A stretch of 64,000 nucleotides of DNA from Desulfuromonadales bacterium (GTDB lineage: Bacteria; Desulfobacterota; Desulfuromonadia; Desulfuromonadales; BM103), in NCBI GenBank assembly GCA_037383085.1, contig JARRPG010000001.1, positions 53,422-117,421 of the forward strand. The letters run 5' to 3'. A model generated the notes under the pieces. It saw nothing but the letters and a program-made list of their open reading frames with translations, did not search any database and was not told where the DNA came from. Shown here piece after piece: positions 1 through 64,000 of the stretch. Within the stretch, counting starts at the first letter, position 1; each line of letters starts with the position of its first letter. The position numbers were made by a program, and so were the translations under genes.

Positions 1-251
1 ATGATTCCGGCGATCGCAGAGGCTTCCATGCCGCGCAGACCGCCGGTGTTGGGAACAACCACACTTTTGACATTCTTGATGATATTGCTGCTGGCGGTGA
101 CCCGAACCCGCTCCGGCAGGCAGCCGAGCAGAGCACGCGCTCGCGCAGCGGCGTAGGCAATCGCAATCGGTTCGGTACACCCCATGGCCGGGATCAATTC
201 TTCCTTGAGAATATCGATGTAGGCTTGATAGCGCGGATTCTTCCGTTTCAT
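1..251 (-). CDS. UPF0597/YhaM-like (L-cysteine desulfidase / serine dehydratase alpha-like) protein, N-terminal 83 codons only; gene runs off the left edge
   Basis: Not in the ORF track (no stop in window). Manual reverse-complement translation from the ATG at 251 gives MKRKNPRYQAYIDILKEELIPAMGCTEPIAIAYAAARARALLGCLPERVRVTASSNIIKNVKSVVVPNTGGLRGMEASAIAGI. The P-A-x-GCTEPI-x-x-A-x-AAA N-terminal signature is the one I recall from YhaM/UPF0597. Confidence 0.7.
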   Translation of the reverse strand, partial: MKRKNPRYQAYIDILKEELIPAMGCTEPIAIAYAAARARALLGCLPERVRVTASSNIIKNVKSVVVPNTGGLRGMEASAIAGI

Positions 252-340
252 CTCATGCAGACCCTCTTTTATGGACTTGCTGTACGGCCACCTGCAGCGG
301 CGCCTCCTTCATACCGCAGGCCTGTGCGCAAGTCAAAAGC

Positions 341-370
341 AAAAGGCCACCCGAGATCGGGTGGCCTTTT
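341..370 (-). terminator. Rho-independent terminator (bidirectional shape) downstream of the outer-membrane gene
   Basis: AAAA-GGCCACCC-gagatc-GGGTGGCC-TTTT: 8-bp GC-rich stem, 6-nt loop, A-run and T-run on either side. Lies 29 nt after the stop of 399..1325(-). Confidence 0.8.
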
Positions 371-398
371 GCGGTCTGCTGCATGGTGCAGCAGAACA

Positions 399-1325
399 TC
401 AGAAATGATGCACAAAACGCAGGTTGTAGCGCTCGCCTTCCGGCCGGTTGTCGACGCTGCTTTCAAAATAGGTGTTGAGGAACAGGTGCGAATCCTGCGA
501 AAGATGCCAGACCAGGCCCGGTCCAATGGCAAAGACCCGCTCATCATCACCGGCATCGACCCCGTTGATCTCGGTGTCGGTGAGCTGGTCGAACCAATAG
601 CCGTTGACGCCAAGCCGCAATTGCTTCGGCAGCACCTCGTAGGCGGCGGTAAAGTTTGCGTGCACCGCCTGGCCCGGCTCGAGCTTCAAATCGACCGGGG
701 ACTGGCCCATTTTTGTCGCTCCTCTGAATTCGTCGTTGTCGTCATTCCAGAGGTAGTGCAGGCGCCAGGAGACCGTCGCCTTGGGACCCAGGAATACGGT
801 GGCCGCCCAATAGGGGTTGAAGGAGAAATGGTTGCTTCCCGGATTGAGAGTCCTGTCGTTGTCGTAATCACCGGTCGGCCAGATCGTCTGCAGTTCGATG
901 CGGTTGAGCATGATCGGGCCTTTTTTGCCCATGATCGGGTCCCATTGGATGAAGGGGCCGATCAGCAGGTCGCCAATGCCACTGTTATCAGAGACAACCG
1001 GCGAGCTGGCGTCCAGACCGACGATCGGCAGCATGACGTTGAGTCCCCACTTGCCGCCAAACAATACAGCCTGGTCGGACTGATAAACATACTGGTTCAA
1101 AAGAACCCAGGCATCGACCTCCCCCGGCGGGCCGTCAACCAGCTTGTCGGCGGTGTAAAACTGCAGATACTCGGAGAGATAATGGCCCGGCCCCGCGGGC
1201 GGGCCGCCATCGAGGAAGCTGGTAAAGCCAAGGTTGACGTTTGGCTGCAGATAGGCGAAAGCCGACCCGGAGAACAGCGCAAAGGCAACCACAAGACACA
1301 GAACGAGACGCGTTTTCTTCATCAT
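399..1325 (-). CDS. Outer-membrane beta-barrel transport protein (MetA-pathway phenol-degradation-like family)
   Basis: 308 aa. Signal peptide MMKKTRLVLCLVVAFALFSGSAFA, alternating beta-strand pattern, aromatic C-terminus ...RFVHHF typical of OM barrels. Overall resemblance to the Phenol_MetA_deg-type family. Confidence 0.65.
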   Translation of the reverse strand: MMKKTRLVLCLVVAFALFSGSAFAYLQPNVNLGFTSFLDGGPPAGPGHYLSEYLQFYTADKLVDGPPGEVDAWVLLNQYVYQSDQAVLFGGKWGLNVMLPIVGLDASSPVVSDNSGIGDLLIGPFIQWDPIMGKKGPIMLNRIELQTIWPTGDYDNDRTLNPGSNHFSFNPYWAATVFLGPKATVSWRLHYLWNDDNDEFRGATKMGQSPVDLKLEPGQAVHANFTAAYEVLPKQLRLGVNGYWFDQLTDTEINGVDAGDDERVFAIGPGLVWHLSQDSHLFLNTYFESSVDNRPEGERYNLRFVHHF

Positions 1326-1436
1326 TCATCCTCCCTGTCATTTGAACATCGTGATTTTAAGATCAATCGGAACCCATCACGGATTCCGGCCAGCATCCTC
1401 ATTATCAGGGCGTAAGTCAAGCAAATGGCCAAGCCG

Positions 1437-4112
1437 TCAATGCGCCTCGCGCCAATTGCGACCGCTGCCAACCTCAACCAGCAGCGGCACGGTCAGGTCA
1501 ACAGCTCCCTCCATTTCCTCTGTGACCAACCTCGCGACCGTGTCCAGTTCGGGCTTCGGGACATCGAAGACCAGTTCGTCATGGACCTGCAGCAGCATCT
1601 TGGCCTGCAGATCGTCCTTGTCGAGGCGGGCGGCAATTTTGACCATGGCCACTTTGATGATGTCAGCGGCCGAGCCCTGCACCGGATAGTTGATCGCGTT
1701 GCGCTCCGCGTAGCCGCGCACGGCGCCGTTCTTACTGTGAATCTCCGGGATCGCGCAGCGTCTGCCGAGGAGAGTCGTAACGTACATCTTCTCGCGCGCT
1801 TCGGCGATGCAGGCATCCATGAAGGTGCGAATCCTCGGGTAGCGTTCGAAATAGCGGTCAATAAAATCCTGGGCCTCACGGCGGTTGATGCCGAGTTGCC
1901 GGGAAAGACCAAAGGCGCTGATGCCGTAAACCACGCCGAAATTGATCGCCTTGGCCCGCCGACGCTGCTCATCCGTGATCAGGTCCGGGAAGACACCGAG
2001 GACTTCGCTGGCGGTACGCCGATGGATGTCCTCGCCGGCGGCAAAAGCCTCCTTGAGCCCCGGTTCATCGGCCATGTGCGCCAGAATCCGCAGTTCGACC
2101 TGGGAATAGTCCGCCGACAACAGCAGGCAGCCGTCGGAGGGGATAAAGCCTTCCCGGATGCGCCGTCCCTCCTCGGTCCGGATCGGGATATTCTGCAGAT
2201 TGGGGTCGCTGGATGAGAGTCGACCGGTGGCCGTGACCGCCTGGTTGAAGCTGGTGTGAATCCGACCGGTCTCGGGATGGATCAATTTCGGCAAGGCATC
2301 GGTGTAAGTCCCCTTTAACTTCATCAGCGAACGGTAATCGAGAATCTTTGCCGCAATGGTATGCTCTTCGGCCAGCTTGTTGAGCACCTCGACATCCGTT
2401 GACCAGCCGGTTTTGGTCTTTTTCCCCTTCGGCAAACCGAGACGTTCGAACAGGACCTCACCGAGCTGCTTGGGCGACCCGATGTTAAAAGGGCCACCGG
2501 CCAGGTCATGGATATCCTTTTCCAGGTGGGCCAGTTTCTCTGCCATCTCGCCAGAGAGACCGGCGAGGAAAGCGGGATCGATACGGATGCCGGTCTTTTC
2601 CATGGCCGTAAGAACCGGCAACAGCGGCATCTCGACCTCATGAAAAAGCGCCTCCTGGTCCTGTTCGGCCAGCATCGGCTGCAGTTTCTCGTACAATCGC
2701 AGCGTGATGTCGGCATCTTCCGCGGCGTAGGTCGTGGCCCTCTCGATGGCCACTTCTTCAAATCCGACCTGCTTCTTGCCGCGGCCGACGACATCATGAT
2801 AGCTGAGGGTGTGATAATCCAGCAGTTCGACCGCCAGACTGTCCATGCCGTGGGAACGGGCCGCCGAATTGGCCAGATAGCTGGCCAGCATGGTGTCGAA
2901 AATCGGCTCTGCGACGGTCAGACCGGTCCGTTCCGAGACCAGCATGTCGTATTTGAGGTTCTGCCCGATCTTCAGCGGGTTCGACGATGTCAGAACAGGA
3001 CGCAAGGCATCGAGAACTGTCGCAACGGGCAACTGTTCCGGCACCCCCAGATAGTGATGACCCACCGGAATGTACCAGGCTTGTCCCGGGGTCACGGCAA
3101 AGGAGAGTCCGACCAGTTCGGCACGCATCGGGTTCAGGCTGGTGGTTTCCGTATCGAAAGCAAACCTCTCTGCGTCTTGCAACATCTTGACCAGTTCCGC
3201 CAGGGCGGCCTCATCGCACACGGCACGATAATCGGCCTGCGCCGTAGGATCATCGGAGGCGCCCGCAAACTCCTGCAGCAGCTTGTGAAATTCGCATTCG
3301 CGGAAAATCGCGCTGAGGGCCTCACGATCCGGCTCTGCCAGGACAAAATCCTTCTCATTCACGTCCAGGTCGAGATCGTCGACCAAAGTCACCAGTTGCC
3401 GGGACAGGCGCGCCTGATCGGCATAGGCCTCGAGATTCTCCCGGCGCTTGCCCTTGAGCTGATCGAGATTGGCCAGCAGTGTCTCGAGGTCGCCGTATTC
3501 ATCAATCAAGGTTTTGGCCGTTTTTTCGCCGATACCCGGGACCCCCGGGATGTTATCCGAGCTGTCACCGGCCAGGGCCTGGACTTCGACGACCTTGTCA
3601 GCACCTCCGAAACGTGCAACGACCTCCTCCGGCCCGGTGACCTTGTCCTTCATGGTGTCGAGCAGACGGACGTGGTCGTTGACAATCTGCATCAGGTCCT
3701 TGTCGCCGGTGACGACGGTGATCTCCATCCCCTGGCCGGCAAACTTCTTCGCCAGGGTGGCGATGATATCGTCGGCTTCGTAGCCGGCCCGTTCGATTCC
3801 CGGCAGATTGAGGGCGTGCACGATCTTCTTGATCGTGGGAATCTGCGGCACCAGATCCTCGGGCATCTCGGCCCGGTTGGCCTTGTACTCCGGGTAAATC
3901 GCCTTGCGGAAGGTCGGCCCTTTGCTGTCGAAAATGACCGCCAGGCGATCCGGACCCAAATCGCGGATGACCTTGAGCAGCATGTTGGTAAAGCCGTAGA
4001 TGGCATTGGTCGCCATCCCTTTGGAATTGCTCAGATGACGGATGGCGTAATAGGCCCGGTAGATGTAGCTGGAACCATCGATCAGGCAAAGCGTCCGGGG
4101 TGTCTCGGTCAT
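1437..4112 (-). CDS. polA: DNA polymerase I
   Basis: 5'-nuclease N-terminus (LCLIDGSSYIYRAYYA), 3'-5' exo domain (FAFDTETTSL), and pol motifs (DYSQVELRILAH, QVHDELVF). Start moved from the ORF-track 4247 to the ATG at 4112, which has GGAG 8 nt upstream and gives a canonical N-terminus. Confidence 0.95.
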   Translation of the reverse strand: MTETPRTLCLIDGSSYIYRAYYAIRHLSNSKGMATNAIYGFTNMLLKVIRDLGPDRLAVIFDSKGPTFRKAIYPEYKANRAEMPEDLVPQIPTIKKIVHALNLPGIERAGYEADDIIATLAKKFAGQGMEITVVTGDKDLMQIVNDHVRLLDTMKDKVTGPEEVVARFGGADKVVEVQALAGDSSDNIPGVPGIGEKTAKTLIDEYGDLETLLANLDQLKGKRRENLEAYADQARLSRQLVTLVDDLDLDVNEKDFVLAEPDREALSAIFRECEFHKLLQEFAGASDDPTAQADYRAVCDEAALAELVKMLQDAERFAFDTETTSLNPMRAELVGLSFAVTPGQAWYIPVGHHYLGVPEQLPVATVLDALRPVLTSSNPLKIGQNLKYDMLVSERTGLTVAEPIFDTMLASYLANSAARSHGMDSLAVELLDYHTLSYHDVVGRGKKQVGFEEVAIERATTYAAEDADITLRLYEKLQPMLAEQDQEALFHEVEMPLLPVLTAMEKTGIRIDPAFLAGLSGEMAEKLAHLEKDIHDLAGGPFNIGSPKQLGEVLFERLGLPKGKKTKTGWSTDVEVLNKLAEEHTIAAKILDYRSLMKLKGTYTDALPKLIHPETGRIHTSFNQAVTATGRLSSSDPNLQNIPIRTEEGRRIREGFIPSDGCLLLSADYSQVELRILAHMADEPGLKEAFAAGEDIHRRTASEVLGVFPDLITDEQRRRAKAINFGVVYGISAFGLSRQLGINRREAQDFIDRYFERYPRIRTFMDACIAEAREKMYVTTLLGRRCAIPEIHSKNGAVRGYAERNAINYPVQGSAADIIKVAMVKIAARLDKDDLQAKMLLQVHDELVFDVPKPELDTVARLVTEEMEGAVDLTVPLLVEVGSGRNWREAH

Positions 4113-4152
4113 AAAGGGAGCTCCTTGGCAAAGTGCAGTCATTATTCCACAA

Positions 4153-4180
4153 CTTGACCAGCAGGCAAAGCGCCCCGTTT
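4153..4180 (+). promoter_or_regulatory. Candidate RpoH (sigma-32)-type heat-shock promoter for lon
   Basis: CTTGACC-N13-CCCCGTTT compared with the consensus CTTGAAA-N13-15-CCCCATNT. Located about 120 nt upstream of the lon ATG. Confidence 0.45.
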
Positions 4181-4299
4181 GCCGCACGCCCAAGCCCAGT
4201 CCGGCCGTGTTGGGGGGACAGATCATGGCGCCGGTTGACATTATCAAGACAGATGATTAGCTTTCCTAAGGATTCTCATTCAGCGAGGAGTCGTTTTCT

Positions 4300-6732
4300 A
4301 TGACGGATGACAACCGGACCGACAACATGATGTCGGACTTCGATATCAACAGCGAAAAGATGTCGGAAATACTCGAGGAGCAGGCCCAGGAAGGCGGGCT
4401 GGTGGTGGCCTCGGAGATCCTGCCGACCGGCCTGCCGATCATTCCGCTGCGCCCACGGCCTGCCTTCCCCGGCATCATGATCCCGCTGGTCCTCAACGGC
4501 CAGGCCCAGGTCGCCGCCCTGCATCAGGCGATGAAACATCAGGCCCAGGCCATCGGCCTGGTCATGGTCCGCAACCTGGACGACGAAGACGGCGTTGACA
4601 ACCTGCACGAGGTCGGCGTTGCGGCCAAGATCGTCAAGGTCCTGCATTCCGAGAAAGAGGCGGCTCACGTCCTGGTCAATAGCCTCGAACGTTTCGAAAT
4701 CGAAGAGCTGCAGGAACGCGGCGCGGGCATTTACGCCCGGGTCCGCTACCATTATGCCACCGAGCTGTCGGTCAACCCCGAGCTGCGTGCCTATTCGATG
4801 GCGATCCTGTCGACCCTCAAGGAACTGGTGCAGATCAACCCTCTCTACAGCGAGGAAATCAAGCTGTTCCTCAATCGCTCGAGTCTCGAAGATCCCGGCC
4901 GCCTGGCGGATTTCGCCGCCAACCTGACCAACTCCGACGGCCAGCAGCTGCAGGACATTCTCGCCACCTTCGATGTTCGCAAACGAATCGACAAAGTTCT
5001 GGTCCTGTTGAAGAAAGAACTCGAGGTATCGCGTCTCCAAACCAAGATTTCCAAGCAGATCGAAGAGAAAATCTCCGCCCAGCAGCGGGAATTCTTCCTG
5101 CGTGAGCAGCTCAAGGCGATCAAGCAGGAGTTGGGCCTGGAGAAAGAAGGTAAAGCGACCGAGATCGAAAAATTCCAGAAACGCCTGAAAAAGCTGCAGC
5201 TCAACGAGGAAGCGAAACGGGCCGTCGATGAAGAGATGGAAAAACTGCAGCTGATCGAACCGTCCTCACCGGAATACAATGTCAGCCGGAACTATCTCGA
5301 CTGGTTGACCATCCTGCCGTGGGGAATCTTCAGCAAGGACTCGTACAAGATCTCCCGGGCCCGCAGAATTCTCGATCGTGACCACTACGGTCTGAAGGAT
5401 GTCAAGGAGCGGATCCTCGAGTTTATCGCGGTGGGCAAAATGAAAGGTGATATCTCCGGTTCGATCCTTTGCCTGGTGGGTCCGCCCGGGGTGGGCAAGA
5501 CCTCGGTCGGCCACAGTATCGCTGATTCCCTGGGTCGCAAATTCTACCGTTTTTCACTCGGCGGCATGCGCGACGAGGCCGAAATCAAGGGACACCGGCG
5601 CACCTATATCGGCGCCATGCCCGGCAAGGTGATCCAGGCCATCAAGACCGCCGGCACCGCCAACCCGGTGCTGATGCTCGACGAAATCGACAAGATCGGC
5701 GCGTCTTTTCAGGGGGATCCGGCGTCGGCCCTGCTCGAGGTGCTCGATCCCGAGCAGAACGGCTCTTTCCGCGACCATTACCTGGACGTGCCCTTTGATC
5801 TGTCCAACGTCCTGTTCATCGCCACGGCGAACCAGTTGGACACCATCCCGCGACCGCTGCTCGATCGGATGGAGGTGATCCGTCTGTCCGGGTATATCCT
5901 GGAGGAAAAACTGGAGATCGCCAAACGCTACCTGATCCCGAAGGCTCTGGCGGCGCATGGTCTTGAACGGGGCCAGGTGACGATTCGCAAAGCGGCTCTG
6001 GTCCAGATCATTGATGGCTATGCCCGCGAAGCGGGCGTGCGCAACCTGGAAAAGCAGATCCGCAAAATCATGCGGCGTGCCGCCATGCAGTTCGCCGAAG
6101 ACAGTACCCTGGAAAAAGTCATCATCAACAAGCGCGACCTGGAGCATTACCTCGAAAAGCCGGTCTTTACCGCTGACGAAATCTTCGAGGGCGTCGCCGG
6201 CGTGGTCACCGGACTGGCCTGGACCAGCCTCGGCGGCGCCACCCTGCAGATCGAAGCGACCGCCACGCTGTCCAAGAACAAGGGCTTCAAGCAGACCGGC
6301 CAGTTGGGCAAGGTGATGGTGGAAAGTTCCGAAATCGCCTATTCCTACAGTGCCGCCCACATCACCGACTTCGGCGGCGACGCGAAGTTTTTCGACCAAC
6401 ACTTCGTGCATCTGCATGTGCCGGCCGGGGCAACCCCCAAGGACGGACCTTCGGCCGGGATCACCATGGCCTCAGCCCTGATTTCCATGGCCACCGGCAA
6501 AATCGTCAAAGCCAAGACCGGCATGACCGGCGAGCTGACGCTAACCGGCCGGGTGCTGGCTATCGGCGGCGTCAAGGAGAAGACCATCGCCGCGCGCCGT
6601 TCCGGCCTGAAGACGTTGATTTTCCCGGAGGACAACCGCAAGGACTACGAGGAGCTGGCCGATTACCTTAAAGAAGGCCTGGAGGTGCACTTCGTCAAAA
6701 CTTTCGATGATGTCTACAGGCTGGTTTTCTGA
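4300..6732 (+). CDS. lon: ATP-dependent Lon protease
   Basis: 810 aa. LON N-domain, Walker A GPPGVGKTS, and protease active-site region PKDGPSAGITMASAL. GAGGAG RBS 9 nt upstream. Confidence 0.95.
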   Translation: MTDDNRTDNMMSDFDINSEKMSEILEEQAQEGGLVVASEILPTGLPIIPLRPRPAFPGIMIPLVLNGQAQVAALHQAMKHQAQAIGLVMVRNLDDEDGVDNLHEVGVAAKIVKVLHSEKEAAHVLVNSLERFEIEELQERGAGIYARVRYHYATELSVNPELRAYSMAILSTLKELVQINPLYSEEIKLFLNRSSLEDPGRLADFAANLTNSDGQQLQDILATFDVRKRIDKVLVLLKKELEVSRLQTKISKQIEEKISAQQREFFLREQLKAIKQELGLEKEGKATEIEKFQKRLKKLQLNEEAKRAVDEEMEKLQLIEPSSPEYNVSRNYLDWLTILPWGIFSKDSYKISRARRILDRDHYGLKDVKERILEFIAVGKMKGDISGSILCLVGPPGVGKTSVGHSIADSLGRKFYRFSLGGMRDEAEIKGHRRTYIGAMPGKVIQAIKTAGTANPVLMLDEIDKIGASFQGDPASALLEVLDPEQNGSFRDHYLDVPFDLSNVLFIATANQLDTIPRPLLDRMEVIRLSGYILEEKLEIAKRYLIPKALAAHGLERGQVTIRKAALVQIIDGYAREAGVRNLEKQIRKIMRRAAMQFAEDSTLEKVIINKRDLEHYLEKPVFTADEIFEGVAGVVTGLAWTSLGGATLQIEATATLSKNKGFKQTGQLGKVMVESSEIAYSYSAAHITDFGGDAKFFDQHFVHLHVPAGATPKDGPSAGITMASALISMATGKIVKAKTGMTGELTLTGRVLAIGGVKEKTIAARRSGLKTLIFPEDNRKDYEELADYLKEGLEVHFVKTFDDVYRLVF

Positions 6733-6735
6733 TCC

Positions 6736-6764
6736 TCCGCCTGACAACAGACACCTTAGGCGGA
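6736..6764. terminator. Weak hairpin between convergent lon and glsA
   Basis: TCCGCCT-15 nt loop-AGGCGGA. The loop is large and the T-run is poor (tcgttt). Confidence 0.3.
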
Positions 6765-6768
6765 TCGT

Positions 6769-7677
6769 TTAACCGAAAACCGACCATTCCATCCCTTCGG
6801 CCAAGAGCTGTACAGCATCCGTGCCCAGTTTTGAATTGCCCAGCTTGGTCAAACCGGGCGACCAGGCCGCAATCGCGGCCCGACCGGGGACGATCACCAG
6901 GAGGCCGCCACCGATCCCGCTCTTGCCGGGCAGGCCGACCCGGTAAGCAAAATCTCCCGAACCATCATAGTGACCGCAGGTCAGCATCAGGGCGTTGATC
7001 CGGCGGATCCGGGCCGCGGAAATCATTTGCGGCATGCCTGGCGCGTTGATCAGAAAGCGCCCGGCCAGCGCCAGCTGGCGGCAGCTCATTTCAATCGCAC
7101 ATTGATGAAAATAGGTCCCCAGGGTCAATTCCGGCGAATGTTCAAGGTTGTCAAAGCTGCGCAGGAAATGGGCCAGGGCAAAATTGCGGTGGCCGGTTTC
7201 CTTTTCCGACTGGGCCACAGAGGCGTTGATATAGATCGTTTCATCGTCCGCGGCATGGTGAATGAATTTCATCAATCCAGCCAGGGACTCTGCCGGGGAA
7301 CTGCGCGCCAGGATGACATCGGTGACCACGATGGCACCGGCATTGATAAACGGATTGCGTGGAATGCCCTGCTCCTGTTCCAGCTGCAGAATCGAATTGA
7401 AGGCCCGGCCGGAGGGTTCGCGACCGACCCGTCTCCAGAGCTGACTGCCGACGCGTCCCAGAGCCAGTGCCAGGGTGAACACCTTGGAGATACTCTGGAT
7501 CGAAAACGGCACATCGGCATCACCGACAGTCAAGGTCCGGCCATCAACCAGGGTGACCGCAAGTCCGAACCGGTTCGGATCGACAGCAGCCAACTCCGGA
7601 ATATAGGTGGCTACCTCACCGCGATCCTCGCATTGAGCCATGGCGCGTCCGATATCATCGAGAACCTGTTGCAACAT
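6769..7677 (-). CDS. glsA: Glutaminase A
   Basis: 302 aa. YIPELA...[16 protein letters not shown] (the Ser-x-x-Lys of serine-dependent glutaminases) and ...[11 protein letters not shown]. Confidence 0.9.
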
Positions 7678-7859
7678 CGCGTTCCTTCCCCCGTTGATGC
7701 CATCTCCTCAAGCTTACGAGGCACAAGGATTCCGGTCAATCGTTACCGATCAACCGCAACTTTTCCCTGGCGAACGAAACGCCCTACCCTGGCGCAGATT
7801 TGCACCAAGCGGCCTTTCCGCTATGATAGAGCAAACGACCTGCCCTGCGAGACCAAAAC

Positions 7860-8810
7860 ATGAGTGGCAACGACGTCAACAATCTGTTCGGCCAACTTCT
7901 CAGCGGCCAGTTCCTGGAGAGCAAGGGATTCTATACCCTGCTGGCGATCGTCCTCTTCTGGCTGATCAACCGCCTGGTGCTGCTGGTGCTGCTGCGCGGA
8001 CGGGACGTGCAGGTGCAGTACCGCATCCGCAAGACCGTCGCTTACATTACCTATCCGCTGGCGTTTCTGGTCATCGGTCGCATCTGGTTCGTCGGTTTCA
8101 AGGACATCTCCACGTATCTCGGCCTGCTCTCCGCCGGCCTGGCCATCGCCCTGCAGACGCCGCTCGTCAATCTCGCCGGCTGGGCCTTCATTCTCTGGCG
8201 ACAGCCCTTCAAAGTCGGTGATCGCATCCAGCTCGGCGCTGACCGCGGGGATGTGATCGACCAGCGCATCTTCATGTTCAGTCTGGTTGAAATCGGCAAT
8301 TGGGTCGATGCCGACCAGAGTACCGGCCGGGTCATTCATGTCCCGAATGGTAAAATTTTTACCGAAGTTCTGGCCAATTACAGCCAGGGCTTTGAATATC
8401 TGTGGAATGAAATTCCGGTTCTGGTCACTTTCGAGAGTGATTGGCGCAAGGCCAAATCGCTGCTCAGCGATATCGCCGAGAGACACGGCACGGCCTTAAG
8501 CGAATCGGCGGCCAACAAGCTCAGGGAAGCGGCGAAAAAATTCATGATTTTCTATACCAAGCTGACTCCGGTGGTCTATACGACGGTCAAGGACTGCGGG
8601 GTGATGCTGACAATACGTTACCTGTGTGAACCCCGCAAACGGCGTGGGTCCGAACAGGATATCTGGGAGGATATCCTGGATCGCTTTGCCGAACACGATG
8701 ACATCGACTTCGCCTACCCGACGCAACGTTTCTACCAGAACGCGACCGAGGGCAAACCGGGGACGCGGCCCGACGCTGTCTATGCACCGCAACCCTCCGG
8801 GGACACCTGA
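7860..8810 (+). CDS. Small-conductance mechanosensitive channel (MscS family)
   Basis: 316 aa. Three N-terminal TM helices, then the MscS beta-domain signature PFKVGDRIQLG...GDVIDQRIFMFSLVEIGN...VIHVPNGKI. Confidence 0.8.
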   Translation: MSGNDVNNLFGQLLSGQFLESKGFYTLLAIVLFWLINRLVLLVLLRGRDVQVQYRIRKTVAYITYPLAFLVIGRIWFVGFKDISTYLGLLSAGLAIALQTPLVNLAGWAFILWRQPFKVGDRIQLGADRGDVIDQRIFMFSLVEIGNWVDADQSTGRVIHVPNGKIFTEVLANYSQGFEYLWNEIPVLVTFESDWRKAKSLLSDIAERHGTALSESAANKLREAAKKFMIFYTKLTPVVYTTVKDCGVMLTIRYLCEPRKRRGSEQDIWEDILDRFAEHDDIDFAYPTQRFYQNATEGKPGTRPDAVYAPQPSGDT

Positions 8811-8977
8811 GTCTGGTCTGTGCACCGGCCACACCTTGCCGGCAGACCCTGATGAACCAGAGGCCCACGAAAGGTGATCCGGCACCGGTCGCCCTCTCCG
8901 CAATTGAATTCTCAGCGCGTTTCTGCTAGTTTCCCTCGAACGACAACGACTTTCCATTGACAAAGAGAGACAGCCCC

Positions 8978-9943
8978 ATGCGTATCCTGTCCGGCATTCA
9001 ACCCTCCGGGTCTCTGCATCTTGGCAATTACTTCGGTATGATGTCGAAAATGATCGCCTACCAGGAGGAATCGGAACTTTTCTGTTTTATCGCCAACTAC
9101 CATGCCCAGACCTCGGTCAGTGACGGCAAGGTGCTGGCCCGCGGCACGCTCGAAGCGGCCGCCAACTTTCTGGCCCTCGGCATGGACCCGGACAAGAGCA
9201 CCTTCTGGGTGCAGTCCGACCTGCCGGAAGTCCAGGAACTGACCTGGATTCTCTCCAACTTCACGCCGATGGGACTGCTCGAACGCTGTCACAGCTACAA
9301 AGACAAGATCAGCAGGGGGCTGGCCGCCAACCACGGCCTGTTTGCCTATCCGGTCCTGATGACCGCCGACATCCTGCTGTTCCAGAGTGACAAGGTGCCG
9401 GTGGGCAAGGATCAGAAGCAGCACGTCGAGGTCGCCCGCGACATCGCCATCAAGTTCAACAACCACTACGGCAACATCTTCACCCTGCCGGAACCGGAGA
9501 TCGATGATGATGTCGCGACCATTCCGGGCCTCGACGGGCAGAAGATGAGCAAAAGCTACGGCAACACCATCGACCTGTTTGCCGACGAGAAGCAGCTGCG
9601 CAAACAGATCATGCGGATCGTCACGGCTCCGATTGCCGTCGAGGAGCCCAAAGATCCGGACGCCTGCAATGTCTACAAGATCTTTCGTCTGTTCCTGGAT
9701 CGGGAGGCGGATGCAGCGCTCAGAAAGCGTTACACGGCCGGCGGTCTGGCCTTCGGCGAGGTCAAGCAGGAGCTGTTTGAAACGGTGCGGGATTATTTCG
9801 CGCCGCACGCCGAAAGGCGCAAGGAACTGCTGGCCGATCTGGACGGGTTACGCGCCATTCTCGGCCGGGGGGCGGAGAAAGCACGCTGGGCGGCCAATAA
9901 GACAATGCGCAAGGTGCGCAAAAAAACCGGCCTGATTTACTGA
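8978..9943 (+). CDS. trpS: Tryptophan--tRNA ligase
   Basis: Class I motifs: the HIGH-like GSLHLGN and KMSKS. The ORF-track start at 8957 is a TTG, so I prefer the ATG at 8978 (MRILSGIQPSG...). Confidence 0.92.
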   Translation: MRILSGIQPSGSLHLGNYFGMMSKMIAYQEESELFCFIANYHAQTSVSDGKVLARGTLEAAANFLALGMDPDKSTFWVQSDLPEVQELTWILSNFTPMGLLERCHSYKDKISRGLAANHGLFAYPVLMTADILLFQSDKVPVGKDQKQHVEVARDIAIKFNNHYGNIFTLPEPEIDDDVATIPGLDGQKMSKSYGNTIDLFADEKQLRKQIMRIVTAPIAVEEPKDPDACNVYKIFRLFLDREADAALRKRYTAGGLAFGEVKQELFETVRDYFAPHAERRKELLADLDGLRAILGRGAEKARWAANKTMRKVRKKTGLIY

Positions 9944-10002
9944 TTCAACCGGCCGATCCGTGACGTGGTGCAACAAGCTCTCCGGAGCGGTGCCACGGTC
10001 AT

Positions 10003-10218
10003 CTACCGCGACGTGGGCGTGTCGGGCGGCGGGTTTTCCGCCGCGACCGCCCCCTCCCGTGTGAACAACAGGAACGCCATCGCGGGACGTTTGCTGGCAT
10101 CACGCACCACAAACTGGATACTGTCGAAGTGCCAACCTTCAGCGCTGCGTTCGTTCAGCACCTCCTCGATCGATTCTGCCGTAACCACGGCTAATTCCAC
10201 AACTTTGTATTCCGTCAT
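10003..10218 (-). CDS. DUF4177-like small protein
   Basis: 71 aa. YKVVEL...EEVLNERSAEGWHFDSI matches the DUF4177 pattern as I recall it. Confidence 0.55.
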   Translation of the reverse strand: MTEYKVVELAVVTAESIEEVLNERSAEGWHFDSIQFVVRDASKRPAMAFLLFTREGAVAAENPPPDTPTSR

Positions 10219-10404
10219 GACCGGCCTTTCCGAACGGCGACTGGGACGCGCGCCGAGTGCGCAGCAATCTTTCTGCAGAGAGTAAATTCACGGGGAACCC
10301 TGACGTTTATACCCTGTCCGGGGTGCGGCGTAAAGGCCCTGGACTGCAATGCGCGCGCCCCGAGCGAGAAACAAGTCGGCAAAGAGGTAAAACAGGTTTC
10401 TAGA

Positions 10405-10439
10405 TCTGTCCCAGAGGAATTCTGTGACAGAATTTTTTT
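10405..10439 (+). terminator. Orphan plus-strand intrinsic terminator (no annotated plus-strand gene directly upstream)
   Basis: TCTGTC-c-CAGAG-gaa-TTCTG-t-GACAGA followed by A-TTTTTTT. The T-run exists only on the plus strand. Confidence 0.6.
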
Positions 10440-10504
10440 CATTGATCTTCCAATAACTTCATCAAAGAAGGCCTGATTAAAGGCATCTCAGGGCAATTTT
10501 CCGG

Positions 10505-10532
10505 TTGACTTCTATTTAGAACGACGTATCAT
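10505..10532 (+). promoter_or_regulatory. Candidate sigma-70 promoter for the DUF485-actP operon
   Basis: TTGACT-N16-TATCAT in the AT-rich intergenic region, about 250 nt upstream of 10780. Confidence 0.4.
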
Positions 10533-10779
10533 GTCGCAGAAAATACCACCATCATTTGGTTATTTTTCGCCCATCAGTACCTTTAGTTTCTTCTTAGAAT
10601 TGCAATAATTCCGGGCTTTCAGTTGTCGGAAAAACCCGGGAAGACTTTGGAATCCTTCAGGTTTCTATAACAAGGAAGGCCTCATATAACTCTGTCATTT
10701 CTGATGTCTTGATATCCAGATAACGCTTTTCCTAAAGAGATCTTAGGCAAAAACCCCGTAAACGAAGGAGTCATGGACC

Positions 10780-11043
10780 ATGGGACACGGACCAGCAGTC
10801 AAACTCGGCAAGGATAATGCCGCCGGTTACAAAACCCGGCTCGGGGTAGCGATGTTCATCGTCTACACCCTGACCTACTTCGGCTTTGTGGTCATCAATG
10901 CCGTCTCTCCGGCGCTGATGGAGAAAGTCTATTTCGGACAGACCCTCGCCGTGCTCTACGGCTTCTTCCTGATCCTTTTCGCCTTCGTTCTGGCGATCGT
11001 CTACAACCGTTTCTGCACAGCCGCCGAAGCGCGCCTGAACTGA
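10780..11043 (+). CDS. DUF485 (YjcH-like) inner-membrane protein
   Basis: 87 aa, two TM helices, immediately upstream of an ActP-type symporter (the conserved yjcH-actP arrangement). GAAGGAG RBS. Confidence 0.8.
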   Translation: MGHGPAVKLGKDNAAGYKTRLGVAMFIVYTLTYFGFVVINAVSPALMEKVYFGQTLAVLYGFFLILFAFVLAIVYNRFCTAAEARLN

Positions 11044-11059
11044 CCGGAGGGACACGACC

Positions 11060-12988
11060 ATGATTTATACGCAATCGCCTCTGGCCATCGGCCTGTTCAT
11101 CTTTTTCGTTCTCTTCGTCCTTGGCCTGTCCTTCTATCTGGCGCGCCGGACCACCTCCGCTTCCGGTTATTATGCCGCCGGTGGCAATATTCACTGGTTC
11201 ACCAATGGCATCGCTTTTGCTGGGGACTATCTCTCGGCCGCCTCGTTCCTCGGGATTTGCGGCATGATTGCAACCGCCGGATACGACGGCTGGATGTATT
11301 CGATCGGCTATCTCGCCGGCTGGATGGTCGCCCTGTTCCTGGTGGCCGAGCCGATGAAGCGGCTTGGCAAGTACACCTTTACCGACGCGCTCGATTCGAA
11401 GTTCAATTCCAAGGCGATCCAGCTGATGGCCGCCATCTCGACGCTGGCCGTTTCGGTCTTCTACCTGATCCCGCAGATGGTCGGTGCCGGTGTCCTGGTG
11501 CAGCCGCTGCTTGGCATGCCACACTGGGTCGGCGTCTGCATCGTCGGTGTCGTGGTCACGATCATCGTTGCCACCGCGGGAATGGCTTCCACCACCTACG
11601 TCCAGTTCTTCAAGGGGGCCCTGCTGCTGATTGTCTCCACCGTTGTCGTGATCTCGGTCCTGGTACGCGGTCTCGGCACGGACCCGAACCATGGCGGCGC
11701 CAAGGAATACCATGACTTCAAGACGGTGCAGGCCGCCGTCGAAGGCGGCAGTCTGCAAGTCGCCGGTTATGACGTGGTCGCTGGTCTCGATTCCGACTTC
11801 GGCAAGAAGGGCTTCGTGATGCTCGCCAAAGATGGCGAGCAATCGGTCTGGCATCTCAAGGAAGCGGCGGCCGGCTACGAACTTTCCGAGACCCTTTACG
11901 TGACCACCAACGAGGACGGCACCAAGCTGTATAACGGTGCCCCAAAGGAAGACGGCAAGTTCTTCCCGGTCGGGCACATCAAGGAGATCACCATCGACGG
12001 CAAAGAGGTTGCCCAGACCGGCGCCGTCGGCCCGCTGGCCTATCTGAACCGCTTCAAGGAGAGCACCATCGTCCTGTGGGGCAAGCAGTACCTGGAAAGC
12101 GGCAACCAGCGCTTCACCATCTACTACCAGAAGCCGACTCCCGGCAGCCGCATCCTGCGGCCTGGTCTGAAGTTCAAGGTTGACAACGCCACCGGCCTGC
12201 AAAAGTTCAATTTCATCTCTCTGATGATCGCCCTGTTCTGCGGCACGGCAGCTCTGCCGCACATCCTGATCCGTTACTACACCGTGCCGAGTCAGGCCGC
12301 CGCGCGGAAGTCGACCATCGTCGGCATCGCCGCAATCGGTTTCTTCTACATCCTGACCCTGTATCTCGGCCTCGGTGCCATGACCAACGGCGTCATAAAC
12401 ATTACCGACAACAACATGTCGGCACCGTTGCTGGCGCTCTCCTTCGGGGTGGTCCTGTTTGCAGTGATCTCATCACTGGCCTTTGCCACCGTTCTCGGTA
12501 CCGTCTCGGGCCTGATCGTCGCCTCCGCCGGCGCCGTCGCCCATGACTTGATGGACAACTTCTTCGGCATGAACATGTCGGAGAAAGGCAAGGTCATGGC
12601 CGGTAAGGTTTCGGCCATGGTGATCGGCGCGATCGCCATTTATCTCGGCATCGTCTTCGAAGGAATGAACGTCTCCTTTTTGGTCGGCTGGGCCTTTGCG
12701 GTCGCCGCTTCGGCCAACCTGCCGGCCATCCTGATGATCCTGTTCTGGAAGAAGACCACGGCCCAGGGCGTGGCCGCCTCGATCCTGGTCGGCCTGACAT
12801 CCGCTCTCGGCCTGATCCTCGTATCCCCGGACATGTGGGTCCGCTACGGCCTACTGCCCCAGGATGCGCCAATCGCCTTTAACAGCCCGGCGGCCATCTC
12901 GATCCCGGCCAGTTTCATCGCTCTGGTTCTGGTCTCCCTGGTCACCCAGAAGAAGGGGGCCCTGGTCGAGGAAGGCGCCGAAGCCTGA
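11060..12988 (+). CDS. actP: Cation/acetate symporter (SSF family, ActP-like) with a large inserted hydrophilic domain
   Basis: 642 aa. SSF motifs (GGNIHWFTNGIAFAGDYLSAASFLG, AALPHILIRYYTV). Residues about 203-385 are hydrophilic and lie between TM segments. Confidence 0.85.
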   Translation: MIYTQSPLAIGLFIFFVLFVLGLSFYLARRTTSASGYYAAGGNIHWFTNGIAFAGDYLSAASFLGICGMIATAGYDGWMYSIGYLAGWMVALFLVAEPMKRLGKYTFTDALDSKFNSKAIQLMAAISTLAVSVFYLIPQMVGAGVLVQPLLGMPHWVGVCIVGVVVTIIVATAGMASTTYVQFFKGALLLIVSTVVVISVLVRGLGTDPNHGGAKEYHDFKTVQAAVEGGSLQVAGYDVVAGLDSDFGKKGFVMLAKDGEQSVWHLKEAAAGYELSETLYVTTNEDGTKLYNGAPKEDGKFFPVGHIKEITIDGKEVAQTGAVGPLAYLNRFKESTIVLWGKQYLESGNQRFTIYYQKPTPGSRILRPGLKFKVDNATGLQKFNFISLMIALFCGTAALPHILIRYYTVPSQAAARKSTIVGIAAIGFFYILTLYLGLGAMTNGVINITDNNMSAPLLALSFGVVLFAVISSLAFATVLGTVSGLIVASAGAVAHDLMDNFFGMNMSEKGKVMAGKVSAMVIGAIAIYLGIVFEGMNVSFLVGWAFAVAASANLPAILMILFWKKTTAQGVAASILVGLTSALGLILVSPDMWVRYGLLPQDAPIAFNSPAAISIPASFIALVLVSLVTQKKGALVEEGAEA

Positions 12989-13021
12989 TCCTTGCAAGGT
13001 CTGTAAAAAAGCTGTAAAAGA

Positions 13022-13048
13022 AGAGGGGCTGCTTTGGCAGCCCCTCTT
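13022..13048 (+). terminator. Rho-independent terminator after actP
   Basis: AGAGGGGCTGC-ttt-GCAGCCCCTCT followed by TTTG. Confidence 0.8.
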
Positions 13049-13051
13049 TGA

Positions 13052-13162
13052 TTCTCACGTTTCGGCATAAAACCACAGTCACTTAAAGGTTTAGCCAAAG
13101 GCTTAAAAGCCACAAAGGAATTTTCGAAAGTCAGACCTTGCTTGGCGGTCTTTGCGTGAGAA
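13052..13162. repeat. REP/MITE-like palindromic intergenic element
   Basis: Terminal 8-bp inverted repeat TTCTCACG...CGTGAGAA about 111 bp apart. The interior has CTTAAA / CCAAAGG / GTCTTTGCG words that are also present in the element at 21923..22077. Confidence 0.35.
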
Positions 13163-13207
13163 GGCCCGCTTGATGGATCGATTCGATCAAAGGAGCAGTC
13201 CCTGGTT

Positions 13208-13843
13208 ATGCGCCGTTTTCGATTTACCCTGATCGCCGTCTGCCTCGTTCTCCTCTATCTCGGCATCAGTGACCTGCTGCTCTGGTTCAGCAATCCCTCG
13301 CCGCAGGTGATCTCGATCGAACAGCTCGAGAGCGAGGGCCCGCCGCGTGCCTGGCTGCACGTCACGGGCGGCTATCAGGACCTGGACCGGGCCATCTCCA
13401 CCTCCGGTACCGTCGAATTAGAGGCTCTGTTGATTCCGCTGGTTTCTGAGCCGGAGCAGCAGACCATCCGGGTCATGGTGGAAACGCGCCAGCCCAGGCT
13501 GCTGCAGGTCTTCGAAGATTACCATTTCTTTACCGACACCCTTCCCCAGAAACGCGACTTTCGCGAAGAACACGCTGATGCTTTTCATGGGCAGCGGGAC
13601 ATCACCGGGATGCTGGTCGCCGGCCTGATCGCCCGGGGCAACCAGCAGAAGTTGATCAAACTGGCGCGGCAGACCGACCTGCAAATTGCCGAAGATGTCA
13701 TCTTTCTCAGTGAAGGGAAGACGCCCGGCAAGTGGCGTGGCCTCTTTTTTACCGTTGTCGGCCTGCTCGGATTATTGAAGATTCTGGCCAGCAAGCAGAC
13801 GCGGGCGGGAAAGACTCAGAGCAGCACCGGAATCTCATCCTGA
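13208..13843 (+). CDS. Hypothetical membrane protein (N- and C-terminal TM helices)
   Basis: 211 aa. TM helices at about 5-27 and 175-195. No family recognised. Confidence 0.5.
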   Translation: MRRFRFTLIAVCLVLLYLGISDLLLWFSNPSPQVISIEQLESEGPPRAWLHVTGGYQDLDRAISTSGTVELEALLIPLVSEPEQQTIRVMVETRQPRLLQVFEDYHFFTDTLPQKRDFREEHADAFHGQRDITGMLVAGLIARGNQQKLIKLARQTDLQIAEDVIFLSEGKTPGKWRGLFFTVVGLLGLLKILASKQTRAGKTQSSTGISS

Positions 13844-13876
13844 TCCGCCGGCATCCGCTGATTTGCTGACCGCCTG

Positions 13877-14515
13877 TTATCGGGCTTCTTCCGCCGCAAT
13901 CTCACGGGCCACGGCAAATGCCTTGGCCATATCGGGAAGATGCGCGACCTCGGGAACAATCTGCAGGTAGCGGATCGTGCCCTTGGCATCGACCACCATC
14001 ACTGCTCGCGCCAGCAGGCGCAGGTCTTCCAGCAGCAACCCCGTGCCCAAACCGAATTCGGCCCGCCTGTAATCGGAAAGATAGATCACATCCGCGAACC
14101 CGGTATGCTCGTCAAAACGATTCTGGGCAAAGGGCAAATCCCGCGTGATGGTGACCCGGGTGATGCTTTGGGGCAGCTCCTCGTGACTGGCTTCGCCAAG
14201 CAGGTGGGTTTGCCGCTCACAGACCTGGGTATCGAGTGAAGGGGCGATGCTGATCAGCAGGGTACGGCCTCTGAGTTCATCCAGAGAGCGCAGCTGCATC
14301 GTCCGGTCGGTCACATTTAGGCTGGGCAAGGTATCACCGACCCGCACCGGATCACCGAGCAAACGCTGCGGCTGGCCAGCTCGGGTCACACTCGTCCCAG
14401 GAATGACGCTTTCCGAGGTGCTCGGAATGTGCGGAACCGGATTGAGCAGGGCGCAACCGGTCAGGATGCTCACGAAAGCGGTCAAGAGGGTCCAACGAAA
14501 GATTTGCAGAGGCAT
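13877..14515 (-). CDS. tpx: Thiol peroxidase (Tpx-type peroxiredoxin), lipoprotein form
   Basis: Lipobox LTGC. Tpx core ...LLISIAPSLDTQVCERQTHLL... with the peroxidatic Cys context. Confidence 0.8.
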   Translation of the reverse strand: MPLQIFRWTLLTAFVSILTGCALLNPVPHIPSTSESVIPGTSVTRAGQPQRLLGDPVRVGDTLPSLNVTDRTMQLRSLDELRGRTLLISIAPSLDTQVCERQTHLLGEASHEELPQSITRVTITRDLPFAQNRFDEHTGFADVIYLSDYRRAEFGLGTGLLLEDLRLLARAVMVVDAKGTIRYLQIVPEVAHLPDMAKAFAVAREIAAEEAR

Positions 14516-14637
14516 AAGCCTTCTCCTTATCTATGACATTTTTAGTTATATATTAACGTCAACGCAGAAAAACGGCAACAGGGGGTGACGAGAGGAGGGT
14601 GTCATCGATCCGCACCGGTCAGAATCCGTCAATGGAT

Positions 14638-15555
14638 TCAAACCCCGTCCTGATCCGGCTCGGGCAGCGGCGCGCGTGCCGATTGCTGGACGACCAGCCC
14701 GGCCACGATCAGAATCAGGCCGACGAAAGTCGCCGGCAGGATCTCTTCACCCACCAGGAGGTGTATAAAGACCAGGGAGAGAAACGGGGAGATGAAAATC
14801 AGATTGCTGATGCGGGCGGTGTTGCGGGTCTTCTTCAATGCCAGCAGCCAGAGCACGAAACAGAAGCCCATCTCGAAGGTGCCCACGTAGGCGGCACCGA
14901 GCAGACCCTGAACAGGCGGCCAACGGAGTTCTGCCGAAGCCAGATAGTAGAGAAGCACAAACGGAAAACCACACAGAAAGTTAATGAACAAGCCGACCAC
15001 AGGATCGCGCCGGTCGCGCGTATTGAAGATCCAGTACAAGGCCCAGATCACGGTGCTCGCAAGAGCCAGGAAAACGCCGAGCGGGCTGGTGAACGTGAGG
15101 CTGAAGGGCTGACCTTCGGTGGAGATGACCAGGACGCCACAATAGCTGATCAACAGCGCCAACCATTGCTGCCAGACAACTTTCTGCTTGAGCAGCGGCA
15201 CGGCCAACAGGGACAGGGTGATGGCCCAGGTGTAATTGAGCGGCTGAGCCTGTTGGGCAGGCAGCAGATCATAGGCCTTGAGCAGGACCAGGTAGTAGAG
15301 GAAAGGGTTGAGAAATCCGAGGCCAATCGAGAGCAGCAGATCCTGTCGCCGGCAGCGAAACACCTCACCGAACCTGCCCTGAATGACCAGGATCATGCCA
15401 AGCAAAACGGTTGTGAAAAAGCCTGAACAGAGGAGCAGTTCGATGGGACTGAGATAGCGGAGCGACAGTTTGAAGGCGGTGGCAATGGTCGACCAGAGCA
15501 ACACGGCGCTTAGACCGTACAGGGTGGCCTGACGTTCGTTGGACATGCGGTTCAT
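14638..15555 (-). CDS. DMT/EamA family transporter
   Basis: Ten-TM EamA pattern. Start moved to the ATG at 15555 (MNRMSNERQ...), which overlaps the upstream stop as ATGA. The ORF-track N-terminal extension is Arg/Gly-rich non-protein-like sequence. Confidence 0.8.
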   Translation of the reverse strand: MNRMSNERQATLYGLSAVLLWSTIATAFKLSLRYLSPIELLLCSGFFTTVLLGMILVIQGRFGEVFRCRRQDLLLSIGLGFLNPFLYYLVLLKAYDLLPAQQAQPLNYTWAITLSLLAVPLLKQKVVWQQWLALLISYCGVLVISTEGQPFSLTFTSPLGVFLALASTVIWALYWIFNTRDRRDPVVGLFINFLCGFPFVLLYYLASAELRWPPVQGLLGAAYVGTFEMGFCFVLWLLALKKTRNTARISNLIFISPFLSLVFIHLLVGEEILPATFVGLILIVAGLVVQQSARAPLPEPDQDGV

Positions 15556-16469
15556 CCCGGCAGTCTTCCCGGGGCCATCTCGGCGGTCCTGCGGCGCAGG
15601 CGACCGGCGCCGGCGAGAACTGCCAGACCGGAAAAGATCAGGACAATGCCGGTGACACTCAAGGAATTCATGCGTTCGCCCAGTACCAGCACCCCCAGCA
15701 GACCGGCGGTCAAGGGTTCGGCCAGACTCAGCGTGACGGCGGTGGCCACCGGCACCCTCTGCAGGCCGCGCGCAAACAGCCAGTAAGCCAGAGCGGCCGT
15801 GACGATGCCGAGGTGCAGAACCACCGTCAGGCTGCGCGGTTCTGCCAGCCAGGCAGTCTCGCGCCAAATCAGCAGCGGCGAAAGCATCAACGCTCCGACA
15901 CAGAAGACCACGGCGATCACGGCATCCGGACTGAACCTTTCCAGCAGACCTTTAATCACCAGAGTATAGGCGGCATAGGAAATGCCGGCGCCAATCGCCA
16001 GCAGAATGCCGAGTAAATCGACCCGGACATCCCCACCGCTGCTCAGCGTCAGGACAATGCAGCCGGCCAGGGCCAAACCGGTGGCCACAAACCACGGCCG
16101 TCCCGGTCGTTCGCCCCGGAACAGATAACCGAGCAGACCGCCGGCCACAGGAGCACTGCCGATACCGACGATGGTGCCTACGGCAACTCCGGTTTTGGCA
16201 ACCCCGGCAAAAAAGCAGACCTGGTAGAGGGCGGTGAACAAGGCGGCGATCAGGGTGACGCGCACCGGCCAACCGCTTAAGGGCAAGGTCCGCGATTGGG
16301 CCAGGATCAGGACCAGCAAAGCGACACCTCCCAGGGCCAGGCGCAGCGTACCGATCACCAGCGGATCAAAGCCTGCCGGAGCAAAGGCCTGCGCCGTCCC
16401 GGTCGTGCCCCACAACATGGCGGCCGACAGAACGAACCAGACACCGGTCTGGGGATGTTTTCCCGGCAT
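15552..16469 (-). CDS. DMT/EamA family transporter
   Basis: Start at the ATG at 16469 (MPGKHPQTGVWFVLSAAMLWGTTG...) with a GAAGGAGAAAAC RBS. Two EamA halves. Confidence 0.8.
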   Translation of the reverse strand: MPGKHPQTGVWFVLSAAMLWGTTGTAQAFAPAGFDPLVIGTLRLALGGVALLVLILAQSRTLPLSGWPVRVTLIAALFTALYQVCFFAGVAKTGVAVGTIVGIGSAPVAGGLLGYLFRGERPGRPWFVATGLALAGCIVLTLSSGGDVRVDLLGILLAIGAGISYAAYTLVIKGLLERFSPDAVIAVVFCVGALMLSPLLIWRETAWLAEPRSLTVVLHLGIVTAALAYWLFARGLQRVPVATAVTLSLAEPLTAGLLGVLVLGERMNSLSVTGIVLIFSGLAVLAGAGRLRRRTAEMAPGRLPG

Positions 16470-16479
16470 GTTTTCTCCT

Positions 16480-17802
16480 TCAGTTCGACTCAACCGAGAC
16501 GACAGCGCGCCGCCCCAGCCCGGCACAAGGCCAGCACAGATAAAGCATAGCCAGCAGGCGACCAACCACGTAGGAGAGTGCCGCGGCGGTGACGCCCGGA
16601 ATGGCCGAGTATAGTACAAACAGGGCCAGCAGCGTAAAAATTCCCAGCGCCTCGACGGCCGTGGCCAAAGAAACCGGCAAAGTGATGCCGGCATCGATCA
16701 GCAAGGCCCGCTGGTAGCCGATGGCCACGGTCAACGCCGGGAAAACCGCCATGATCTGCAGGGGAACCGCGGCCATGGCGGCCAGTTCGGGGGACAATCC
16801 GGAGAGCGTTGCAAACCAGAGTTGATTGAGAGGGGTGAAGGCGATCAGCGACAAGGCCCCGCCCAGGCCGAGACCAAGATACAGGGCAAAGCGCCCGACC
16901 AGCGGCCGGTTTTCCGGGGCCCCCTTCAACATGGTGATGGCAACCTCCGGAAAAGACAAGCCCAAAGCGCGAAACAGAAACGTCACCGCGTAGAGAACTG
17001 GCATGATGGCCAATGAAGCCAAGGGCCGATGCCCGTGACCGAGGAAGAACGTCACCACCGGGTGGACGCTCAAGCCGATCAGGGGTGTCATGGCCAGCGG
17101 CAGATAAAATCGCCAGAGTGTTGCATGATTCGGCATCAGCGCAACATCCGATGACTCGGCCAGTGACTGCCTGATAGCCTGCCGCGCCAGCCAACGCGTC
17201 GCCAGCGCTTCCGCCGTGACGCCGGCACTCAGGGCACAGGCGCCAAGGCTGGCCCCGGGGAGCATCTCGAACCGCCAGAGAATCCCGGCCGTCGCAGCCA
17301 TGGCCAGCAGGCGCACGGTGGTGCCGACCGCCACCCGGCCGGGCTGGTGATGGGCGATCAGAACACCCTGGTAAAAACGTCGCAGGCCGATCGCCGCCGG
17401 CCAGGGCAGCAGCAGAGCCAGGGCACGATGCACCTGCTGCGCCACCTCCGGCGAGAGATTCAACAGATGGCCGGTCAGCGGATCAAAAATCGATGGCAGC
17501 AGCAGGAGGATCAGCAGCAGCGTTACGGCGGCGCAGAGCATCAGCGAAAAAGACCGCAGCCGCAGGTAGTCTGAGCGCTCCCGGGCCAGCCGCGTCGCAG
17601 CGCTCAAGAGCATAATGACGGGAGCTTCGGTGATTAGTCCAAACGCGAAGGCGATCCCGTAGGCCGCCAGGTTGATCGCGCTGTCGGCCATCCGGGCGAT
17701 CACAGCCGCCAGGAACGGCCCTTCCACGGCCATCATCAGCCAGGTGGCGGCCAGCGGCCACCAGAGCCGATACATCGTTTTCAGAGTTGCCGGCTGGGTC
17801 AT
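16480..17802 (-). CDS. MATE/MOP-superfamily-like polytopic membrane protein
   Basis: 440 aa, about 12 TM helices. N-terminal LWWPLAATWLMMAVEGPFLAAVIAR resembles MatE-type exporters. Function not assignable. Confidence 0.55.
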   Translation of the reverse strand: MTQPATLKTMYRLWWPLAATWLMMAVEGPFLAAVIARMADSAINLAAYGIAFAFGLITEAPVIMLLSAATRLARERSDYLRLRSFSLMLCAAVTLLLILLLLPSIFDPLTGHLLNLSPEVAQQVHRALALLLPWPAAIGLRRFYQGVLIAHHQPGRVAVGTTVRLLAMAATAGILWRFEMLPGASLGACALSAGVTAEALATRWLARQAIRQSLAESSDVALMPNHATLWRFYLPLAMTPLIGLSVHPVVTFFLGHGHRPLASLAIMPVLYAVTFLFRALGLSFPEVAITMLKGAPENRPLVGRFALYLGLGLGGALSLIAFTPLNQLWFATLSGLSPELAAMAAVPLQIMAVFPALTVAIGYQRALLIDAGITLPVSLATAVEALGIFTLLALFVLYSAIPGVTAAALSYVVGRLLAMLYLCWPCAGLGRRAVVSVESN

Positions 17803-17856
17803 GCTGTCAATCGATCTCTGCGATACCGCGCAGCCTCCCTCACATCGGGACGTGAA

Positions 17857-17887
17857 AAGGGGATGGCCATCACGTGGTCATCCCCTT
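17857..17887 (-). terminator. Terminator after the proline dehydrogenase gene
   Basis: On the minus strand: AAGGGGATG-13 nt loop-CATCCCCTT followed by TT(C). The 9-bp stem starts 24 nt after the stop. Confidence 0.55.
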
Positions 17888-17910
17888 CCCAATCCAGGCG
17901 TTTGTGACGC

Positions 17911-18825
17911 TTAAACCGACTTCCTTTTCATACCAAGCATCTGTCTCAGGGCGTGTTGGGCAATGCTCGGGTTCTCCTTCAGGCGGCGCTTCGAATAAGG
18001 CAGCCAGGATTTGCCGAAGGGCACATAAACCCGCAGGCGATGACCCTGGGCCACCAGCAGGTCGCGCAGTTCCGGGTCGACACCGAGCAGCATCTGAAAT
18101 TCATAGTCCTCGCGTTTCAGACCGTATTTCCGAATCAGTTGCAGCGACTCGAAGACCAGCTTTTCATCGTGCGTGGCAATGCCCACATAGGCCCCTTTTT
18201 CAAACATCAGGTCCAGGCAGCAGACAAAGCTGCGGTTGATGATTGCCATGTCCTTGTAGGCAATCTCGCGCGGCTCGTTGTAAATCCCCTTGCAGAGTCG
18301 GAAATGCAGCAGACCGTCACTTAAGGCTTCGATATCGGCGAGGGTGCGGCGCAGATACGACTGCAGCACCACGCCGACATGGCCGGGGAATTCCTCCCGC
18401 AGACGTCGGAAGAAGTCGAGGGTGTCGTCGGTACAGGGGTGATCTTCCATGTCGATCCGGACAAAATTGTTCCGTTCAGCTGCCAGCGTGACGATTTCGC
18501 GGATGTTTTCAAAAGCGAACTCCTTGTCGAGTTCGAGCCCCATCTGGGTCGGTTTCAACGACAGGTTGGCATCCAGCCCTTCCTTGTCGATGCCGCGCAG
18601 GATCTCCAGGCATTGATCCTTGAAATAGGTGGCTTCCTCTTTCGTTTTGATGAATTCACCGAGGATATCGATTGTCGCCATCATCCCTTTGCTGTTGAAA
18701 TCCCGGGTGACGGCGACCGCGTCCTTGAGTTCCTCGCCGGCGATGTACCCTTTGGCGAAGAGGCCGACGATCGGCCCGGGAACATGCATGATGGTTTTCG
18801 AGACAAGCAGATTGAACAGGGACAT
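17911..18825 (-). CDS. Proline dehydrogenase (monofunctional PRODH)
   Basis: TIM-barrel PRODH pattern (ATIDILGE..., VRIDMEDH..., VVLQSYLRRT, RLCKGIY, VGIATHD, FQMLLGV). The ATG at 18825 is preceded by GGAGG, which lies inside the GTG-extended ORF. Confidence 0.85.
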   Translation of the reverse strand: MSLFNLLVSKTIMHVPGPIVGLFAKGYIAGEELKDAVAVTRDFNSKGMMATIDILGEFIKTKEEATYFKDQCLEILRGIDKEGLDANLSLKPTQMGLELDKEFAFENIREIVTLAAERNNFVRIDMEDHPCTDDTLDFFRRLREEFPGHVGVVLQSYLRRTLADIEALSDGLLHFRLCKGIYNEPREIAYKDMAIINRSFVCCLDLMFEKGAYVGIATHDEKLVFESLQLIRKYGLKREDYEFQMLLGVDPELRDLLVAQGHRLRVYVPFGKSWLPYSKRRLKENPSIAQHALRQMLGMKRKSV

Positions 18826-18887
18826 GGCGTCCTCCACAAGGAAATGTTAAGGGTGGGCGGACAGCCAGCGCTGTCCGCCCCGCATTA

Positions 18888-20531
18888 TCACTCGGCGTCC
18901 ATGAACGGGTAGGCAAAGTCCGTCGGCGGCACGAAGGTCTCCTTGACGGTGCGCGGCGAGACCCAGCGCAGCAGGTTGGTGTAGGAACCGGCCTTGTCAT
19001 TGGTCCCGGAGGCACGCCCACCGCCGAAAGGCTGCTGGCCGACGACGGCGCCGGTCGGCTTGTCGTTGATGTAGAAATTGCCGGCAGCATTTTCGAGCTT
19101 GGCCATGGCCAGTGAAACCGCCATACGCTCGGTGGCGAAGACCGCACCCGTCAAGGCGTAGGGCGAGGTCCGGTCGCAGAGGTCCAGGGTTTCTTCGTAT
19201 TGGTCATCCTCATAGACGTAAAGGGTCAGCACCGGACCGAAGATCTCCTCTGCCATGGTGCGAAAGTCCGGGGTCTTGGCCAGGATCACGGTCGGCTCGA
19301 TGAAGTAGCCGGTGCTGTCATCGTAGTTGCCGCCGAGAATGATTTCCGCATCGTCGGACTGCTTGGCATCATCGATATAGGCCGTGATGTCCGCGAAGGC
19401 ACCTTTGTCGATGACCGCACTGAAGAAACAGGAGAAATCGTCGGTCGGCCCCATCTTGATGCGACCCACCTGATCCTCAAGGCCGGCGCGGACGTCGCTC
19501 CAGATCGACTGCGGAATGTAGGCGCGCGAAGCGGCCGAACATTTCTGACCCTGGTATTCGAAGGCCCCCCGGACCAGCGCGGTGACCAGCGCGTCGATGT
19601 CGGCGCTCTTGTGCGCAAAGACAAAGTCCTTGCCACCGGTCTCGCCGACGATCCGTGGATAGGACTTGTACTTGGCGATGTTGTTGCCGATCGTCTGCCA
19701 CATGTCCTGGAAGACCGCGGTGCTGCCGGTGAAATGCACCCCGGCAAATTCAGGACTGTCCATGCAGAGCGGTCCAACCACCGATCCCGGCCCCGGGACG
19801 AAGTTGATGACGCCATCGGGCAACCCGGCTTCCTGCAGGATCCTCATGAACAGGTAAGGAGTGTAGACGCAGGACGAAGCCGGCTTCCAGAGCGCCACGT
19901 TGCCCATGATCGCCGGCGCTGTCGGTAGGTTGCCGGCAATCGCGGTGAAATTGAACGGTGTCACGGCGAAGACGAATCCTTCCAGGGGCCGCTGCTGGAC
20001 GTAATTCCAGACGCCCTTCGAATTGTGCAGCGGCTGCTCCTGGTAGATCTGCTGGGCAAAGTAGACGTTGAAGCGCAGGAAATCGATCAGCTCGCAGGCG
20101 GCATCGATCTCTGCCTGAAAAGCGGTTTTGCCCGTCGAGAGCATGCTGCCGGCATTGATCAGGTAACGGTATTTGGTACTGAGCAGCTCGGCGGCCTTGA
20201 GAAAGATGCCGGCGCGTTCTTCCCAGCGCAGGGTCTTCCATTCCTGCTGGGCCGCGACGGCGGCATCGATCGCCATCTGCACTTCTTTCGGACCGGCCAT
20301 GTGATATTCGGCCAGCACATGCTGATGGTTGTGCGGCATCACCACTTTGCCGAGCTTACCGGTGCGGACCTCCTTGCCGCCGATGATCAGCGGGATCTCG
20401 ATTTTTTTGCCCTGGGTTTCGGCCAGAGCAGCCTTGAGTTTTTCCCGCTCCGGGCTGCCGGGGGCATAATTGTAAACCGGTTCGTTCTGTGGGAAAGGAA
20501 CCTTGATGGTGGCGTTGTTCACTAAGTTCAT
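18888..20531 (-). CDS. pruA: L-glutamate gamma-semialdehyde (delta-1-pyrroline-5-carboxylate) dehydrogenase
   Basis: 547 aa from the ATG at 20531 (GGGAG RBS). ALDH superfamily with the catalytic region ETGGKD / YQGQKCSAASR typical of P5CDH, and N-terminus MNLVNNATIKVPFPQNEPVYNYAPGSPER. Confidence 0.85.
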   Translation of the reverse strand: MNLVNNATIKVPFPQNEPVYNYAPGSPEREKLKAALAETQGKKIEIPLIIGGKEVRTGKLGKVVMPHNHQHVLAEYHMAGPKEVQMAIDAAVAAQQEWKTLRWEERAGIFLKAAELLSTKYRYLINAGSMLSTGKTAFQAEIDAACELIDFLRFNVYFAQQIYQEQPLHNSKGVWNYVQQRPLEGFVFAVTPFNFTAIAGNLPTAPAIMGNVALWKPASSCVYTPYLFMRILQEAGLPDGVINFVPGPGSVVGPLCMDSPEFAGVHFTGSTAVFQDMWQTIGNNIAKYKSYPRIVGETGGKDFVFAHKSADIDALVTALVRGAFEYQGQKCSAASRAYIPQSIWSDVRAGLEDQVGRIKMGPTDDFSCFFSAVIDKGAFADITAYIDDAKQSDDAEIILGGNYDDSTGYFIEPTVILAKTPDFRTMAEEIFGPVLTLYVYEDDQYEETLDLCDRTSPYALTGAVFATERMAVSLAMAKLENAAGNFYINDKPTGAVVGQQPFGGGRASGTNDKAGSYTNLLRWVSPRTVKETFVPPTDFAYPFMDAE

Positions 20532-20638
20532 GACGTCTCCCTTTCGTGTTAAGAGCCAATATCCTGTCGGATGATCGTGATCTGCATAGTCTTGCCGGTT
20601 GCTGAAAACCCGGCTCCATAATGCTGACAGACTGAATG

Positions 20639-20655
20639 AGCAAACAGGATGCCAA
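20639..20655 (-). promoter_or_regulatory. Sigma-54 (-24/-12) promoter for pruA and the proline dehydrogenase gene
   Basis: The minus strand reads TTGGCATCCTGTTTGCT, i.e. TGGCAT-N5-TTGCT with exact GG-to-GC spacing of 12. About 105 nt upstream of the pruA ATG. Confidence 0.75.
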
Positions 20656-20863
20656 GCGGATGCAGGTTTGCCCAAAGGGGTGCTGGTTGTGCGGTGAGAG
20701 GCCCCTCCCCCGCGCCATAAGGCCATTACAAGATACTTATTTTATTAGCTTTTTTAGAATATAGCGCTGTTTGCAGAGGACTTCGGGAAAATTCGCTCAG
20801 GGCCGCTCGAGGAGAAAATGCCTGTCGCCATCAGAAGAGCACAGGCGTCTTCAAAAATTAATT

Positions 20864-20877
20864 ATGCAAATAGACAT
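20864..20877. promoter_or_regulatory. Candidate enhancer (UAS) site, ATGCAA-N5-CAT copy 1
   Basis: ATGCAAATAGACAT. Its centre is 218 bp upstream of the -24 GG of the pruA sigma-54 promoter. Confidence 0.45.
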
Positions 20878-20936
20878 AATGAGCTTTTTTCTTGTGTCAT
20901 CTAAAATACTGTAATCATTTATTTAAATTTCTTTTT

Positions 20937-20950
20937 ATGCAAAAAAACAT
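20937..20950. promoter_or_regulatory. Candidate enhancer (UAS) site, ATGCAA-N5-CAT copy 2
   Basis: ATGCAAAAAAACAT, 73 bp from copy 1 (about 7 helical turns). Confidence 0.35.
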
Positions 20951-20991
20951 GTAGGCTCTTGACCCGAACAATTAATGCGTTTTCGCATCAA

Positions 20992-21906
20992 TCAGCCTCC
21001 TACCGTGGCCCGCAAGCCATGCTCACCGAACACCCGGATCGCCCGCTCGAGACCTTCCGGACCCGGTTCGTGGATGGCGTGCAGATCGCGATGCTGCCCC
21101 AGCTTGGCATCTTTGCCTCGAGCCACATCATGATAGGGAAGCAGGTTCACCGCCTTGCGCGAACCGGCCAGACCGGCCACAAAATCGGCGATCCCGGCCA
21201 GGTTCTCGGCATCATCATTGACACCACCGAGCAGGGGCACACGCACCTGAATCGCGACACCGGTCGCGGCCAGGGCCTCGAGGTTGTTGAGAATCAGCGA
21301 ATTATCGACCCCGGTGTAGCGGCGATGCCGGTCGGTGTCGATCAGCTTCAGGTCATAGAGGAAAAGGTCGGCATGCCGGGCCACCTCGAGCAGGGTCGCG
21401 GTTTTGACATAGCCTGAGGTGTCAATAGCGCGGTGAATGCCGCGCGCACCGCAGCGGTCAAGGAGTTCGATCAGAAAATCCGGATAAAGCAAGGGCTCGC
21501 CGCCCGAGAACGTCACCCCCCCAGCGGACTGATCGAAAAAAGGCCGCTCCTTTTCGATCACAGCCAGGATCTCTTCGACGGCCATCGGCCGCCCCGAAAT
21601 TTCCGTCGCCAGGGCCGGACAGGCGGCTGCGCAGGCACCGCAGAGAGTACACACCGCGTGATCGGTGACCACCCCCTCGGCGTTGAGCTCACAGGCCTGT
21701 CGGGGACAGACCCGGCAACACTCCCGGCAGCCGATGCACTTGGCCGCGGTGAAGAGCTTCTGCGGGCGGGCGGAAATGCTTTCGGGGTTGTGACACCACT
21801 GGCAATTCAGCGGACAGCCCTTGAAGAAGACCGTGACGCGAATGCCCGGACCGTCGTTGATCGCGTAACGCTTGATATCGAAGATGAGGGGCTCTTGCAT
21901 GATCAC
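20992..21906 (-). CDS. Glycyl-radical enzyme activating protein (radical SAM, with ferredoxin-like insert)
   Basis: CPLNCQWCHNPE (the CxxxCxxC radical-SAM cluster) plus two extra Cys clusters, CIGCRECCRVCP and CTLCGACAAACP. The GGEPLL SAM motif is present. The start is ambiguous (GTG at 21906 or ATG at 21900). Confidence 0.9.
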   Translation of the reverse strand: MIMQEPLIFDIKRYAINDGPGIRVTVFFKGCPLNCQWCHNPESISARPQKLFTAAKCIGCRECCRVCPRQACELNAEGVVTDHAVCTLCGACAAACPALATEISGRPMAVEEILAVIEKERPFFDQSAGGVTFSGGEPLLYPDFLIELLDRCGARGIHRAIDTSGYVKTATLLEVARHADLFLYDLKLIDTDRHRRYTGVDNSLILNNLEALAATGVAIQVRVPLLGGVNDDAENLAGIADFVAGLAGSRKAVNLLPYHDVARGKDAKLGQHRDLHAIHEPGPEGLERAIRVFGEHGLRATVGG

Positions 21907-21922
21907 TTAAAGCAAAATCTTA

Positions 21923-22077
21923 TTAACGCAAAGACGCAAAGGCGCCAAGTTTAGCAATCACATGAAAACACTTAAAACACTTAACACGATAGGCACGCCA
22001 AAATCCCTCACAACAACTCTAACCAAAAGGCCTTGAAGTTCCTATCAGCCCTTAGCGTCTTTGCGCCTTTGCGTTAA
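21923..22077. repeat. 155-bp REP/MITE-like element bounded by 23-nt inverted repeats, between the GRE and its activase
   Basis: Left arm TTAACGCAAAGACGCAAAGGCGC. Right arm GCGTCTTTGCGCCTTTGCGTTAA. The arms pair over 23 positions with one mismatch and one G-U wobble. There is an internal tandem AACACTTAA x2. Confidence 0.6.
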
Positions 22078-22080
22078 AAA

Positions 22081-24531
22081 TTAAAAAGATTCGTTCTCGG
22101 TCCGTTCGATCACTTCCTGCTGCAGGTCGGCGTTCATGTCGTTGAAGTAATCGCTGTAACCGGCCATGCGCACCAGCAGGTCCTTGTAATCTTCCGGGGT
22201 CTCCTGCGCCGCCTTGAGGGTTGCCGTGTCGACGATATTGAACTGGATGTGGTGGCCCCCCAGATTGAAGTAGCTGCGAATCAGTTGGCCAAGCCGGGTG
22301 ATGTCCTCGTCGCGTTTGAGCAGACTCGGCAGAAAACGTTGGTTGAGCAGCGTTCCGCCCGACAGGGTATGGTCCAGCTTGGTCAGGGAACGAATCACCG
22401 CCGAAGGCCCATGAGTGTCCGCTCCATGGGACGGTGAGGTGCCGTCGGAAATCGACTTGCCGGCCAGCCGGCCGTTCGGGGTCGCCCCGGTGACCTTGCC
22501 GAAATAGATATGACAGGTCGTCGAGAGCATGTTGAGATGGAAACTCTCCCCCTTGATGTTCGGCTTGCCGTCGATCGCCTGCAGCAGGTCCCGGTAGATC
22601 TGCAGGGCGATGTCGTCGGCATAGTCGTCGTCGTTGCCAAAAAACGGTGTCTTGTTGAGCACGGTCTGGCGCAGGAACGCATCTTCGGCAAAATTGTCGG
22701 CAAGAGCCTTCAGGAGGCGTTCCATGCTGAAGGTCTGCGCCTCGAAAACATGTTTTTTCAGGACCGCGAGGCTATCGGTGGTCGTCCCCAGCCCGGTGCA
22801 CTGGATATAGTTGGTGTTGTAACGCGGTCCGGCATCGTAATAATCCCGTCCCTTGCTGATGCAGTCCTCGATCACGACGGACAGGAAAGGGGCCGGAGCG
22901 TACTTGGCGAACATGCGGTCAATGTAGTTGCTGACCCGAATCTTGGTGTCGACAATAAAATTCAGCTGGCGCCGAAAGGCGTCGTAAAGCGCCTCGAAGG
23001 AGGTAAACTGGCGCGGGTCGCCGGTCTCCATGCCGGCCTTTTTGCCGGTGACCGGATCGGTCCCGTTGTTGAGGGTGATCTCGAGAATCTTCGGCACGTT
23101 CAGGTAACCGGTCAGGATGTAGGCTTCCTTGCCGAAGGCGCCGACCTCGATGCAACCACTGCAGCCCCCCTCGCGCGCATCCTGCAGCGACTTGCCCTGG
23201 CGCAGCAACTCGAGAACGTAGACATCGGGATTGAAAACCGACGGGTAACCATGGCCCTGGCGAATCACCCGACAGGCCGCCTCCAGAAAGCGGTCGGGCG
23301 TCTTGCTGCTGACGTGCGCCGAGTTGCCGGGCTGCAGGATATGCAACTCCTCGACTACCTCGAGCATCAGATAAGACACCTCGCTGACCCCGTCCTTGCC
23401 ATCGCCGGTGATGCCGCCGATGTTGATGTTGGTAAAGTCGTTGTAGGTGCCGCTTTCCCGTGCCGTGATGCCGACCTTGGGCGGCGCCGGATGGTTGTTG
23501 ACCTTGATCCAGAAGCAGCAGAGCAACTCCTTGGCCTGCTCGCGCGTCAAGGTTCCGGCGGCGATCTCCGCCCTGTAGAACGGGGCCAGGTGCTGGTCGA
23601 AATGGCCCGGATTCATGGCATCCCAACCGTTCAGTTCCGTGATCGTACCGAGGTGCACGAACCAGTACATCTGGATCGCTTCGTGAAAGGTCTGCGGCGC
23701 ATGGGCCGGAACCCGGCGGCAGACTTCGGCGATCGTCCGCAGCTCGGCGGCGCGCTGCGGATTTTGTTCATCAGCGGCCCGTTGTTCGGCCAACGCGGCA
23801 TGCCGCTCGGCAAAGAGGATCACGGCGTCACAGGAGACATCCATGGCCCGCAATTCTTCGAGCTTGTCGGTCGCTTCCGGGTCGTTGAGAAAATCCAGGC
23901 GAACGATCTGGTCGGCGATCTGCCGCTTGAAGTCGCGCATTCCCAGACGGTAGATCTTGCCGTCCAGGGCGGTATGCCCGGGGGCCCGCTGCTCCATGAA
24001 TTCGGTGAACAAACCGGCCTCATAGGCCGCCTGCCACTCCGCAGGAACATGGTTGAAGATGCGCTCGCGAATCGTCCGGCCCTGCCAGAAGGGGATCACT
24101 TCGCGGGCATAAATGGCGATATCCTCCTCGCTGATCGTATAACGCTGCTGCTCACGGCTGTTGAGGACGCGAAAGTCTTCCACGCTGTGACAGGTCAGCT
24201 CGGGGAAGGTCGGCACCGCTTTCGGCCGCGGCCCGCGTTCGCCGACAATCAGCTCATCCTCACCGATGTAGATCGTTTTCCTGCGACAGTGATCGAGGAA
24301 GTTCAGAGCGCGCAGCATCGGCGTTGAATACTTGCCGTCATTCTCCCGGTAGAAGGCGGTCTCATGAAGCGCACGCTCGATCGACAGGCTCGGTTCGGTT
24401 TCGACGCTCAGCTTGCGCAGACGCTGGATACGGGCATTCATACCGGGCCCGATCGGATTGGGTTTGGAGGGATAAAAATTGCCTTCACTGGCCGCTTTGC
24501 GCTGCGGCATCGCTGTTGTTTCCAGGGTCAT
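22081..24531 (-). CDS. hypD: Glycyl radical enzyme, PFL2/eliminase family; best fit is trans-4-hydroxy-L-proline dehydratase (HypD-like)
   Basis: C-terminal glycyl-radical motif VRMAGYSDYF and Cys loop SGCIEVG. Motifs FTEFMEQRAPGHT, ELNGWDA, KVGITARESGTYNDF and AYILTGY contain F178, H186, D304, S360, F366, C460, E462 and Y476. These all sit at a constant +26 offset from the HypD active-site residues I recall (F152, H160, D278, S334, F340, C434, E436, Y450). The start is uncertain (ATG at 24531, 24510 or 24441). Confidence 0.8.
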   Translation of the reverse strand: MTLETTAMPQRKAASEGNFYPSKPNPIGPGMNARIQRLRKLSVETEPSLSIERALHETAFYRENDGKYSTPMLRALNFLDHCRRKTIYIGEDELIVGERGPRPKAVPTFPELTCHSVEDFRVLNSREQQRYTISEEDIAIYAREVIPFWQGRTIRERIFNHVPAEWQAAYEAGLFTEFMEQRAPGHTALDGKIYRLGMRDFKRQIADQIVRLDFLNDPEATDKLEELRAMDVSCDAVILFAERHAALAEQRAADEQNPQRAAELRTIAEVCRRVPAHAPQTFHEAIQMYWFVHLGTITELNGWDAMNPGHFDQHLAPFYRAEIAAGTLTREQAKELLCCFWIKVNNHPAPPKVGITARESGTYNDFTNINIGGITGDGKDGVSEVSYLMLEVVEELHILQPGNSAHVSSKTPDRFLEAACRVIRQGHGYPSVFNPDVYVLELLRQGKSLQDAREGGCSGCIEVGAFGKEAYILTGYLNVPKILEITLNNGTDPVTGKKAGMETGDPRQFTSFEALYDAFRRQLNFIVDTKIRVSNYIDRMFAKYAPAPFLSVVIEDCISKGRDYYDAGPRYNTNYIQCTGLGTTTDSLAVLKKHVFEAQTFSMERLLKALADNFAEDAFLRQTVLNKTPFFGNDDDYADDIALQIYRDLLQAIDGKPNIKGESFHLNMLSTTCHIYFGKVTGATPNGRLAGKSISDGTSPSHGADTHGPSAVIRSLTKLDHTLSGGTLLNQRFLPSLLKRDEDITRLGQLIRSYFNLGGHHIQFNIVDTATLKAAQETPEDYKDLLVRMAGYSDYFNDMNADLQQEVIERTENESF

Positions 24532-24612
24532 GACCAGACGACTTTCTTTCAGTTAAGAATTTGGCGACGAACAGGCACCATTGTTCAGTTTACTGTGCCA
24601 ACCCGCTGCAGG

Positions 24613-24628
24613 ACAAGCACGGTGCCAA
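24613..24628 (-). promoter_or_regulatory. Degenerate sigma-54-like -24/-12 element upstream of the GRE
   Basis: The minus strand reads TTGGCACCGTGCTTGT. The -24 TGGCAC is perfect and the spacing is correct, but -12 is TTGT rather than TTGC. About 85 nt upstream of the 24531 ATG. Confidence 0.35.
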
Positions 24629-24868
24629 CAGGCGGACCGTTGAACCGCCTGAAAAGATTCCACCTGGTCACAGAATTGAGCAAGAAGGATACCAAAGCGA
24701 TGTTTTCTGAAGATATTTACAAGAGCTTGAAATCAAAGCCTTTTAAGTAACGGAAGCGGAAATTTCGCGGGCGGCCGCCGGAGGATTGCTATTCACTGCA
24801 GAATCGATAATTCAGGAAGGAATAAATCGGCCCCTGGCCATGACGCGCAAGAGCTTTCTGATCAGAGT

Positions 24869-25207
24869 TCAACCCAGCTTGGCGCCGTTCGGCACCGGTC
24901 GTTCGGGAATCGCTATGACGACGGAATTGTCGTCGCGATAAAAACCGGTCAGCAGGAACTCGGAGCGCATCGGCCCGATCTGTTTGGGTGGGAAATTGAC
25001 CACACCGATGATCTGCCGGCCGACCAATTCCTCCCGGTTGTAGTGCACCGTAATCTGCGCACTGGCCCTGAGAACACCGATTTCGGTGCCGAAATCAGCG
25101 GTGACGATATAGGCCGGCTTGCGCGCTTGCGGGAAGTCCTCGACTGCGAGGACTGTTCCGACCCGCAACTCGACGGCGGCAAAATCCTGCCAGGAGATGT
25201 TCTGCAT
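24869..25207 (-). CDS. CsaA/YgjH-like tRNA-binding (OB-fold) domain protein
   Basis: [33 protein letters not shown]...[19 protein letters not shown] is the tRNA_bind/CsaA signature. The ATG at 25207 has a GGAG RBS. Confidence 0.75.
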
Positions 25208-25220
25208 CAGAGTCTCCAAT

Positions 25221-26657
25221 CTAGCTTTTTTGCGCATCGGTGCTGCGGTATTTGATCCCGTACTTATGGAGTTTACGCGCCACGGTCGGCTGGCTCATGC
25301 CGAGAGCCCGGGCGATCGCCTGCTGCCTGTGATGGTGCTTGCTGACCTCGGTCAGGACGCGCTTTTCCACCGCCTCGAGAATCTGGGTCATGGTCATATT
25401 TTCGGGGCAGGCGTTCAAGGGCAGGCCCGTGCCGTCGTCCACCGCGGCCAACACATCCTGCGGCAGGTCGCTGCTATCGATCACCTCGGTGTCCGTCATC
25501 ACCACCAGGCGTTCACAGATGTTCATCAACTCACGCACGTTGCCGGGATAATCGTATTGCACCAGCGTGTCGAAGGCTGCGGTCGTCAGTCGCTTGGTGG
25601 TTTTGGCGCGGCTGGAAAAGTAATCCAGGTAACTGCGGATCAGCGGCACCAGGCATTCCCGGCGTTCGCGCAGTGGCGGGACCCGGAGCGGCACGACGCT
25701 CAGCCGGTAATAGAGGTCGGCACGGAACTCTTTGCGCTCCACCAGGGCATCCAGATCGCGATTGGTCGCCGCCAGGACGCGCACGTCGAAGCGTTGGCTT
25801 CGGGTCGCCCCCAACCGGGTGACCGCACCATCTTCCAAAAAGCGCAGCAACTTGACCTGTGAGGCCAGCGGCAGCTCGGCAATTTCATCGAGAAACAAGG
25901 TCCCGCCGGCAGCCAGCTCGAATTGCCCGGGCTTGCTGCTCGTCGCCCCGGTGAAGGCGCCGCGCTCGTAACCGAACAACTCGGCTTCGATCAAGGTCTC
26001 CGGAATCGCCCCGCAATTGATCTTGATCAGGGGACGCCCGGAACGGCCCGAGTTCTCATGGATCATATCGGCGATCAGCCCCTTGCCAACGCCCGATTCA
26101 CCAAGGATCAAAACGGTCGAATCGACCTCACTGACCTTGAGCGCCTGGCGGATCGCCTTGACCATGCAGGGACTTCTGGCAATCATCGGCTGCTCGGCAA
26201 ACCGTTCCTGCTGCAATTCCAGGATCTGATGCCGATAGCGATCACCGATCGCCTGCTGCTCCTCGAGCTGCCGCTGCAAACGATCGATTTCGGTGATATC
26301 GCGCTCGCTGACGACCACCCGGATGAGATCGCCGGCATCATCGAATACCGGCGTGGCGGTCGAGATGAGTTTGCGACCGAAGCGATTCTCCTGCAGCAGG
26401 CTGACCGGACTGCGATTTTTGATCGCTTCCAGGGCCGCGGAGGGCAAAATCAGCAACCCCTCCTGGGCGGCGTCGAGGTAGTCGCGGCCGATCAACTGGG
26501 CGGCGGAGGCATGATTGATGCGTTCCGATGCCGGGTTGACACGCAAGATGCGACCGCTGCCGTCACAGACGAACAAGCCGTCGGAGGACGAATCGATGAT
26601 GGCATCATGCTCCCAAGTCAGTTCCTGGGTTGGCCTGTCCATAGGTTGTTCCTTCAA
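25221..26657 (-). CDS. Sigma-54-dependent transcriptional activator (PAS - AAA+ - Fis-type HTH), here called EBP1
   Basis: PAS ([13 protein letters not shown]...VNPASERI). AAA+ with Walker A GESGVGKG, the GAFTGA sigma-54 contact loop, and [14 protein letters not shown]-terminal [27 protein letters not shown]. Confidence 0.9.
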
Positions 26658-26664
26658 GGTGGAT

Positions 26665-27474
26665 TCAATGAGACATCAACACCGGCACGGTCATGAACTC
26701 CAGCAGATACCGACCGACATCACCCAGCGTTTGCTGCCCGCGCCGCGACTGGGCAAAAGCCCCCATGATCAGCAGATCGATCCCTTCGTCGGCGCAGCGG
26801 TTGAGCAACAGGTCCCCGACATGCAGGTCTCCGCTGACATGTTTCTCGCCCATCGCTTTGATCCCATAGTGGACCAGGTGTCGACAGATATCGGCATTGT
26901 GCGCTTTGTACGATTCGTCACCACCGGTTCCCTGAACGGTGAGAACCTTGACTCGTTCTGCCCGCGTCAGAAACGGCAGACCGTCATGCAGGGCCCGGGA
27001 CGATTCCGGCCCGCCACGCCAGGCCAGCATGATCTGCTTGCCGAGCGTGGCAAACGTGCCGGCATAAGGCACAATCAGAACAGGTCGACCAGCGCCGAGC
27101 ACGGCGCGCTCCGGAAGATCGGGAGGAATCGTGCGATCCGGATTGCTCAGATCGGTCTGGCTGATGACCAGCAAGTCATGGTAATGGGCATACAGGCTGA
27201 TGGTCTGGGACAGTTCGAGCCCGCTTTGCTGACTGTCGACGCAGATCCATTCGGAATCGACTCCGGCGTCACGGGCAGCGCCTTCGAAGGCCGCCCTCGC
27301 CTCTGCGACAAGCTCCAGCGTATCGGCATTTTGCGCGGCAAAATACGGATGCGGAATGACATAGAGACCGGTCAGACGGGCCTGGTGCTGCTGCGCAACC
27401 TGGAGGGCGACGGCCAGGCGCGATCGGCAGGTGGGCCGGTTGTTGATGTGCACCAGAATATCCTTGAAGTTCAT
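26665..27474 (-). CDS. Tandem universal stress protein (UspA family)
   Basis: 269 aa, two Usp domains (ILVHINN...DLLVIS...PVLIVP and ...IDLLIMGAF...VPVLMSH). Only 7 nt separate it from the EBP1 start. Confidence 0.8.
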   Translation of the reverse strand: MNFKDILVHINNRPTCRSRLAVALQVAQQHQARLTGLYVIPHPYFAAQNADTLELVAEARAAFEGAARDAGVDSEWICVDSQQSGLELSQTISLYAHYHDLLVISQTDLSNPDRTIPPDLPERAVLGAGRPVLIVPYAGTFATLGKQIMLAWRGGPESSRALHDGLPFLTRAERVKVLTVQGTGGDESYKAHNADICRHLVHYGIKAMGEKHVSGDLHVGDLLLNRCADEGIDLLIMGAFAQSRRGQQTLGDVGRYLLEFMTVPVLMSH

Positions 27475-27534
27475 GGTTTGCCTCCCTGTGACACGGTCAC
27501 AGACTGCGTCTCTGCAGCGATGGGATCCGTTGGC

Positions 27535-28263
27535 CTACTGCTTTTTGCCGAGGTAGGCCTCCTGGACTTTTTCCGAGGCCAGCAGTTCGGCGGACGTTCC
27601 GGAGAGGGCGATTTTACCGACATCGAGTACATAACCACGGTCGGCCAGCTTGAGTGCCGCCTTGGCATTCTGCTCCACCAGCAAAACCGTGACACCGCTG
27701 TCGGCCACCTCTTTGATCTGTTTGAAAATGGCCTTGACCAGAATCGGCGCAATGCCAAGGGACGGCTCGTCCAGCAGCAGCATCTCCGGGTTGCACATCA
27801 GGGCCCGGCCGATCGCCAGCATCTGCTGTTCACCGCCCGAGAGCGTTCCCGCCAATTGCTTGCGTCGCTCTTCGAGCCGCGGGAAGAGGTCGTACACCCA
27901 TTGCAGGGTTTTGCGATCGACCTTGCTGCGGCTGAAAGCCCCGAGCATTAGGTTCTCCTCGACGGTGAGGATGCCGAACACCCGGCGGCCCTCGGGGGAA
28001 TGACTGATGCCCAGTTTGACGATCTTATGTGCCGGCATTTGGGTCAATTCGTGGCCCTTGAACATGATCGAGCCGGACTTGGCCTTGAGCAGCTGGCTGA
28101 TGGTGCGCATGGTGGTGGTCTTTCCCGCCCCGTTGGCACCGAGGATGGTAACGATTTCACCCTTGCGGACTTCGAGCGAGATCCCCTTGATGGCGGCAAT
28201 GCTGCCGTAGGATACCTCGAGATCCTTGATTTCGAACAAGACATCCTTATTCATCATCGTCAT
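27535..28263 (-). CDS. livF: Branched-chain/hydrophobic amino-acid ABC transporter ATP-binding protein (LivF-like)
   Basis: Walker A GANGAGKTT, signature LSGGEQQML, Walker B LLLDEPS. Confidence 0.88.
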   Translation of the reverse strand: MTMMNKDVLFEIKDLEVSYGSIAAIKGISLEVRKGEIVTILGANGAGKTTTMRTISQLLKAKSGSIMFKGHELTQMPAHKIVKLGISHSPEGRRVFGILTVEENLMLGAFSRSKVDRKTLQWVYDLFPRLEERRKQLAGTLSGGEQQMLAIGRALMCNPEMLLLDEPSLGIAPILVKAIFKQIKEVADSGVTVLLVEQNAKAALKLADRGYVLDVGKIALSGTSAELLASEKVQEAYLGKKQ

Positions 28264-29026
28264 CCTCGCTTCCCAGGTAGGCTTCGATCACGGCCGGGTT
28301 CTTCTGGATTTCTTCCGGTGTGCCCTCGGCGATCGTCTTGCCGAAATTCAGAACCGTCAGATAATCGGTCACTTCCATGACCATGTCCATGTCATGTTCG
28401 ATCAGCAGAATGGTGACCCCACGGTCGCGGATCTTGAAAATCGTCTCCAGCAGATCCAGGGTCTCCTTGTCGTTCAGCCCCGCCGCCGGTTCGTCAAGAA
28501 TCAACAGGGTGGGGTCAACCGCCATCGCCCGGGCCATTTCGACTCGCCGTTGAATGCCGTAAGGCAGACTGGCCACCGGCGTCGCGGCGAACTCGCTCAG
28601 ACTGAAGAAGTCCAGCTGTTCGGCGACCTTCTGCCAATTCTCGCGTTCGTCCCGCTTCGAACCGGGCGTATGGACAATGCCGTGCCACCAGCCCTGCTTA
28701 CTCTTGATATGGCGGCCGCTCATGATGTTTTCCGCCACCGACATCTGGCTGAAGAGGCGAATCGTCTGGAAGGTGCGGACGATGCCACGGTCAACGATCT
28801 GGTAGGGGGTCAGGCCGCGAATCTCCTCACCGCGCCATTTGACCGAGCCCTCCTCGGACTTGTAGATGCCGGTAATACAGTTGAACACGGTCGTCTTGCC
28901 GGCACCGTTGGGGCCAATAATGCCGTAGATCTGGCCTTCCTTGACCTCCAGGTTGAGGGTGTCGACAGCGGTCAGACCACCAAAGCGTTTGGTGACATCG
29001 GTCAGAATCAGTTGATTAGGCGCCAT
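28247..29026 (-). CDS. livG: Amino-acid ABC transporter ATP-binding protein (LivG-like)
   Basis: GPNGAGKTT, LPYGIQRRVEMARAM, LLILDEPAAG. Overlaps livF by 17 nt. Confidence 0.88.
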   Translation of the reverse strand: MAPNQLILTDVTKRFGGLTAVDTLNLEVKEGQIYGIIGPNGAGKTTVFNCITGIYKSEEGSVKWRGEEIRGLTPYQIVDRGIVRTFQTIRLFSQMSVAENIMSGRHIKSKQGWWHGIVHTPGSKRDERENWQKVAEQLDFFSLSEFAATPVASLPYGIQRRVEMARAMAVDPTLLILDEPAAGLNDKETLDLLETIFKIRDRGVTILLIEHDMDMVMEVTDYLTVLNFGKTIAEGTPEEIQKNPAVIEAYLGSEDDDDE

Positions 29027-29972
29027 GGTTCGCTTCCTTGATCAAGAATTTGGGAATTTTGCCGAAGGTTGCCGGCCAGATGCCGCGCGGCCGCAGAATC
29101 ATCGCCAGGATCATGGCAAACCCGAAGATGAAAAATCGCCAGGTGGCAAACTCGCGGAAGATCTCCGGCAGAACGAACATGACGAACACCCCGAGCAGGA
29201 TTCCCGGGATCGAGGAGCCGCCGACCAGGACAATACTGAAGAACAGCACCGACTGGATAAACTCGAAGGCCTCTGGACTGACGGCCGCATACTGGGTGGC
29301 GTAGACGGTCCCCGCCAGGCCGGCGATGCCGGCCCCGAGGCCGAAGGCGAAGATCTTGTAGACCCGGGTATTGATGCCGATACTTTCGGCGGCCAGAAAA
29401 TCCTCCCGCAGGTAATGCAAAGCCCGACCGGCCTTGCTCTTTTCCAGATTGCGCATCACCCAGAGCGTCACCAGCATGACGACGAAGGCGAAGTAGTAGA
29501 CCGCCACCTGGCTGGTCAGCTGCCAGCCGAAAAAAGACAAGGGATCGAGACCGAAAATGCCGTTCGGGCCGCCGGTCACCCCACCGAGATTGTTCTGCAG
29601 AACCTGGACGAAGACGATATTGAAACCGATCGTCACCACCAGCAGATAATCGCCGCGCAGGTGGACGATCGGTCCGGCCAGCAGGATGCCGAAGAGTGCC
29701 GGGATCAGGATCGCCAGGGGCACCGTCGCCAGGATCGGCCAGCCGAACTGATGGTTGAGAATCGCCGTGATATAGGCGCCCATGCCGAAGAAGAGCGCCT
29801 GTCCCATGTTGAACATGCCGGCCTTGCCGAGAATGATGTCCTGGGACAGGGCCACCACGGTGAAGATCAGAAAGGTGATCGCCACCGCCTGCCAGCGTGG
29901 ATTGAGCAGATGCGGCAATACCGCCATGACCACCAGAAAAATCGGCAACGCATAGGGTTGTAGTTTTTTCAT
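29016..29972 (-). CDS. livM: Amino-acid ABC transporter permease (LivM-like)
   Basis: 318 aa polytopic protein with the LivM-type sequence GQALFFGMGAYITA. Confidence 0.85.
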   Translation of the reverse strand: MKKLQPYALPIFLVVMAVLPHLLNPRWQAVAITFLIFTVVALSQDIILGKAGMFNMGQALFFGMGAYITAILNHQFGWPILATVPLAILIPALFGILLAGPIVHLRGDYLLVVTIGFNIVFVQVLQNNLGGVTGGPNGIFGLDPLSFFGWQLTSQVAVYYFAFVVMLVTLWVMRNLEKSKAGRALHYLREDFLAAESIGINTRVYKIFAFGLGAGIAGLAGTVYATQYAAVSPEAFEFIQSVLFFSIVLVGGSSIPGILLGVFVMFVLPEIFREFATWRFFIFGFAMILAMILRPRGIWPATFGKIPKFLIKEANHGA

Positions 29973-30868
29973 CAGACTTTCTCCGCCACCCGCTCACCGA
30001 GTATCCCGGTGGGACGTACGATCAGAATCAGGATCAACATGATAAAGGTAAAGGCATCAGCCCAGGTACTCGAGACATACCCGGCGATAAACGCGTTGAA
30101 GAGACCGAGCAGCATGCCGCCGAGCATGGCCCCGGGGATGTTGCCGATGCCGCCGAGAATTGCTGCGATGAACGCGTAGAGACCATACTGCCAGCCCATG
30201 TTGAACGTGATGCCACGATAGTAAAGGCCGATGAACAGGCCGCCGACGGCGCCCAGCGAGGAGCCGATAATGAAGATCAGGGCAATGACGCTGTTGACAT
30301 TGATCCCCATCAGCCGCGCCGCATCCTGGTCGATCGAACTGGCACGGATCGCCGCCCCCATGCGGGTTTTTTCGACAAAGACATAGAGGGCAACCATCAG
30401 GACCAGGGAGATGACCAGGATCAGGACCTGGATCAGGCTGATCACCACACCACCGAAGTCCCAGTAAACCTGCGGCACCAGTTCGGGGAAAATTTTCATG
30501 CGCGGGCCCCAGATCAGCATAATGCCATTCTGAATGACCAGCGAGGCACCGAGGGCCGAGACAACCGCCGACAGGCGGGGCGCTTCCCGCAAGGGGCGGT
30601 AGGCCACCCGTTCCAGGATCACCCCGATGCAGGCCATAATGGCTGCGGACAGCAGGAAGATCACGATCACCGAGAAGAGTGAGGTCGCCTGTCCCATCAC
30701 TTGGGTGTAGATGGTCAGACCGACAAAGGCCGAAGCCGCGACCATGTCACCATGGGCGAAGTTGATCAGCTTCATGACGCCGTAGACCATGGTGTAGCCG
30801 AGCGCCACCAGGGCGAACATACTGCCGATCGTCAAACCGTTTGCCAGCTGTTGCAGAAAGATATCCAT
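29972..30868 (-). CDS. livH: Amino-acid ABC transporter permease (LivH-like)
   Basis: Start at the ATG at 30868 (MDIFLQQLANGLTIGSMFALVALGYTMVYG, the canonical LivH N-terminus) with an AGGAG RBS. The ORF-track extension is rejected. Confidence 0.88.
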   Translation of the reverse strand: MDIFLQQLANGLTIGSMFALVALGYTMVYGVMKLINFAHGDMVAASAFVGLTIYTQVMGQATSLFSVIVIFLLSAAIMACIGVILERVAYRPLREAPRLSAVVSALGASLVIQNGIMLIWGPRMKIFPELVPQVYWDFGGVVISLIQVLILVISLVLMVALYVFVEKTRMGAAIRASSIDQDAARLMGINVNSVIALIFIIGSSLGAVGGLFIGLYYRGITFNMGWQYGLYAFIAAILGGIGNIPGAMLGGMLLGLFNAFIAGYVSSTWADAFTFIMLILILIVRPTGILGERVAEKV

Positions 30869-31014
30869 GAAACCGCTCCTGCTGTCCGCACTGTTGGTAC
30901 GGCGGATAGGACAACTGCCTGTCTCAGACACCAGGGAAGGAGATGTTTCTCCCTCTCCTTCGCTCGCGTCCGCGGGCAGGAGAGCCCGAGAGATCTGGTG
31001 AAACCGGAGGAAGA

Positions 31015-31039
31015 CGGGGGGAGCGCTGCGCTCCCCCCG
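31015..31039 (-). terminator. GC-rich hairpin (attenuator or mRNA-stabiliser) between livK and livH
   Basis: CGGGGGGAGCG-ctg-CGCTCCCCCCG, an 11-bp stem 25 nt after the livK stop. The T-run is weak, so termination is probably partial or the hairpin protects the 3' end. Confidence 0.45.
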
Positions 31040-31063
31040 TTGACGCATCAGATGCGGATGGTG

Positions 31064-32182
31064 TTACTGCACATACTCCTGAGCGTAGGAGCCGTCGGCC
31101 TGGATCTTCTTGACCACGTAGGCGCCGCCGATGCGGTTGCCGTCCTTGGCAAAGGCAATCGGTCCGGTAATACCGTCGATCGGCTCCATGCTATGCAGGT
31201 AATCGGCGACGGCCTTGGTATCGAAGCTCTTGGTCTGCTCGATGCCATAGATGAAGGCACGCATGCCGTCGATATTCATCAAACCCCAGATAGAGGGCGG
31301 CATTTCACCATATTTTGCCTGGTAGTCGGCGATGAAGGTTTTGGCGATCTCGTAGGGCAGCGCGTCCGGCGAAGGCACGTTGATAATGTAGGCCCCTTCC
31401 GCAGCGGAGCCGGCCAGCTTGACGAAATCCGGGTTGTCATTAGCGTCACCACCGATGAAATCAGCATTGATGCCGAGCGCTTTCTGCTGGGCGCGCAGCT
31501 GGCCACCGTCGGAGTAGTAACCGGCAAAGAAGATCACATCCGGGTTCTTGGACTTAATGTTGGTCAGCACCGGCGTGAAATTCTGCGAATCGGCTTTGAT
31601 CTTGTCACGCGAGACGACATTGCCGCCGAGCTTCTTGATCGCTTCCTCGGTGGCATTGCCGAGACCATCAGCGTAGGTCGAGAAATCGGACAGGACCACA
31701 ATGCGCTTGTAGCCTTTGACCTTGACCATGTACTCGGCGGCGAATTGGGCTTCGGCGCTGTTCGGGAAGGAGTTGCGGAAGAAGGTCCAATAGCCTTTTT
31801 CGGTCAGCGCATCAGCCGTGCCGTCTGAAGTCTGCAGGACACCGGCATCAAAATAGGTTTTTTGTGCGGCTTCGGCGCAGGTCGATGTGTAGGAGCCGAT
31901 CACCATCGTGACCCCCTTGTTGACCAGGTCCTTGGCACAGATGGCCGCAGCCATGGCGGTTCCCTGGTCATCACAGGTGATGACTTCGATCTGCTTGCCC
32001 AGCACGCCGCCGTTGGCGTTGACCTGCCCGGCGAGCAGCTTGACGCCATTGTCGATGCCTTGTCCTTCGTTGGCATAGCTGCCGGTAATCGGTGCCTGGA
32101 CACCGACCTTCAGGGTGTCAGCAGCGAATACCGTACCGGTAGCGAACAACACGGCCAGAAATGTTGCCAGATACTTTTTCAT
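31064..32182 (-). CDS. livK: Periplasmic amino-acid-binding protein (LivK/Peripla_BP_6 family)
   Basis: Signal peptide MKKYLATFLAVLFATGTVFA, then LKVGVQAPITGSYANEGQG...GGVLGKQIEV...DDQG. Confidence 0.88.
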   Translation of the reverse strand: MKKYLATFLAVLFATGTVFAADTLKVGVQAPITGSYANEGQGIDNGVKLLAGQVNANGGVLGKQIEVITCDDQGTAMAAAICAKDLVNKGVTMVIGSYTSTCAEAAQKTYFDAGVLQTSDGTADALTEKGYWTFFRNSFPNSAEAQFAAEYMVKVKGYKRIVVLSDFSTYADGLGNATEEAIKKLGGNVVSRDKIKADSQNFTPVLTNIKSKNPDVIFFAGYYSDGGQLRAQQKALGINADFIGGDANDNPDFVKLAGSAAEGAYIINVPSPDALPYEIAKTFIADYQAKYGEMPPSIWGLMNIDGMRAFIYGIEQTKSFDTKAVADYLHSMEPIDGITGPIAFAKDGNRIGGAYVVKKIQADGSYAQEYVQ

Positions 32183-32326
32183 CTCTTTTCTCCTTGAGGT
32201 TGGAAGTTAGTGAGTCGACGCCTGCGTCGAGACTCCTGCCATTTAACAGCACTGAAATGTGATAACTATACCACTTTGAATACAACTGCAAAGTGATCGG
32301 CCCAACAAACTCTACCGATCTTCCAG

Positions 32327-32342
32327 AGCAAAGCTAATGCCA
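32327..32342 (-). promoter_or_regulatory. Sigma-54 (-24/-12) promoter for the liv-type operon
   Basis: The minus strand reads TGGCATTAGCTTTGCT (TGGCAT-N5-TTGCT, exact spacing). About 145 nt upstream of the livK ATG. Confidence 0.75.
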
Positions 32343-32552
32343 AACTGCGTTTTATTTTCTTTCGAACACCGATCGCAATCATGAGAAGAACTTCTCAAAG
32401 ACCCAAAAAGAAAATTTTTACTTTTTATTTTCAGCACTTTGGAGAATTTTAAAGGGTTGCGGACGGGCACAGACCTGAGGTCCTCTTCGGCCTTTCTCGG
32501 CGGCCGGCCTGTTTCCGCTCTCAGGCCACAAACGCCTCCGGCACGATCCGCC

Positions 32553-32566
32553 ATGCAAGACTGCAT
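32553..32566. promoter_or_regulatory. Candidate enhancer (UAS) palindrome, an ATGCAA-N5-CAT copy
   Basis: ATGCAAGACTGCAT (arms ATGCA/TGCAT). Its centre is 219 bp upstream of the -24 GG of the liv promoter. Confidence 0.45.
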
Positions 32567-32584
32567 AAAGATGGCGAAGAGCCC

Positions 32585-34327
32585 TCACAGGCCATAACGT
32601 TTCAGCTTGCGGGCCACGGTGGACTGGTTGATACCCAGGGCGGCCGCAATATCGGCCTGGTTGCGATAACGCTCACGGGCCTTGGCCAGCAAGTTCCGCT
32701 CGACCGCTTCGACCGCCTGCTGCAGGGTGGTCGCCTCCGGCCAGTCGAGACGGGACTCCCGACCGGCAGAGGTGGTGCCAGCGACCTGCGTCGGCAGATC
32801 AGCCAGGTCGATCATCTCGGTGTCCGACATCACGACGACCCGTTCGCAGATATTCATCAACTCCCGGACGTTGCCCGGAAAGGAATAGTGAACCAGGGCA
32901 TCGATGGCAGCCCGGGACAGGCGTTTCTTCTCCTGGTTGATGGCGGCAAAATGGTCGATGTAGTGACGAATCAGCGGCACCAGACAATCTTTACGCTCGC
33001 GCAGGGCGGGAACGTGAATCGGAATGACATTCAGCCGGTCGTAAAGATCCAGTCGAAAGGTTCCCTTCTCGACCATGTCCTCCAGGTCGCGATGGGTCGC
33101 AGCCAGCACCCGCACATCGACCTGGCGTTCCTCGGTGCCGCCAAGCCGGGTGATGTGACCGTCTTCGAGGAAACGCAGCAGCTTGACCTGGGCGGACAGC
33201 GGCAGCTCGGCGATCTCGTCCAGGAACAGGATCCCTTCGTTGGCCAGTTCGAACTGACCCGGCTTGCCCCCCGGGCTGGCACCGGTAAACGCCCCTTTCT
33301 CATAGCCGAAGAGTTCCGCCTCGATCAACGATTCCGGAATCGCCCCGCAGTTGATTTTGATCAGTGGCCGGCCGGCCCGCGCCGAATTCTGGTGGATCAT
33401 CTCTGCGATGACCCCTTTGCCAACTCCCGATTCACCGAGAATCAGCACTGACGAATCGGCCGATGCCACCTTGATGGCCTGACGCAGCGATTTGATCATG
33501 TTCGGGCTGCGCGCGATGATTTTTCGTTTGTCGAGTTCAACCTGCTGCATTTCCAGCATCTGGTTGCGAAACTGGTCCTTGATCGCTTCCTGGTTTTCCA
33601 GTTCGCGCTGCAGCTTGTCGATCTCGGTAATGTCGCGTTCACTGACCACGACCCTGATCAGTTCTCCGCTCTGGTCGAAGACCGGCGTGCCGATGGAGAT
33701 CAGTTTGCGGCCATTGGGCATGTTCTGCAAAAGGCTCACGGTGGTCTTCTCCTGACACGCCTCGAGTGCCGCTGAGCGATCGATAAAACCTTCTTCGATC
33801 AGTTCCCGCATGTTGCGCCCGACCAGTTCCGCCGCAGAGCGTTGATGAATTTTTTCCGAGGCCGGGTTAACCCGAATGACATTGGCGTCACTGTCACAAA
33901 CGAACAGGCCGTCCGAGGACGAATCGATAATGGCATGCAGCTCCAGGGTCAAGGCTTCGAAGTCGAGCATGCGGCGATCTACATCGGGCGGCGACGGTGC
34001 CGGCGGCAGCAGGCAGAGCGTCAGAACACGGCCGTCCGGCGCCTTGACGGTACTCAACATCGCCAAATAGGGAGCGCTGGCACCGCGCAGGATGGTCAGG
34101 GGCGGGTTGGCCGCCGCGCTGCGACGGAAATGATCCATGCTTTCGGCCAGTTTCGGCATGAATTGCCGCAGCGGTTTCTGCAGAGCGATCTGCAACTGTT
34201 TGTCGGCAGCTTCATTGGCATAAACCAGGCGGCCGTCGTCATCGCAAACCAGCAGCGGCACCGCCAGGGCGGACAGAAAGATGGGGGCCAGCGAGGGGAC
34301 ATTCTGCGGGGGGAGGGGCTCGGGCAT
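32585..34327 (-). CDS. Sigma-54-dependent transcriptional activator (2x PAS - AAA+ - Fis HTH), here called EBP2, a paralogue of EBP1
   Basis: [21 protein letters not shown], and C-terminal HTH ADIAAALGINQSTVARKLKRYGL. The PAS core [28 protein letters not shown] is nearly identical to EBP1. Start at the ATG at 34327 with an AAGGAG RBS. Confidence 0.9.
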   Translation of the reverse strand: MPEPLPPQNVPSLAPIFLSALAVPLLVCDDDGRLVYANEAADKQLQIALQKPLRQFMPKLAESMDHFRRSAAANPPLTILRGASAPYLAMLSTVKAPDGRVLTLCLLPPAPSPPDVDRRMLDFEALTLELHAIIDSSSDGLFVCDSDANVIRVNPASEKIHQRSAAELVGRNMRELIEEGFIDRSAALEACQEKTTVSLLQNMPNGRKLISIGTPVFDQSGELIRVVVSERDITEIDKLQRELENQEAIKDQFRNQMLEMQQVELDKRKIIARSPNMIKSLRQAIKVASADSSVLILGESGVGKGVIAEMIHQNSARAGRPLIKINCGAIPESLIEAELFGYEKGAFTGASPGGKPGQFELANEGILFLDEIAELPLSAQVKLLRFLEDGHITRLGGTEERQVDVRVLAATHRDLEDMVEKGTFRLDLYDRLNVIPIHVPALRERKDCLVPLIRHYIDHFAAINQEKKRLSRAAIDALVHYSFPGNVRELMNICERVVVMSDTEMIDLADLPTQVAGTTSAGRESRLDWPEATTLQQAVEAVERNLLAKARERYRNQADIAAALGINQSTVARKLKRYGL

Positions 34328-34357
34328 GGGCAATCTCCTTGTCAGAGGCTCCATCTT

Positions 34358-34390
34358 ATGCGGAACTGCATTATTTATGCAACAAGGAAT
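34358..34390. promoter_or_regulatory. Two further ATGC(A/G)(A/G)-N5-(C/A)AT motif copies in the EBP2 promoter/leader
   Basis: ATGCGGAACTGCAT (34358..34371) and ATGCAACAAGGAAT (34377..34390). On the minus strand they overlap a possible TTGCAT-N18-TAAGAT sigma-70 promoter. Confidence 0.4.
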
Positions 34391-34498
34391 TGTCGATGCC
34401 CGACACCCCGCCCGAAAACCGCTCTTTTCCATCGCTTGGCCAGACAGAATTGCCTCTCAGAAGTTGGTACATTCCTTGAACAGAAATGAGCGGATGTC

Positions 34499-34843
34499 TC
34501 AAGACAACCCCTGCAGAACCTCCAGGAGAAAGATGTCTTTCATGTCTTCATCGTACAGGCCTTTGACCCGGTCGCCGCAGCCGGCCAAGGATTCGAAATC
34601 CAGCAGGTCACAATTAACCAAAAAACTTCTCAAGAAATACGGGCTTCTGGAGATGTCCCGATACCAGGTTGCGTCGGCAAAAACGGCCTCGCTCAGCGGT
34701 CGCCCAACGCCTTCGCAGGCGACGGCCAAGCCTGCACAGTGCTGCCGTGCAGCCTGGCGATCAACCAGCAAACCAACCTCTGCATCCCGTCGGTATGACA
34801 CCAGGTCGCGATTCTTTGGCGCGTCCGACAGGAGCGTCCGCAC
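34499..34843 (-). CDS. Hypothetical protein (GTG start; possibly a remnant of a longer, frameshifted gene)
   Basis: 114 aa with protein-like composition (…WYRDISRSPYFLRSFLVNCDLLDFESLAGCGDRVKGLYDEDMKDIFLLEVLQ). No family recognised, and no clear RBS. Confidence 0.3.
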   Translation of the reverse strand: MRTLLSDAPKNRDLVSYRRDAEVGLLVDRQAARQHCAGLAVACEGVGRPLSEAVFADATWYRDISRSPYFLRSFLVNCDLLDFESLAGCGDRVKGLYDEDMKDIFLLEVLQGLS

Positions 34844-35143
34844 GACGGCATCCTCGGCGCTGCTTCAGCGACCAGCGGCAAAGCCCGGTAGCGTGTAACC
34901 CGCAGATTGTACGTCGTCACGATCCTCCCACAGAAAAACCCGCGGCTGTAAACCGGCGTGGTCCTGATCCGGATCGCAAACCCTCCGGGGCAGCAAAGCG
35001 ATTCATCCCCCCCTGAAGCAACGACTGTTTAAGAGTATGCGCAACCGACCCCGGCTGTTCATGAGGGGGTGACACAACCTGGTCTGGCTCCGACACAAAA
35101 CCGGTAACTTTGATAAACTGAACAGACAGCCTCGGAGGTGACG

Positions 35144-36058
35144 ATGAAACAGATGCTTGCGGCGGGTTGGGTCTGGTTGTTTCTGATCGCGGGTACGGCT
35201 CAGGCCCTGGAGGTCACATCACTGGCACCGACGCAGGGCGCTCCCGGCACCCTGGTGATGATTGGTGGTGGCCCGTTCAGCGCAACGACCGAAATTTTTC
35301 TGGGCGAAACAGCCGTTCCGCCGCGAGCGGTCCTGCCGAATCAGATCGAAATTGCCGTGCCTTTTCAGCCGGCCGGACAGTATGCCCTGACAGTCCGCGA
35401 CCAGGACAGCATCGCCAGCGAAGCCTACCGCTTCGACATTCTCGCCCCCACCCCACAAATCACCAGCATCACACCCCGTACGCTGGACATCTGCACCACC
35501 GACAACGAACAGCCGTTGGACGTCAAGGGGCAGAACTTTCTGGCCGGCGCCGCGGTCCTTTTGGACGGCACCGCGGTGCCCTCCCGGGTCATCGATATCA
35601 CAACCATCGAAGCGCGTCTGCCGCGCATCCAGCAGCCGGGGATTCACGGCATCGCCATCCGCAACCCGGATGGCGCGACCTCACTACCCCTGTCCCTGTC
35701 CGTCAACAATATTCCGGAGATTGACTCAGTCGAACGCGGAGCGGATACCGTCAACACTTACGATATGGTCATCCATGGCAAAAACTTCCAGTTCGATTCC
35801 ATCCTGGTGGTCAACGAACCACAATCGTCGACCCTCGGTCAGGCCTCCCAGCAACTCTCTTTCGTCCCGCGTCGCAATACAGCCGCACAGGAAGACCCGG
35901 ATAATCTCACGCCGCAGCGCAATCACCTGATTTTTGTCGATTGCCGGACCCTGATCTATCGTCGCTTGCCCAGCTCGTTTCAGAACAAGGACCTCAGCTT
36001 GCAGGTCTTCAACCCCGATGGCGGCCACACCGGCCTGATTCACGTCACCCTGCCCTGA
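35144..36058 (+). CDS. Secreted IPT/TIG-repeat protein
   Basis: Signal peptide MKQMLAAGWVWLFLIAGTAQA, then three repeats of the IPT pattern (I/V)TS(I/L)xPxxGxxGTxVxIxGxxF.../...ITPRTLDICTTDNEQPLDVKGQNF.../...IDSVERGADTVNTYDMVIHGKNF. GGAGG RBS. Confidence 0.7.
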   Translation: MKQMLAAGWVWLFLIAGTAQALEVTSLAPTQGAPGTLVMIGGGPFSATTEIFLGETAVPPRAVLPNQIEIAVPFQPAGQYALTVRDQDSIASEAYRFDILAPTPQITSITPRTLDICTTDNEQPLDVKGQNFLAGAAVLLDGTAVPSRVIDITTIEARLPRIQQPGIHGIAIRNPDGATSLPLSLSVNNIPEIDSVERGADTVNTYDMVIHGKNFQFDSILVVNEPQSSTLGQASQQLSFVPRRNTAAQEDPDNLTPQRNHLIFVDCRTLIYRRLPSSFQNKDLSLQVFNPDGGHTGLIHVTLP

Positions 36059-36102
36059 TGACCAGGAACACACCGGCTGCCGAATCGCATCATTAGACTG
36101 CA

Positions 36103-37605
36103 TCAGTTTGCAACGGGGAAAACAACCTGCATGGTACAGCCACCACCGGGTGTCTGCTTGACCGTGACCTCACCATCGAACAGGCGGACGATTTTCGCCA
36201 CGGTCGCCAGACCGATCCCTGAACCCGGGACACCAGCCGCCTGACGACCCCGGTAGAAGATCTTGAAAACCCGCTCGGCCTCCGTGTCATCGATCCCCGG
36301 TCCGTGATCGATGACCGCAAATGTCGTGGTTTTGCTGTCAGCGTTTCCGGTGATCTCGATCGCTCCGCCGCGATCACAACCGTAACGGATGGCGTTCAGG
36401 ACCAGGTTGCTGAACAACTGGGAAAGCAGCGATTCCGGAATCCGTAGATCCGGCAGGTCAGCGATCGTGATCCGGATCTGCTTGTCACGCACCTCCGCCG
36501 CATTCTCTTTCAGGATCTGATTGACCACCCGCCTGGTTTTAATCGGCTTTTCCGGCCGTTCGGCATGGCCAACCTGAGACAGTTCGAGAAGATCTTCTAC
36601 CATTCTCAGGATGCGGTGTCCCTGGCTGTGGATCTCTTCGACCAGGTCCAGGCCCCGCTCATCGAGTTGATCGCGGTAGTTGTCCCGGAGGAATTCCGCG
36701 TAACCGAGGATCGGCGTCAACGGCGAGCGCAGGTCGTGAGAGACAGTTTGGACGAAGGCATCGAGCTGTTGGTTCGATTCCTTGAGCTGTTCTTCCAGTT
36801 CTTTGCGGGAGGTAATGTCGCGACAGACGGCGAGTTTCTGAATCTCGCCGTCGACACCTTGAACCGGTGAATGGATCACTTCGTAAGTCTCTCCGTCCTG
36901 GACGAACTGGCGCTCCTCAATCACTGTACGGCCCGCACGGACCGCTGCCATTGGACACTCCCGGCAAGGGTCTTCAATGCCATGAATCGTCCGGTAACAG
37001 CAGGCTCCGCTAGGGATCCCGAAATGATCGGCCATGGCTTTGTTGAAAAAATCGATCCGGTAATCCGCCGTGACGATGTAGGCCATATCGGTCATGCTGT
37101 CGAGGATGCTCCGCAATCGACTGCGCTCCTCCTGCAGGGCCGCCGTCCGATCGGCTACGGTCTGTTCCAGTTTGCGTTGCTGGCAGCGCAGTTTCTGCTC
37201 GAGCTGCTTGGGCGCGGTGATATCGATAAAGGTTTCGATGCCGCCGACCACTCTCCCCCGTAAGCGCAGCAGGTCAATGTTTTTGCTGATAATCAGCGCG
37301 GCGCCTGATTTGGTCCGAATACGGCATTCCATTGCCATGATCGGCTTCTCCGGGGCACCAGTATCGAAGAGGCCGCAGCCGGTCCCGCATTCGATCCCCT
37401 CGAGCACGGAACAATGCTGACCGACCACTTCCGCAGCGGTGTATCCGGTCAGGCGTTCTGCTTCAGGATTCCAGTAGACGATATGCCGGTTCTGGTCGAC
37501 CAGAAACAGCCCGCTGGGAACCGTGTTGAGAATCTGTGCTTTCGAAAGGGCGGCGTAAAAGACCCCGGTTTCCTTTGTCACAAGCACCTCCGCGACGTCG
37601 GTCAT
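36103..37605 (-). CDS. PAS/PAS sensor histidine kinase (cytoplasmic, Cys-rich PAS modules)
   Basis: H-box FVQTVSHDLRSPL, N-box LVLNAIRYG, G-boxes DHGPGID and GSGIGLA. The two PAS domains carry the motifs HCSVLEGIECGTGCG and GACCYRTIHGIEDPCRECP. Confidence 0.88.
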   Translation of the reverse strand: MTDVAEVLVTKETGVFYAALSKAQILNTVPSGLFLVDQNRHIVYWNPEAERLTGYTAAEVVGQHCSVLEGIECGTGCGLFDTGAPEKPIMAMECRIRTKSGAALIISKNIDLLRLRGRVVGGIETFIDITAPKQLEQKLRCQQRKLEQTVADRTAALQEERSRLRSILDSMTDMAYIVTADYRIDFFNKAMADHFGIPSGACCYRTIHGIEDPCRECPMAAVRAGRTVIEERQFVQDGETYEVIHSPVQGVDGEIQKLAVCRDITSRKELEEQLKESNQQLDAFVQTVSHDLRSPLTPILGYAEFLRDNYRDQLDERGLDLVEEIHSQGHRILRMVEDLLELSQVGHAERPEKPIKTRRVVNQILKENAAEVRDKQIRITIADLPDLRIPESLLSQLFSNLVLNAIRYGCDRGGAIEITGNADSKTTTFAVIDHGPGIDDTEAERVFKIFYRGRQAAGVPGSGIGLATVAKIVRLFDGEVTVKQTPGGGCTMQVVFPVAN

Positions 37606-37743
37606 TGGTCGACGCGTCTTTGGTTCTCTTGTTCTCTCACCGGATTTGTCCGGTGGTCCTCCTCCGACCCATCAGCGGGCGGCAAACCGTAAGCGTCCAC
37701 CGTGGCAATACCCGGCTGCAGCAGCGCCAGAGTTCAGACCGGT

Positions 37744-38532
37744 TTACTGGCCATCGAGCATCCGGCCGATGCCGCCGAGGACCGAACCTTCGCCACGATC
37801 TTTACCGCCAGAGGCCGGCGCGTGAGCGATAATGCGATCCGCCAGTCGACTGAACGGCAGACTTTGCAGCCAGATTCGGCCATGACCATTGAGTGTTGCC
37901 AGGAAGAGCCCTTCCCCGCCGAAGAACATGCTCTTCAGACTGCCGGCCCGCTGGATATCGTAAGCCACCGAAGGCTCGAAGGCGACCAAGCAGCCGGTGT
38001 CAACGCGCAGCGTTTCCCCCTGCAGCGAGCGCTCGATAATCGTGCCGCTGGCATGAATAAATGCCATGCCGTCACCCCGCAGACGTTGCAGGATGAAACC
38101 CTCACCGCCAAAAAAACCGGTGCCGAGCCGGCGCTGAAAAGCAATACTGACCTCGGTGCCCAGGGCGGCACAGAGGAAGGCGTCCTTCTGGCAAAAGATC
38201 TCGCCGCCGATGGCCTGCATATTCACCGGGATGATCTTGCCGGGATAAGGCGCCGCGAAAGCCACATGACGCTTCTGCCGGCCGTTGTTGGTAAAGTGGG
38301 TCATGAAAATCGATTCGCCGGTCAGCGCTCTTTTGCCGGCACTGAACAGCTTGCCCATCAGACCTGACTCCGGTTTCGAGCCATCTCCCATGCGGGCTTC
38401 AAAAGCGATATCGTCCTCCATGTAGTTCATGGCACCCGCTTCGGCGATCACCGTTTCACCCGGATCGAGTTCAACCTGCACCATCTGCATGTCATCGCCG
38501 ATAATCCGATAATCAACTTCATGGCAGCGCAT
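37744..38532 (-). CDS. AIM24/TIGR00266 (DUF124) family protein
   Basis: Start at the ATG at 38532 (GAGGAG RBS). Sequence [38 protein letters not shown]...[25 protein letters not shown]...[23 protein letters not shown]. Confidence 0.8.
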
Positions 38533-38706
38533 TTTTTCTCCTCGGCACTGTCGTGGAAAAGCACAAGGTGGAGGGTGTCGCCGGGAAACTGCGTCCGGAT
38601 GAGGTGGAAATAACTCGAAACACATGTAAACGCTTGATTGCCAGTGCCGGCTAAGCCCGCAAACCCTCTGCCGGCAAATGACAAAACCACACACCGGGAG
38701 AATCAC

Positions 38707-39057
38707 ATGAAAAAGCGTAACATGATGACCATCGCAATACTCGCAACCGTTCTCATGGCCACCACCGGGGCCAACTTTGCCTATGCCCGTGGCGGTGGTG
38801 GCGGTGGTGGCGGTGGTGGAGCGGGTGGTGCCGGGATGGGTTCCGGGATGGTCTCCGGATCCGGTTTTGGCCGTATGCACCAGAATCAGATGGGTTACCA
38901 GAATCAATACCAAAACAAATATCAGCATCGTTATCGTGTCAACCAGGAGGGCACCGCGCAATACAGTGGCACATCAGCACAGAGAGACCAGACGCGCGCG
39001 GGTCTGAGAACCCAGCTTAGGGACCCCGCAACGCATGACGGGGCAACTGCGGAATAA
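38707..39057 (+). CDS. Small secreted low-complexity protein (Gly10 tract, then a Gln/Asn/Tyr-rich segment)
   Basis: 116 aa from the ATG at 38707 (GGGAG RBS). Signal peptide [27 protein letters not shown]. The mature protein reads [53 protein letters not shown]... A strong terminator follows. Confidence 0.6.
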
Positions 39058-39076
39058 GCTCCCTTCGGCAAAACGT

Positions 39077-39112
39077 CCTGACGGCCACCCGCTTGTGTGG
39101 GTGGCCGTCAGG
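39077..39112. terminator. Bidirectional terminator between the Gly-rich gene and arsJ
   Basis: CCTGACGGCCACCC-gcttgtgt-GGGTGGCCGTCAGG, a 14-bp perfect stem. Confidence 0.75.
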
Positions 39113-39148
39113 GTTGCAACGCGCGGCTTGACACCGACCCGGCAGGCC

Positions 39149-40372
39149 TTATTCGGCCACTGTCACGACAGTGCCGCGCGGCAGCTGCAGGGAAAATATT
39201 CCCGCCAGCAAGACGAAACCTGCCGACACCCAGAGGCAGGCGACCAGCCCGCCCCATTGAAACATCACCCCGGAGAGCAGGGTGCCAATCAGGCGGCCCA
39301 TGGCATTCGCCATATAGTAAAAACCGACGTTCAGTGCGGCCTGTTCACGCGCGCTGTAAGCCAGGATCAGGTAACTGTGGACTGCCGAATTAAGGGCGAA
39401 CACCAGGCCGAACAAGGCCAGCCCCCCGACCACGGTGATCCATGGCGACCAGTCCAGTCCGACGCCGACGGCGATCACGCCGGTCAGGGCCGTCAAGGCA
39501 AAGGCTCCCACTGCAGCGGCACCGCCTCGGGGCGGCCCCCCTGCCAGCCCTCGTTCGAGCAGCTTCGGCGCCATCGCCTGGACAGCCCCGTAGCCGATCA
39601 CCCAGAGCGCCAGGAAACCACCGACCTCAGCATAACCCCATCCCAGGCTGGCCGACAAAAAGACCGGCAAGCCGACCACGAACCAGATATCGCGGGAGCC
39701 GAACAGGAACATGCGCGCGGTGGACAGGAGGTTGATGTCGCGGCTTTTCGACAGGATCCGGGAGAATTTGACCTTGGCCGTGGCCCGTCCCATGGTGCCG
39801 GGCAAGGAGACAACGGCCACCGCCAGAATCACGGCCAGCCCCACCGCCATGGCGACCAGTGCACCCCGGAAGCCGAGCCCGGTCAGCAGGACGCCGCCGA
39901 GAAAAAACCCGGCCCCCTTGAGGGCGTTTTTCGATCCAGTCAAGAGGGCGACCCAGCGAAACAGCGTGCCTTGGGCCTGTTCCGGGATCAGCACCTTGAT
40001 GGCGCTTTTCGAGCTCATTTTGGTCAGGTCCTTGGCGATCCCGGAGAGCGCCTGCGCACCCATGACGTAAACCACCGAGAGCAGCTCCGGCCAGGCAGGG
40101 TTGAGCAGTGCCAGCACCAGGAGCGCAAAAACCTGCAGGGCCAAGCCAGCAAAGAGGGTCACTTTCAAGCCCATCGCGGAACCGACCCAGCCGCCGACCA
40201 GGTTGGTGATCACACCGCAGAATTCGTAGAGCAGGAAGAGGAAAGCAATCTGGGTGGCCGAATAGCCGAGCGCGTAGAAGTGCAGCAGAACCAGCATGCG
40301 CAGCGCGCCGTCGGTAAGGGTGAACCCCCAGTAGGCGGCCGTGACGAGTATGTAGTTGCGCAGATCGGCCAT
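39149..40372 (-). CDS. arsJ: Organoarsenical (1-arseno-3-phosphoglycerate) efflux MFS transporter ArsJ
   Basis: LRNYILVTAAYWGFTLTDGALRMLVLLHFYALGY, AQALSGIAKDLTKMSSKSAIK, LFRWVALLTGSKNALKGAGFFLGG and GFYYMANAMGRLIGT are the ArsJ-family blocks I recall. It lies immediately downstream of a GAPDH gene. Confidence 0.8.
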   Translation of the reverse strand: MADLRNYILVTAAYWGFTLTDGALRMLVLLHFYALGYSATQIAFLFLLYEFCGVITNLVGGWVGSAMGLKVTLFAGLALQVFALLVLALLNPAWPELLSVVYVMGAQALSGIAKDLTKMSSKSAIKVLIPEQAQGTLFRWVALLTGSKNALKGAGFFLGGVLLTGLGFRGALVAMAVGLAVILAVAVVSLPGTMGRATAKVKFSRILSKSRDINLLSTARMFLFGSRDIWFVVGLPVFLSASLGWGYAEVGGFLALWVIGYGAVQAMAPKLLERGLAGGPPRGGAAAVGAFALTALTGVIAVGVGLDWSPWITVVGGLALFGLVFALNSAVHSYLILAYSAREQAALNVGFYYMANAMGRLIGTLLSGVMFQWGGLVACLWVSAGFVLLAGIFSLQLPRGTVVTVAE

Positions 40373-40378
40373 CGGACG

Positions 40379-41392
40379 TCAGCTGTCCAGAGACAAGGCC
40401 ACCTTCCGACAGAGCTCCATCAGGCGGTAGACATAACCCATCTCGTTGTCATACCACGCCAGAACCTTGAGCTGGGTGCCGTCGACCACCAGTGTAGAGA
40501 GAGCATCAATGATTGCCGAACGCGGATCGCTTTTGAAGTCAACCGAGACCAGCGGTCGCTCCTCGACACCCAGAATCCCTTGCAGCTCGTTTTGGGCGGC
40601 CGTCCGAAAAAGAGCGTTGACCTCCTCGGCCGTAACCGGCCGCTGCATTTCAAAGACCGCATCGGTGATTGAAGCATTCAGCAGCGGCACGCGCACCGCG
40701 TGACCGTTGAGCTTGCCCTGCAGTTCGGGATAAATCAGGGTGATCGCGGTGGCCGACCCGGTGGTGGTCGGAATCAGCGACAGGCTGGCGGCCCGCGCCC
40801 GGCGCAGATCCTTGTGCGGCGTATCGACGATCACCTGGGTGTTGGTCTGATCATGAATGGTGGTGATCACGCCGTGAACAATGCCGACCGACTCCTGCAG
40901 CACCTTGACCACTGGCGCCAGGCAGTTGGTGGTGCACGACGCGGCGGTCAGCAGGTGGTGACGCTGGGACTCATAGAGGTGATCATTGACCCCCATGACG
41001 ATGTTCAGCGCGCCCTGTTTGACAGGAGCGGCGACGATCACTTTCCGAGCACCCCGGTCGAAGTAAGGCTGCAGCACGGCGGGCGTGCGGAATTTTCCGG
41101 AGGCTTCGACGACAATATCCACACCCAGTGCACCCCAGTCGATATCCCGTGGATTCTCCTTTTCGCTGAAGGCGATCCGCGCGCCTGCCACCGTAATGGC
41201 ATCCTCACCGGCCTGAATCTCTCGGGGCCAGCGGCCATGCACGGAATCGAACTCGAGCAGATGCGCAGCCGCCGTAGGACCGCCCTTGATTTCATTGATC
41301 TGGACAATCTCCAGTTCCGGCCAATCCCAGGCAGCGCGCAAAGCGAGACGCCCCATGCGCCCGAAACCGTTGATACCGACGCGGATGCTCAT
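40379..41392 (-). CDS. gap: ArsJ-associated glyceraldehyde-3-phosphate dehydrogenase
   Basis: Start at the ATG at 41392 (GGAGG RBS). INGFGRMGR Rossmann motif and catalytic SCTTNCLAP. 6-nt gap to arsJ. Confidence 0.88.
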
Positions 41393-41574
41393 ACCACACT
41401 CCTCCCCTTCCGATTGAGGCTGTCTGTCCCCGACTGCCTGCAAAGAAGATAGCCGTCCGCTGATCTATCGTCAAATGAGATCTGTGTTAGGACTGCGGCC
41501 ACCGGGGTAATCGTATGCTGCAGAATTTTCGGCAACCTACGCTATACTTTGCGCAAAGCCCCGAGGAGGTTCTC

Positions 41575-42849
41575 ATGCACATCCGTCTCAAGTATGGTGA
41601 GCGTGGTCTCGATATCGAATGCCCGGAGACACCGCATTTCGTTGGCGTCCTGTCGCCGCAGGAAGCCGACATCCTGGATGACCCGGCCCGGGCGGTGGCG
41701 GATTCCCTGGCCCGACCGATCACATCGCCGCCTCTCACGGAGGTGGCCCGCGGCAAACAGGATGCGGTCATCGTCATCAGCGACATCACCCGGCCGGTGC
41801 CGAACGCCCTGCTGTTGCCGATCATTATCGGGCAACTCGAGGAAGCCGGCGTTCCGGCCGAAAAAATCACCATTCTGATTGCCACTGGCATCCATCGCCC
41901 CAACCTGGGAACGGAGCTGGAGCGCCTGGTCGGTCAGGAGATCGCCGGCCGGTACCGGGTGATCAATCACTATTCGAAAAATGAGGACGACATGGTCCTG
42001 GTCGGCGAGATCGGTGACGGCGTCCCGGCCCTGGTCAACAAGCATTATCTGGCCGCGGACTTAAAGATTTTGACCGGCTTTATCGAACCGCACATGTGGG
42101 CCGGTTTTTCCGGTGGCCGGAAATCGATTCTGCCTGGCATCTCCTCGGTGAAGACCCTCGAGTTCATGCACGGCCCCGAGATGGTGGCCCACCCGATGAC
42201 CCGCTACGGCATCCTCGAGGGCAACCCCTTTCACGAAGCCGGGCTGAAGATCATGGCCCAGGCCGGTGCCGACTTTATCGTCAACGTCACCCTCGATACC
42301 GGCAAGAGGGTCACCGGGGTCTTCTCCGGGCACCCGGTGGAAGCCCACCTGCAGGGGGTCGCATTCCTCTCCCGCCATTGCGTCCGCACCCTCGACGAAC
42401 CGCTCGACTTCGTCGTCACCACCAACGCCGGCGCACCGCTCGACTGCAACCTTTACCAGACGGCGAAGGGCATCTCCGGGGTCGCCGGAGCGATGCGCGA
42501 GGGCGGCGTGATCCTGATCGCCACCGAATGTCTGGAAGGGTTCGGAAGCGAGGAATACCGGGCGGTTTTCGAGCACGCCACCACCCCGCAGGCCTTTATC
42601 GAGAAGCTGATGAAGAAGGAGTTTTTCCTGCCGGACCAATGGTGTGCTCAGGAGACCTACCAGGTGATGCTGAAGAATGAAATCTGGGTGCACACCCAGG
42701 GCATCGACGCCGAGACGCTGCGGCGCTTTCACTTCCGGCCGGTGCCCGACCTGAATGCTGCCATCGCATCGCTGCTCGAGCGATTCGGGCAGGAGGCCCG
42801 CTGGGCGATCGTGCCGGACGGTCCGATGCTGATTCTGAAGCTGGCTTAA
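41575..42849 (+). CDS. larA: LarA-family nickel-pincer-nucleotide-dependent 2-hydroxyacid racemase/epimerase homologue (DUF2088)
   Basis: 424 aa from the ATG at 41575 (GAGGAGG RBS). ISDITRP, ATGIHRP (the first catalytic His context), and FIEPHMWAGFSGGRKSILPG (the second His plus the cofactor-tethering Lys context). Confidence 0.78.
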   Translation: MHIRLKYGERGLDIECPETPHFVGVLSPQEADILDDPARAVADSLARPITSPPLTEVARGKQDAVIVISDITRPVPNALLLPIIIGQLEEAGVPAEKITILIATGIHRPNLGTELERLVGQEIAGRYRVINHYSKNEDDMVLVGEIGDGVPALVNKHYLAADLKILTGFIEPHMWAGFSGGRKSILPGISSVKTLEFMHGPEMVAHPMTRYGILEGNPFHEAGLKIMAQAGADFIVNVTLDTGKRVTGVFSGHPVEAHLQGVAFLSRHCVRTLDEPLDFVVTTNAGAPLDCNLYQTAKGISGVAGAMREGGVILIATECLEGFGSEEYRAVFEHATTPQAFIEKLMKKEFFLPDQWCAQETYQVMLKNEIWVHTQGIDAETLRRFHFRPVPDLNAAIASLLERFGQEARWAIVPDGPMLILKLA

Positions 42850-42903
42850 AGGGGCTCAGCCGATCGCAATCAACCGGCTTGAGGGCCCGCGGATCTTTCT
42901 GAC

Positions 42904-43593
42904 CTAATCGCTTTTGGCCTTGAAATAGCGGCGCTCCGGCCGACCGACCGCACCATACACCAGTTCTGCGTGCAATTGGCCGGTGGATGCTAGGTATTCC
43001 AGGTAGCGTCGGGCGGTCGTTCGACTGGTGCCGATCGCTTCGCCGACCTGCTCGGCACTCAGACCCTCGGGATGTGGGGCGGCAAAGACCGAGCGGATTT
43101 TTTTCAGGGTCAGGGGATCGATCCCTTTTGGCAAGGCCGGTTCCCCCGGCTGGCTTTCCTTGTAGGGATGCAACAGGCGATCCACATCCTGTTGGGTGAA
43201 GTTGCTCTCCTGTCGAATCTGGCTCCGGTGATCACGAAAACGCGTCAGGGCTTCCTCGAAACGCGGGAACATCACTGGTTTGACGATGTAGTCGAAGATG
43301 CCGCCGCGGATCGCCTCCTGCAAGGTCTCGCCCTCTTTGGCGGCGGTGATCATGATGATGTCGGTGGCCAGACGTTCCCCCCGGATCCGCCACAAGACAT
43401 CGGTGCCGTGCCCGTCCGGGAAATAGTAATCGAGCAGGACCAGATCCGGCTTGAACAGCTGGCTCATCTTTTCGGCATCGGCCAGATTGAGGGCGATGCC
43501 GACCACTTCGAATCCCGCCACCTTCTCGGTGAAGTGCTGGTGAATTTCGGCAATCTTGGGATCATCTTCGACAATCAAAACCGTGAATGTCAT
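42904..43593 (-). CDS. CitB/DcuR-family response regulator
   Basis: REC domain (LIVEDD...DLVLLDYYFPDG...KP) plus the C-terminal HTH of the CitT/DcuR type. Its start overlaps the kinase stop (ATGA). Confidence 0.85.
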   Translation of the reverse strand: MTFTVLIVEDDPKIAEIHQHFTEKVAGFEVVGIALNLADAEKMSQLFKPDLVLLDYYFPDGHGTDVLWRIRGERLATDIIMITAAKEGETLQEAIRGGIFDYIVKPVMFPRFEEALTRFRDHRSQIRQESNFTQQDVDRLLHPYKESQPGEPALPKGIDPLTLKKIRSVFAAPHPEGLSAEQVGEAIGTSRTTARRYLEYLASTGQLHAELVYGAVGRPERRYFKAKSD

Positions 43594-45218
43594 TTGACCT
43601 TCCCTCCGTCTTTGGGAATGAACACGGAAAACAGAGCGCCGCCGAGATCGCTTTCACCCAGTGTGATTTCGCCGTTGAGATCGTTCACCGCCTTTTTCAC
43701 CAGGTACAACCCCTGGCCACGGTCCTGCTGCTTGGTTGTGAAGCCTCTTTCGAAAACCTGTGCACTCAATTCCATAGGGATGCCTTTGCCGGAGTCCTCG
43801 ACCTCGAACACCAGGTTGTTGCCGATATCGGTCATAGAAAGCCGGACGACCGCCTCCCCGTCCCCCTGCAAGGCCGCATCAAAGCCATTATCGAGAAGGT
43901 TGCCGAGAATGGTCACCAGTTTTTCGCGATTGAGTTCCGCGGGGACATCGGAGAGTTGGCTGTCGGGGTCGATCTCGAACCGGATGCGCAGTTCCTGGGC
44001 GTGGTTGTATTTGCCGATGATGAAGGCCGCCAGGATCGGGAAGGGCACTGCCTTGGCCAGGAAGGCAATCAACCCCTGGTAACCTGCAGCTTCGCGACCG
44101 ATCAAGACGAGCGCCTCCATGTCATGACCGATCTGGATCAACCCGGCGATGGTATGCAGCTTGTTGGAATATTCGTGGGTCTGGGCGCGCAGCATTTCCG
44201 AGTACTCTTTGACCTGGGAGAACTGCCGCACCAGGATATCGAGTTCATCCTTGCGACGAAAGCTGGCCACCGCGCCGATGATTTTCTCCTTTTCAACAAT
44301 CGGCACGGTGTTGATGATCATGGTGGTGCCATTGACCTCCAGTTCCTGATCGTATCGCTGTTCACCACCGGTCAGAATGCGACTCAACCGTGCCCCGGGC
44401 AACACCTCGCGGATCGGTTTGCCGATCACATCCTCTTCCGAGCTATGGCCGAGGATTTCAATCGCCTGCCGATTGGCCACCGTGACCCTGGCCTCCCGGT
44501 CAATCGCAACAATCCCTTCCCGAATCGACTTGATGAGCATGTCACGTTCGGTAAACAACCGGGCGATCTGTTCCGGTTCCAGGTTAAATATCGCCCGCTT
44601 GAACCGGTTCGAGATGCTGATCGCACCGAGGGCACCAAGGACCATCAGAACGCCGGTTAACAGACCGACCTTCAGCTGTTGCAGATGCACGATGTCGCGC
44701 ACATTCTCCTGCAGGTAACCGACCGAGACTACCCCGATGATCGCTCCGCCGTCATCAAATATCGGCACCTTGCCACGAATCGATGGGCCCAGGGTCCCCA
44801 CCGCACGGGAGACATAGGACTCGCCCCGCTCCAGCGCCGGGGCATTGTCCCCACCGACCATTGTCTTGCCGAGCCGATCCGGCTTCGGATGCGAGAACCG
44901 TATCCCGTCCCGGTTGCCAATGACGATAAATTCCGCGCCGACCTCGCGGCGGATCTGCTCGGCCAGGTCCTGGAGCTTGCCTTCCGGATGCGGCTTGACA
45001 ATCTGTTCTCTGACCAAAGGGATTTTGGCCACCGAACGGGAGACCTGCAGCGCCCGCTTGCCGATTTGGTCTTCGAGCACATCGCCCAACATCGCAATGT
45101 ACATTCCCCCGGCAACCAGCGTCAGGGAGAAGACCAGCAGGCAGACCAGACAGATCATGCGAGCCTTGAGGCTGGTGGGAAACCACATCCATTTTGATCG
45201 CGCGTTGGGAGTCTTCAT
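43590..45218 (-). CDS. CitA/DcuS-family sensor histidine kinase
   Basis: Two TM helices flanking a periplasmic PAS-like sensor (…GNRDGIRFSHPKPDRLGKTMVGGDN…). Cytoplasmic PAS, SpoOB-type phosphoacceptor (HEYSNKLHTIAGL), and an ATPase domain. Start at the ATG at 45218. Confidence 0.85.
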   Translation of the reverse strand: MKTPNARSKWMWFPTSLKARMICLVCLLVFSLTLVAGGMYIAMLGDVLEDQIGKRALQVSRSVAKIPLVREQIVKPHPEGKLQDLAEQIRREVGAEFIVIGNRDGIRFSHPKPDRLGKTMVGGDNAPALERGESYVSRAVGTLGPSIRGKVPIFDDGGAIIGVVSVGYLQENVRDIVHLQQLKVGLLTGVLMVLGALGAISISNRFKRAIFNLEPEQIARLFTERDMLIKSIREGIVAIDREARVTVANRQAIEILGHSSEEDVIGKPIREVLPGARLSRILTGGEQRYDQELEVNGTTMIINTVPIVEKEKIIGAVASFRRKDELDILVRQFSQVKEYSEMLRAQTHEYSNKLHTIAGLIQIGHDMEALVLIGREAAGYQGLIAFLAKAVPFPILAAFIIGKYNHAQELRIRFEIDPDSQLSDVPAELNREKLVTILGNLLDNGFDAALQGDGEAVVRLSMTDIGNNLVFEVEDSGKGIPMELSAQVFERGFTTKQQDRGQGLYLVKKAVNDLNGEITLGESDLGGALFSVFIPKDGGKVK

Positions 45219-45443
45219 GACGGCTCTTTCGTCAGGACAAGTCCCGCAGATCATACCGTGATCTGGGCGTGAACAATATAGCCAAAATGTTTTTTATGGT
45301 GCAAAAACTCATTATGAAGCAATTATTTACAGGCACACAGCGATCGCCTATAAGTACGCACAGACAAGGACAAGCGCAAGCACGGTGTGACTGTTTCGAT
45401 TCGGCAATGACGCCGCCCCTCTCGATAGGAAAAGGAGTCAAAG

Positions 45444-46433
45444 ATGAAAACGCATTGGCATGCAAAATTATTATTGATGGCGGCAGCCATGATGCTGATT
45501 CTGCCGACCGGCACCTCGCTGGCCTTCGAGCCGGAGAACCCTGAGTGCATTGCCCCGGCTGGACCGGGCGGCGGGTGGGATTTCATTTGCCGGACCACGG
45601 CCAAGAACCTGTTTGAGCTGGGATTAATCGAGAACGCCATGCAGGTGACCAACATGGCTGGCGGTGGTGGCGGCGTGGCCTTTGCCCACGTCACCAAGGA
45701 GCGCAACAACGACAACGACCTGATCGTCGCGGCCTCAACGAGCACCTCGGCACGCCTGGCCCAGGGTATTTTCAAAGGCGCAACGGCGGATGACGTGCAC
45801 TGGCTGGCCACCTTTGGCGCCGAGTATGGCGTGCTGGCCGTGAAAAAGGATTCCCCCTACCAAAATCTCAAGGAACTGATGGACGCGATTGTCGCGGATC
45901 CCCGTTCGGTGGGCATCGCCGGAGGATCGTCGGTCGGTGGATTTGACCATATCAAGCCGATGCTCGTAGCCCGCAAAGCCGGCCTGAAGGACGTGCGTCA
46001 GCTGAAGTACGTGGCCTACGCCGGCGGCGGCGAAGCGATGACCGGGCTGCTCTCCGGCGCGGTGCAAGTGATGTCCGGCGACTTCTCCGAGCTGCGCGGC
46101 TTCTATGAGTCGGGCGATATCCGGATTCTCGCCATCCTGGCACCCAAGCGGCTGAAGGGGTTCCCCGACATCCCGACCGCGAAAGAACAGGGCTATGACG
46201 TCATCGGTGCCAACTGGCGCGGCCTCTACATGCCGAAGGGGTCGACCCCGGAAGCACAGGCGTTCTGGTCGAATGCCATCCAGAAGATGACCGAGTCCGA
46301 GGCGTTCCAGAAGGATCTGGAGGCCAAGGCGATCGAACCCTTCAACAACTTCGGCCCGGATATGGACGCCTTCGTCAAGGAAAGCATTGAGGATATCGCC
46401 GATCTTTCCAGGGAAATCGGCATCCTCAAATAA
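45444..46433 (+). CDS. tctC: Tripartite tricarboxylate transporter substrate-binding protein (TctC/Bug family)
   Basis: Signal peptide followed by the Bug-family fold pattern (…NMAGGGGGVAFAHV…, GANWRGLYMPKG). Confidence 0.85.
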   Translation: MKTHWHAKLLLMAAAMMLILPTGTSLAFEPENPECIAPAGPGGGWDFICRTTAKNLFELGLIENAMQVTNMAGGGGGVAFAHVTKERNNDNDLIVAASTSTSARLAQGIFKGATADDVHWLATFGAEYGVLAVKKDSPYQNLKELMDAIVADPRSVGIAGGSSVGGFDHIKPMLVARKAGLKDVRQLKYVAYAGGGEAMTGLLSGAVQVMSGDFSELRGFYESGDIRILAILAPKRLKGFPDIPTAKEQGYDVIGANWRGLYMPKGSTPEAQAFWSNAIQKMTESEAFQKDLEAKAIEPFNNFGPDMDAFVKESIEDIADLSREIGILK

Positions 46434-46501
46434 TCTTTTGCCAAGAGGCTGCCCCGAAAAAAACCGGGGCGGCCTCTCCTTTTTGTAGAAACGAGGATCC
46501 C

Positions 46502-46933
46502 ATGAGCGACCGGATATTCGGTGTTTTCGGACTGGCACTTGCGGCCTTTTACTTCTGGGCGACGTCGATCATCCCCGACAGCTTCATGGTCGATGTGGTC
46601 GGTCCACGGGCCTTTCCTTATATTGTCGGAACCGTCCTGACAATCTGCTCGCTGTACATCCTGCTGCGCCCGGATGCCGAGCCGGACTGGCCGAACCTGA
46701 TGAACTTTGTCGAGATCGTTTTCGCCACGGCGGTCATGTTTCTCTATGGCTGGGCCTTATCCAAAGTCGGCTTCGTGATCGCGACCGTCTTCGCCACCGC
46801 TTACCTGTCCTGGCGGCTGGGCACCCGGCCGCTCAGTTCTCTGATCACCGGTGTCGCGACCTCGGCAGGCATCTACGTGGTTTTTCACCTGATCCTCGGC
46901 CTCTCTCTGGCCAAAGGTCCCTTGGGGTTCTAA
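46502..46933 (+). CDS. tctB: Tripartite tricarboxylate transporter small membrane subunit TctB
   Basis: 143 aa, 4 TM helices, positioned between tctC and tctA. Confidence 0.8.
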   Translation: MSDRIFGVFGLALAAFYFWATSIIPDSFMVDVVGPRAFPYIVGTVLTICSLYILLRPDAEPDWPNLMNFVEIVFATAVMFLYGWALSKVGFVIATVFATAYLSWRLGTRPLSSLITGVATSAGIYVVFHLILGLSLAKGPLGF

Positions 46934-46945
46934 AAGGCTACAATC

Positions 46946-48499
46946 ATGGATATTTTCGCAAATCTGGCGGATGGATTCGCCGTCGCACTGACCGCCCAGA
47001 ACCTCCTGTTGGCGCTTTTGGGCTGTTTTCTCGGCACGCTGATGGGGGCATTGCCGGGCCTCGGTCCGGCCAATGGTGTGGCGATTCTGATCCCGATTGC
47101 CTTCACACTGGGACTCGGGCCGGCGCCGTCTCTGATTCTCTTAACCAGCGTCTACTACGGCGCCATGTACGGCGGGCGGATCAGTTCGATCCTGCTGAAT
47201 ATCCCGGGCGACGAACCGGCCATGATGACCTGTCTCGACGGCCACCCCATGGCCCTACAGGGCAAAGCCGGTGAGGCGTTGGCCCTCTCCGGTATCGCCT
47301 CGTTCATCGGCTCCTTCTTTGCGACCTGGGGCCTGGTGCTGATTGCCCCGCAGCTGGTCAAGATCGCACTGTTGTTTGGCCCGGCCGAGTATTTCGCCCT
47401 GTTCACCATGGCCTTCGCCACCCTGGGTGGGGTCACCGCCAGCAACCAGGCCAAGTCGGCTTTGGCCGCCGCGCTGGGCCTTGGCATTGCCATGATCGGC
47501 AGCGATTCGCAAACCGGTTCGGAACGTTTTACCTTCGGCCATATTCACCTGTATGACGGGATCGATTTTCTGATCGCCATCGTCGGCCTGTTCGCCATCA
47601 GTGAGGTCCTGATCTTCATCGAACATCACCAGGGCGGCGCCGCGGCCAAGTCGGGCGCGAAGATCGGCAGGTTGCTGCCCGACTTCGGCATTCTGAAACG
47701 TTCCGTCGGCACGATGTTTCGCTCGACCATCATCGGCTTCCTCTCCGGCGTTCTGCCGGGGGCAGGCGCCTCCCTGGGTTCCTTCCTCTCCTACTCGGTG
47801 GAAAAGAACACCGTCGACCGGGAGGGGAAAACCTTCGGCAAGGGCGACCCGCGCGGCATCATTGCACCGGAAGTCGGCAACAACGCGGCGGCCGGTGGTG
47901 CCCTGGTGCCGATGCTCTCCCTCGGCGTGCCGGGTTCCGGCACCACCGCGGTGCTGCTCGCCGTGCTGCTGCAGCTCAACATAACGCCAGGACCGCTGCT
48001 GTTTCGGAACAACCCGGACATCGTCTGGGGACTGATCGCGGCGCTCTTTATCGCCAACTTCATGCTGCTGGCCCTTAACCTGCCGATGGTCGGCCTGTTC
48101 ACCCGGGTACTGCTGGTGCCGACCCGGATTCTGATGCCGGTGGTGGCCATGATCTCCTTCGTCGGCATTTACGGTCTGACCGGCTCGACCTTCGACGTCA
48201 TGCTGATGGTTGGCTTCGGCTTTGCCGGTTGGGCGTTGCGTAAACTTGGCGTGCCCCTGGTGCCGGTGATTCTCGGCATTCTGCTCGGCAACGAGATGGA
48301 AGTGAACATGCGCCGCGCATTGCAAGTCTCCGACGGTGACTGGTCGATTTTTGTCGGCAGCCCGTTGGCTATCGGCATCTGGGCCATTGCGATCATCGGT
48401 TTCGTCCTGCCGATATTCTTCGGCAAAAAGGTCAAAACGCAGATGCACGCCGGTCATGCCGAAGAAGACGTGGAAGAGGTGGTCAAAGGCGGGGACTGA
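46946..48499 (+). CDS. tctA: Tripartite tricarboxylate transporter large permease TctA
   Basis: 517 aa polytopic protein with GALPGLGPANGVAILIP and YGGRISSILLNIPGD signatures. Confidence 0.88.
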   Translation: MDIFANLADGFAVALTAQNLLLALLGCFLGTLMGALPGLGPANGVAILIPIAFTLGLGPAPSLILLTSVYYGAMYGGRISSILLNIPGDEPAMMTCLDGHPMALQGKAGEALALSGIASFIGSFFATWGLVLIAPQLVKIALLFGPAEYFALFTMAFATLGGVTASNQAKSALAAALGLGIAMIGSDSQTGSERFTFGHIHLYDGIDFLIAIVGLFAISEVLIFIEHHQGGAAAKSGAKIGRLLPDFGILKRSVGTMFRSTIIGFLSGVLPGAGASLGSFLSYSVEKNTVDREGKTFGKGDPRGIIAPEVGNNAAAGGALVPMLSLGVPGSGTTAVLLAVLLQLNITPGPLLFRNNPDIVWGLIAALFIANFMLLALNLPMVGLFTRVLLVPTRILMPVVAMISFVGIYGLTGSTFDVMLMVGFGFAGWALRKLGVPLVPVILGILLGNEMEVNMRRALQVSDGDWSIFVGSPLAIGIWAIAIIGFVLPIFFGKKVKTQMHAGHAEEDVEEVVKGGD

Positions 48500-48536
48500 C
48501 CCGCAAACGGGCCTGGGCCTGAAAAGCGGCAACAAG

Positions 48537-48568
48537 GAACGGGGACACAAGTTTTTGTGTCCCCGTTC
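48537..48568. terminator. Bidirectional terminator between tctA and proC
   Basis: GAACGGGGACACAA-gttt-TTGTGTCCCCGTTC, a 14-bp perfect stem. Confidence 0.8.
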
Positions 48569-48622
48569 TGTTTCACCCTCTCCACAGGCCGATCGCAACG
48601 TCCCGGATGGACCGATCTGCAG

Positions 48623-49447
48623 CTATTTCTTTTCCTCACCAAGCTGGCGCGAGCGGGCCGTCGCCGCAGCCACCGCCTCCATCATCATCGCCCGCAGTCC
48701 CCGTTCCTCGAGCACCCGGATCGCGCTGATGGTCGTGCCGGCCGGACTGCAGACTTTTTCCCGCAGCATCGCCGGATGTTCACCGGTCTCCTGGACCAGG
48801 TGAGCGGCGCCGATCACGGTCTGCACCGCCAGAGCATGGGCAATGTCGAGGCGCAGGCCTTCCTGAACGCCAGCAGCGCTCAGTGCTTCGATGAAGGTAT
48901 AGACGAAGGCCGGACCGGAGCCGGACAAACCGGTGACGGCATCCATCTGGCTTTCTTCAACCCACAGTGCGATGCCGACAGTCTCGAACAGGTGCTGGGC
49001 CAGTTGCCGGTCATCATCGGTCACATTCTTGCCGGGACAGAGTGCCGCGGCGCCGCGACCGGCCAGCGCCGGGGTATTCGGCATCGCCCGCACGACCCGG
49101 GACTGGCCGCCGAGATCGGCCTCGAGGGTCGTCGTCGTCACCCCGGCCAGAATCGAGATCAGCAGCTTGTCGTCGTTGAAGGCCGGGACCACATCGACGA
49201 GAACCTTATCGAGAATCTGCGGCTTGACCGCCAGTACAACAATTTCGCTGGTTTCGACAAGCAAGGTGTTGTTGTCCTCGCAAACGATCCCGTAGCGCTC
49301 GACAATCAGGTCGCGGCGTTTTTCATTCGGCTCGAAAAAGTGAATATCATCGGCGGGAAACCCGCCGTTCAGGAGACCCTTGATGAAGGCTTCGGCCATA
49401 TTTCCGCCGCCGATAAATCCAATCTTACCGACTTCTGTCAACGTCAC
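48623..49447 (-). CDS. proC: Pyrroline-5-carboxylate reductase
   Basis: IGFIGGGNMAEA Rossmann motif, VLAVKPQ, RAMPNTPA, GSGPAF and SPAGTT motifs. GTG start. Confidence 0.9.
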   Translation of the reverse strand: MTLTEVGKIGFIGGGNMAEAFIKGLLNGGFPADDIHFFEPNEKRRDLIVERYGIVCEDNNTLLVETSEIVVLAVKPQILDKVLVDVVPAFNDDKLLISILAGVTTTTLEADLGGQSRVVRAMPNTPALAGRGAAALCPGKNVTDDDRQLAQHLFETVGIALWVEESQMDAVTGLSGSGPAFVYTFIEALSAAGVQEGLRLDIAHALAVQTVIGAAHLVQETGEHPAMLREKVCSPAGTTISAIRVLEERGLRAMMMEAVAAATARSRQLGEEKK

Positions 49448-49609
49448 GTGACGATCCTTTCCTATCTTTAAGAGGCCATGTCTTTCAGCTCAACCGCAGC
49501 ACAGCACGGCGGTGACCTGACTGTCAAGCGTTTCTACATGATGCCCGGCAGGCTGTCAAAGGGAAATCCGGCTTGCCTTCGACGACGTTCTGTGCCAACT
49601 ATCACCGCT

Positions 49610-50503
49610 ATGGAACAGGCGACACATACTAAGGGACTTCTGCTGACCTTCTTCGCGGTGCTGGTGCTCAGTCCCGACGCCCTCCTGGTCCGTCTGATTC
49701 AGTGTGATGTCTGGACCCTGCTCTTCTGGCGCTGTCTGCTGACCGCCATCATGCAGTCGGTATTCCTCGCGATCGCCTTCCGCCGCGAGTTTCTGAAGAG
49801 CTTTCAGAACATCGGCCGCACCGGCCTGTTGTCGGCGGTGATCGTCACCACCGGCAGCCTGTTCTTTGTCAACTCGCTGCGGCATACAGCTGCCGCCAAT
49901 ACGCTGATCATTCTCGCTGCCGCCCCCCTGTTCAGCAGCTTTTTCAGCTGGCTGTTCCTCAAGGAAAAGATTGCCCGACGCACCTGGGTCGCCATCATGA
50001 TCTGTTTTAGCGGTATCCTGCTGATCTTCTCCGGCAGTCTGTCCAGCGGTTTGCTGCTGGGCGACCTGCTGGCCTTGGGAGCCACCTGCATGTGGGGCAC
50101 CAACCTGGTGGTCATCCGCAGCGGCAAAGCCGTCAACATGATCCCGGCCAACTTGCTCGGCAACCTGATGGTCGTTCCGGCCGCCTTGCTGGGCGGCGCC
50201 CAACCCTTAAGCGTGGCGGCGCATGACGTGGGGCTGCTGTTGCTACTCGGCGGGGTGGTCCTGCCGGTCTCCTTTACCCTGATCACTCTCGGCCCACGCT
50301 ACCTGCCGGCCCCGGAAATCAGTCTGATTCTGCTGATCGAAACGGTCCTCGGGCCCATTTGGGTCTGGCTGGTCCTGGGCGAGGTGCCGCAGCAGGCCAC
50401 GCTGATCGCCGGTGTTCTGATTCTCGGCACACTGGTGGTGCACACCCTGTTGTCACTGCAGGCCCACCAGCGTCAGATCATCAAACCGCGCATGATTCGC
50501 TGA
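49610..50503 (+). CDS. DMT/EamA family transporter
   Basis: Start at the ATG at 49610 (MEQATHTKGLLLTFFAVLVLSPDALLVRL...). Ten-TM EamA pattern. Confidence 0.78.
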   Translation: MEQATHTKGLLLTFFAVLVLSPDALLVRLIQCDVWTLLFWRCLLTAIMQSVFLAIAFRREFLKSFQNIGRTGLLSAVIVTTGSLFFVNSLRHTAAANTLIILAAAPLFSSFFSWLFLKEKIARRTWVAIMICFSGILLIFSGSLSSGLLLGDLLALGATCMWGTNLVVIRSGKAVNMIPANLLGNLMVVPAALLGGAQPLSVAAHDVGLLLLLGGVVLPVSFTLITLGPRYLPAPEISLILLIETVLGPIWVWLVLGEVPQQATLIAGVLILGTLVVHTLLSLQAHQRQIIKPRMIR

Positions 50504-50528
50504 CCACCAGGACTATCATCCCTCGGAT

Positions 50529-51269
50529 CTAGGGGCTGTCAGGGCTGGTGACGGCAAAGGAGCCGGTTTTGAGAAAGCGGATGATGTAGTCGGCGACATC
50601 CGCCGAATGCATGATAAAGGTGTGGGATTTCTTCACGGTGACGAAATCGCGCATGGCTTCAAGACGGGTGCTGGCGACGGAGACGGTGCCGTCACTCGGC
50701 TGCGCAACGAAAAAATCACCGATCGGGTTGAATGTATCGACCCCGGCGATCACCCCGACGTCATACCAGGGTGCGGGCAGCCGATTCGGCAGGCTGTCAG
50801 GCCCGGTGCCAAGTTGCACGACCGTTGGCCCAAGCATCCAGCGGAGCCATGCAGAACGGCTGGCGATATCGGCCAGCTCACTGCCCTGATTGGGCGGCGC
50901 GAGCATGACCACGCGGCCGAGATTCGGCGGAGGATACCGGACCAGATAGGCCCGGACCAATATCCCTCCCAAAGAGTGGGTCACGAAGTGAATCCGGGAG
51001 GATCTCTGGCAGCAATCCTCGACCTGCCGGTGCAGGTAAGTGACCAGTTCCGAGGGCGACTGTCGGATCGACGGATAGCCGATATTCTCCACCGCAAATC
51101 CGGCGGCGCGCAAGCGTCTTTCCAAAGGCCACATGGACCAGGGGGTGCGCCCGTAGCCATGTAGCAGAATGACTGTTTCCGACTCGGCCGTCAGTGCCTG
51201 CGGAGTCGCCGTCAAGGCACTGGTGCAGCCGACCAGGAAGAGCAGAGCAGACAACAGCAGACATTTCAA
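50529..51269 (-). CDS. Alpha/beta hydrolase (lipase/esterase-like) lipoprotein
   Basis: VILLHGYG...HFVTHSLGGIL (GxSxG nucleophile elbow). The lipobox LFLVGC fits a TTG start at 51269 (MKCLLLSALLFLVGC). The alternative ATG at 51338 would overlap the PLD gene by 56 nt, so the start is uncertain. Confidence 0.65.
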   Translation of the reverse strand: MKCLLLSALLFLVGCTSALTATPQALTAESETVILLHGYGRTPWSMWPLERRLRAAGFAVENIGYPSIRQSPSELVTYLHRQVEDCCQRSSRIHFVTHSLGGILVRAYLVRYPPPNLGRVVMLAPPNQGSELADIASRSAWLRWMLGPTVVQLGTGPDSLPNRLPAPWYDVGVIAGVDTFNPIGDFFVAQPSDGTVSVASTRLEAMRDFVTVKKSHTFIMHSADVADYIIRFLKTGSFAVTSPDSP

Positions 51270-51282
51270 CAGACGTGTCGCC

Positions 51283-52893
51283 CTACAGCAGCGGTGCGAA
51301 GATGTCACCAAATTCTTTTCTGAGTTTATAAATCGCATCTGTGGGGTCTTTGAACTCGGCCGCTTCCCGTGGCGTGACGAGGCGGCTGAACGCCAGATCA
51401 TTTTCATAGAACACTCGGGCCAGTTCTGACGCCAGCGTTCCACTCTCAAAGACAACGGCCGTTTCGCTGTTGAGCTTTTCACTGCGCGGATCCAGGTTGT
51501 AGGAACCGACCAGGGCATACTGACGATCGAAGACCGCATACTTGGCATGGATCGTCCCCTGGGTCTGCCTGATGCGTCCGAAGCGCTTGCCATGCCACTC
51601 CCAGATCTGCACCCGGCCACCACTCTGCCGGGCCTCATCGGTGTTATTCAGAGCCAGGATTTCACTGTAGTAGCTACGCCCGACCATCGACATTTCCGGC
51701 AGATCGTTGGTTTCCGGGCTGTTGGTGAGAATCCTCACCTGGAGACCCCGGTTGACAGCGTTGCGGATCGCATCGATCACCTCCTGCGCAGGGATAAAAT
51801 AGGCATTGCAGATCAGGATTTCCTGCCTGGCATGGGCGAAGAGCTTGGCATAAGCCTGCGGCAGATAGGTTTCACCGAGACGCGGCCGGTTGTGGAAAAA
51901 GCGGCTGCGGGCCTTGACGAAATGCAGATCAGGCTTCGTCATGGCCAGGTTATTGACCCGCGCGACACGTTCTGCATCCGTTTGGTAAGGGACGGTCATT
52001 TTACCGAGAGTTTCGAGGGCGTCCCGGGTCGCTTCCCAGTAAATATCCGTGTTGAAAATCCCCCGACTTTTCTTGATGTCACGGAAATGGGCAAAATTCC
52101 TGTCAAAAGCTGTCACCATGTCGGCCACCAGTGCGCCTTTGACCACGATGTCCTGGTCACGCCAATTGCCATCGGGCTCCGTTTGATCGATTCTGAAATA
52201 GGCGTTGGCGATATTCAAGCCACCGACGACGGCGCGACGATCGGTCGTTTCGCCATCGATAATCCACATTTTTTCGTGGTACCGATGGTTCGGCGCCTCC
52301 GGGTCTCTCAGGGAGGCCAGCAGGGGCGGTAAGGGGATTTCGTTGAGCCATTGCAGATACAGGGACTCGTAACCCTGGACTTCGATGCCGTGCTGTTTCA
52401 GATCGAAATACATCCACTGGGTCTGCAGGTCGAGATTGGACACTGCATCGACAATCACCCGGACGTCAAGACCGGCGGCCTTTTTGCTCTTCAAAACCTC
52501 GGCAATCTTCAGACCGGCTTCGTCCCCGGCAAAGATCAGGGCCTGAATGCGGATCGAGGTGTGGGCCGCCTCGAGCATCTGCATGCGCGCTGCAAAGGAA
52601 ACATCGCCATTAGGCAGAATCGCGATCTCTGTCGATGCTGCCGGATGCACAGCGAAGAGGGCTTGATACCCCACCTCGGCAAGCGGACTGCCCTGGAATT
52701 CTGTCGCGGCGCCAAAGACCGAAACCGGCTCGTTGCTCGGCAGCCGTTGCGGCAGTTCCGGCATCGGCCGATAGCGTGCCGAGACATCAGTTCCCGGACC
52801 GGCATACTCCTTGAGAGCACAGCCGTGCAGAAGCGCCGCCATCAAGACAATCATGGCAAGTGAGCGGCGTAGCCCTCTCATCGGGTCCTTCAT
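51283..52893 (-). CDS. Phospholipase D / cardiolipin-synthase-like protein (two HKD motifs), lipoprotein
   Basis: HKD 1 is HEKMWIIDG...GGLNIA and HKD 2 is IHAKYAVFD...GSYNLDPRS. Signal/lipobox LMAALLHGC. Confidence 0.8.
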   Translation of the reverse strand: MKDPMRGLRRSLAMIVLMAALLHGCALKEYAGPGTDVSARYRPMPELPQRLPSNEPVSVFGAATEFQGSPLAEVGYQALFAVHPAASTEIAILPNGDVSFAARMQMLEAAHTSIRIQALIFAGDEAGLKIAEVLKSKKAAGLDVRVIVDAVSNLDLQTQWMYFDLKQHGIEVQGYESLYLQWLNEIPLPPLLASLRDPEAPNHRYHEKMWIIDGETTDRRAVVGGLNIANAYFRIDQTEPDGNWRDQDIVVKGALVADMVTAFDRNFAHFRDIKKSRGIFNTDIYWEATRDALETLGKMTVPYQTDAERVARVNNLAMTKPDLHFVKARSRFFHNRPRLGETYLPQAYAKLFAHARQEILICNAYFIPAQEVIDAIRNAVNRGLQVRILTNSPETNDLPEMSMVGRSYYSEILALNNTDEARQSGGRVQIWEWHGKRFGRIRQTQGTIHAKYAVFDRQYALVGSYNLDPRSEKLNSETAVVFESGTLASELARVFYENDLAFSRLVTPREAAEFKDPTDAIYKLRKEFGDIFAPLL

Positions 52894-52921
52894 GCACTCC
52901 TCCCAATCACCGTTTGCGACA

Positions 52922-53917
52922 TCATTCGATCAACCCGGATTCCCGATAGTACTTTATGGCCCCGGGATGCAGAGGCGCATGGAGCCCTTTGAGCATTCCC
53001 TCTTTTGTTAAAACATGCAAAGCGGGATGGAATTGACGAAAGAATTCCAAATGTTCGAAGACTTCCTTGGTCAAGACATAGACGACCTGTTCCGGAACTG
53101 CGGATGACGTGCTGAGGGTGGCGAGAACCGCCACCGTATCGACATCATCGACCGCAACCGGCAGATCAGGATAAAGCCGCTTCATCGGAATCCTGTAGCG
53201 CGTGTAATACACTTTCTCGGTAATCAGCTTGTCCACGGCCGGCCCCGCAATCGGCACAATATGGGCCCTGCGACTCCGCGACAAGCCCCTTTGCACCGTG
53301 TCATTGGGATGGCCGACGGTGAAGAAATAGGCATCGATGAGGCCGTCCTCGAGCAGGGCCGGCGCCTCCGATGCGAAGACGGTATCGGCCTGAATATCGG
53401 TTTCAGGGTCGATGCCGAAGGCGTTTAGTATATTAATGATCACCCGGTGATGGCTCGATCCGGGGTTGCCGAGGCTGACGCGTTTGCCCTTCAGGTCCTC
53501 GATGGTGTTGATGCCGGCATCATCGGCCGCGATCAGGGTGACCGTTTCCGGGTACAGGCTGAACACCGAGCGGAGTTCTTGCTGGGGCCCCTTGTCGGCC
53601 CATTCGACCATGCCCTCGATCGCGTGGTACTGTTTGTCGGCCTGCGTCATACCGAAATCCATGTACCCGGCCATGATCGCGTTCAGGTTGAATGTCGACC
53701 CGGGCGTCACTTCGACCGTAGCGCGAATGCCATAATCCTCACGTTTGGCATTGATCATTTCGGCAATCGCCAGACCGGTGGGAAAGTAAACCCCTGACAT
53801 GCTGCCCCCGCCGATACTCACAAAGACCTCCTCGTCCGGGGTTCTCGATGAGGCCTCCATCAGGAAGACACTGATCAAGAGACAGGGAATCAGGAAAATG
53901 ATGGTCTTGCTTTTCAT
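52922..53917 (-). CDS. TAXI-family TRAP-type solute-binding protein (no permease nearby)
   Basis: Signal peptide followed by SIGGGSMSGVYFPTGLAIAEMIN...TVEVTPGSTFNLNAI...HPGAIKYYRE, the TAXI signature. Confidence 0.8.
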   Translation of the reverse strand: MKSKTIIFLIPCLLISVFLMEASSRTPDEEVFVSIGGGSMSGVYFPTGLAIAEMINAKREDYGIRATVEVTPGSTFNLNAIMAGYMDFGMTQADKQYHAIEGMVEWADKGPQQELRSVFSLYPETVTLIAADDAGINTIEDLKGKRVSLGNPGSSHHRVIINILNAFGIDPETDIQADTVFASEAPALLEDGLIDAYFFTVGHPNDTVQRGLSRSRRAHIVPIAGPAVDKLITEKVYYTRYRIPMKRLYPDLPVAVDDVDTVAVLATLSTSSAVPEQVVYVLTKEVFEHLEFFRQFHPALHVLTKEGMLKGLHAPLHPGAIKYYRESGLIE

Positions 53918-53974
53918 AGCCGTCTCGACTCACAGGTATTGGATCATGTGACAGGCAAGCGCCCCGACGTCGTT

Positions 53975-55291
53975 TCAATCACTTTTGGCCGGTCCGACGT
54001 GAAAATTCTGCGGACTTTCCCAATTGATGCTTTTGACCTGGTTGAGAGCAATCGGTCCTTTATCGAGGAACAGCACGACGCGATACCCATCGGTGTAATA
54101 GGGGTCGCCCGTCAGGTTATACCGTGGTCTCGAAGAGCGTGTCATGCCGACCCCTTTCACCCAACCGACCTTGGCAAGCATTTGCGAAAACAGCAGGTCT
54201 TCGACCAGGGAATGCCGGGCTTCGTCGATATCCGGGTCGATCTTGTGGGTCACCGGAGGGCTGGCCTTCAAGGTAAAGCGGACGCCGATATCGCGGCTGA
54301 TCTGACCGATGAAGACCGGTTTGTCCTGATACCGATAGGGGCTGTACCAGAGTCGCAGGTGGTTGCGCTCATGGATATTGTGTCGCGGTTTCTGGCGGGC
54401 CAGGTCCTGATGCCGCCCGAAGTAATAGAGTGGGCTGACCGGGGAATATCGGTAACGCGAACCGAACAGGAAGGACTTGATGGTCTTCCAGACCGCCGAC
54501 GCATAGGTCTCTTCCGCCGGCAGCCAGCCCTGGCGCGCAAAAGCGGCGGCAATGTCTTTAAAATCGCCGATGATCACCAGATTCGCCGGATCGCCCGTCG
54601 CTTGGCCGTCCTGGTCCGTGGTGCAACAGGGCAGGTTCTCCAAAGTTGCCTTCAAATCGTCTTCGCTGAGATCAACAATCTGGTCGAGGGGATAGAGGCT
54701 GATGAAATCAACGATATGATAATCAACCCGCATGCCAGGAATCTGCACAAAAAAGGTAAAAAACTTGACCCGCTCCTCGGCGATCAGATCGACATTGACC
54801 ACCTTTTCCCCTTCATCGAGATTGGTATAGATGAATCCGGAGACCGCCGTGTTGGGCAGAATCGGATTGCGAAGGTTCATGGACCGGTAATAATCGCCCA
54901 TTTCATCGCGGTAGAAATCGAGAAAGCGACTGCCAGCGGCGTAAGCCGTCTCCAAAGGAGAGTAATGATTCGGATCGGTCCCGGAGGCAATCAGATAGTA
55001 GGTCTGGTCGCTGTGATTCTCGACTTTGATCCAGACCGGTTGAATCTCTCTGCGGATCAGGTCGACCTGGAACAATTGCTTCACTTCCTCTGCGGTAGGC
55101 ACGGCAACCGAAACCCGCAGATCCTGGTCCGCTTTGGATTGGACCCGGTCTCGGAAACGGACTTCATTGATCGAGGGAGGGTCGAAGGAACCGGGTGTCC
55201 GCAGCACCGCACAACCGGTCAGCAGCCCGGCCAGCAGAAGACACAGCAAAATTTTGCGGAGGTGGTTGTCCTTGTGGCTCTTTTGTCTCAT
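53975..55291 (-). CDS. LssY_C-domain lipoprotein
   Basis: Lipobox LLTGC. The C-terminal half (…GDPANLVIIGDFKDIAAAFARQGW…HERNHLRLW…) resembles the LssY C-terminal domain family. Confidence 0.6.
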   Translation of the reverse strand: MRQKSHKDNHLRKILLCLLLAGLLTGCAVLRTPGSFDPPSINEVRFRDRVQSKADQDLRVSVAVPTAEEVKQLFQVDLIRREIQPVWIKVENHSDQTYYLIASGTDPNHYSPLETAYAAGSRFLDFYRDEMGDYYRSMNLRNPILPNTAVSGFIYTNLDEGEKVVNVDLIAEERVKFFTFFVQIPGMRVDYHIVDFISLYPLDQIVDLSEDDLKATLENLPCCTTDQDGQATGDPANLVIIGDFKDIAAAFARQGWLPAEETYASAVWKTIKSFLFGSRYRYSPVSPLYYFGRHQDLARQKPRHNIHERNHLRLWYSPYRYQDKPVFIGQISRDIGVRFTLKASPPVTHKIDPDIDEARHSLVEDLLFSQMLAKVGWVKGVGMTRSSRPRYNLTGDPYYTDGYRVVLFLDKGPIALNQVKSINWESPQNFHVGPAKSD

Positions 55292-55727
55292 TCGCTGTCC
55301 GTCGGGGCGGCAACCGCCAGAGCTTTAACCTGTATCGTTTTCCCTGGTCACACCCGTTCCGGTTCTCTCTGTGCGGAGGGGTATCAGACGCAGGATGAGC
55401 AAACCGCTCAACAGCAACCCAACCAGCATGACAGCCCGCCAGAAAATCCGGTCGACCAGTACGTCGGCCGGGGCGGTGACCGCTGTGACAGTCTGATTCC
55501 AGGCATTCGATTCCAAGATCCGATTGGCTTCCGGCAGAGCGCACAGCAGGGATGGCTTGAATGATGCGCCATTATATCAGAATGACGGAAAAATTTGTCG
55601 GCGTGACCGAAAAGTCACCATTCCGACTGAAGGTTATCGGGGGGCAGGTCGATACAGCATGCGGTTTCAGCCAAACCCGATCGGCAGAACCACAAAGGAC
55701 GGTAGAGTCACGGCAACAATCCGTGGC

Positions 55728-57131
55728 TTAGAATCGCGCATTCCCGGGGGTCCGTGGAAAAGGGATCACGTCGCGCACGTTTTCCATGCCGGTGACATAC
55801 ATCAGGAACCGTTCGAAGCCGAGACCGAACCCGGCATGCGGGCAGCTGCCCCAGCGCCGGGTGTCGAGGTACCAGTCGAGGCTTTGCGGGATGATGTCGA
55901 AGGCGCGCATCTTTTGCTCGAGGATCTCCAGGCGTTCCTCCCGCTGGCTGCCGCCAATGATCTCGCCGACCTTCGGCACCAGTAGATCCATGGCCGCGAC
56001 GGTCTTGCCATCGTCATTCTGTCGCATGTAAAAGGCTTTGATGCCGGCCGGGTAATCGGTCACGAACAGGGGGCCACCGACGACGTGCTCGGTGAGGTAA
56101 CGTTCGTGCTCCGACTGCAGATCACAGCCCCAGGCGACCGGAAACTCAAAATCACGCCCGCTCTGCTCCAGGCTTTGGATCGCCTCGCTGTAGGTCATGG
56201 TCTGGAAAGGGGTGGCCACCACCTCTTCGAGACGGGCGATCAGGCTCCGGTCGACGAAGTTATTGAAGAACGCGAGGTCTTCCCGGCAATGTTCCAGGGC
56301 ATAAGAGACCATGAAACGGAAGAAGTCTTCGGCCAGGCGACAGTCGGCCGCAAGGTCGGCGAATGCGATTTCCGGTTCGATCATCCAGAACTCCGAGGCA
56401 TGCCGGCTGGTGTTCGAATTTTCAGCCCGGAAGGTCGGCCCGAAGGTATAGATATCGGTAAATGCGGTGGCGAACAGCTCACCCTGCAACTGGCCGCTGA
56501 CGGTCAGACCCGTTCGGGTACTGAAGAAGTCCTCGTGCCAGGCGATGCGCCCATCCGCGGTCGGCGGATTCTCCGGATCCAGGGTCGTGACCCGGAACAT
56601 CTCACCGGCCCCCTCGCAGTCATTGGCCGTGATGATCGGCGTATGCACATACAGAAAGCCGCGTTCCTGGAAGAAGGTATGCACGGCATGGGACAGCCGG
56701 CTGCGCACCCGGAACACGGCGCCGAAGGCATTGGTGCGCGGTCGCAGGTGGGCAATCGAACGCAGGAATTCGAATCCATGCCGTTTCTTCTGCAACGGGT
56801 AGGCGTCGTCCACCGGGCCATAGACGGTGATCGTCTCGGCGCGGACTTCCCAGCTCTGCCCCTCTCCCGGCGATGCCACTAGCGGACCGCGCACACCGAT
56901 ACAGCAGCCCGTACCGAGTGCCATGGCCGTATTGTAGGCCGGTGTCCCCTCGTCCACGACCAGCTGCAGGTTTTGCAGACAGGAGCCATCGTTCAGTGCC
57001 AGGAAGGCAACGCCCTTGCTGCGGCGGACGGTGCGCAGCCAGCCCTGGACAAAAACCGTCTCTCTGGGGACATTGGCGGCGAGGACATCCCTGACCCGGC
57101 TGCGATCACTGCGCCAATCGATCTGTTTCAT
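55728..57131 (-). CDS. asnS: Asparagine--tRNA ligase
   Basis: Near-colinear with E. coli AsnS as I recall it (…HLRPRTN…GAGEMFRV…[11 protein letters not shown]…GGSQREER…GFGLGFER…[10 protein letters not shown]). Confidence 0.93.
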
Positions 57132-57163
57132 ACGGACACCTCGCTGTTGCAGAGATAAGACCT

Positions 57164-58750
57164 TTAGTCGTGTTCGCGGGTTTTTGCAAAGAGGATCTCA
57201 GGCCACTGTTCCATGACGTAACCGAGTCGCCATTCGCTCGGTGCCAGGTAGCTCAAGTTTCCTTCCGCATCGATCGCCAGGTTGGCCTGATTCTTCTTTT
57301 CAAATTCGGCCTGTTTTTTCGGTTCAGGACTGCTGACCCAGCGGGCCGTAGCGTAATCGACGGGCTCATAGACGGCATCGACGCCGTACTCGTTGCGCAG
57401 ACGCTCCATCGTCACATCGAACTGCAGCACCCCCACTGCACCGACGATGTAGTCATTGCTGGCCAATGGCCGGAAGACCTGGATTGCGCCTTCTTCGGCG
57501 AGCTGTTGCAGGCCCTTGTCCAGCTGCTTCGCCTTGAGGGGAGACTTCAGGCGAACCCGCCGGAAATGCTCGGCTGCAAAACTGGGGATGCCGGTGAACT
57601 TGAGCAGCTCCTTGTCGGTAAAGGTATCGCCGACCTTGATGGTGCCGTGGTTGTGCAGGCCGATGATGTCCCCCGGATAGGCTTCTTCGACATGGGCCCG
57701 GTCCTGGGCCATGAAGATGATCGCCTTGGCCAGATTGACTTCCTTGCCGAGGCGGTGATGCCGAACCTTCATGCCGCGCTGGAAACGCCCGGAACAGATA
57801 CGCAAAAAGGCGATCCGGTCGCGGTGGGCCGGGTCCATGTTGGCCTGAACCTTGAAAACAAAGCCGGAGAAGGCCTCCTCTTCCGGGGACACCTCACGGC
57901 TCAGGGTCTGCCGCGGTCCCGGAGCGGGGGCCAGGTCGACCAGGGCATCGAGCAGTTCCTCGACACCGAAGTTGTTGATCGCGCTGCCGAAAAAAACCGG
58001 CGTCTGGTTGCCCTTGAGATACTCGTCGAGCACGAAGGGATTGGCCGCCCCTTCGAGCAGGGCAACATCCTCGCGCAGCTCATCGGCGGCACTGCCGAGC
58101 AGTTCATCGAGCTGGCCGTCATCGAGGTCGTGGATCACCTGAACCTGATCGGTGCGACGTTCCTCTCCGGCCCGGAACAGGCGCAGCTCCTTGCGGTAAA
58201 GACTGTAAACGCCCTTGAATCGCTTGCCCATACCGATCGGCCAGGACATCGGAGCGCACTCGATTTGCAGTTTGTCTTCGATATCCGCCAGCAGATCGAG
58301 AGGAGGCTGGCCTTCCCGATCCATCTTGTTGATAAAGGTGATCACCGGGGTGTTGCGCATACGGCAGACCGCCATCAGTTTTTCGGTCTGCGCTTCGACT
58401 CCCTTGGCACTGTCAATCACCATCAGGGCGCTGTCCACGGCGGTCAGGACCCGGTAGGTATCTTCCGAAAAATCCTGGTGTCCCGGGGTGTCCAGTAGGT
58501 TGATCTCGCAATCCCGATGACCGAACTTCATCACCGACGTGGTCACCGAGATGCCCCGCTCCTGCTCCACTTTCATCCAGTCACTGGTGGCATGACGGGC
58601 AGCCTTGCGCGCCTTGATCGCACCCGCCATCTGAATGGCGCCGCCGAACAACAAGAGTTTTTCCGTCAGGGTGGTCTTGCCGGCATCCGGATGGCTGATG
58701 ATGCCGAAAGTCCTGCGTCGTTTGATTTCCTCGATGAAACGTTGGCTCAC
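57164..58750 (-). CDS. prfC: Peptide chain release factor 3
   Basis: [23 protein letters not shown]-domain, DTPGHQDF, and overall RF3 length of 528 aa. Confidence 0.93.
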
Positions 58751-58856
58751 ACAGATCCTCTCGAACAGATTGGCACGTCAAAAGTCTTCACAAAAAAACG
58801 GGCGCGCGGCCCGTTGCAGAGATGACATCCTAACGCATCTCCGATTGGCAGGTCAA

Positions 58857-60734
58857 TCAGTCGGTGCTCCCCGCCGGACCGCTACTGTTCGCAACCGGAA
58901 CCTCCGGCAGGATGATGGTCACTTTCGTGCCGCGGCCCGGTTGGCTGCTGACCTGGATCTCGCCGTTATGCGCCCGCACGATATGCCTCACGAGGCTCAT
59001 GCCCAGGCCGACGCCCGGCACGGCCGTATCGGAGCTGTCGGCACGATAGAAGCGATCGAAGAGATGGGCGACTTCTTCCTTGTTCATACCGATCCCTTCA
59101 TCACCCACCACGATCCGATAACCCTTGTCCTGGCGTTTCAGGAACACGCTGATGCGGCCGCCGCCGGGAGAATATTTGACCGCATTGCAGATCAGGTGAT
59201 CGAGCACCTGGTCAATACGCTCCCGATCGGCACAAATCGATGCCTCCCCGCTTGGCAGGACGACGTCGAAGGTGTGTTCCCGGGTCTTGGCTTCGAAACG
59301 GGAGACGACTTCGCGGGCCTTTCGATTCAGGTCGAACTGATGGTAATTGAGCGGCAGAGGACGTCCCGATTCGACGCGACTGATATCGAGCAAGTCGTCG
59401 ACCAGTCGGCCCAGTGCCAGGGCCTTGGCGTGAATCATCTGCAAAAATTCATCGATCTGTGCGGAAGTGAACTCCCTAGCCGTTTCAGCGCCGGTCAGCA
59501 GTTCGGTATAGCCGATGATCGTTGTCAGGGGTGTATTCAGCTCGTGGGCGGCCATACCGAGAAAAGCGCTCTTCATCTGTTCGATCTCCCGCTCCCGGGT
59601 GACATCGCGGATCAGCATGACGATCCCGGAGGGAGCCGCCGTCTCAGGCATGAATTGCGAGAGCCGCACCTGGTAGACACAGGTTTCATGGGTACCGCAC
59701 GGCAGTTCAATATCAAAGGGTTGTGGCACGTCGTCGCGGTTGAGCCGCTCGGCCACTTCCTTGCCGAAATCAACATGGCGGCTCAGTGTCGCGATCGAGG
59801 CTCCGAGCACCTGTTCCATGGAGGTTTCGAGAATCGTCTCGGCAGCGGCATTGATGTGCAGGACCTGCAGACGGTTGTCGGCCACGATCACCCCGTCCGG
59901 AACCGAACGCAGGATTGCACTGAGTTTTCCCCGGTCGACTCGGATATCTTCAAGGGCCGCCGTTAGGGCTTGCTGGGTCTGGACGCGCTCGTTGATCTGC
60001 TCGGTCAGCAGGGTGTTGGCATTCTGCAATTCACGCGTGCGTTCCACGACTTTCTGTTCCAGGTCCTCGTAAGCCTGTTGCAGCGCCAGCTCCGCCGCAT
60101 CGCGTTCCCGGAAACTGGCATGGGCCCGATAGAGGGCAATGAAAATGGCCACCAGGAAGCCGCAGGACATCAGGACGATGGCAAGATGAGAGCGTATCGA
60201 CAGCGTTCTGACCTGGTCGACACTTTGCGTGACATCGTAATAAACCTCGAAGGCCCCACCGAAGACATCGTCGGCCAGGAATGGCACGTAGGTTTCGACA
60301 ATGTCCACCTGGGTGGTATCGCCCTCTGCGGTCTGGCTGTCTTTGCGAACGACCTTCGAGTAGACCTGGCCTTCGGCAACGGTCTCGCGGAAATAATCGC
60401 GCGTGTTGATCGTGCCGACTTCCTCTGGCTTGGTGGAGAAGATGATTTCCCCAGATGCGGAGAAAATCCGCAGTTTGATCAGCTGGGTGTCACGGCTGAC
60501 CGGTCGCAGTCTGTCCAGGAGATTGTCCGGCAGAGTAGCCTGGGTGAAAATGCGGTTTTCCAGGCCGAGGGTGCGCACCATGTAGCTGGCATAGCGAACC
60601 GCCTCTTTTTCCGTCTCGCTGGTGATCAGCTGCTGGTAAGCGGGATGGACAAACAGGAATTCGTAAGCCGGCAGGGCAATCGCCAGGGCCAGGGACAGCA
60701 GCAGCAGATTGCGGATCAATTTATAGCGCAGCAT
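58857..60734 (-). CDS. Membrane-anchored PAS sensor histidine kinase
   Basis: Start at the ATG at 60734 (MLRYKLIRNLLLLSLALAIALPA...). Periplasmic-type sensor domain, second TM helix, PAS, H-box AAHELNTPL, and G-boxes DEGIGM and GVGLGMS. Confidence 0.85.
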   Translation of the reverse strand: MLRYKLIRNLLLLSLALAIALPAYEFLFVHPAYQQLITSETEKEAVRYASYMVRTLGLENRIFTQATLPDNLLDRLRPVSRDTQLIKLRIFSASGEIIFSTKPEEVGTINTRDYFRETVAEGQVYSKVVRKDSQTAEGDTTQVDIVETYVPFLADDVFGGAFEVYYDVTQSVDQVRTLSIRSHLAIVLMSCGFLVAIFIALYRAHASFRERDAAELALQQAYEDLEQKVVERTRELQNANTLLTEQINERVQTQQALTAALEDIRVDRGKLSAILRSVPDGVIVADNRLQVLHINAAAETILETSMEQVLGASIATLSRHVDFGKEVAERLNRDDVPQPFDIELPCGTHETCVYQVRLSQFMPETAAPSGIVMLIRDVTREREIEQMKSAFLGMAAHELNTPLTTIIGYTELLTGAETAREFTSAQIDEFLQMIHAKALALGRLVDDLLDISRVESGRPLPLNYHQFDLNRKAREVVSRFEAKTREHTFDVVLPSGEASICADRERIDQVLDHLICNAVKYSPGGGRISVFLKRQDKGYRIVVGDEGIGMNKEEVAHLFDRFYRADSSDTAVPGVGLGMSLVRHIVRAHNGEIQVSSQPGRGTKVTIILPEVPVANSSGPAGSTD

Positions 60735-60903
60735 GGGAATGACCTTGCCCGAACGACCGGGAGGAAAACATGGGCTGAATATACAATGAATCGATTGACA
60801 GGTCCAAGGTCTATCTCGGTTTCTCCTGGAGGCCACAGTGGTCTGATTTCTCCTTGCTACAGTGATCAGCTGTGGCATAATCCGCCCGAGGGGAGAACGA
60901 TTC

Positions 60904-62400
60904 ATGCAACGAGCGAGCGGCATTCTGCTCCATCCAACAGCCCTGCCGGGACCTGGCCCGATCGGTGATTTCGGCCCCGAGGCCTTCGCCTTTGTCGATT
61001 TCCTGGCCGCCGCCGGGCAGAGTGTCTGGCAGATCCTGCCCCTGGGGCCGACGGGTTACGGTCATTCCCCTTACAACGCGCTGTCGGCCTTTGCCGGCAA
61101 CCCGGCACTAATTGACCTCCGGCAGCTGATCGACTGCGGTGACCTCGACAGCAGCCGGACCGGGCGGCTGTATGCAACCGGTGAGGCAACCGATTTCGAT
61201 CAGGGACATCGGCTCAAGCAGTGCTTGCTGCAGGACGCCGCGCAGAACTTCTGGAGCCGGCAGAGGTCTTCCCGGCACGATGAATTTGTTGCTTTTTGTG
61301 CCGCAAAGGCTGACTGGTTGGAAGATTTCAGCCTGTACATGGCACTCAAGGAGACCTTCGCCGAACAGGCCTGGCACCAATGGCCACAGGGTCTGCGCCG
61401 GCGTGACCCGGAAGAGCTGACCGGATGGCGCGCCCGTCTGGCCGATGAATGCCGCGTCCACGCGTATCAGCAGTTTGTTTTTGAAGGCCAGTGGCAGACC
61501 CTGAAAAACTACGCCAACCGGCATGGTGTCCAAATCTTCGGTGACCTGCCGATTTTCGTCGCCTACGATTCGGCCGAGGTCTGGGCCAACCAGCACCTCT
61601 TTCGGCTCGACGCCGAGGGCCGGCCGCTGGTCGTTGCCGGTGTGCCGCCGGATTATTTCAGCCGAACCGGCCAGCGCTGGGGCAACCCGCTGTATTGCTG
61701 GTCCGCGCACCAGCAGGACGGCTTCTCCTGGTGGCTGCGCCGATTCGCCCAAAAATTGCAGCGCTGCGATCTGATCCGTGTCGATCATTTCCGCGGCTTT
61801 CAGGCCTGCTGGGTCATCCCGGCAACCGAGTCAACCGCTATCAACGGCCACTGGGAAGAAACGCCCGGTGATCAACTCTTTGCCACTCTGCAGCAGAAGT
61901 GGCCGACACTGCCGATCGTCGCCGAAGACCTGGGCCTGATCACGGCTGAGGTGACCGCCCTGCGGGACCGTTTCAACCTGCCGGGGATGTGTGTTCTGCA
62001 GTTCGCCTTCGATGGCAGCCCGGACAACCCCTACCTGCCGGAGAACCAGATTCAAAACAGCGTCATCTATACCGGCACCCACGACAACGACACGACCCTG
62101 GGCTGGTGGCGCAGTTTATCCCCGAAAGACCGTCGTCGGGTCAGCGCATACCTTGATGAGGACACCCCGGATATGCCCTGGGCGCTGATGCGCCTGGCCT
62201 TGTCGAGTGTCGCCGACTTGTGTATTCTGCCCTGCCAGGACATCCTGGAATGCGACAGTGCGGCGCGCTTCAACATGCCGGGACGCGCCACCGGCAACTG
62301 GCAGTGGCGTCTGCACGAGGGCCTGCTGACGCAGTCGCTGGCGGAGCGGCTGCGGGTTCTGACAGAGACGTATCAGCGCGTCCCTGACGGTAAGACTTGA
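60904..62400 (+). CDS. malQ: 4-alpha-glucanotransferase (amylomaltase)
   Basis: ASGILLHPTALPGP..GIGDFG, DHFRGF, YTGTHDNDT. The ATG at 60904 has a GGGGAG RBS. Confidence 0.9.
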   Translation: MQRASGILLHPTALPGPGPIGDFGPEAFAFVDFLAAAGQSVWQILPLGPTGYGHSPYNALSAFAGNPALIDLRQLIDCGDLDSSRTGRLYATGEATDFDQGHRLKQCLLQDAAQNFWSRQRSSRHDEFVAFCAAKADWLEDFSLYMALKETFAEQAWHQWPQGLRRRDPEELTGWRARLADECRVHAYQQFVFEGQWQTLKNYANRHGVQIFGDLPIFVAYDSAEVWANQHLFRLDAEGRPLVVAGVPPDYFSRTGQRWGNPLYCWSAHQQDGFSWWLRRFAQKLQRCDLIRVDHFRGFQACWVIPATESTAINGHWEETPGDQLFATLQQKWPTLPIVAEDLGLITAEVTALRDRFNLPGMCVLQFAFDGSPDNPYLPENQIQNSVIYTGTHDNDTTLGWWRSLSPKDRRRVSAYLDEDTPDMPWALMRLALSSVADLCILPCQDILECDSAARFNMPGRATGNWQWRLHEGLLTQSLAERLRVLTETYQRVPDGKT

Positions 62401-62502
62401 TGTCGTCCGAGCGATTGTGATATAAGTTCGCCCTGGTCATTTCACCTGGAAACAAAGCGGGCCATCGCCCGGAAAAACCACTCAAAATCGGAGGATTGCA
62501 TA

Positions 62503-63327
62503 GTGAAGCTTCTGGTAACCGTACTCTGTATCGCCCTGTTCGCCCTGACCTCTTTGTCCGGCTGCAAAGAAGAGAGCAAGCCGGCCCAAACCCAGGCCGC
62601 AAAACCGTCCGCCCAGACGGCGCCGGCGGCACCTGCAGCCCCCGCAGCTCCGGCGTCACCTGCCAGCGCAACCGGCAAGAGCGGTAAGGTCGTGGAAACC
62701 ATGAATGCCGCCGGATACACCTATGTCAAGGTCGATACCGGCTCGGAAACCTTGTGGGCTGCTGCACCCGAGTTTGTCGTCAAGGTTGACGACGAAGTGA
62801 TTGTCCCGGAAGGGATGCCGATGAAGGACTACCACAGCAAGACCCTGGACCGGACCTTCGACACTGTTTACTTCGTTCCCGCGGTGATGGTCGGTGGCGC
62901 GGACGCTATGGCCGCAGTGCCTGAGGGTCATCCACCAATGACCGGAGAGACGAGCGGTGCCGACCGGACCAAGGTGAGTGCCACCGATGTCGACCTGACC
63001 GGGATCACCCCCGTTGAAGGCGGCCAGACTGTGGCAGACGTCTATGCCAAGAAGGCCGAACTGACCGGCCAGGAAATCACCCTGCGCGGCAAGGTCGTCA
63101 AGTTCAGCCCCGGCATCATGGGCAAGAACTGGATTCACATTCAGGACGGAACCGGCACTGACGGTGCCAACGATTTGACCGTCACCACCTTACCGGCCAC
63201 CGTTGCCAAACCGGGTGACACGGTGGTCATCAGCGGCGTTTTGCAAGCCGACAAGGACTTTGGTTACGGCTACGCCTACGATGTGATCGTCGAAGACGCC
63301 GATGTCAAGGTTGAGCCCGCGGAGTAA
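62503..63327 (+). CDS. Lipoprotein with a Pro/Ala-rich linker and two OB-like repeats
   Basis: GTG start with a GGAGGA RBS. Lipobox LSGC and linker PAQTQAAKPSAQTAPAAPAAPAAPASPA. The two halves share the pattern GKVV(E/K)...(Y/W)(V/I)(K/H)(V/I)(D/Q)(T/D)G(S/T)...V(K/A)(V/K)(D/P)(D/G)(E/D)V(I/V)(V/I). Confidence 0.6.
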   Translation: MKLLVTVLCIALFALTSLSGCKEESKPAQTQAAKPSAQTAPAAPAAPAAPASPASATGKSGKVVETMNAAGYTYVKVDTGSETLWAAAPEFVVKVDDEVIVPEGMPMKDYHSKTLDRTFDTVYFVPAVMVGGADAMAAVPEGHPPMTGETSGADRTKVSATDVDLTGITPVEGGQTVADVYAKKAELTGQEITLRGKVVKFSPGIMGKNWIHIQDGTGTDGANDLTVTTLPATVAKPGDTVVISGVLQADKDFGYGYAYDVIVEDADVKVEPAE

Positions 63328-63364
63328 TTGCGCCGCAGGCACCATCATCCGTACATCACTCACG

Positions 63365-63395
63365 GGGGACACAAATGATTTGTGTCCCCTTTTTC
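63365..63395 (+). terminator. Rho-independent terminator after the lipoprotein gene
   Basis: GGGGACACAAA-tga-TTTGTGTCCCC followed by TTTTT. Confidence 0.85.
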
Positions 63396-63457
63396 ATTTC
63401 CTTTTCATTTTCCGGCCGACACTGCTGCATAACCCATATTGCTATCTCGCGTCGCCA

Positions 63458-63485
63458 TTGACACGGCCGCCGGCAATGGTATCCT
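63458..63485 (+). promoter_or_regulatory. Candidate sigma-70 promoter for the terminal hydrolase gene
   Basis: TTGACA-N16-TATCCT, about 45 nt upstream of the ATG at 63530. Confidence 0.4.
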
Positions 63486-63529
63486 AGTAAAAGATTTTTC
63501 CTGTGAATCAAGGCACTTAAACGATCGCA

Positions 63530-64000
63530 ATGACCCTCAAAACACGGCATATGGATTGTTCCGAAACGCATCCCGGCTGTCGCGCCCTGCGTGAGGCTGC
63601 GCGCCGCAGCGGCGTCGCCGATGCGGACAACCTGCCGTTCATATACCAGCCGCAGCAGGCCACCCTGGCCGCTCTCCTGGTGCACGGCTTTACCGCGACC
63701 CCTTGGGAGATGCGACCGCTGGCCGAATTTCTCGCCGAAGCCGGTATTGCCAGCCTGGCCGTGCGCCTGCCTGGCCACGGCACCTCGCCGGAAGACCTCG
63801 CCCGACGCAGCTGGCAGGAATGGCAGGCCTCTGTCACGGAAGGCTACCGGCTGCTGGCGGCCGACTATCCAACGGTTTTCGGCATGGGCATGAGCACCGG
63901 CTGCCTGCTGTTGCTTATCACAGCCCTCGAACAGGATTATCATGGGCTGGTGCTCTTTTCCCCATACCTGCGCATCCGGCACAAACTGGCCTCTTATGCC
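63530..64000 (+). CDS. Alpha/beta hydrolase (esterase/lipase-type), N-terminal 157 codons; runs off the right edge
   Basis: Not in the ORF track (no stop in window). Manual translation gives MTLKTRHMDCSETHPGCRALREAARRSGVADADNLPFIYQPQQATLAALLVHGFTATPWEMRPLAEFLAEAGIASLAVRLPGHGTSPEDL...FGMGMSTGC (GxSxG). Confidence 0.7.
   Translation, partial: MTLKTRHMDCSETHPGCRALREAARRSGVADADNLPFIYQPQQATLAALLVHGFTATPWEMRPLAEFLAEAGIASLAVRLPGHGTSPEDLARRSWQEWQASVTEGYRLLAADYPTVFGMGMSTGCLLLLITALEQDYHGLVLFSPYLRIRHKLASYA

Follow-up and report, generated by a model that had tools for sequence, protein, structure and literature searches.

A composite sigma-54-controlled locus in a Desulfuromonadales bacterium, probably for anaerobic catabolism of hydroxyproline and proline to glutamate

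Described systems and their relation to the locus

In the clostridial pathway of HypD and ProC (P5C reductase), hydroxyproline (Hyp) is converted to proline for use in Stickland fermentation (C. difficile; Levin et al. 2017; Huang et al. 2018, PMC6219649; Backman et al. 2020, PMC7077986). The locus analysed here shares with this pathway the first step, the enzyme family (51% identity over the full length) and an adjacent radical SAM activase, and for both of its EBPs the top-scoring model is that of C. difficile PrdR, which NCBIfam names as sigma-54 activator of the proline reductase genes. It differs in having PRODH and no adjacent proC, in a P5C that is predicted to be oxidised by P5CDH rather than reduced, and in transport by a LivK-type ABC system together with MOP and EamA proteins; a Pfam survey of the window showed no proline reductase (prd) genes. 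The host lineage, Desulfuromonadales, is known for respiring anaerobes, not fermenters.

A second precedent occupies one sentence of Huang et al. 2018 (PMC6219649), which notes, from gene context, a dehydrogenase gene beside that of HypD in Oscillibacter valericigenes. The idea is the same, namely that HypD-made P5C proceeds to glutamate through the adjacent dehydrogenase, whereas the present island adds PRODH, an ABC importer, two EBPs, three sigma-54 promoters and three further transporters, and represents a recurrent fusion of two modules. An earlier reading of this DNA, made from the sequence only, knew of no characterisation of the arrangement as a unit. The idea is not wholly new: the enzymes are known, and the route had been suggested from gene context.

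Proline is likewise converted to glutamate by the put genes of the Thermus/Bacillus type and by bifunctional PutA. In the island, PRODH and P5CDH are adjacent separate genes, controlled by sigma-54 and PAS-EBPs rather than by PutR or PutA autoregulation, served by a LivK-type ABC importer rather than PutP and, in this clade, fused to a glycyl radical Hyp dehydratase. Another known route also uses Hyp as a carbon and nitrogen source and enters the 2-oxoglutarate/glutamate node; the chemistry and enzymes of the island are entirely different and need no oxygen, and none of the enzymes of that route occurs in the window.

Taken together with the evidence below, the island is probably a composite sigma-54-controlled locus through which trans-4-hydroxy-L-proline and L-proline are broken down anaerobically to L-glutamate. 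The joining of an O2-independent Hyp dehydratase to proline oxidation and import predicts that this sediment-type anaerobe oxidises Hyp and proline, both collagen amino acids, to glutamate.

Organization of the island

The window, that is, the whole stretch of DNA analysed, comprises 64,000 nt of a Desulfuromonadales bacterium (lineage BM103; GCA_037383085.1, JARRPG010000001.1 positions 53,422-117,421, forward strand), and was compared with loci and contigs of relatives labelled L001-L092. Gene starts were refined by alignment to L006, except that of P5CDH, which was taken from the sequence. The following genes were identified:

32585-34327, minus: EBP2, PAS-AAA+-HTH, 580 aa (Pfam Sigma54_activat 225 bits, PAS, HTH_50)
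31064-32182, minus: livK, LivK/LivJ-type periplasmic SBP, 372 aa (Pfam Peripla_BP_6 212 bits)
29972-30868, minus: livH (Pfam BPD_transp_2; NCBIfam LivH best, below cut-off)
29016-29972, minus: livM (Pfam BPD_transp_2; NCBIfam LivM best, below cut-off)
28247-29026, minus: livG (Pfam ABC_tran)
27535-28263, minus: livF (Pfam ABC_tran)
26665-27474, minus: tandem Usp, 269 aa (Pfam Usp, two matched stretches)
25221-26642, minus: EBP1, PAS-AAA+-HTH, 473 aa (Pfam Sigma54_activat 224 bits)
24869-25207, minus: tRNA_bind protein (YgjH/CsaA-like), 112 aa (Pfam tRNA_bind; NF007493 172.6 bits, cut-off 160)
22081-24531, minus: glycyl radical enzyme (GRE; HypD) (NCBIfam NF043068 1171 bits, cut-off 1100)
20992-21900, minus: GRE-activating radical SAM enzyme, 302 aa (TIGR02494 329 bits, cut-off 174)
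18888-20531, minus: P5CDH, L-glutamate gamma-semialdehyde dehydrogenase, 547 aa (TIGR01236 794 bits, cut-off 614)
17911-18825, minus: PRODH, monofunctional, 304 aa (Pfam Pro_dh 107 bits, cut-off 27)
16480-17802, minus: MOP-fold membrane protein (MATE/MurJ-like), 440 aa (AlphaFold2 pLDDT 90.5)
15552-16469, minus: first EamA (DMT-family) transporter (two Pfam EamA matches)
14638-15546, minus: second EamA (DMT-family) transporter (two Pfam EamA matches)

For four of these proteins (activase, PRODH, EBP1 and EBP2), even the best-scoring NCBIfam equivalog model falls short of its cut-off.

All genes named in the sequence-only reading were recovered on the minus strand in its order, from EBP2 (34327) down to PRODH (17911). 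Its placement of the end of the unit at 17857 did not hold: below PRODH, a MOP-fold protein gene and then two EamA transporter genes lie on the same strand and are conserved in relatives, which extends the island by about 3.2 kb, to about 14638. As that reading had also stated, P5CDH and PRODH adjoin HypD and proC does not, the latter lying about 24 kb from hypD (48623-49447, minus strand) among unrelated neighbours.

Two modules that are mostly apart in Desulfuromonadales are fused in the island. The put module consists of an EBP, P5CDH, PRODH, LivKHMGF, Usp and an EBP, and the HypD module of hypD, the activase, the MOP-fold transporter, which lacks a Pfam match, and the two EamA transporters. 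In the window, the P5CDH-PRODH cassette interrupts the HypD module, separating the activase gene from the MOP gene.

Identity of the glycyl radical enzyme

Comparison with PDB structures ranked HypD (6VXC, 966 bits) far above the next GRE, CutC (496 bits), and above HpyG and HpzG (about 399 bits each) and HplG (385 bits), and the alignment to 6VXC is without gaps. Thirteen of 14 checked residues are identical to those of C. difficile HypD (F152, R156, H160, D278, K326, S334, D339, F340, C434, E436, Y450, T645 and G765); the sole change is V435, the X of the CXE motif, to Ile. The carboxylate-holding S334, Y450 and T645 are kept, as are D278, D339 and H160, and all 10 residues that mutagenesis found important in HypD (PMC7077986) are identical. 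By equivalog score, PDB ranking and residue conservation, the enzyme is a true HypD, so that the functional clade on which the HypD-like assignment had been made to depend is that of HypD. Assignments to HplG, HpyG, HpzG, a diol dehydratase or IslA were rejected, since HypD models score far higher.

A different substrate, whether another hydroxyproline isomer, an N-methylated derivative (cf. HplG/HpyG/HpzG) or another small polar compound, is highly improbable. In its favour, the activase has as its best equivalog the HypD activase model (NF043069) at 339 bits, below the 425 cut-off, and two relatives (L005, L007) hold Pro_racemase-family and other hydroxyproline-isomer genes nearby, so that several isomers may be handled in the clade. 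However, the HypD equivalog cut-off is exceeded, the PDB scores of the alternatives are less than half that of HypD, and every checked substrate-binding or catalytic residue other than the X of CXE matches C. difficile HypD.

One element separates hypD from its activase gene:

21925-22075, no strand assigned: palindromic element, 151 bp, with terminal inverted repeats of about 21 bp, filling the hypD-activase spacer

This spacer is only 1-2 nt in L005, L006 and L007. The element folds stably (-62 kcal/mol, z = -4.7) with both repeat arms found, and an Rfam search of it returned no match; it is probably an inserted palindromic element outside the pathway.

Proline oxidation cassette and its hairpin

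The P5CDH reading frame reaches 20726 mechanically; its ATG at 20531 is preceded by GGGAGA and gives a protein equal in length to the 547-aa orthologues in L005, L006 and L088. PRODH scores 244 bits against the Thermus-type model NF045947, below the 500 cut-off. A hairpin follows PRODH:

17857-17887, minus: GC-rich hairpin with U4 tail (-28.1 kcal/mol, z = -3.6)

The hairpin that the sequence-only reading called a terminator is real by folding and is conserved in L005 and L006, where the counterpart has a U5 tail and changed stem bases; a stricter terminator scan of the window did not list it. It is a candidate intrinsic terminator or attenuator closing the P5CDH-PRODH cassette. The hairpin also bears on transcription of the MOP and EamA genes beyond it.

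Sigma-54 promoters and upstream sites

A search for TGGYAY-N5-TTGCW found four exact matches in the window against 0.33 expected, three of them intergenic on the minus strand, upstream of livK, hypD and P5CDH. ATGC-N6-GCAT gave 16 strand-hits against 5.6 expected. The elements of the island are:

34358-34371, minus: ATGC-N6-GCAT palindrome, 31 bp upstream of the EBP2 start, ATGCAGTTCCGCAT
32553-32566, minus: ATGC-N6-GCAT palindrome, candidate livK upstream activating sequence, ATGCAGTCTTGCAT
32327-32342, minus: sigma-54 -24/-12 promoter of livKHMGF-usp(-EBP1), TGGCATTAGCTTTGCT
24789-24814, minus: TGAAT...ATTC...TGAATA repeat, candidate hypD upstream activating sequence
24679-24694, minus: sigma-54 -24/-12 promoter of hypD, TGGTATCCTTCTTGCT
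20975-20988, 20937-20950 and 20864-20877, minus: three ATGY-N6-GCAT palindromes in an AT-rich region, candidate put upstream activating sequence
20639-20654, minus: sigma-54 -24/-12 promoter of P5CDH-PRODH, TGGCATCCTGTTTGCT

All three promoters are conserved in relatives: that of livK in L006 and L008, that of P5CDH-PRODH in L005, L006 and L007, and that of hypD as an exact-consensus match at the same position in L001, L003, L005-L008, L011 and L013. Both EBPs carry GAFTGA (at residue 345 in EBP2) and Walker A. The sigma-54 wiring proposed earlier is borne out by these features. The best NCBIfam model of both EBPs is PrdR (402 bits for EBP2 and 356 bits for EBP1, each below the cut-off of 795). 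The EBP2 reading frame reaches 34432 mechanically, and its start was set by the L006 alignment.

The upstream sites fall into two types. Sites of the ATGC-N6-GCAT kind recur at the livK position in L006 and L008, and the three put palindromes are kept in register in L005, L006 and L007. The palindrome upstream of EBP2, which also occurs just upstream of an EBP2-like gene in Pelovirga (L090), is a candidate autoregulatory EBP site. The hypD motif differs from the put and liv sites: it lies in a conserved block, TGAATAA-N-TTATTCA..AATGAATAA (alignment A3), and TGAATA/TATTCA occurs about 75-135 nt upstream of the hypD -24/-12 element in L001, L003, L005-L008, L011 and L013.

Transcription would start from the three sigma-54 promoters, acted on through ATGC-N6-GCAT at livK, P5CDH-PRODH and EBP2 and through TGAATA/TATTCA at hypD. 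The presence of two site types suggests a division of sensing between the two PrdR-like PAS-EBPs, one responding to proline and the other to hydroxyproline, with induction of the island to match and the pairing of EBP and site likewise inferred.

Synteny in relatives and the predicted route

At least four further Desulfuromonadales genomes (L005, L006, L007 and L012) share the gene set, with the importer replaced in L005 and L007. L006 is identical in gene order to the window through the first EamA gene, the extent read. L012 holds the same set rearranged, as EBP-P5CDH-PRODH-LivKHMGF-Usp-HypD-AE-MOP-EamA-EamA. In L005 and L007, 3-hydroxyproline genes (AcnX, OCD/mu-crystallin, Pro_racemase) replace the importer beside EBP-tRNA_bind-HypD-AE-P5CDH; L005 continues into PRODH, and the L007 contig ends within P5CDH. 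This recurrence, once in a different order, argues for a functional link and for the predicted oxidative route from Hyp and proline through P5C to glutamate.

Linkage of HypD to P5CDH/PRODH, the frequency of which the sequence-only reading had wished to see surveyed, is present in these genomes and does not extend to the rest: HypD is not beside P5CDH/PRODH in 7 of about 12 Desulfuromonadales genomes examined, which makes the linkage clade-specific and leaves room for a neutral fusion. HypD modules stand alone in L001, L003, L004, L009, L011, L091 and L092, and separate put modules occur in L088 and L090; in L089, the same ABC system lies near PutA and a HypD-like GRE. Most of 80 species-representative HypD loci (largely Bacteroidota) have no P5CDH, PRODH or proC within 10 kb.

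The separation of the modules in most relatives would also fit a reading in which they are unrelated neighbours brought together by rearrangement, the put genes serving proline only and HypD providing P5C for the distal ProC, whose product, proline, would go to biosynthesis, osmoprotection or a reductive Stickland-like fate. The separate promoters and differing upstream sites of hypD and P5CDH-PRODH agree with this, as does proC, which is present in the window and adjoins the put module in Geothermobacter (L088). We nevertheless consider mere adjacency quite unlikely. The gene set has been assembled in at least two orders (window and L006 versus L012), and the put cassette is inserted within the HypD module itself. 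In three other lineages, belonging to other phyla, P5CDH is again no more than 10 kb from HypD: it immediately precedes HypD in Coraliomargarita (L019) and in a 'Lysobacterales' MAG (L073), whereas 2-3 kb separate it from the downstream HypD in Muribaculaceae (L085, L087). In Desulforhopalus (L044), it is PRODH that is found near HypD. Moreover, even on this reading the adjacent PRODH would oxidise any Hyp-derived proline again, leaving the net route to glutamate unchanged.

Under the preferred reading of a composite catabolic locus, HypD, activated by the adjacent radical SAM enzyme, would dehydrate Hyp to P5C, and PRODH would oxidise proline to the same P5C pool, presumably passing electrons to the quinone pool. 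NAD-dependent P5CDH would turn P5C (glutamate semialdehyde) into glutamate, available to central metabolism. Proline, and possibly Hyp, would be imported by the LivKHMGF ABC system, and the MOP-fold and two EamA proteins would provide HypD-linked transport functions. The locus would have arisen by joining of the put module (EBP-P5CDH-PRODH-LivKHMGF-Usp-EBP) to the HypD module (hypD-AE-MOP-EamA-EamA), the P5CDH-PRODH cassette coming to lie between activase and MOP gene with its own promoter, sites and hairpin.

Ligand of the importer

The livH-livF block (27535-30868; Pfam BPD_transp_2 twice, ABC_tran twice and BCA_ABC_TP_C) encodes ABC permeases and ATPases of the HAAT/LIV-I type. In three further genomes, orthologues of 74-86% identity are found directly next to PRODH/P5CDH or not far from PutA; one of the three is a marine contig, and its SBP is named Desulfogranum marinum by NCBI. 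The importer and both EBPs are ancestrally part of the put module, because they adjoin P5CDH/PRODH or PutA where HypD is elsewhere (L088, L089, L090).

A general branched-chain or broad amino-acid importer, co-regulated as part of sigma-54 nitrogen/amino-acid scavenging with no specific tie to proline or Hyp, is an unlikely alternative. The top family and structure matches are LivJ/LivK and LivH/LivM (for LivK, E. coli LivJ at 135 bits in the PDB), 'branched-chain amino acid ABC transporter' is the name given in the source annotations, and sequence alone does not reveal ligand specificity. Against this stand the orthologues beside proline-oxidation genes and the ATGC-N6-GCAT site type common to the livK and P5CDH-PRODH promoters. 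In an alignment of about 25-30% identity, at positions that we take to be the LivJ contacts, backbone-binding residues are kept and side-chain pocket positions are now polar (Y18 to E, L77 to Y, C78 to T, A100 to D). LivKHMGF is most likely a proline importer, possibly also for Hyp. Of the two ligands proposed for LivK by the sequence-only reading, proline is the better supported, since the importer tracks proline-oxidation genes rather than HypD, and Hyp is less so.

The Usp gene keeps its position in L006, L008, L010, L012 and L090. A tRNA_bind protein likewise accompanies the EBP1 orthologue of Geothermobacter (L088), without an adjacent HypD.

Transport proteins tied to HypD

By synteny, it is the MOP and EamA proteins that go with HypD. 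The predicted structure of the 440-aa protein has the MOP-type fold of MATE/MurJ/Wzx: Foldseek matched MATE and MurJ structures (probability 1.0, TM 0.6-0.75, 13-18% identity over the structural alignments), while Pfam (including MatE), NCBIfam and PDB sequence searches returned no match. It differs from the known families in this and in its syntenic tie to an amino-acid catabolic enzyme, a context that, to our knowledge, is new for the MOP superfamily. The best NCBIfam models of the EamA proteins, all below cut-off, are a carboxylate/amino-acid/amine transporter and a YddG-like amino-acid exporter. Members of both families are known mainly for export, which makes a role in Hyp uptake uncertain.

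The MOP gene lies 3' of the activase in L001, L003, L004, L009, L011, L012, L091 and L092, and both EamA genes are kept downstream of it in relatives. Every Desulfuromonadales relative whose contig continues past the activase has the MOP gene there, together with one or more EamA genes.

Gene content and extent of the island

ORF listing together with Pfam and NCBIfam scans recovered the gene list and order that had been read from the sequence alone, all on the minus strand: EBP2 (a sigma-54 enhancer-binding protein, EBP), livK, livH, livM, livG, livF, a tandem Usp gene, EBP1, a tRNA_bind/CsaA-like gene, a PFL-like glycyl radical enzyme (GRE), its activase (AE), an aldehyde dehydrogenase and a proline dehydrogenase (PRODH). 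Several mechanical ORFs were overlong, and gene starts were refined by alignment to the orthologues of the related locus L006 and by sequence inspection. The lower boundary previously drawn at 17857 had to be abandoned: because a gene for a MATE/MurJ-like (MOP-fold) membrane protein and two EamA genes, all three belonging to the HypD module, come directly after PRODH, the unit reaches ~14638. An Rfam search over 14000-35000 at E <= 0.1 gave no match, that is, no known riboswitch or leader.

Genes of the island with refined starts (first seven rows; alignment and inspection) and genes extending it beyond PRODH
Start 34327, minus strand: EBP2
Start 30868, minus strand: livH
Start 26642, minus strand: EBP1
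24869-25207 (start 25207), minus strand: tRNA_bind (YgjH/CsaA-like)
20992-21900 (start 21900), minus strand: activase
Start 20531, minus strand: aldehyde dehydrogenase (P5CDH)
Start 18825, minus strand: PRODH
16480-17802, minus strand: MOP-fold protein, directly after PRODH
15552-16469, minus strand: EamA transporter 1, after the MOP gene
14638-15546, minus strand: EamA transporter 2, after the first EamA gene

Assignment of the glycyl radical enzyme to HypD

Against the NCBI HypD equivalog NF043068 the GRE scored 1171.3 bits (cut-off 1100), the next equivalog, HpsG, reaching 550 bits. Comparison with solved structures in the PDB gave 966 bits for Clostridioides difficile HypD versus 496 for CutC, 486 for glycerol dehydratase, ~399 for the N-methyl-hydroxyproline dehydratases HpyG and HpzG, and 385 for the C-N lyase HplG. 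Substrate-binding and catalytic residues of HypD comprise H160, D278, D339, S334, F340, Y450 and T645, plus F152, R156 and K326 (PMC7077986). In the alignment with C. difficile HypD (51% identity without gaps), 13 of the 14 residues checked are the same and lie at the predicted offset (F152, R156, H160, D278, K326, S334, D339, F340, C434, E436, Y450, T645 and G765), including all 10 important by mutagenesis; the sole change is V435, the X of the CXE motif, which is Ile in the GRE. The glycyl radical site reads RMAGYS (pattern RVxGYS), with G791 equivalent to G765 of C. difficile, and the Cys-loop is C460-I461-E462, corresponding to C434 and E436. Because the equivalog score, the PDB scores and residue identity agree, the enzyme falls in the HypD clade, as the sequence-only reading had proposed, and not in a different GRE clade. 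The adjacent gene at 20992-21900 encodes a dedicated activase that matches TIGR02494 above cut-off; among equivalogs the HypD activase fits best, with 339 bits and thus under the cut-off of 425.

Proline oxidation genes and the recurrence of the HypD-P5CDH pairing

The aldehyde dehydrogenase is a delta-1-pyrroline-5-carboxylate (P5C) dehydrogenase, P5CDH, scoring 793.7 bits against TIGR01236 (cut-off 613.6). PRODH scored 106.9 bits against Pfam PF01619 (cut-off 27) and 244 bits against the Thermus-type equivalog, under its cut-off of 500. The pair looks like a self-contained cassette, with three sites ahead of a sigma-54 promoter of its own and a hairpin at the 3' end. This hairpin, noted earlier as a terminator at 17857-17887, is GC-rich with a four-U tail and has a folding energy of -28 kcal/mol (z = -3.6); the related loci L005 and L006 keep it with changed stem bases. 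With only four U residues it was not listed by the terminator scan, and folding and conservation were used instead.

The sole proC in the window lies at 48623-49447 among unrelated neighbours, ~24 kb from hypD as previously stated; it is not adjacent to hypD, so the gene arrangement of the clostridial pathway is not found here. To place this arrangement, we read the neighbourhoods of 11 encoding contigs and scored the 80 closest species-representative HypD loci (66-87% identity) by tblastn with the window proteins, the latter a sample defined by closeness to the window's HypD and lying outside the clostridial part of the family. Among these 80 loci, P5CDH occurs within 10 kb of HypD in the Desulfuromonadales subclade. 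P5CDH is directly upstream of HypD in Coraliomargarita (Verrucomicrobiota, L019), where a divergent proC and an OCD gene are close by, and in a MAG labelled Lysobacterales (L073); it lies within 10 kb of HypD in two Muribaculaceae loci (L085, L087), and PRODH is found near HypD in Desulforhopalus (L044). Only 2 of the 80 carry proC within 10 kb, and most Bacteroidota loci have none of P5CDH, PRODH or proC near HypD. On this distribution the oxidative pairing recurs and has arisen more than once, as a minority arrangement among the 80 closest loci. Sequence and comparative evidence together support both the HypD identity and the oxidative pairing well.

The island as a fusion of two modules

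Gene-order comparison revealed two modules that also occur separately. The HypD module consists of hypD, the activase, a ~440-aa protein without Pfam match (the MOP-fold protein) and one or two EamA genes. It stands alone in Malonomonas, Geothermobacter, Desulfuromusa, Geopsychrobacteraceae and others (L001, L003, L004, L009, L011, L091, L092), with no P5CDH, PRODH or ABC genes within 10 kb in these loci.

LivK orthologues (74-86% identity) were traced in genomes whose HypD lies elsewhere, and these delimit a proline-utilisation (put) module. Geothermobacter hydrogeniphilus (L088) carries EBP-P5CDH-PRODH-LivKHMGF-EBP ... tRNA_bind, with proC just upstream, and Pelovirga terrestris (L090) carries EBP-P5CDH-PRODH-LivKHMGF-Usp-EBP. 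The importer, Usp, both EBPs and even tRNA_bind therefore belong to the put module, since they are linked there without HypD. The tRNA_bind gene lies near an EBP1-type regulator both in the fused island (24869-25207) and in the L088 put module (17362-17697).

On this comparison the island is best read as a fusion of the HypD and put modules, whose manner of joining differs between loci. In the window the order is EBP2-LivKHMGF-Usp-EBP1-tRNA_bind-HypD-AE-P5CDH-PRODH-MOP-EamA-EamA, and L006 has the same order as read through the first EamA gene. Locus L012 has the modules simply concatenated, as EBP-P5CDH-PRODH-LivKHMGF-Usp-HypD-AE-MOP-EamA-EamA. Loci L005 and L007 keep EBP-tRNA_bind-HypD-AE-P5CDH, which continues in L005 with PRODH-MOP-EamA-EamA and in L007 is cut by the contig end within P5CDH.

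Directly upstream of the EBP, L005 (428-7560, GCA_024641085) and L007 (359-7555, GCA_024640545) have other genes in the importer's place: a short-chain dehydrogenase, an aldo-keto reductase, a serine-dehydratase-like protein, OCD/mu-crystallin, AcnX (two subunits) and a Pro_racemase-family protein. Enzymes that Watanabe and colleagues have assigned to the OCD/mu-crystallin, AcnX and Pro_racemase families include cis-3-hydroxy-L-proline dehydratase, Pyr2C reductase, and either hydroxyproline epimerase or 3-hydroxyproline dehydratase. With these families present, the two loci look like a combined 3- and 4-hydroxyproline locus covering a broader range of hydroxyproline isomers, whose product proline would need PRODH.

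A marine metagenome contig (L089 1-14637; ERR1726541 k127_653377) carries orthologous LivKHMGF genes (82-88% identity) next to a GntR regulator, a bifunctional PutA and a HypD-like GRE (69% identity); NCBI assigns the identical LivK-type protein to Desulfogranum marinum. Here the importer is again found together with proline oxidation and HypD, as an independent case with another type of regulator.

Sigma-54 promoters and upstream sites

With GG-N10-GC and TGGCAC-N5-TTGCW as the -24/-12 criterion, the strict pattern TGGYAY-N5-TTGCW matched four times in 64 kb versus 0.33 expected, and none of 100 shuffles reached four. The proposed sigma-54 wiring was thereby substantiated, with exact promoters in the three expected intergenic regions, all conserved in relatives.

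Sigma-54 promoters and palindromic sites of the island
32327-32342, minus strand: livK promoter, intergenic, kept in L006 and L008
24679-24694, minus strand: hypD promoter, intergenic, kept in eight further loci
20639-20654, minus strand: P5CDH promoter, intergenic, kept in L005, L006 and L007
32553-32566: ATGC-N6-GCAT palindrome before the livK promoter
34358-34371: ATGC-N6-GCAT palindrome, 31 bp upstream of the EBP2 start

Alignment of orthologous intergenic regions showed that the P5CDH promoter is preceded by three ATGY-N6-GCAT palindromes, in register across four genomes. Throughout Desulfuromonadales, the hypD promoter has a TGAATA/TATTCA repeat instead, placed ~75-135 nt ahead of the -24/-12 element; this promoter is kept also in Malonomonas and Geothermobacter, where no EBP lies close to it. 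EBP1 and EBP2 each contain Sigma54_activat, AAA_lid_14 and HTH_50/HTH_8 domains, the GAFTGA motif and the Walker A motif GESGVGK. From the two types of upstream site we infer two regulons with two regulators, in which, tentatively, EBP2 might act at the ATGC sites and EBP1 at the hypD sites. The locus lends itself to a clean test of regulation, having a pair of paralogous EBPs, two types of site and three promoters.

The best NCBIfam match of both EBPs is PrdR (NF041552), described there as a sigma-54-dependent regulator of Clostridioides. At 356 bits for EBP1 and 402 for EBP2, far under the equivalog cut-off of 795, membership was rejected and the proteins are termed PrdR-like only.

The fourth exact match (11206-11221, plus strand) sits in the 5' part of the ActP/MctC-like symporter ORF at 11060-12988 and, lying within the coding region, was dropped from the island; it may reflect chance or a wrongly annotated symporter start. 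In Malonomonas rubra (L001), a second exact sigma-54 promoter at 14082-14097 adjoins an ATGC-N6-GCAT site at 13918; because this match falls between the activase and the MOP gene, the transporter genes there appear to have their own sigma-54 promoter. In the window's PRODH-MOP spacer (17803-17856), inspection by eye showed no promoter from which the MOP and EamA genes could be transcribed.

Transport functions of the two modules

The ABC importer has five components: a type I substrate-binding protein, two BPD_transp_2 permeases and two ATPases, one with the BCA C-terminal motif. Its best NCBIfam models are LivH, LivM and LivJ/K, all under cut-off. At what we take to be the ligand-contact residues of Escherichia coli LivJ, the window's LivK (25-30% identity) keeps the backbone contacts S79, T102, Y150 and Y202, has D for E226, and carries five side-chain changes in the pocket (Y18 to E, L77 to Y, C78 to T, A100 to D and A101 to G). 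The residue comparison, at an identity that cannot decide specificity, is a lead towards a ligand other than Leu/Ile/Val, and gene context favours proline. Of the earlier proposal that LivK is a candidate receptor for hydroxyproline (Hyp) and proline, gene context favours the proline part; the Hyp role is weakened, since the importer tracks the proline-utilisation genes.

The 440-aa MOP protein had no sequence match in Pfam (MatE, MurJ, Polysacc_synt), NCBIfam or the PDB, and one relative gave a weak MatE match. Because the PDB sequence search was empty, it was placed solely by structure prediction and fold search: the AlphaFold2 model (pLDDT 90.5, pTM 0.86) predicts a MOP-type all-helical membrane fold with two repeated halves, and the best 50 Foldseek matches were all MATE, MurJ or WzxE at probability 1.0. 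For such a protein, conserved gene context points to a role. The MOP and EamA families are best known as exporters; here they are the transport functions found together with HypD, and may import Hyp or export a product.

The sodium:solute symporter at 11060-12988 was considered as a PutP-type proline carrier and rejected, its ActP/MctC-like score being 418 bits versus 74 for PutP.

Predicted route and relation to known hydroxyproline pathways

Hydroxyproline is a major constituent of collagen and of plant and algal glycoproteins, and Desulfuromonadales are best known for sulfur- and metal-respiring anaerobes. To our knowledge, Hyp has only two characterised anaerobic fates: it is reduced to proline, which feeds Stickland fermentation, or it enters the route of the C-N lyase HplG. 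In the predicted pathway, the LivK-type ABC system would import its ligand, by gene context probably proline, which PRODH would oxidise to P5C; HypD, assigned by identity and with its activity predicted, would dehydrate Hyp to P5C; and P5CDH would convert P5C (glutamate semialdehyde) to glutamate. We infer coupling to respiration from the lineage only; no cytochrome genes were identified within the window. Such an oxidative HypD-to-P5CDH route would tie the decay of animal and algal protein in anoxic sediment to iron and sulfur cycling.

The characterised context of HypD is the clostridial pairing with P5C reductase (PMC6219649; PMC12899673). For Oscillibacter valericigenes and others, a dehydrogenase near HypD was taken to suggest oxidation of P5C to glutamate, and the question of why most HypD genomes have no adjacent proC was left open (Huang et al. 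2018, PMC6219649); an oxidative route would explain that absence. A 2026 GRE review lists HypD chemistry, and none of ten passages from it on HypD or hydroxyproline describes an oxidative downstream route. The literature covered, which included few subscription journals, gave no study characterising a HypD-P5CDH-PRODH unit, Hyp use by Desulfuromonadales or a sigma-54 put module in Geobacter relatives. One paper attributes a gelatin-hydrolysis trait to Geopsychrobacteraceae MAGs on marine bone, which is ecological background only.

The novelty claimed for the arrangement is thus tempered: the enzyme families are all known, and the route was suggested by Huang et al. 2018. What appears new, on sequence evidence, is that two modules have been fused, that the sigma-54 regulatory design uses two types of site, that HypD has MOP/EamA partners, and that Hyp oxidation is predicted for Desulfuromonadales. 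A joint reading, which we regard as rather improbable, is that a Desulfuromonadales subclade built a dedicated system for respiring collagen imino acids, in which the two PrdR-like PAS-EBPs tell Hyp from proline through the two types of enhancer site, and the previously unrecognised MOP protein and two DMT proteins form a new uptake system for Hyp or Hyp-peptides. If true, this would be the first case of amino-acid import by a member of the MOP superfamily, and the first HypD pathway that is oxidative and coupled to respiration. The prediction can be tested directly in cultured relatives: the HypD module is present in Malonomonas rubra DSM 5091 and in Geothermobacter species, the put module in Geothermobacter hydrogeniphilus and Pelovirga terrestris.

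Sequences flanking and separating hypD and the activase

The spacer between hypD and the activase is filled by a 151-bp element (window 21925-22075) that ends in inverted repeats of ~21 bp (AACGCAAAGGCGCAAAGACGC and its near-complement) and folds at -62 kcal/mol (z = -4.7). Because hypD and the activase are only 1-2 nt apart in L005, L006 and L007, the element looks inserted, and it resembles a small palindromic (MITE/REP-like) element; it has no further copy within the window and no Rfam match. In L091, an IS element (HTH_Tnp_1 and rve integrase) lies between the same two genes at 12884-13965, and a second copy of its transposase is found at the edge of the locus. Alongside the window's palindromic element, this IS suggests that the junction is prone to insertions.

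Directly upstream of hypD, stand-alone HypD modules have a gene for a small protein (126-149 aa), which matched no Pfam family in the loci scanned (L003, L004, L008 and L010). In the window and in L005-L007, the tRNA_bind gene occupies its place.

Small protein directly upstream of hypD, by locus
L003: 9294-9743
L004: 9498-9878
L008: 9231-9632
L010: 7537-7932
L091: 9356-9736
L092: 9230-9679

Follow-up and report, generated by a model that had tools for sequence, protein, structure and literature searches.

Genes and intergenic DNA at the locus

In the window, that is, the whole stretch of 64,000 nucleotides that was analysed, the minus strand carries every gene between about 34.3 and 17.9 kb. 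Read along this strand, they encode the sigma-54 activator EBP2, a livKHMGF-type ABC importer, a tandem Usp protein, a second activator (EBP1), a small CsaA-like frame between EBP1 and hypD that was identified by eye, the glycyl radical enzyme HypD, its activase, a P5C dehydrogenase (P5CDH) and a proline dehydrogenase (PRODH). The genes on which the analysis centres, and the end of the proposed transcription unit, are located as follows.

32585..34327, minus strand: EBP2, a PAS-PAS-AAA+-HTH sigma-54 activator (Pfam, NCBIfam) with an intact GAFTGA motif
20992..21906: radical-SAM activase (hydroxyproline dehydratase activase), whose stop codon borders the spacer
18888..20531, minus strand: P5C (L-glutamate gamma-semialdehyde) dehydrogenase, P5CDH, first gene of the proposed transcription unit, with its ATG at 20531 (TIGR01236, 794 bits against a cut-off of 614; Pfam Aldedh)
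17911..18837, minus strand: monofunctional proline dehydrogenase, PRODH, second gene of the unit (Pfam Pro_dh)
about 17857..17887: hairpin followed by a short T-run, 3' of PRODH, read from the sequence and not listed by a simple terminator scan

EBP1 was recognized by Pfam and NCBIfam as a PAS-AAA+-HTH activator, and the glycyl radical enzyme passes the trans-4-hydroxy-L-proline dehydratase model NF043068 with 1171 bits (cut-off 1100). By established enzymology, P5C is the product of both HypD and PRODH, and P5CDH is the downstream step that the two enzymes share. The genome encodes RpoN (a Sigma54_DBD match of 144.8 bits on contig C79), and the sigma-54 activator domain gave 19 matches genome-wide. 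The closest relatives are Desulfuromonadales metagenome-assembled genomes. Between the activase gene and the ATG of P5CDH lies a non-coding spacer of 460 bp, which is the subject of the next section.

The -24/-12 element and the palindromes upstream of P5CDH

The features identified in the spacer are listed below in the order of their coordinates, from the start codon of P5CDH towards the activase gene.

20532..20628, minus strand: predicted 5' leader, some 97 nt long, which includes the ribosome-binding site GGGAG at 20541..20537
20639..20655, minus strand: -24/-12 element of sigma-54 type, TTGGCATCCTGTTTGCT, with GG at 20653/20652 and GC at 20641/20640
20723..20764: DNA rich in A/T and in A-tracts, located at about -95 to -136 between the promoter and its proposed enhancer
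20864..20877: site c, ATGTCTATTTGCAT (minus-strand reading), centre at about -242, 229.5 bp from the G of the -12 element
20878..20936: AT-rich DNA that separates site b from site c
20937..20950: site b, ATGTTTTTTTGCAT (minus-strand reading), centre at about -315, with a degenerate promoter-distal half-site
20975..20988: site a, ATGCG-AAAA-CGCAT (minus-strand reading), centre at about -353, 3 nt after the activase stop codon

A preliminary description of this DNA had quoted TTGGCATCCTGTTTGCT at 20655..20639 of the minus strand as a sigma-54 promoter for P5CDH and PRODH, and the string is present at that place. Its core, TGGCATCCTGTTTGCT (20654..20639, minus strand), has the near-consensus form TGGCAT-N5-TTGCT, departs from TGGCAC-N5-TTGCW by a single and common C-to-T variant, and has a gap of exactly 10 nt between GG and GC. 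The element lies in non-coding DNA, is oriented in the same direction as P5CDH and precedes its ATG by 108 nt. The pattern TGGCAY-N5-TTGCW was found three times in the window, with 0.09 expected (a count of three was reached in 0/100 shuffles), and 11 times in the 2.67-Mb genome assembly, with about 4.5 expected from base composition. The looser pattern TGGYAY-N5-TTGCW has 16 matches in the genome, 12 of which are non-coding (11 without a long open frame, plus the P5CDH site) and four coding, including the window match at 11206. The pattern by itself is not proof of a promoter; a match in the right place is strongly enriched.

Conservation was evaluated in 80 fetched loci encoding relatives of P5CDH, eight of them of Desulfuromonadales type and 72 more distant. 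All eight Desulfuromonadales-type loci have a -24/-12 element before P5CDH: seven (L001-L005, L007 and L009) carry TGGCAY-N5-TTGCT at 81-138 nt before the start codon, and the eighth (L011) carries the variant TGGTCACGTCCTTGCT. The alignment of the eight orthologous upstream regions has a mean column identity of 43%, and the columns TTGGCA.C and TTGCT are invariant. Among the distant loci, a consensus -24/-12 element was present in 0/72, and weak non-consensus look-alikes were seen in four. This conservation supports the sigma-54 promoter that had been proposed for P5CDH and PRODH, a call that we regard as well supported by the comparison of sequences, and the transcription start is predicted to lie near 20628.

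Further upstream, the preliminary description had placed two activator sites of the form ATGCAA-N5-CAT, ATGCAAATAGACAT (20864..20877) and ATGCAAAAAAACAT (20937..20950), whose starts are separated by 73 bp. The strings and their spacing were reported correctly, but a third copy, at 20975..20988, had been overlooked and the motif had been mis-defined. The literal string ATGCAA-N5-CAT occurs 15 times in the genome, where about 11 occurrences are expected, and three times in the window, where 0.54 are expected (three were reached in 3/100 shuffles). It was rejected as the motif on account of this background frequency, an outcome that the preliminary description had itself named as evidence against its enhancer; for a local regulator with few sites, this is not a fair test. 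In the alignment of orthologous upstream regions, the conserved unit is a palindrome of 14-16 bp, ATGCA-N4-TGCAT, which is usually flanked as TTATGCA-N4-TGCATAA, and the window holds three copies of this type before P5CDH, with two mismatches each. The observation of two sites is weak with the literal motif and strong with the motif redefined from the orthologous loci, and the enhancer call was right in substance.

The palindrome (one mismatch at most, within 450 nt upstream of P5CDH) is present in 8/8 of the Desulfuromonadales-type loci and in 0/72 of the others. Site a is the best-scoring of the three copies and aligns with perfect palindromes in L001, L005 and L007. In L007 three sites, two of them perfect, are found at matching relative places, and L005 and L001 are similar. 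The sites of the window are spaced by 38 and 73 bp, a spacing that is conserved in L005 and L007 (37 and 73 bp), and the outer palindromes of L001 are 110 bp apart; sites b and c are separated by seven helical turns and sites a and b by about 3.6. The array of three sites is limited to the four loci in which hypD and the activase gene precede P5CDH (the window, L001, L005 and L007). A single perfect palindrome is found in L002, L003, L004, L009 and L011, which have no hypD before P5CDH. With centres from -242 to -353, the sites of the window are unusually far upstream.

A plain count of mismatches to the 10-base palindrome over the genome gave 2, 58 and 810 matches at zero, one and two mismatches, against 1.6, 52 and 758 expected. 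As the observed numbers equal the expected ones, mismatch counting is uninformative as a test of specificity, and therefore we scanned the whole assembly with a matrix of 20 columns built from 17 sites, all of them from other genomes. The six best positions were, in order, the site upstream of EBP2, site a, site c, the site of the liv promoter, a site on contig C5 and site b, so that five of the top six positions in the 2.67-Mb genome belong to this island. A whole-genome matrix scan had been suggested as a check in the preliminary description, and with the redefined motif it favours the enhancer, the P5CDH sites a, b and c ranking second, sixth and third. The match at C5:60335 was rejected as a further member of the regulon, since both the site and a nearby -24/-12 look-alike are inside a chemotaxis coding sequence, and it is probably a chance match. 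When the spacer was simulated with its own composition (first-order Markov), three sites as good as those observed appeared in 0/5000 simulations, and likewise none of the simulations of the AT-rich part alone gave three such sites.

The GC content is 0.20 over 20850..20949. The AT-rich tract that had been described previously is present, but it is located between two activator sites (20878..20936, with a conserved length and a sequence that is not conserved) and not between enhancer and promoter. The second AT-rich stretch, at 20723..20764, does occupy that position, and the liv and orthologous promoters have comparable A/T-rich stretches in the same relative position; the stretch may be a bend or a site for a nucleoid protein. 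The suggestion that IHF acts here found no support: the IHF consensus WATCARNNNNTTR has no exact match in 20532..20991, and the IHF pattern WATCAANNNNTTR is not found in the 250 nt that precede the -24 element, even when one mismatch is allowed. The consensus used in this search is that of E. coli, which was also the one used for Geobacter (PMC7962754). A riboswitch or structured leader for P5CDH was rejected, as an Rfam search of 20300..21200 gave no match at E values up to 1 and the predicted fold of the leader is not unusual (z = -0.92 against shuffles).

Palindromes at the liv operon and the EBP2 gene

Elements of the same kinds were identified at three other places of the island.

24694..24679: sigma-54-type promoter of hypD, TGGTATCCTTCTTGCT, conserved in L001, L005 and L007
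24790..24824: two tandem copies of a conserved palindrome, TATTC-N6-GAATA, preceding the hypD promoter
32327..32342, minus strand: liv sigma-54-type promoter
32553..32566: ATGCAAGACTGCAT, a perfect palindrome that precedes the liv promoter, fourth in the matrix ranking
34358..34371: ATGCGGAACTGCAT, a palindrome that precedes the probable start codon of EBP2 (34327) by 31 nt and has the top matrix score in the genome

The liv palindrome closely follows the EBP2 stop codon and precedes the -24/-12 element of liv by 224 bp, and it is conserved in three genomes (G001, G002 and G003) and in family-level relatives. Its distance to the -12 element is 230.5 bp, and that of site c is 229.5 bp, which suggests that the two promoters share a geometry. 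The earlier proposal of a motif common to P5CDH and the liv promoter, at a distance of 12 kb, thus holds for the palindrome, which is present at both and at a matching distance from the -12 element. The palindrome at 34358..34371 is likely, judging from its position, to be a site of autoregulation of EBP2.

The association of the palindrome with EBP2 extends to other genomes. An EBP2-type gene lies directly upstream of P5CDH in four of the compared loci (L002, L004, L009 and L011), with palindromes on both of its flanks. The genomes of L007, L005 and L001 each contain an EBP2 orthologue with 75-79% identity, followed by a palindrome and, 213-234 bp later and before livK, by a sigma-54 element. 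In a sample of the order, EBP2-type proteins were detected in 47 of 151 genomes and in 24 of 63 genera. Among 29 EBP2 loci that were fetched, the palindrome is found just after the gene in 23 and around or before its start in 20. A strict -24/-12 match is present downstream of the EBP2 orthologue in 22/29 loci and was not found in 7/29, and five loci have the downstream palindrome without a strict -24/-12 match in the pattern scan. The gene next to the EBP2 orthologue encodes P5CDH in 17 of the 29 loci, LivK in eight and PRODH in two.

Proposed control of proline oxidation and comparison with known systems

The paralogues EBP1 and EBP2 have about 60% identity in the PAS-AAA+-HTH part that they have in common; GAFTGA is present in both, and the HTH of EBP2 is visible in the alignment. 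As the palindrome flanks EBP2 orthologues across the order, EBP2 is most probably the protein that binds the ATGCA-N4-TGCAT sites, and by a similar co-occurrence EBP1 is probably the one that binds TATTC-N6-GAATA before hypD. An assignment of one palindrome to each activator would be the simplest reading of these data. The control of proline and P5C oxidation by an enhancer-binding protein, as put forward in the preliminary description, is thus supported by a conserved sigma-54 element with conserved and top-ranked palindromes upstream of it. The 460-bp spacer is best explained as a complete sigma-54 control region: the expression of P5CDH and PRODH very probably depends on a conserved promoter of sigma-54 type, which is activated from three palindromic sites upstream. 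We give a probability of roughly 0.78 to a functional sigma-54 promoter with an EBP2-type enhancer at P5CDH.

According to this model, sigma-54 RNA polymerase would form a closed complex on TGGCAT-N5-TTGCT (20654..20639), and transcription from near 20628 would produce the leader followed by P5CDH and PRODH. The PAS domains of EBP2, which is encoded 12 kb upstream, would perceive an amino-acid signal and thereby activate the protein; proline is the obvious candidate, although this is a guess from the regulon. The activated protein would then assemble on sites a to c, the intervening DNA would loop out, possibly helped by the A/T-rich stretch at about -95 to -136, and ATP hydrolysis would open the promoter. 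The three putative targets, namely P5CDH-PRODH, the liv importer operon and the EBP2 gene, would form one small regulon for the uptake of proline, or of a closely related amino acid, and its oxidation to glutamate. The hypD promoter is also sigma-54 dependent as far as can be judged from its sequence. No intrinsic terminator was found between the activase gene and P5CDH, and therefore read-through from hypD may provide P5CDH with a second, hydroxyproline-linked input.

An alternative is that the promoter is real and the three palindromes are bound by EBP1, or by both paralogues, so that a hydroxyproline signal would be what mainly switches P5C oxidation. The recognition helices differ at two positions only (SQPTVARKL in EBP1 and NQSTVARKL in EBP2) and cross-binding is therefore possible; in addition, the EBP1 gene is the nearer of the two to P5CDH, and the array of three sites exists only where hypD and the activase gene precede P5CDH, one site being the rule elsewhere. 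Against this, the hypD promoter next to EBP1 has the palindrome TATTC-N6-GAATA, which is not found upstream of P5CDH even with two mismatches allowed, and ATGCA-N4-TGCAT follows both flanks of EBP2 throughout the order, even where neither EBP1 nor hypD is in view. We consider a main role of EBP1 at these sites unlikely. It is still less probable that the expression of P5CDH and PRODH comes chiefly from the end of a long hypD-activase-P5CDH-PRODH transcript started at the hypD sigma-54 promoter, with the internal -24/-12 element being minor or a relic. Such a transcript would agree with the missing terminator, with the common direction of the four genes and with the production by HypD of P5C, the substrate of P5CDH, which is based on the NCBIfam assignment and on established enzyme chemistry. 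However, the internal -24/-12 element and the enhancer are conserved as strongly as in loci without hypD upstream, the enhancer has grown to three sites in exactly the loci concerned, which argues for use and not for decay, and a spacer of 460 bp with GC down to 0.20 is atypical of a junction within an operon. Finally, the idea that the matches are fortuitous, with a sigma-70 or other promoter and with palindromes that are chance words in AT-rich DNA, could draw on the background frequency of ATGCAA-N5-CAT and on about four of the 16 consensus-like -24/-12 matches of the genome, which are inside genes and probably due to chance, but it is strongly disfavoured by the conservation of the elements in eight related loci and in further loci across the order, by sites that rank at the top of the genome and are not equalled in the simulations, and by the spacer, in which a sigma-70-like promoter was not found.

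Returning to EBP2 as the activator of P5CDH, we tentatively suggest, as a reading that we hold to be somewhat less than an even chance, that the two paralogues diverged in DNA specificity (ATGCA-N4-TGCAT for EBP2 and TATTC-N6-GAATA for EBP1) and in this way split one catabolic island between them. EBP2 would serve the uptake and oxidation of proline, conserved across Desulfuromonadales, and EBP1 would serve the cassette of hydroxyproline dehydratase, which in this family would have been inserted between EBP2 and P5CDH. Both inputs would meet at the P5CDH promoter: that of EBP2 would arrive through an enhancer that grew from one to three sites when the activator gene moved 12 kb away, and that of EBP1 by read-through from hypD. 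If this split between two activators is true, P5C derived from either amino acid would be oxidised to glutamate.

The mechanism is that of a standard sigma-54/activator system, a well-built but ordinary example of a known gene switch; the regulon and its motif appear to be undescribed so far. They offer a testable regulon for the anaerobic use of proline and hydroxyproline in Desulfuromonadales, with an activator, a DNA site and three target promoters. As the activator family occurs in 47 of the 151 genomes sampled from the order, the motif lends itself to a wide annotation of such loci. Moreover, close paralogues with different DNA sites would be a natural pair for studying how the specificity of activators diverges.

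In E. coli, NtrC (at glnAp2) and NorR (at norV) bind two to three dyad-symmetric sites upstream of the -24/-12 element, roughly at -100 to -150, which are thought to nucleate the active oligomer. The enhancer proposed here differs from these in the position of its sites (-242 to -353) and in their spacing of 38 and 73 bp. Our search of the literature found no published description of a proline/P5C regulon with this palindrome and no paper that links hydroxyproline dehydratase with sigma-54, and proline is unmentioned in the paper on the Geobacter RpoN regulon. A cross-phylum survey of 2025 reported that COG0506 (proline dehydrogenase) and COG4230 (P5C dehydrogenase) are enriched behind sigma-54 promoters in Bacilli, listed only flagellar and cell-envelope genes for Desulfuromonadia, and assigned no activator or motif (PMC12316311).

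Of the activators described in other bacteria, the one that NCBIfam matches best to both EBP1 and EBP2 is PrdR (NF041552), from Clostridioides difficile and other Clostridiales. The domains of PrdR are likewise arranged as PAS-AAA+-HTH, and the protein controls proline-linked metabolism from multiple sites upstream of a sigma-54 promoter (PMC6615313). The scores, 402.5 bits for EBP2 and 356.2 bits for EBP1, are about half of the cut-off of 795; the PrdR site is TGT-N10-12-ACA (PMC6615313), in contrast to ATGCA-N4-TGCAT here; and the targets of PrdR are reductive (the prd genes), whereas those proposed here, PRODH and P5CDH, are oxidative. For these reasons, EBP1 and EBP2 should not be filed as PrdR.

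By analogy of function, the nearest known system is the control of rocABC by SigL and RocR in B. subtilis. There, as in the arrangement proposed here, a sigma-54 promoter with upstream activator sites precedes an operon (rocABC, and similarly rocDEF), and the first gene of rocABC, rocA, encodes P5C dehydrogenase (PMC10404663). RocR is likewise a PAS-AAA+-HTH activator, one that senses an intermediate of the pathway, ornithine, and also controls a permease (PMC10404663). The two systems belong to different phyla. RocR serves the catabolism of arginine and ornithine, whereas the putative EBP2 targets are PRODH, P5CDH and a Liv-type ABC importer, with a putative binding motif and a putative ligand.

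Gene order across the Desulfuromonadales and the EBP2 start

The arrangement in the window was compared with that at loci L002, L004, L009 and L011, which are relatives fetched by P5CDH, and at L101-L120, EBP2-type loci sampled across the order. In most of the Desulfuromonadales the gene for EBP2, a PAS-PAS-AAA+-HTH sigma-54 activator, is followed by P5CDH and PRODH and then by livK, whereas in the window's family EBP2 leads directly to the liv importer operon, and a block of EBP1 (its PAS-AAA+-HTH paralogue), hypD (trans-4-hydroxy-L-proline dehydratase) and the activase gene precedes P5CDH-PRODH. This order fits an insertion or rearrangement of the hydroxyproline cassette in that family.

The longest EBP2 frame begins at 34432, and the EBP2-type palindrome (ATGCA-N4-TGCAT) at 34358..34371 falls within its first 35 codons. 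The N-terminal likeness to L009 is only apparent, being a product of the conservation of this DNA site. Translation probably begins instead at the ATG at 34327, giving a protein of 580 aa, in agreement with the lengths of the orthologues.

The hypD promoter and isolated motif matches

Upstream of hypD lie a sigma-54 element and two palindromes that differ in kind from the EBP2-type one:
24694..24679, minus strand: hypD's own sigma-54 element, TGGTATCCTTCTTGCT, conserved
24790..24805 and 24809..24824: two imperfect TATTC-N6-GAATA palindromes in tandem, ~105-130 bp upstream of that element

The palindrome pair is kept in three of the P5CDH-fetched relatives (L001, L005 and L007), and is probably the EBP1 enhancer.

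Two isolated matches were also observed. The part of the liv leader that separates the livK start from the liv sigma-54 element contains a hypD-type palindrome with one mismatch, TATACCACTTTGAATA (32267-32282), which may be a chance match or an EBP1 contact. A perfect -24/-12 match, TGGCATCGCTTTTGCT (11206-11221, plus strand), lies ~49 codons into the frame of an ActP-like symporter (11060..12988); it is probably due to chance, and could otherwise be an internal promoter or the sign of a mis-called symporter start.

Where the P5CDH-PRODH unit may end

One candidate end follows PRODH:
17857-17887: GGGGATG...CATCCCC hairpin whose T-run is short

This hairpin is absent from the output of a simple terminator scan, so the position of the unit's 3' end is uncertain. 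Farther downstream lie a 440-aa unknown gene and an EamA gene, in synteny kept in L005 and L007.

Related half-sites at other activators

Two further activator genes of the genome, on contigs C36 and C2, are each followed by a related palindrome, TTGCA-N4-TGCAA, and a good -24/-12 element:
C36:1057-1251: palindrome 179 bp upstream of TGGCATACGGCTTGCT
C2:20373-20534: palindrome 127 bp upstream of TGGTACACCGCTTGCT

The recurrence suggests a family of paralogous activators whose half-sites are related.

Follow-up and report, generated by a model that had tools for sequence, protein, structure and literature searches.

The open reading frame at 22081..24531 (-) almost certainly encodes a trans-4-hydroxy-L-proline dehydratase (HypD), i.e., an oxygen-sensitive glycyl radical enzyme (GRE) that dehydrates the hydroxyproline known from collagen and has 816 aa when it is read from Met1, as indicated by its matches to the structure PDB 6vxc and to the NCBIfam model NF043068. 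Considered together with its neighbours in the window (the whole stretch of 64,000 nt that was analysed), the gene points to a joint reading, in which a HypD dehydratase would supply delta-1-pyrroline-5-carboxylate (P5C) for conversion to glutamate under sigma-54 and PrdR-like control, and to which we assign a probability of about 0.92. Among the observations that count against this joint reading are that the adjacent activase scores below the cut-off of the HypD-activase model, and that the characterised HypD is no more than 50.6% identical to the product.

The reference for the comparisons was the HypD of Clostridioides difficile, on which Levin et al. are said to have reported in 2017, and whose structure was described by Backman et al. 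in 2020 (PMC7077986). In a phmmer search against the PDB, residues 29-813 of the product were aligned to residues 23-807 of the 6vxc chain with zero gaps and a score of 966 bits, and the identity of 50.6% across the 785 gapless columns indicates that the match reflects homology rather than chance. This score is around twice that of any other solved GRE, all of which remained at or below 496 bits, i.e., CutC (496), GDH (486), IslA (393), HpyG and HpzG (399 each), and HplG (385), the PDB entries of the last three enzymes being 7vua, at 385 bits, and 8id1 and 8iof, at 399 bits. The HypD equivalog NF043068 was matched at 1171.3 bits, above its cut-off of 1100, over profile positions 2-783 of 784, and the next-best NCBIfam model reached 613 bits. 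When 1.84 billion cluster representatives were searched, the HypD representative scored 961 bits, followed by others at 658, 578, and at most 525 bits. The AlphaFold2 model, which was built from an alignment of 41 sequences that were all 84-89% identical, was poor (pLDDT 61.5, with values below 50 in the N-terminus and the active-site loops), so that it is of no use as an independent check on the pocket and is uninformative on the N-terminal peptide; little weight was given to the fact that Foldseek ranked 6vxc first when this low-confidence model was used as the query.

The original prediction had held that eight active-site residues from the structural literature on HypD (F152, H160, D278, S334, F340, C434, E436, and Y450) recur in this product at a constant offset of +26, and it was borne out in each of its parts. 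These residues agree with the published ones (PMC7077986), and all eight are identical in the product (F178, H186, D304, S360, F366, C460, E462, and Y476), where they lie within the contexts FTEFMEQRAPGHT (beginning at residue 175), NGWDA (301), ARESGTYNDF (357), SGCIEVG (458), and ILTGY (472). The gapless alignment confirms the constant offset, the value of which assumes a tag of 20 residues, i.e., the 809 aa of the 6vxc chain minus the 789 aa that the original prediction gives for HypD; on the tag, the publication states solely that an N-terminal His tag was retained in the 6vxc protein (PMC7077986). Once 26 is subtracted from the numbering of the product, all 15 literature residues land on their expected positions, and 14 of them are identical, given that R156, W277, K326, D339, T645, and G765 are also preserved (as R182, W303, K352, D365, T671, and G791) and that the sole change is that of V435 to I461.

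These residues are distributed over five segments of the gene, all on the minus strand: F178-R182-H186 (HypD F152, R156, and H160) at 23974..24000; W303-D304 (W277 and D278, the latter being the proposed catalytic acid/base) at 23620..23625; S360 to D365-F366 (S334, D339, and F340, for carboxylate and ring binding) at 23434..23454; the Cys loop G459-C460-I461-E462 (GC434-V-E436 in HypD), the site of the thiyl radical, at 23146..23157; and the glycyl radical motif R788-M-A-G791-Y792 at 22156..22170, which is aligned to RVAG765Y of HypD and corresponds to the C-terminal GRE motif RVxG[FWY]. The Pfam domain Gly_radical is precomputed for homologs of hypD. The catalytic set, to which mutagenesis has assigned catalytic or acid-base roles in C434, E436, H160, D278, and D339 (PMC7077986), is identical to that of HypD (C460, E462, H186, D304, and D365), as is the whole of the set that binds hydroxyproline (S360, Y476, T671, F366, F178, W303, R182, and K352), a combination confined to representatives of the HypD cluster.

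A match of eight out of eight had also been considered unlikely in a GRE with other chemistry, and this expectation held: among 130 representatives of the nearest GRE clusters (at least 700 aa in length, with another GRE family as the null), the full set was found in two sequences, both from the HypD cluster, six residues were found in one representative, and five or fewer in all the rest, with a mode of three. While C434, E436, and H160 are present in most other GREs, F340 and Y450 occur in a minority, and the residues that discriminate HypD are F152, D278, and S334, together with R156, W277, K326, D339, and T645. Taken as a whole, the gapless alignment, the 14 residues, the equivalog score, and the adjacent activase agree with the HypD-type dehydratase proposed for a deltaproteobacterial host, and HypD scores about twice as many bits as HplG, HpyG, HpzG, CutC, GDH, and IslA, with neither a wrong residue number or identity nor an affiliation to HplG or another eliminase clade being found.

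Based on the C. difficile enzyme, the reaction would begin with the installation of a radical on G791 by the radical-SAM activase, and this radical would then move to C460, which would abstract a hydrogen from C5 of hydroxyproline. The carboxylate of the substrate would be held by S360, Y476, and T671, and its ring packed by F366, F178, and W303, as in C. difficile, while D304 would act with H186, E462, and D365 in the proton transfers and the departure of the hydroxyl. The activity predicted in this way is the dehydration of trans-4-hydroxy-L-proline to P5C.

The genes that lie downstream of hypD suggest the fate of this P5C. The ORF at 20992..21906 (-) encodes the activating enzyme, a radical SAM protein (TIGR02494, 329 bits, cut-off 174) with a CX3CX2C motif at residue 31 and two CX2CX2C clusters, for which the HypD activase model NF043069 is the best equivalog (339.5 bits, below its cut-off of 425), and an activase is found 3' of hypD in nearly all the related loci that have downstream sequence. 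A cognate activase is thus in place near the GRE, and it is followed by a P5C (L-glutamate gamma-semialdehyde) dehydrogenase of 547 aa at 18888..20531 (-), with 794 bits against TIGR01236 (cut-off 614) and the Pfam domain Aldedh, whose true start is the ATG at 20531, with the ribosome-binding site GGGAG ahead of it. Next comes a monofunctional proline dehydrogenase at 17911..18837 (-), which has 244 bits against NF045947, below the cut-off, and 107 bits against Pfam Pro_dh. The same order (hypD, activase, P5C dehydrogenase, and proline dehydrogenase) was found in two related loci (L002 and L053), and up to the limits of the contigs in two more (L001 and L003).

Given that both dehydrogenases follow the activase, an oxidative route from hydroxyproline through P5C to glutamate, and not a Stickland reduction, is likely in the Desulfuromonadales, although the linkage was observed in only about seven of the 80 related loci, so that this route appears specific to the clade, being deduced from synteny alone. 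The P5C would probably be oxidised to glutamate by the adjacent dehydrogenase, with proline joining the same pool through the proline dehydrogenase, and hydroxyproline would then serve as a source of carbon, nitrogen, and electrons, not as an electron acceptor of the Stickland type. This oxidation has been proposed previously for the cases in which a dehydrogenase adjoins hypD (PMC6219649). No report of a test of the route was found in the literature searched, nor was there any on GREs for hydroxyproline in the Desulfuromonadales or on HypD together with a P5C dehydrogenase.

An improbable, albeit not negligible, alternative is that the enzyme is a true HypD and its P5C is reduced to proline, the two dehydrogenase genes (pruA/putA) being devoted to proline catabolism only. 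The reductive route linked to proC is the only one to have been characterised (PMC6219649), the P5C dehydrogenase gene has a promoter of its own, and most of the related loci contain hypD and the activase without pruA. On the other hand, neither proC nor any prd gene turned up in the annotated ORFs of the window, which comprise all but a few large ones, and the closest relatives have the two dehydrogenase genes immediately downstream and in the same orientation. The Desulfuromonadales are respiratory anaerobes, which respire metals and sulfur, and this also speaks against the reductive fate of P5C.

The oxidative reading is accompanied by a predicted mode of regulation. A sigma-54-type -24/-12 promoter, TGGTATCCTTCTTGCT, is predicted at 24679..24694 (-), approximately 150 nt upstream of hypD, and its core is invariant in an alignment of five loci in which the spacer is otherwise poorly conserved. 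The pattern (GG-N10-GC, with TGGCAC at -24 and TTGCW at -12) has four matches in the window against 0.33 expected, and the element occurs upstream of hypD in 10 loci of the Desulfuromonadales type, including a MAG locus of Malonomonas rubra (L007), and in none from other phyla; within the order, the strict pattern was not found in Desulfuromusa kysingii. Two other stretches upstream of hypD, TGGCACCGTGCTTGT (24613..24627) and TGGCACAGTAAACTG (24586..24600), were rejected as sigma-54 promoters, given that both lack the GC at -12 and that their TGGCAC is unconserved in the alignment. A sigma-70 scan of the upstream region returned nothing, and no Rfam match was found in the whole window, so that the 5' UTR of hypD, of about 150 nt, contains no known riboswitch or leader.

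Further upstream, about 100 nt from the -24 element, a conserved block at 24788..24816 (-), formed by the dyad TGAAT-N4-ATTC and a TGAATA half-site, is a candidate binding site for an activator, and it is the only match to TGAAT-N5-7-ATTC within the window. A second sigma-54-type promoter, TGGCATCCTGTTTGCT, precedes the P5C dehydrogenase gene at 20639..20654 (-), and a third, identified by pattern match, lies at 32327..32342, before an amino-acid importer; a shared activator site was ruled out, as the dyad TGAAT-N4-ATTC is found before hypD and not at the other two promoters. Of the two genes for enhancer-binding proteins in the window, one lies upstream of hypD, at 25221..26657 (-), and encodes a PrdR-like protein with PAS, AAA+, and HTH domains in Pfam (the deposited call has 473 aa and starts at 26642), which is retained upstream of hypD in four related loci (L001, L002, L004, and L053). 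It shares this architecture with PrdR (NF041552), which in Clostridia activates the proline reductase operon together with sigma-54 and is the NCBIfam model that it matches best (356 bits, profile positions 130-577), but it is far below the cut-off of 795, is missing the first 130 or so profile positions, and lies beside hypD rather than the prd genes. The expression of hypD would probably depend on sigma-54 and this adjacent activator. For the cluster as a whole, the family membership, the match of the active site, the order of the genes, and the conservation of the promoter are observations, from which the enzyme activity, the flux through the pathway, and the regulation are predicted.

Transporter genes flank the cluster on both sides. 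An amino-acid ABC importer of the LivJHMGF type (27535..32182, -) is linked to hypD in four loci (L002, L004, L010, and L012), and two EamA/DMT-type transporter genes, with synteny in related loci, lie at 14638..16694 (-), where the starts are uncertain and the listed ORFs overlap. A further membrane protein (16480..17802, -), linked to hypD and its activase in the Desulfuromonadales, had zero matches to Pfam, NCBIfam, and PDB sequences in single and profile searches at permissive thresholds, although its AlphaFold2 model (pLDDT 89.8) resembles MATE transporters in Foldseek (TM 0.70-0.78, probability 1.0). A MATE-type (MOP superfamily) fold with 12 TM segments is predicted from the model.

The product differs from C. 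difficile HypD at its N-terminus, where codons 1-30 (24442..24531, -) form an extension of 26-30 residues that the latter lacks. It contains the motif P-Q/E-R-x4-E-G-N-F/Y-Y (codons 9-20; 24472..24507, -), which is kept in more than 100 homologs and, within a set of 81 sequences from several phyla (the window and 80 loci), by 53, where its P, R, and G are encoded by all their synonymous codons; none of 150 representatives of other clusters had the motif. On these sequence grounds, the N-terminal tail is predicted to be a real part of the product. A translation start at Met31 had been suggested, and its arithmetic is correct (ATG at 24441; 816 minus 30 gives 786 aa), whereas the start itself is contradicted by the conservation of residues 9-20 across phyla with the use of all synonymous codons; Met31 also lacks a ribosome-binding site and is downstream of the conserved coding motif. 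A start at Met8 is disfavoured rather than eliminated, as the homologs begin some eight residues ahead of the motif, which fits Met1. The deposited call for this ORF likewise has 816 aa, while the public gene calls for the clade disagree on the start (786 vs 816-836 aa).

Four close relatives (L015, L016, L017, and L020) are devoid of the motif, so that a place in the catalytic site is improbable for it. Possible roles of the peptide are docking or regulation, directed at the activase or at a partner that consumes P5C, or the gating of the substrate channel; targeting to a microcompartment was discarded as a role, since no shell genes were found among the annotated ORFs of the window, a set that does not include every ORF. 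More speculatively, and with rather less than even odds, the peptide of the long form may be a functional module that is absent from the characterised enzyme, and the Desulfuromonadales may have an undescribed sigma-54-controlled respiratory route from hydroxyproline and proline to glutamate, served by the MATE-fold transporter that has no Pfam family.

It is also conceivable, but quite improbable, that a HypD-like enzyme of this kind acts on another isomer or derivative of hydroxyproline, such as trans-4-hydroxy-D-proline (HplG), N-methyl-cis-4-hydroxyproline (HpyG/HpzG), or the substrate of some unknown relative, with the peptide perhaps shifting the specificity. Several GREs that act on such derivatives are known (PMC13450708), and the conserved motif of the long-form clade is missing from the characterised enzyme. 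The HplG, HpyG, and HpzG enzymes share the GRE fold, the CxE Cys loop, and substrates of the hydroxyproline type, but they score 385-399 bits against the 966 of HypD, have 26-29% identity in a structure-based alignment, and do not present the HypD fingerprint. All the contacts with hydroxyproline known from structure and mutagenesis (PMC7077986) are identical here, whereas even the nearest cluster outside HypD (43% identity) differs at F152, D278, K326, and S334, and the relatives without the motif argue against a role of the peptide at the catalytic site. A generic enzyme of the pyruvate formate-lyase (PFL) or glycerol dehydratase type has practically no probability, since the 'formate C-acetyltransferase' labels of JGI and NCBI on close homologs and the PFL-like and Gly_radical domains, which are all that Pfam gives, are outweighed by 138 bits against TIGR01255 (cut-off 994), 103 bits against the PFL of Escherichia coli, 486 bits against the glycerol dehydratase structure, the eliminase GCxE loop with its single Cys, and the HypD-specific residues.

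The assignment to HypD is thus preferred, and the product shares with the C. difficile enzyme (PDB 6VXC/6VXE; PMC7077986) its fold, the length of its body, the Gly loop, the GCxE loop, and an adjacent gene for a dedicated activase, and differs from it, apart from the extension, in the change of V435 to I, in having P5C and proline dehydrogenase genes as neighbours rather than proC, in its sigma-54 promoter and PrdR-like activator, and in its host, which belongs to the Desulfuromonadales and not to the Clostridia. The choline TMA-lyase CutC and the B12-independent glycerol and propanediol dehydratases have the same 1,2-eliminase architecture, with the C, E, and G in common and often the equivalent of H160, but they are around 35% identical (412-496 bits) and lack D278, D339, and T645, usually with Phe in the place of S334 (PMC7077986); no microcompartment shell genes were found among the annotated ORFs of the window.

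The description of this protein as a divergent member of the family was overstated, as the enzyme is typical of a very large and tightly conserved environmental clade, with hundreds of relatives at 77-89% identity (77-80% across phyla), some of which NCBI names trans-4-hydroxy-L-proline dehydratase. The long form, of 816-818 aa, is found in the Desulfuromonadales, which contain the nearest relatives, and in the Bacteroidales, Ignavibacteria, Verrucomicrobiota, and others, and orthologues are present in Desulfuromusa kysingii DSM 7343 (L013) and Malonomonas rubra DSM 5091 (P0073).

While the existing knowledge of HypD chemistry is unchanged by these results, a specific function can now be assigned to a protein whose exact sequence was deposited only as 'glycyl radical protein'. 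Selection acts on the longer form of HypD, a point to bear in mind when these enzymes are cloned. Finally, the anaerobic use of hydroxyproline would extend to the Desulfuromonadales, where it probably proceeds by oxidation to glutamate.

[quoted passage not shown] The 6vxc chain has 809 residues and the crystallised construct retains an N-terminal His tag; taking the C. difficile enzyme to have 789 residues, the figure given in the original prediction, the tag was assumed to contribute 20 residues, so that native HypD numbering is the query numbering minus 26. This assumption is supported by the fact that 15 of 15 literature residues land on the expected letters. The eight-residue match at a constant +26 offset is thus borne out in full, given that F178, H186, D304, S360, F366, C460, E462 and Y476 all lie at the positions and in the contexts quoted for them, and that the HypD numbers cited are those of the structural and mutagenesis paper on the C. 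difficile enzyme (PMC7077986). The same paper lists W277, D339, T645, R156 and K326, together with the radical glycine, and 14 of the 15 literature residues are identical in the query, the sole change being V435, in the middle of the CxE motif, which is I461 here. The radical relay (G791, C460) and the Hyp-binding and acid-base constellation are intact.

The proper null for such a match is the other GRE families, rather than random sequence. A search of 1.84 billion representatives of 50% identity clusters returned P0121, which represents HypD, at 961 bits and 52% identity to the query, followed by full-length clusters at 658 bits (43%), 578 bits (41%), and then at most 525 bits (about 36%). 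When the 130 representatives with 700 aa or more were aligned with the query, all eight residues occurred only in the two sequences of the HypD cluster; outside it, one sequence had six of the eight and the others five at most, with a mode of three. Other GREs share five of the eight, namely C434, E436 and H160, which most of them have, and F340 and Y450, which are found in a minority; the discriminating residues are F152, D278 and S334, plus R156, W277, K326, D339 and T645. The NCBIfam equivalog for HypD, NF043068, gave 1171 bits, above its curated cut-off of 1100, and the next-best NCBIfam model 613. In the PDB search, the other hydroxyproline-related GREs, HplG, HpyG and HpzG (2026 review, PMC13450708), scored 385-399 bits, compared with 966 for HypD, and CutC, glycerol dehydratase and IslA scored 393-496 bits. 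Taken together, the PDB scores, the NF043068 score and the discriminating residues assign the protein to the HypD family by every sequence-based criterion, and the main interpretation of the gene is correct on these grounds.

The nearest non-HypD representative, P0127 (43% identity, 658 bits), which comes from outside the window, retains R156, H160, D339, F340, Y450 and T645, and has Y in place of F152 and of D278, A in place of K326 and N in place of S334. This apparently uncharacterised enzyme may use a related substrate.

The N-terminus requires a different reading from that first proposed, in which translation might begin at Met31 (the ATG is indeed at 24441), giving a length near that of C. 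difficile HypD. This start is contradicted by a conserved motif and by codon use, and no ribosome-binding site precedes Met31; Met1 has the purine-rich GAAAGAAAG 11-19 nt before it. The 30-residue extension (24442..24531, minus strand) carries at residues 9-20 (24472..24507) the motif P-Q/E-R-x-A/P-x-x-E-G-N-F/Y-Y, common to more than 100 homologs of 816-818 aa at 84-89% identity to the query, with variable segments on both sides and then a conserved GPGMN, in which Met31 lies. At the conserved positions P, R and G of the motif every synonymous codon is in use (four, six and four, respectively), a pattern that indicates selection on the protein. Of 81 sequences, from 80 related loci and the window, 53 have the motif ahead of the hypD body, their sources including Bacteroidales, Ignavibacteria, Verrucomicrobiota, Flavobacteriia and Saprospiraceae. 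The gene as deposited also has 816 aa; calls within the clade are of 786, 816-818 or 836 aa, and two NCBI records of close relatives use the 786 aa start equivalent to Met31, so that public annotation is inconsistent. Neither C. difficile HypD nor any of 150 representatives of neighbouring GRE clusters has the peptide, and, judging by four close relatives (L015, L016, L017, L020) in which unrelated sequence replaces it, it is not in the catalytic core. An AlphaFold2 model of the enzyme, built on a shallow alignment, was poor and uninformative on this tail (pLDDT <50).

Every gene from 32182 down to 14638 lies on the minus strand, in the transcription order LivJ-type binding protein, LivHMGF ABC transporter components, universal stress protein (Usp), sigma-54 activator, CsaA-type gene, hypD, activase, delta-1-pyrroline-5-carboxylate (P5C) dehydrogenase (P5CDH), proline dehydrogenase (ProDH), membrane protein and two EamA/DMT transporters. 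The activator (25221..26657), an enhancer-binding protein with PAS, AAA+ and HTH domains, has the proline-responsive PrdR as its top NCBIfam match (356 bits, under the cut-off). The small CsaA-type tRNA-binding-domain gene (24869..25237) keeps its position in L001, L002 and L053, without an obvious tie to hydroxyproline metabolism. The radical-SAM activase directly after hypD passes TIGR02494, carries a CX3CX2C motif and two auxiliary cluster motifs, and has the HypD-activase equivalog as its best match, yet under the cut-off. The P5CDH (L-glutamate gamma-semialdehyde dehydrogenase; TIGR01236, 794 bits, above cut-off) starts at ATG 20531, with a GGGAG ribosome-binding site and 547 aa; the mechanical ORF of 612 aa (18888..20726, minus strand) is too long upstream, and its surplus part holds the gene's own sigma-54-type promoter. 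The ProDH is monofunctional, and neither proC nor prd genes turned up among the annotated ORFs of the window, the remainder of which consists of ordinary chromosomal genes (lon, trpS, asnS, larA, histidine kinases). A 605-aa ORF wholly inside hypD on the opposite strand (22510..24327, plus strand) most likely represents no gene, but a shadow ORF in this roughly 59% G+C sequence.

The membrane protein between ProDH and the EamA/DMT genes (16480..17802, minus strand; 440 aa, polytopic) was without a sequence match in Pfam, NCBIfam or PDB, also when thresholds were permissive or a profile was used. Its AlphaFold2 model was confident (pLDDT 89.8, pTM 0.88, from a 30-sequence alignment), and the top structural matches were transporters of the MATE family and others of the MOP superfamily (TM 0.70-0.78, 13-17% identity), whose fold the protein is predicted to share. 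At least 13 Desulfuromonadales-type loci have the gene after hypD and the activase.

Among the 80 related loci, nearly all of those with downstream sequence available have the activase after hypD. The conserved gene order from hypD to the second EamA gene recurs in full in L002 and L053, and L001 and L003 retain it up to their contig ends; P5CDH linkage is also found in L012, L037 and L048, and the Liv, Usp and activator block in L002, L004, L010 and L012. In a comparison of Desulfuromonadales with Bacteroidales, Ignavibacteria, Verrucomicrobiota, Anaerolineae and Saprospiraceae (L018-L080), long-form HypD keeps 77-80% identity, and the adjoining activase only 48-61%; the high HypD identity across phyla could reflect unusually strong constraint or gene transfer.

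The 337-nt spacer 5' of hypD is weakly conserved among five loci, with two exceptions, namely an invariant TTGGTA..TTCTTGCT with the GG-N10-GC spacing of a sigma-54 promoter and, further upstream, an A/T-rich dyad. The window has four matches to the pattern TGGYAY-N5-TTGCW, where chance would give 0.33. Three of them precede hypD (24679..24694), the P5CDH gene pruA (20639..20654) and livJ (32327..32342), all on the minus strand as -24/-12 elements; the fourth (11206..11221, plus strand), within an ActP-like symporter ORF, may be a chance occurrence. Two sigma-54 activator genes lie near these elements (25221..26657 and 32585..34432), and 10 Desulfuromonadales-type loci have the element 5' of hypD, as no locus from another phylum does. 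The conserved A/T-rich block (24788..24816, minus strand) combines a TGAATA half-site with the dyad TGAAT-N4-ATTC (24801..24814), the window's only TGAAT-N5-7-ATTC site. About 100 nt separate the dyad from the hypD -24 element downstream of it, a usual distance for an activator site, and the block is a candidate for activator binding. Between the promoter and the hypD start, CTTGT and GTAAA[A/C]T blocks (24585..24627, minus strand), conserved in the five loci, may represent a weak sigma-70 promoter or an element of the 5' UTR; Rfam gave no match in this region.

The enzyme would convert Hyp to P5C by dehydration, through the mechanism put forward for its C. difficile counterpart, the neighbouring dehydrogenase would oxidise P5C to glutamate, and proline would join the P5C pool via ProDH, with the PrdR-like activator turning the cluster on in response to proline or hydroxyproline. 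An oxidative fate of P5C was put forward in 2018, from a dehydrogenase gene near hypD in some organisms, and HypD in environmental Proteobacteria was reported in the same work (PMC6219649); the present locus is an example of an already predicted situation, not a new one. The literature searched contained nothing on HypD in Desulfuromonadales and no tested HypD/P5CDH pathway.

Finally, the exact protein is deposited merely as 'MAG: glycyl radical protein' (MEJ2469947.1), its relatives being named formate C-acetyltransferase or trans-4-hydroxy-L-proline dehydratase. Several near relatives are already named HypD. The description of the protein as divergent should be dropped; it is uncharacterised, yet typical of the well-known enzyme family to which it belongs, and both its lineage and its gene context were anticipated by the literature. 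Three points are modestly new: the N-terminal peptide conserved in the long-form clade, the predicted sigma-54/PrdR-like control and the predicted family of MATE-fold transporters.
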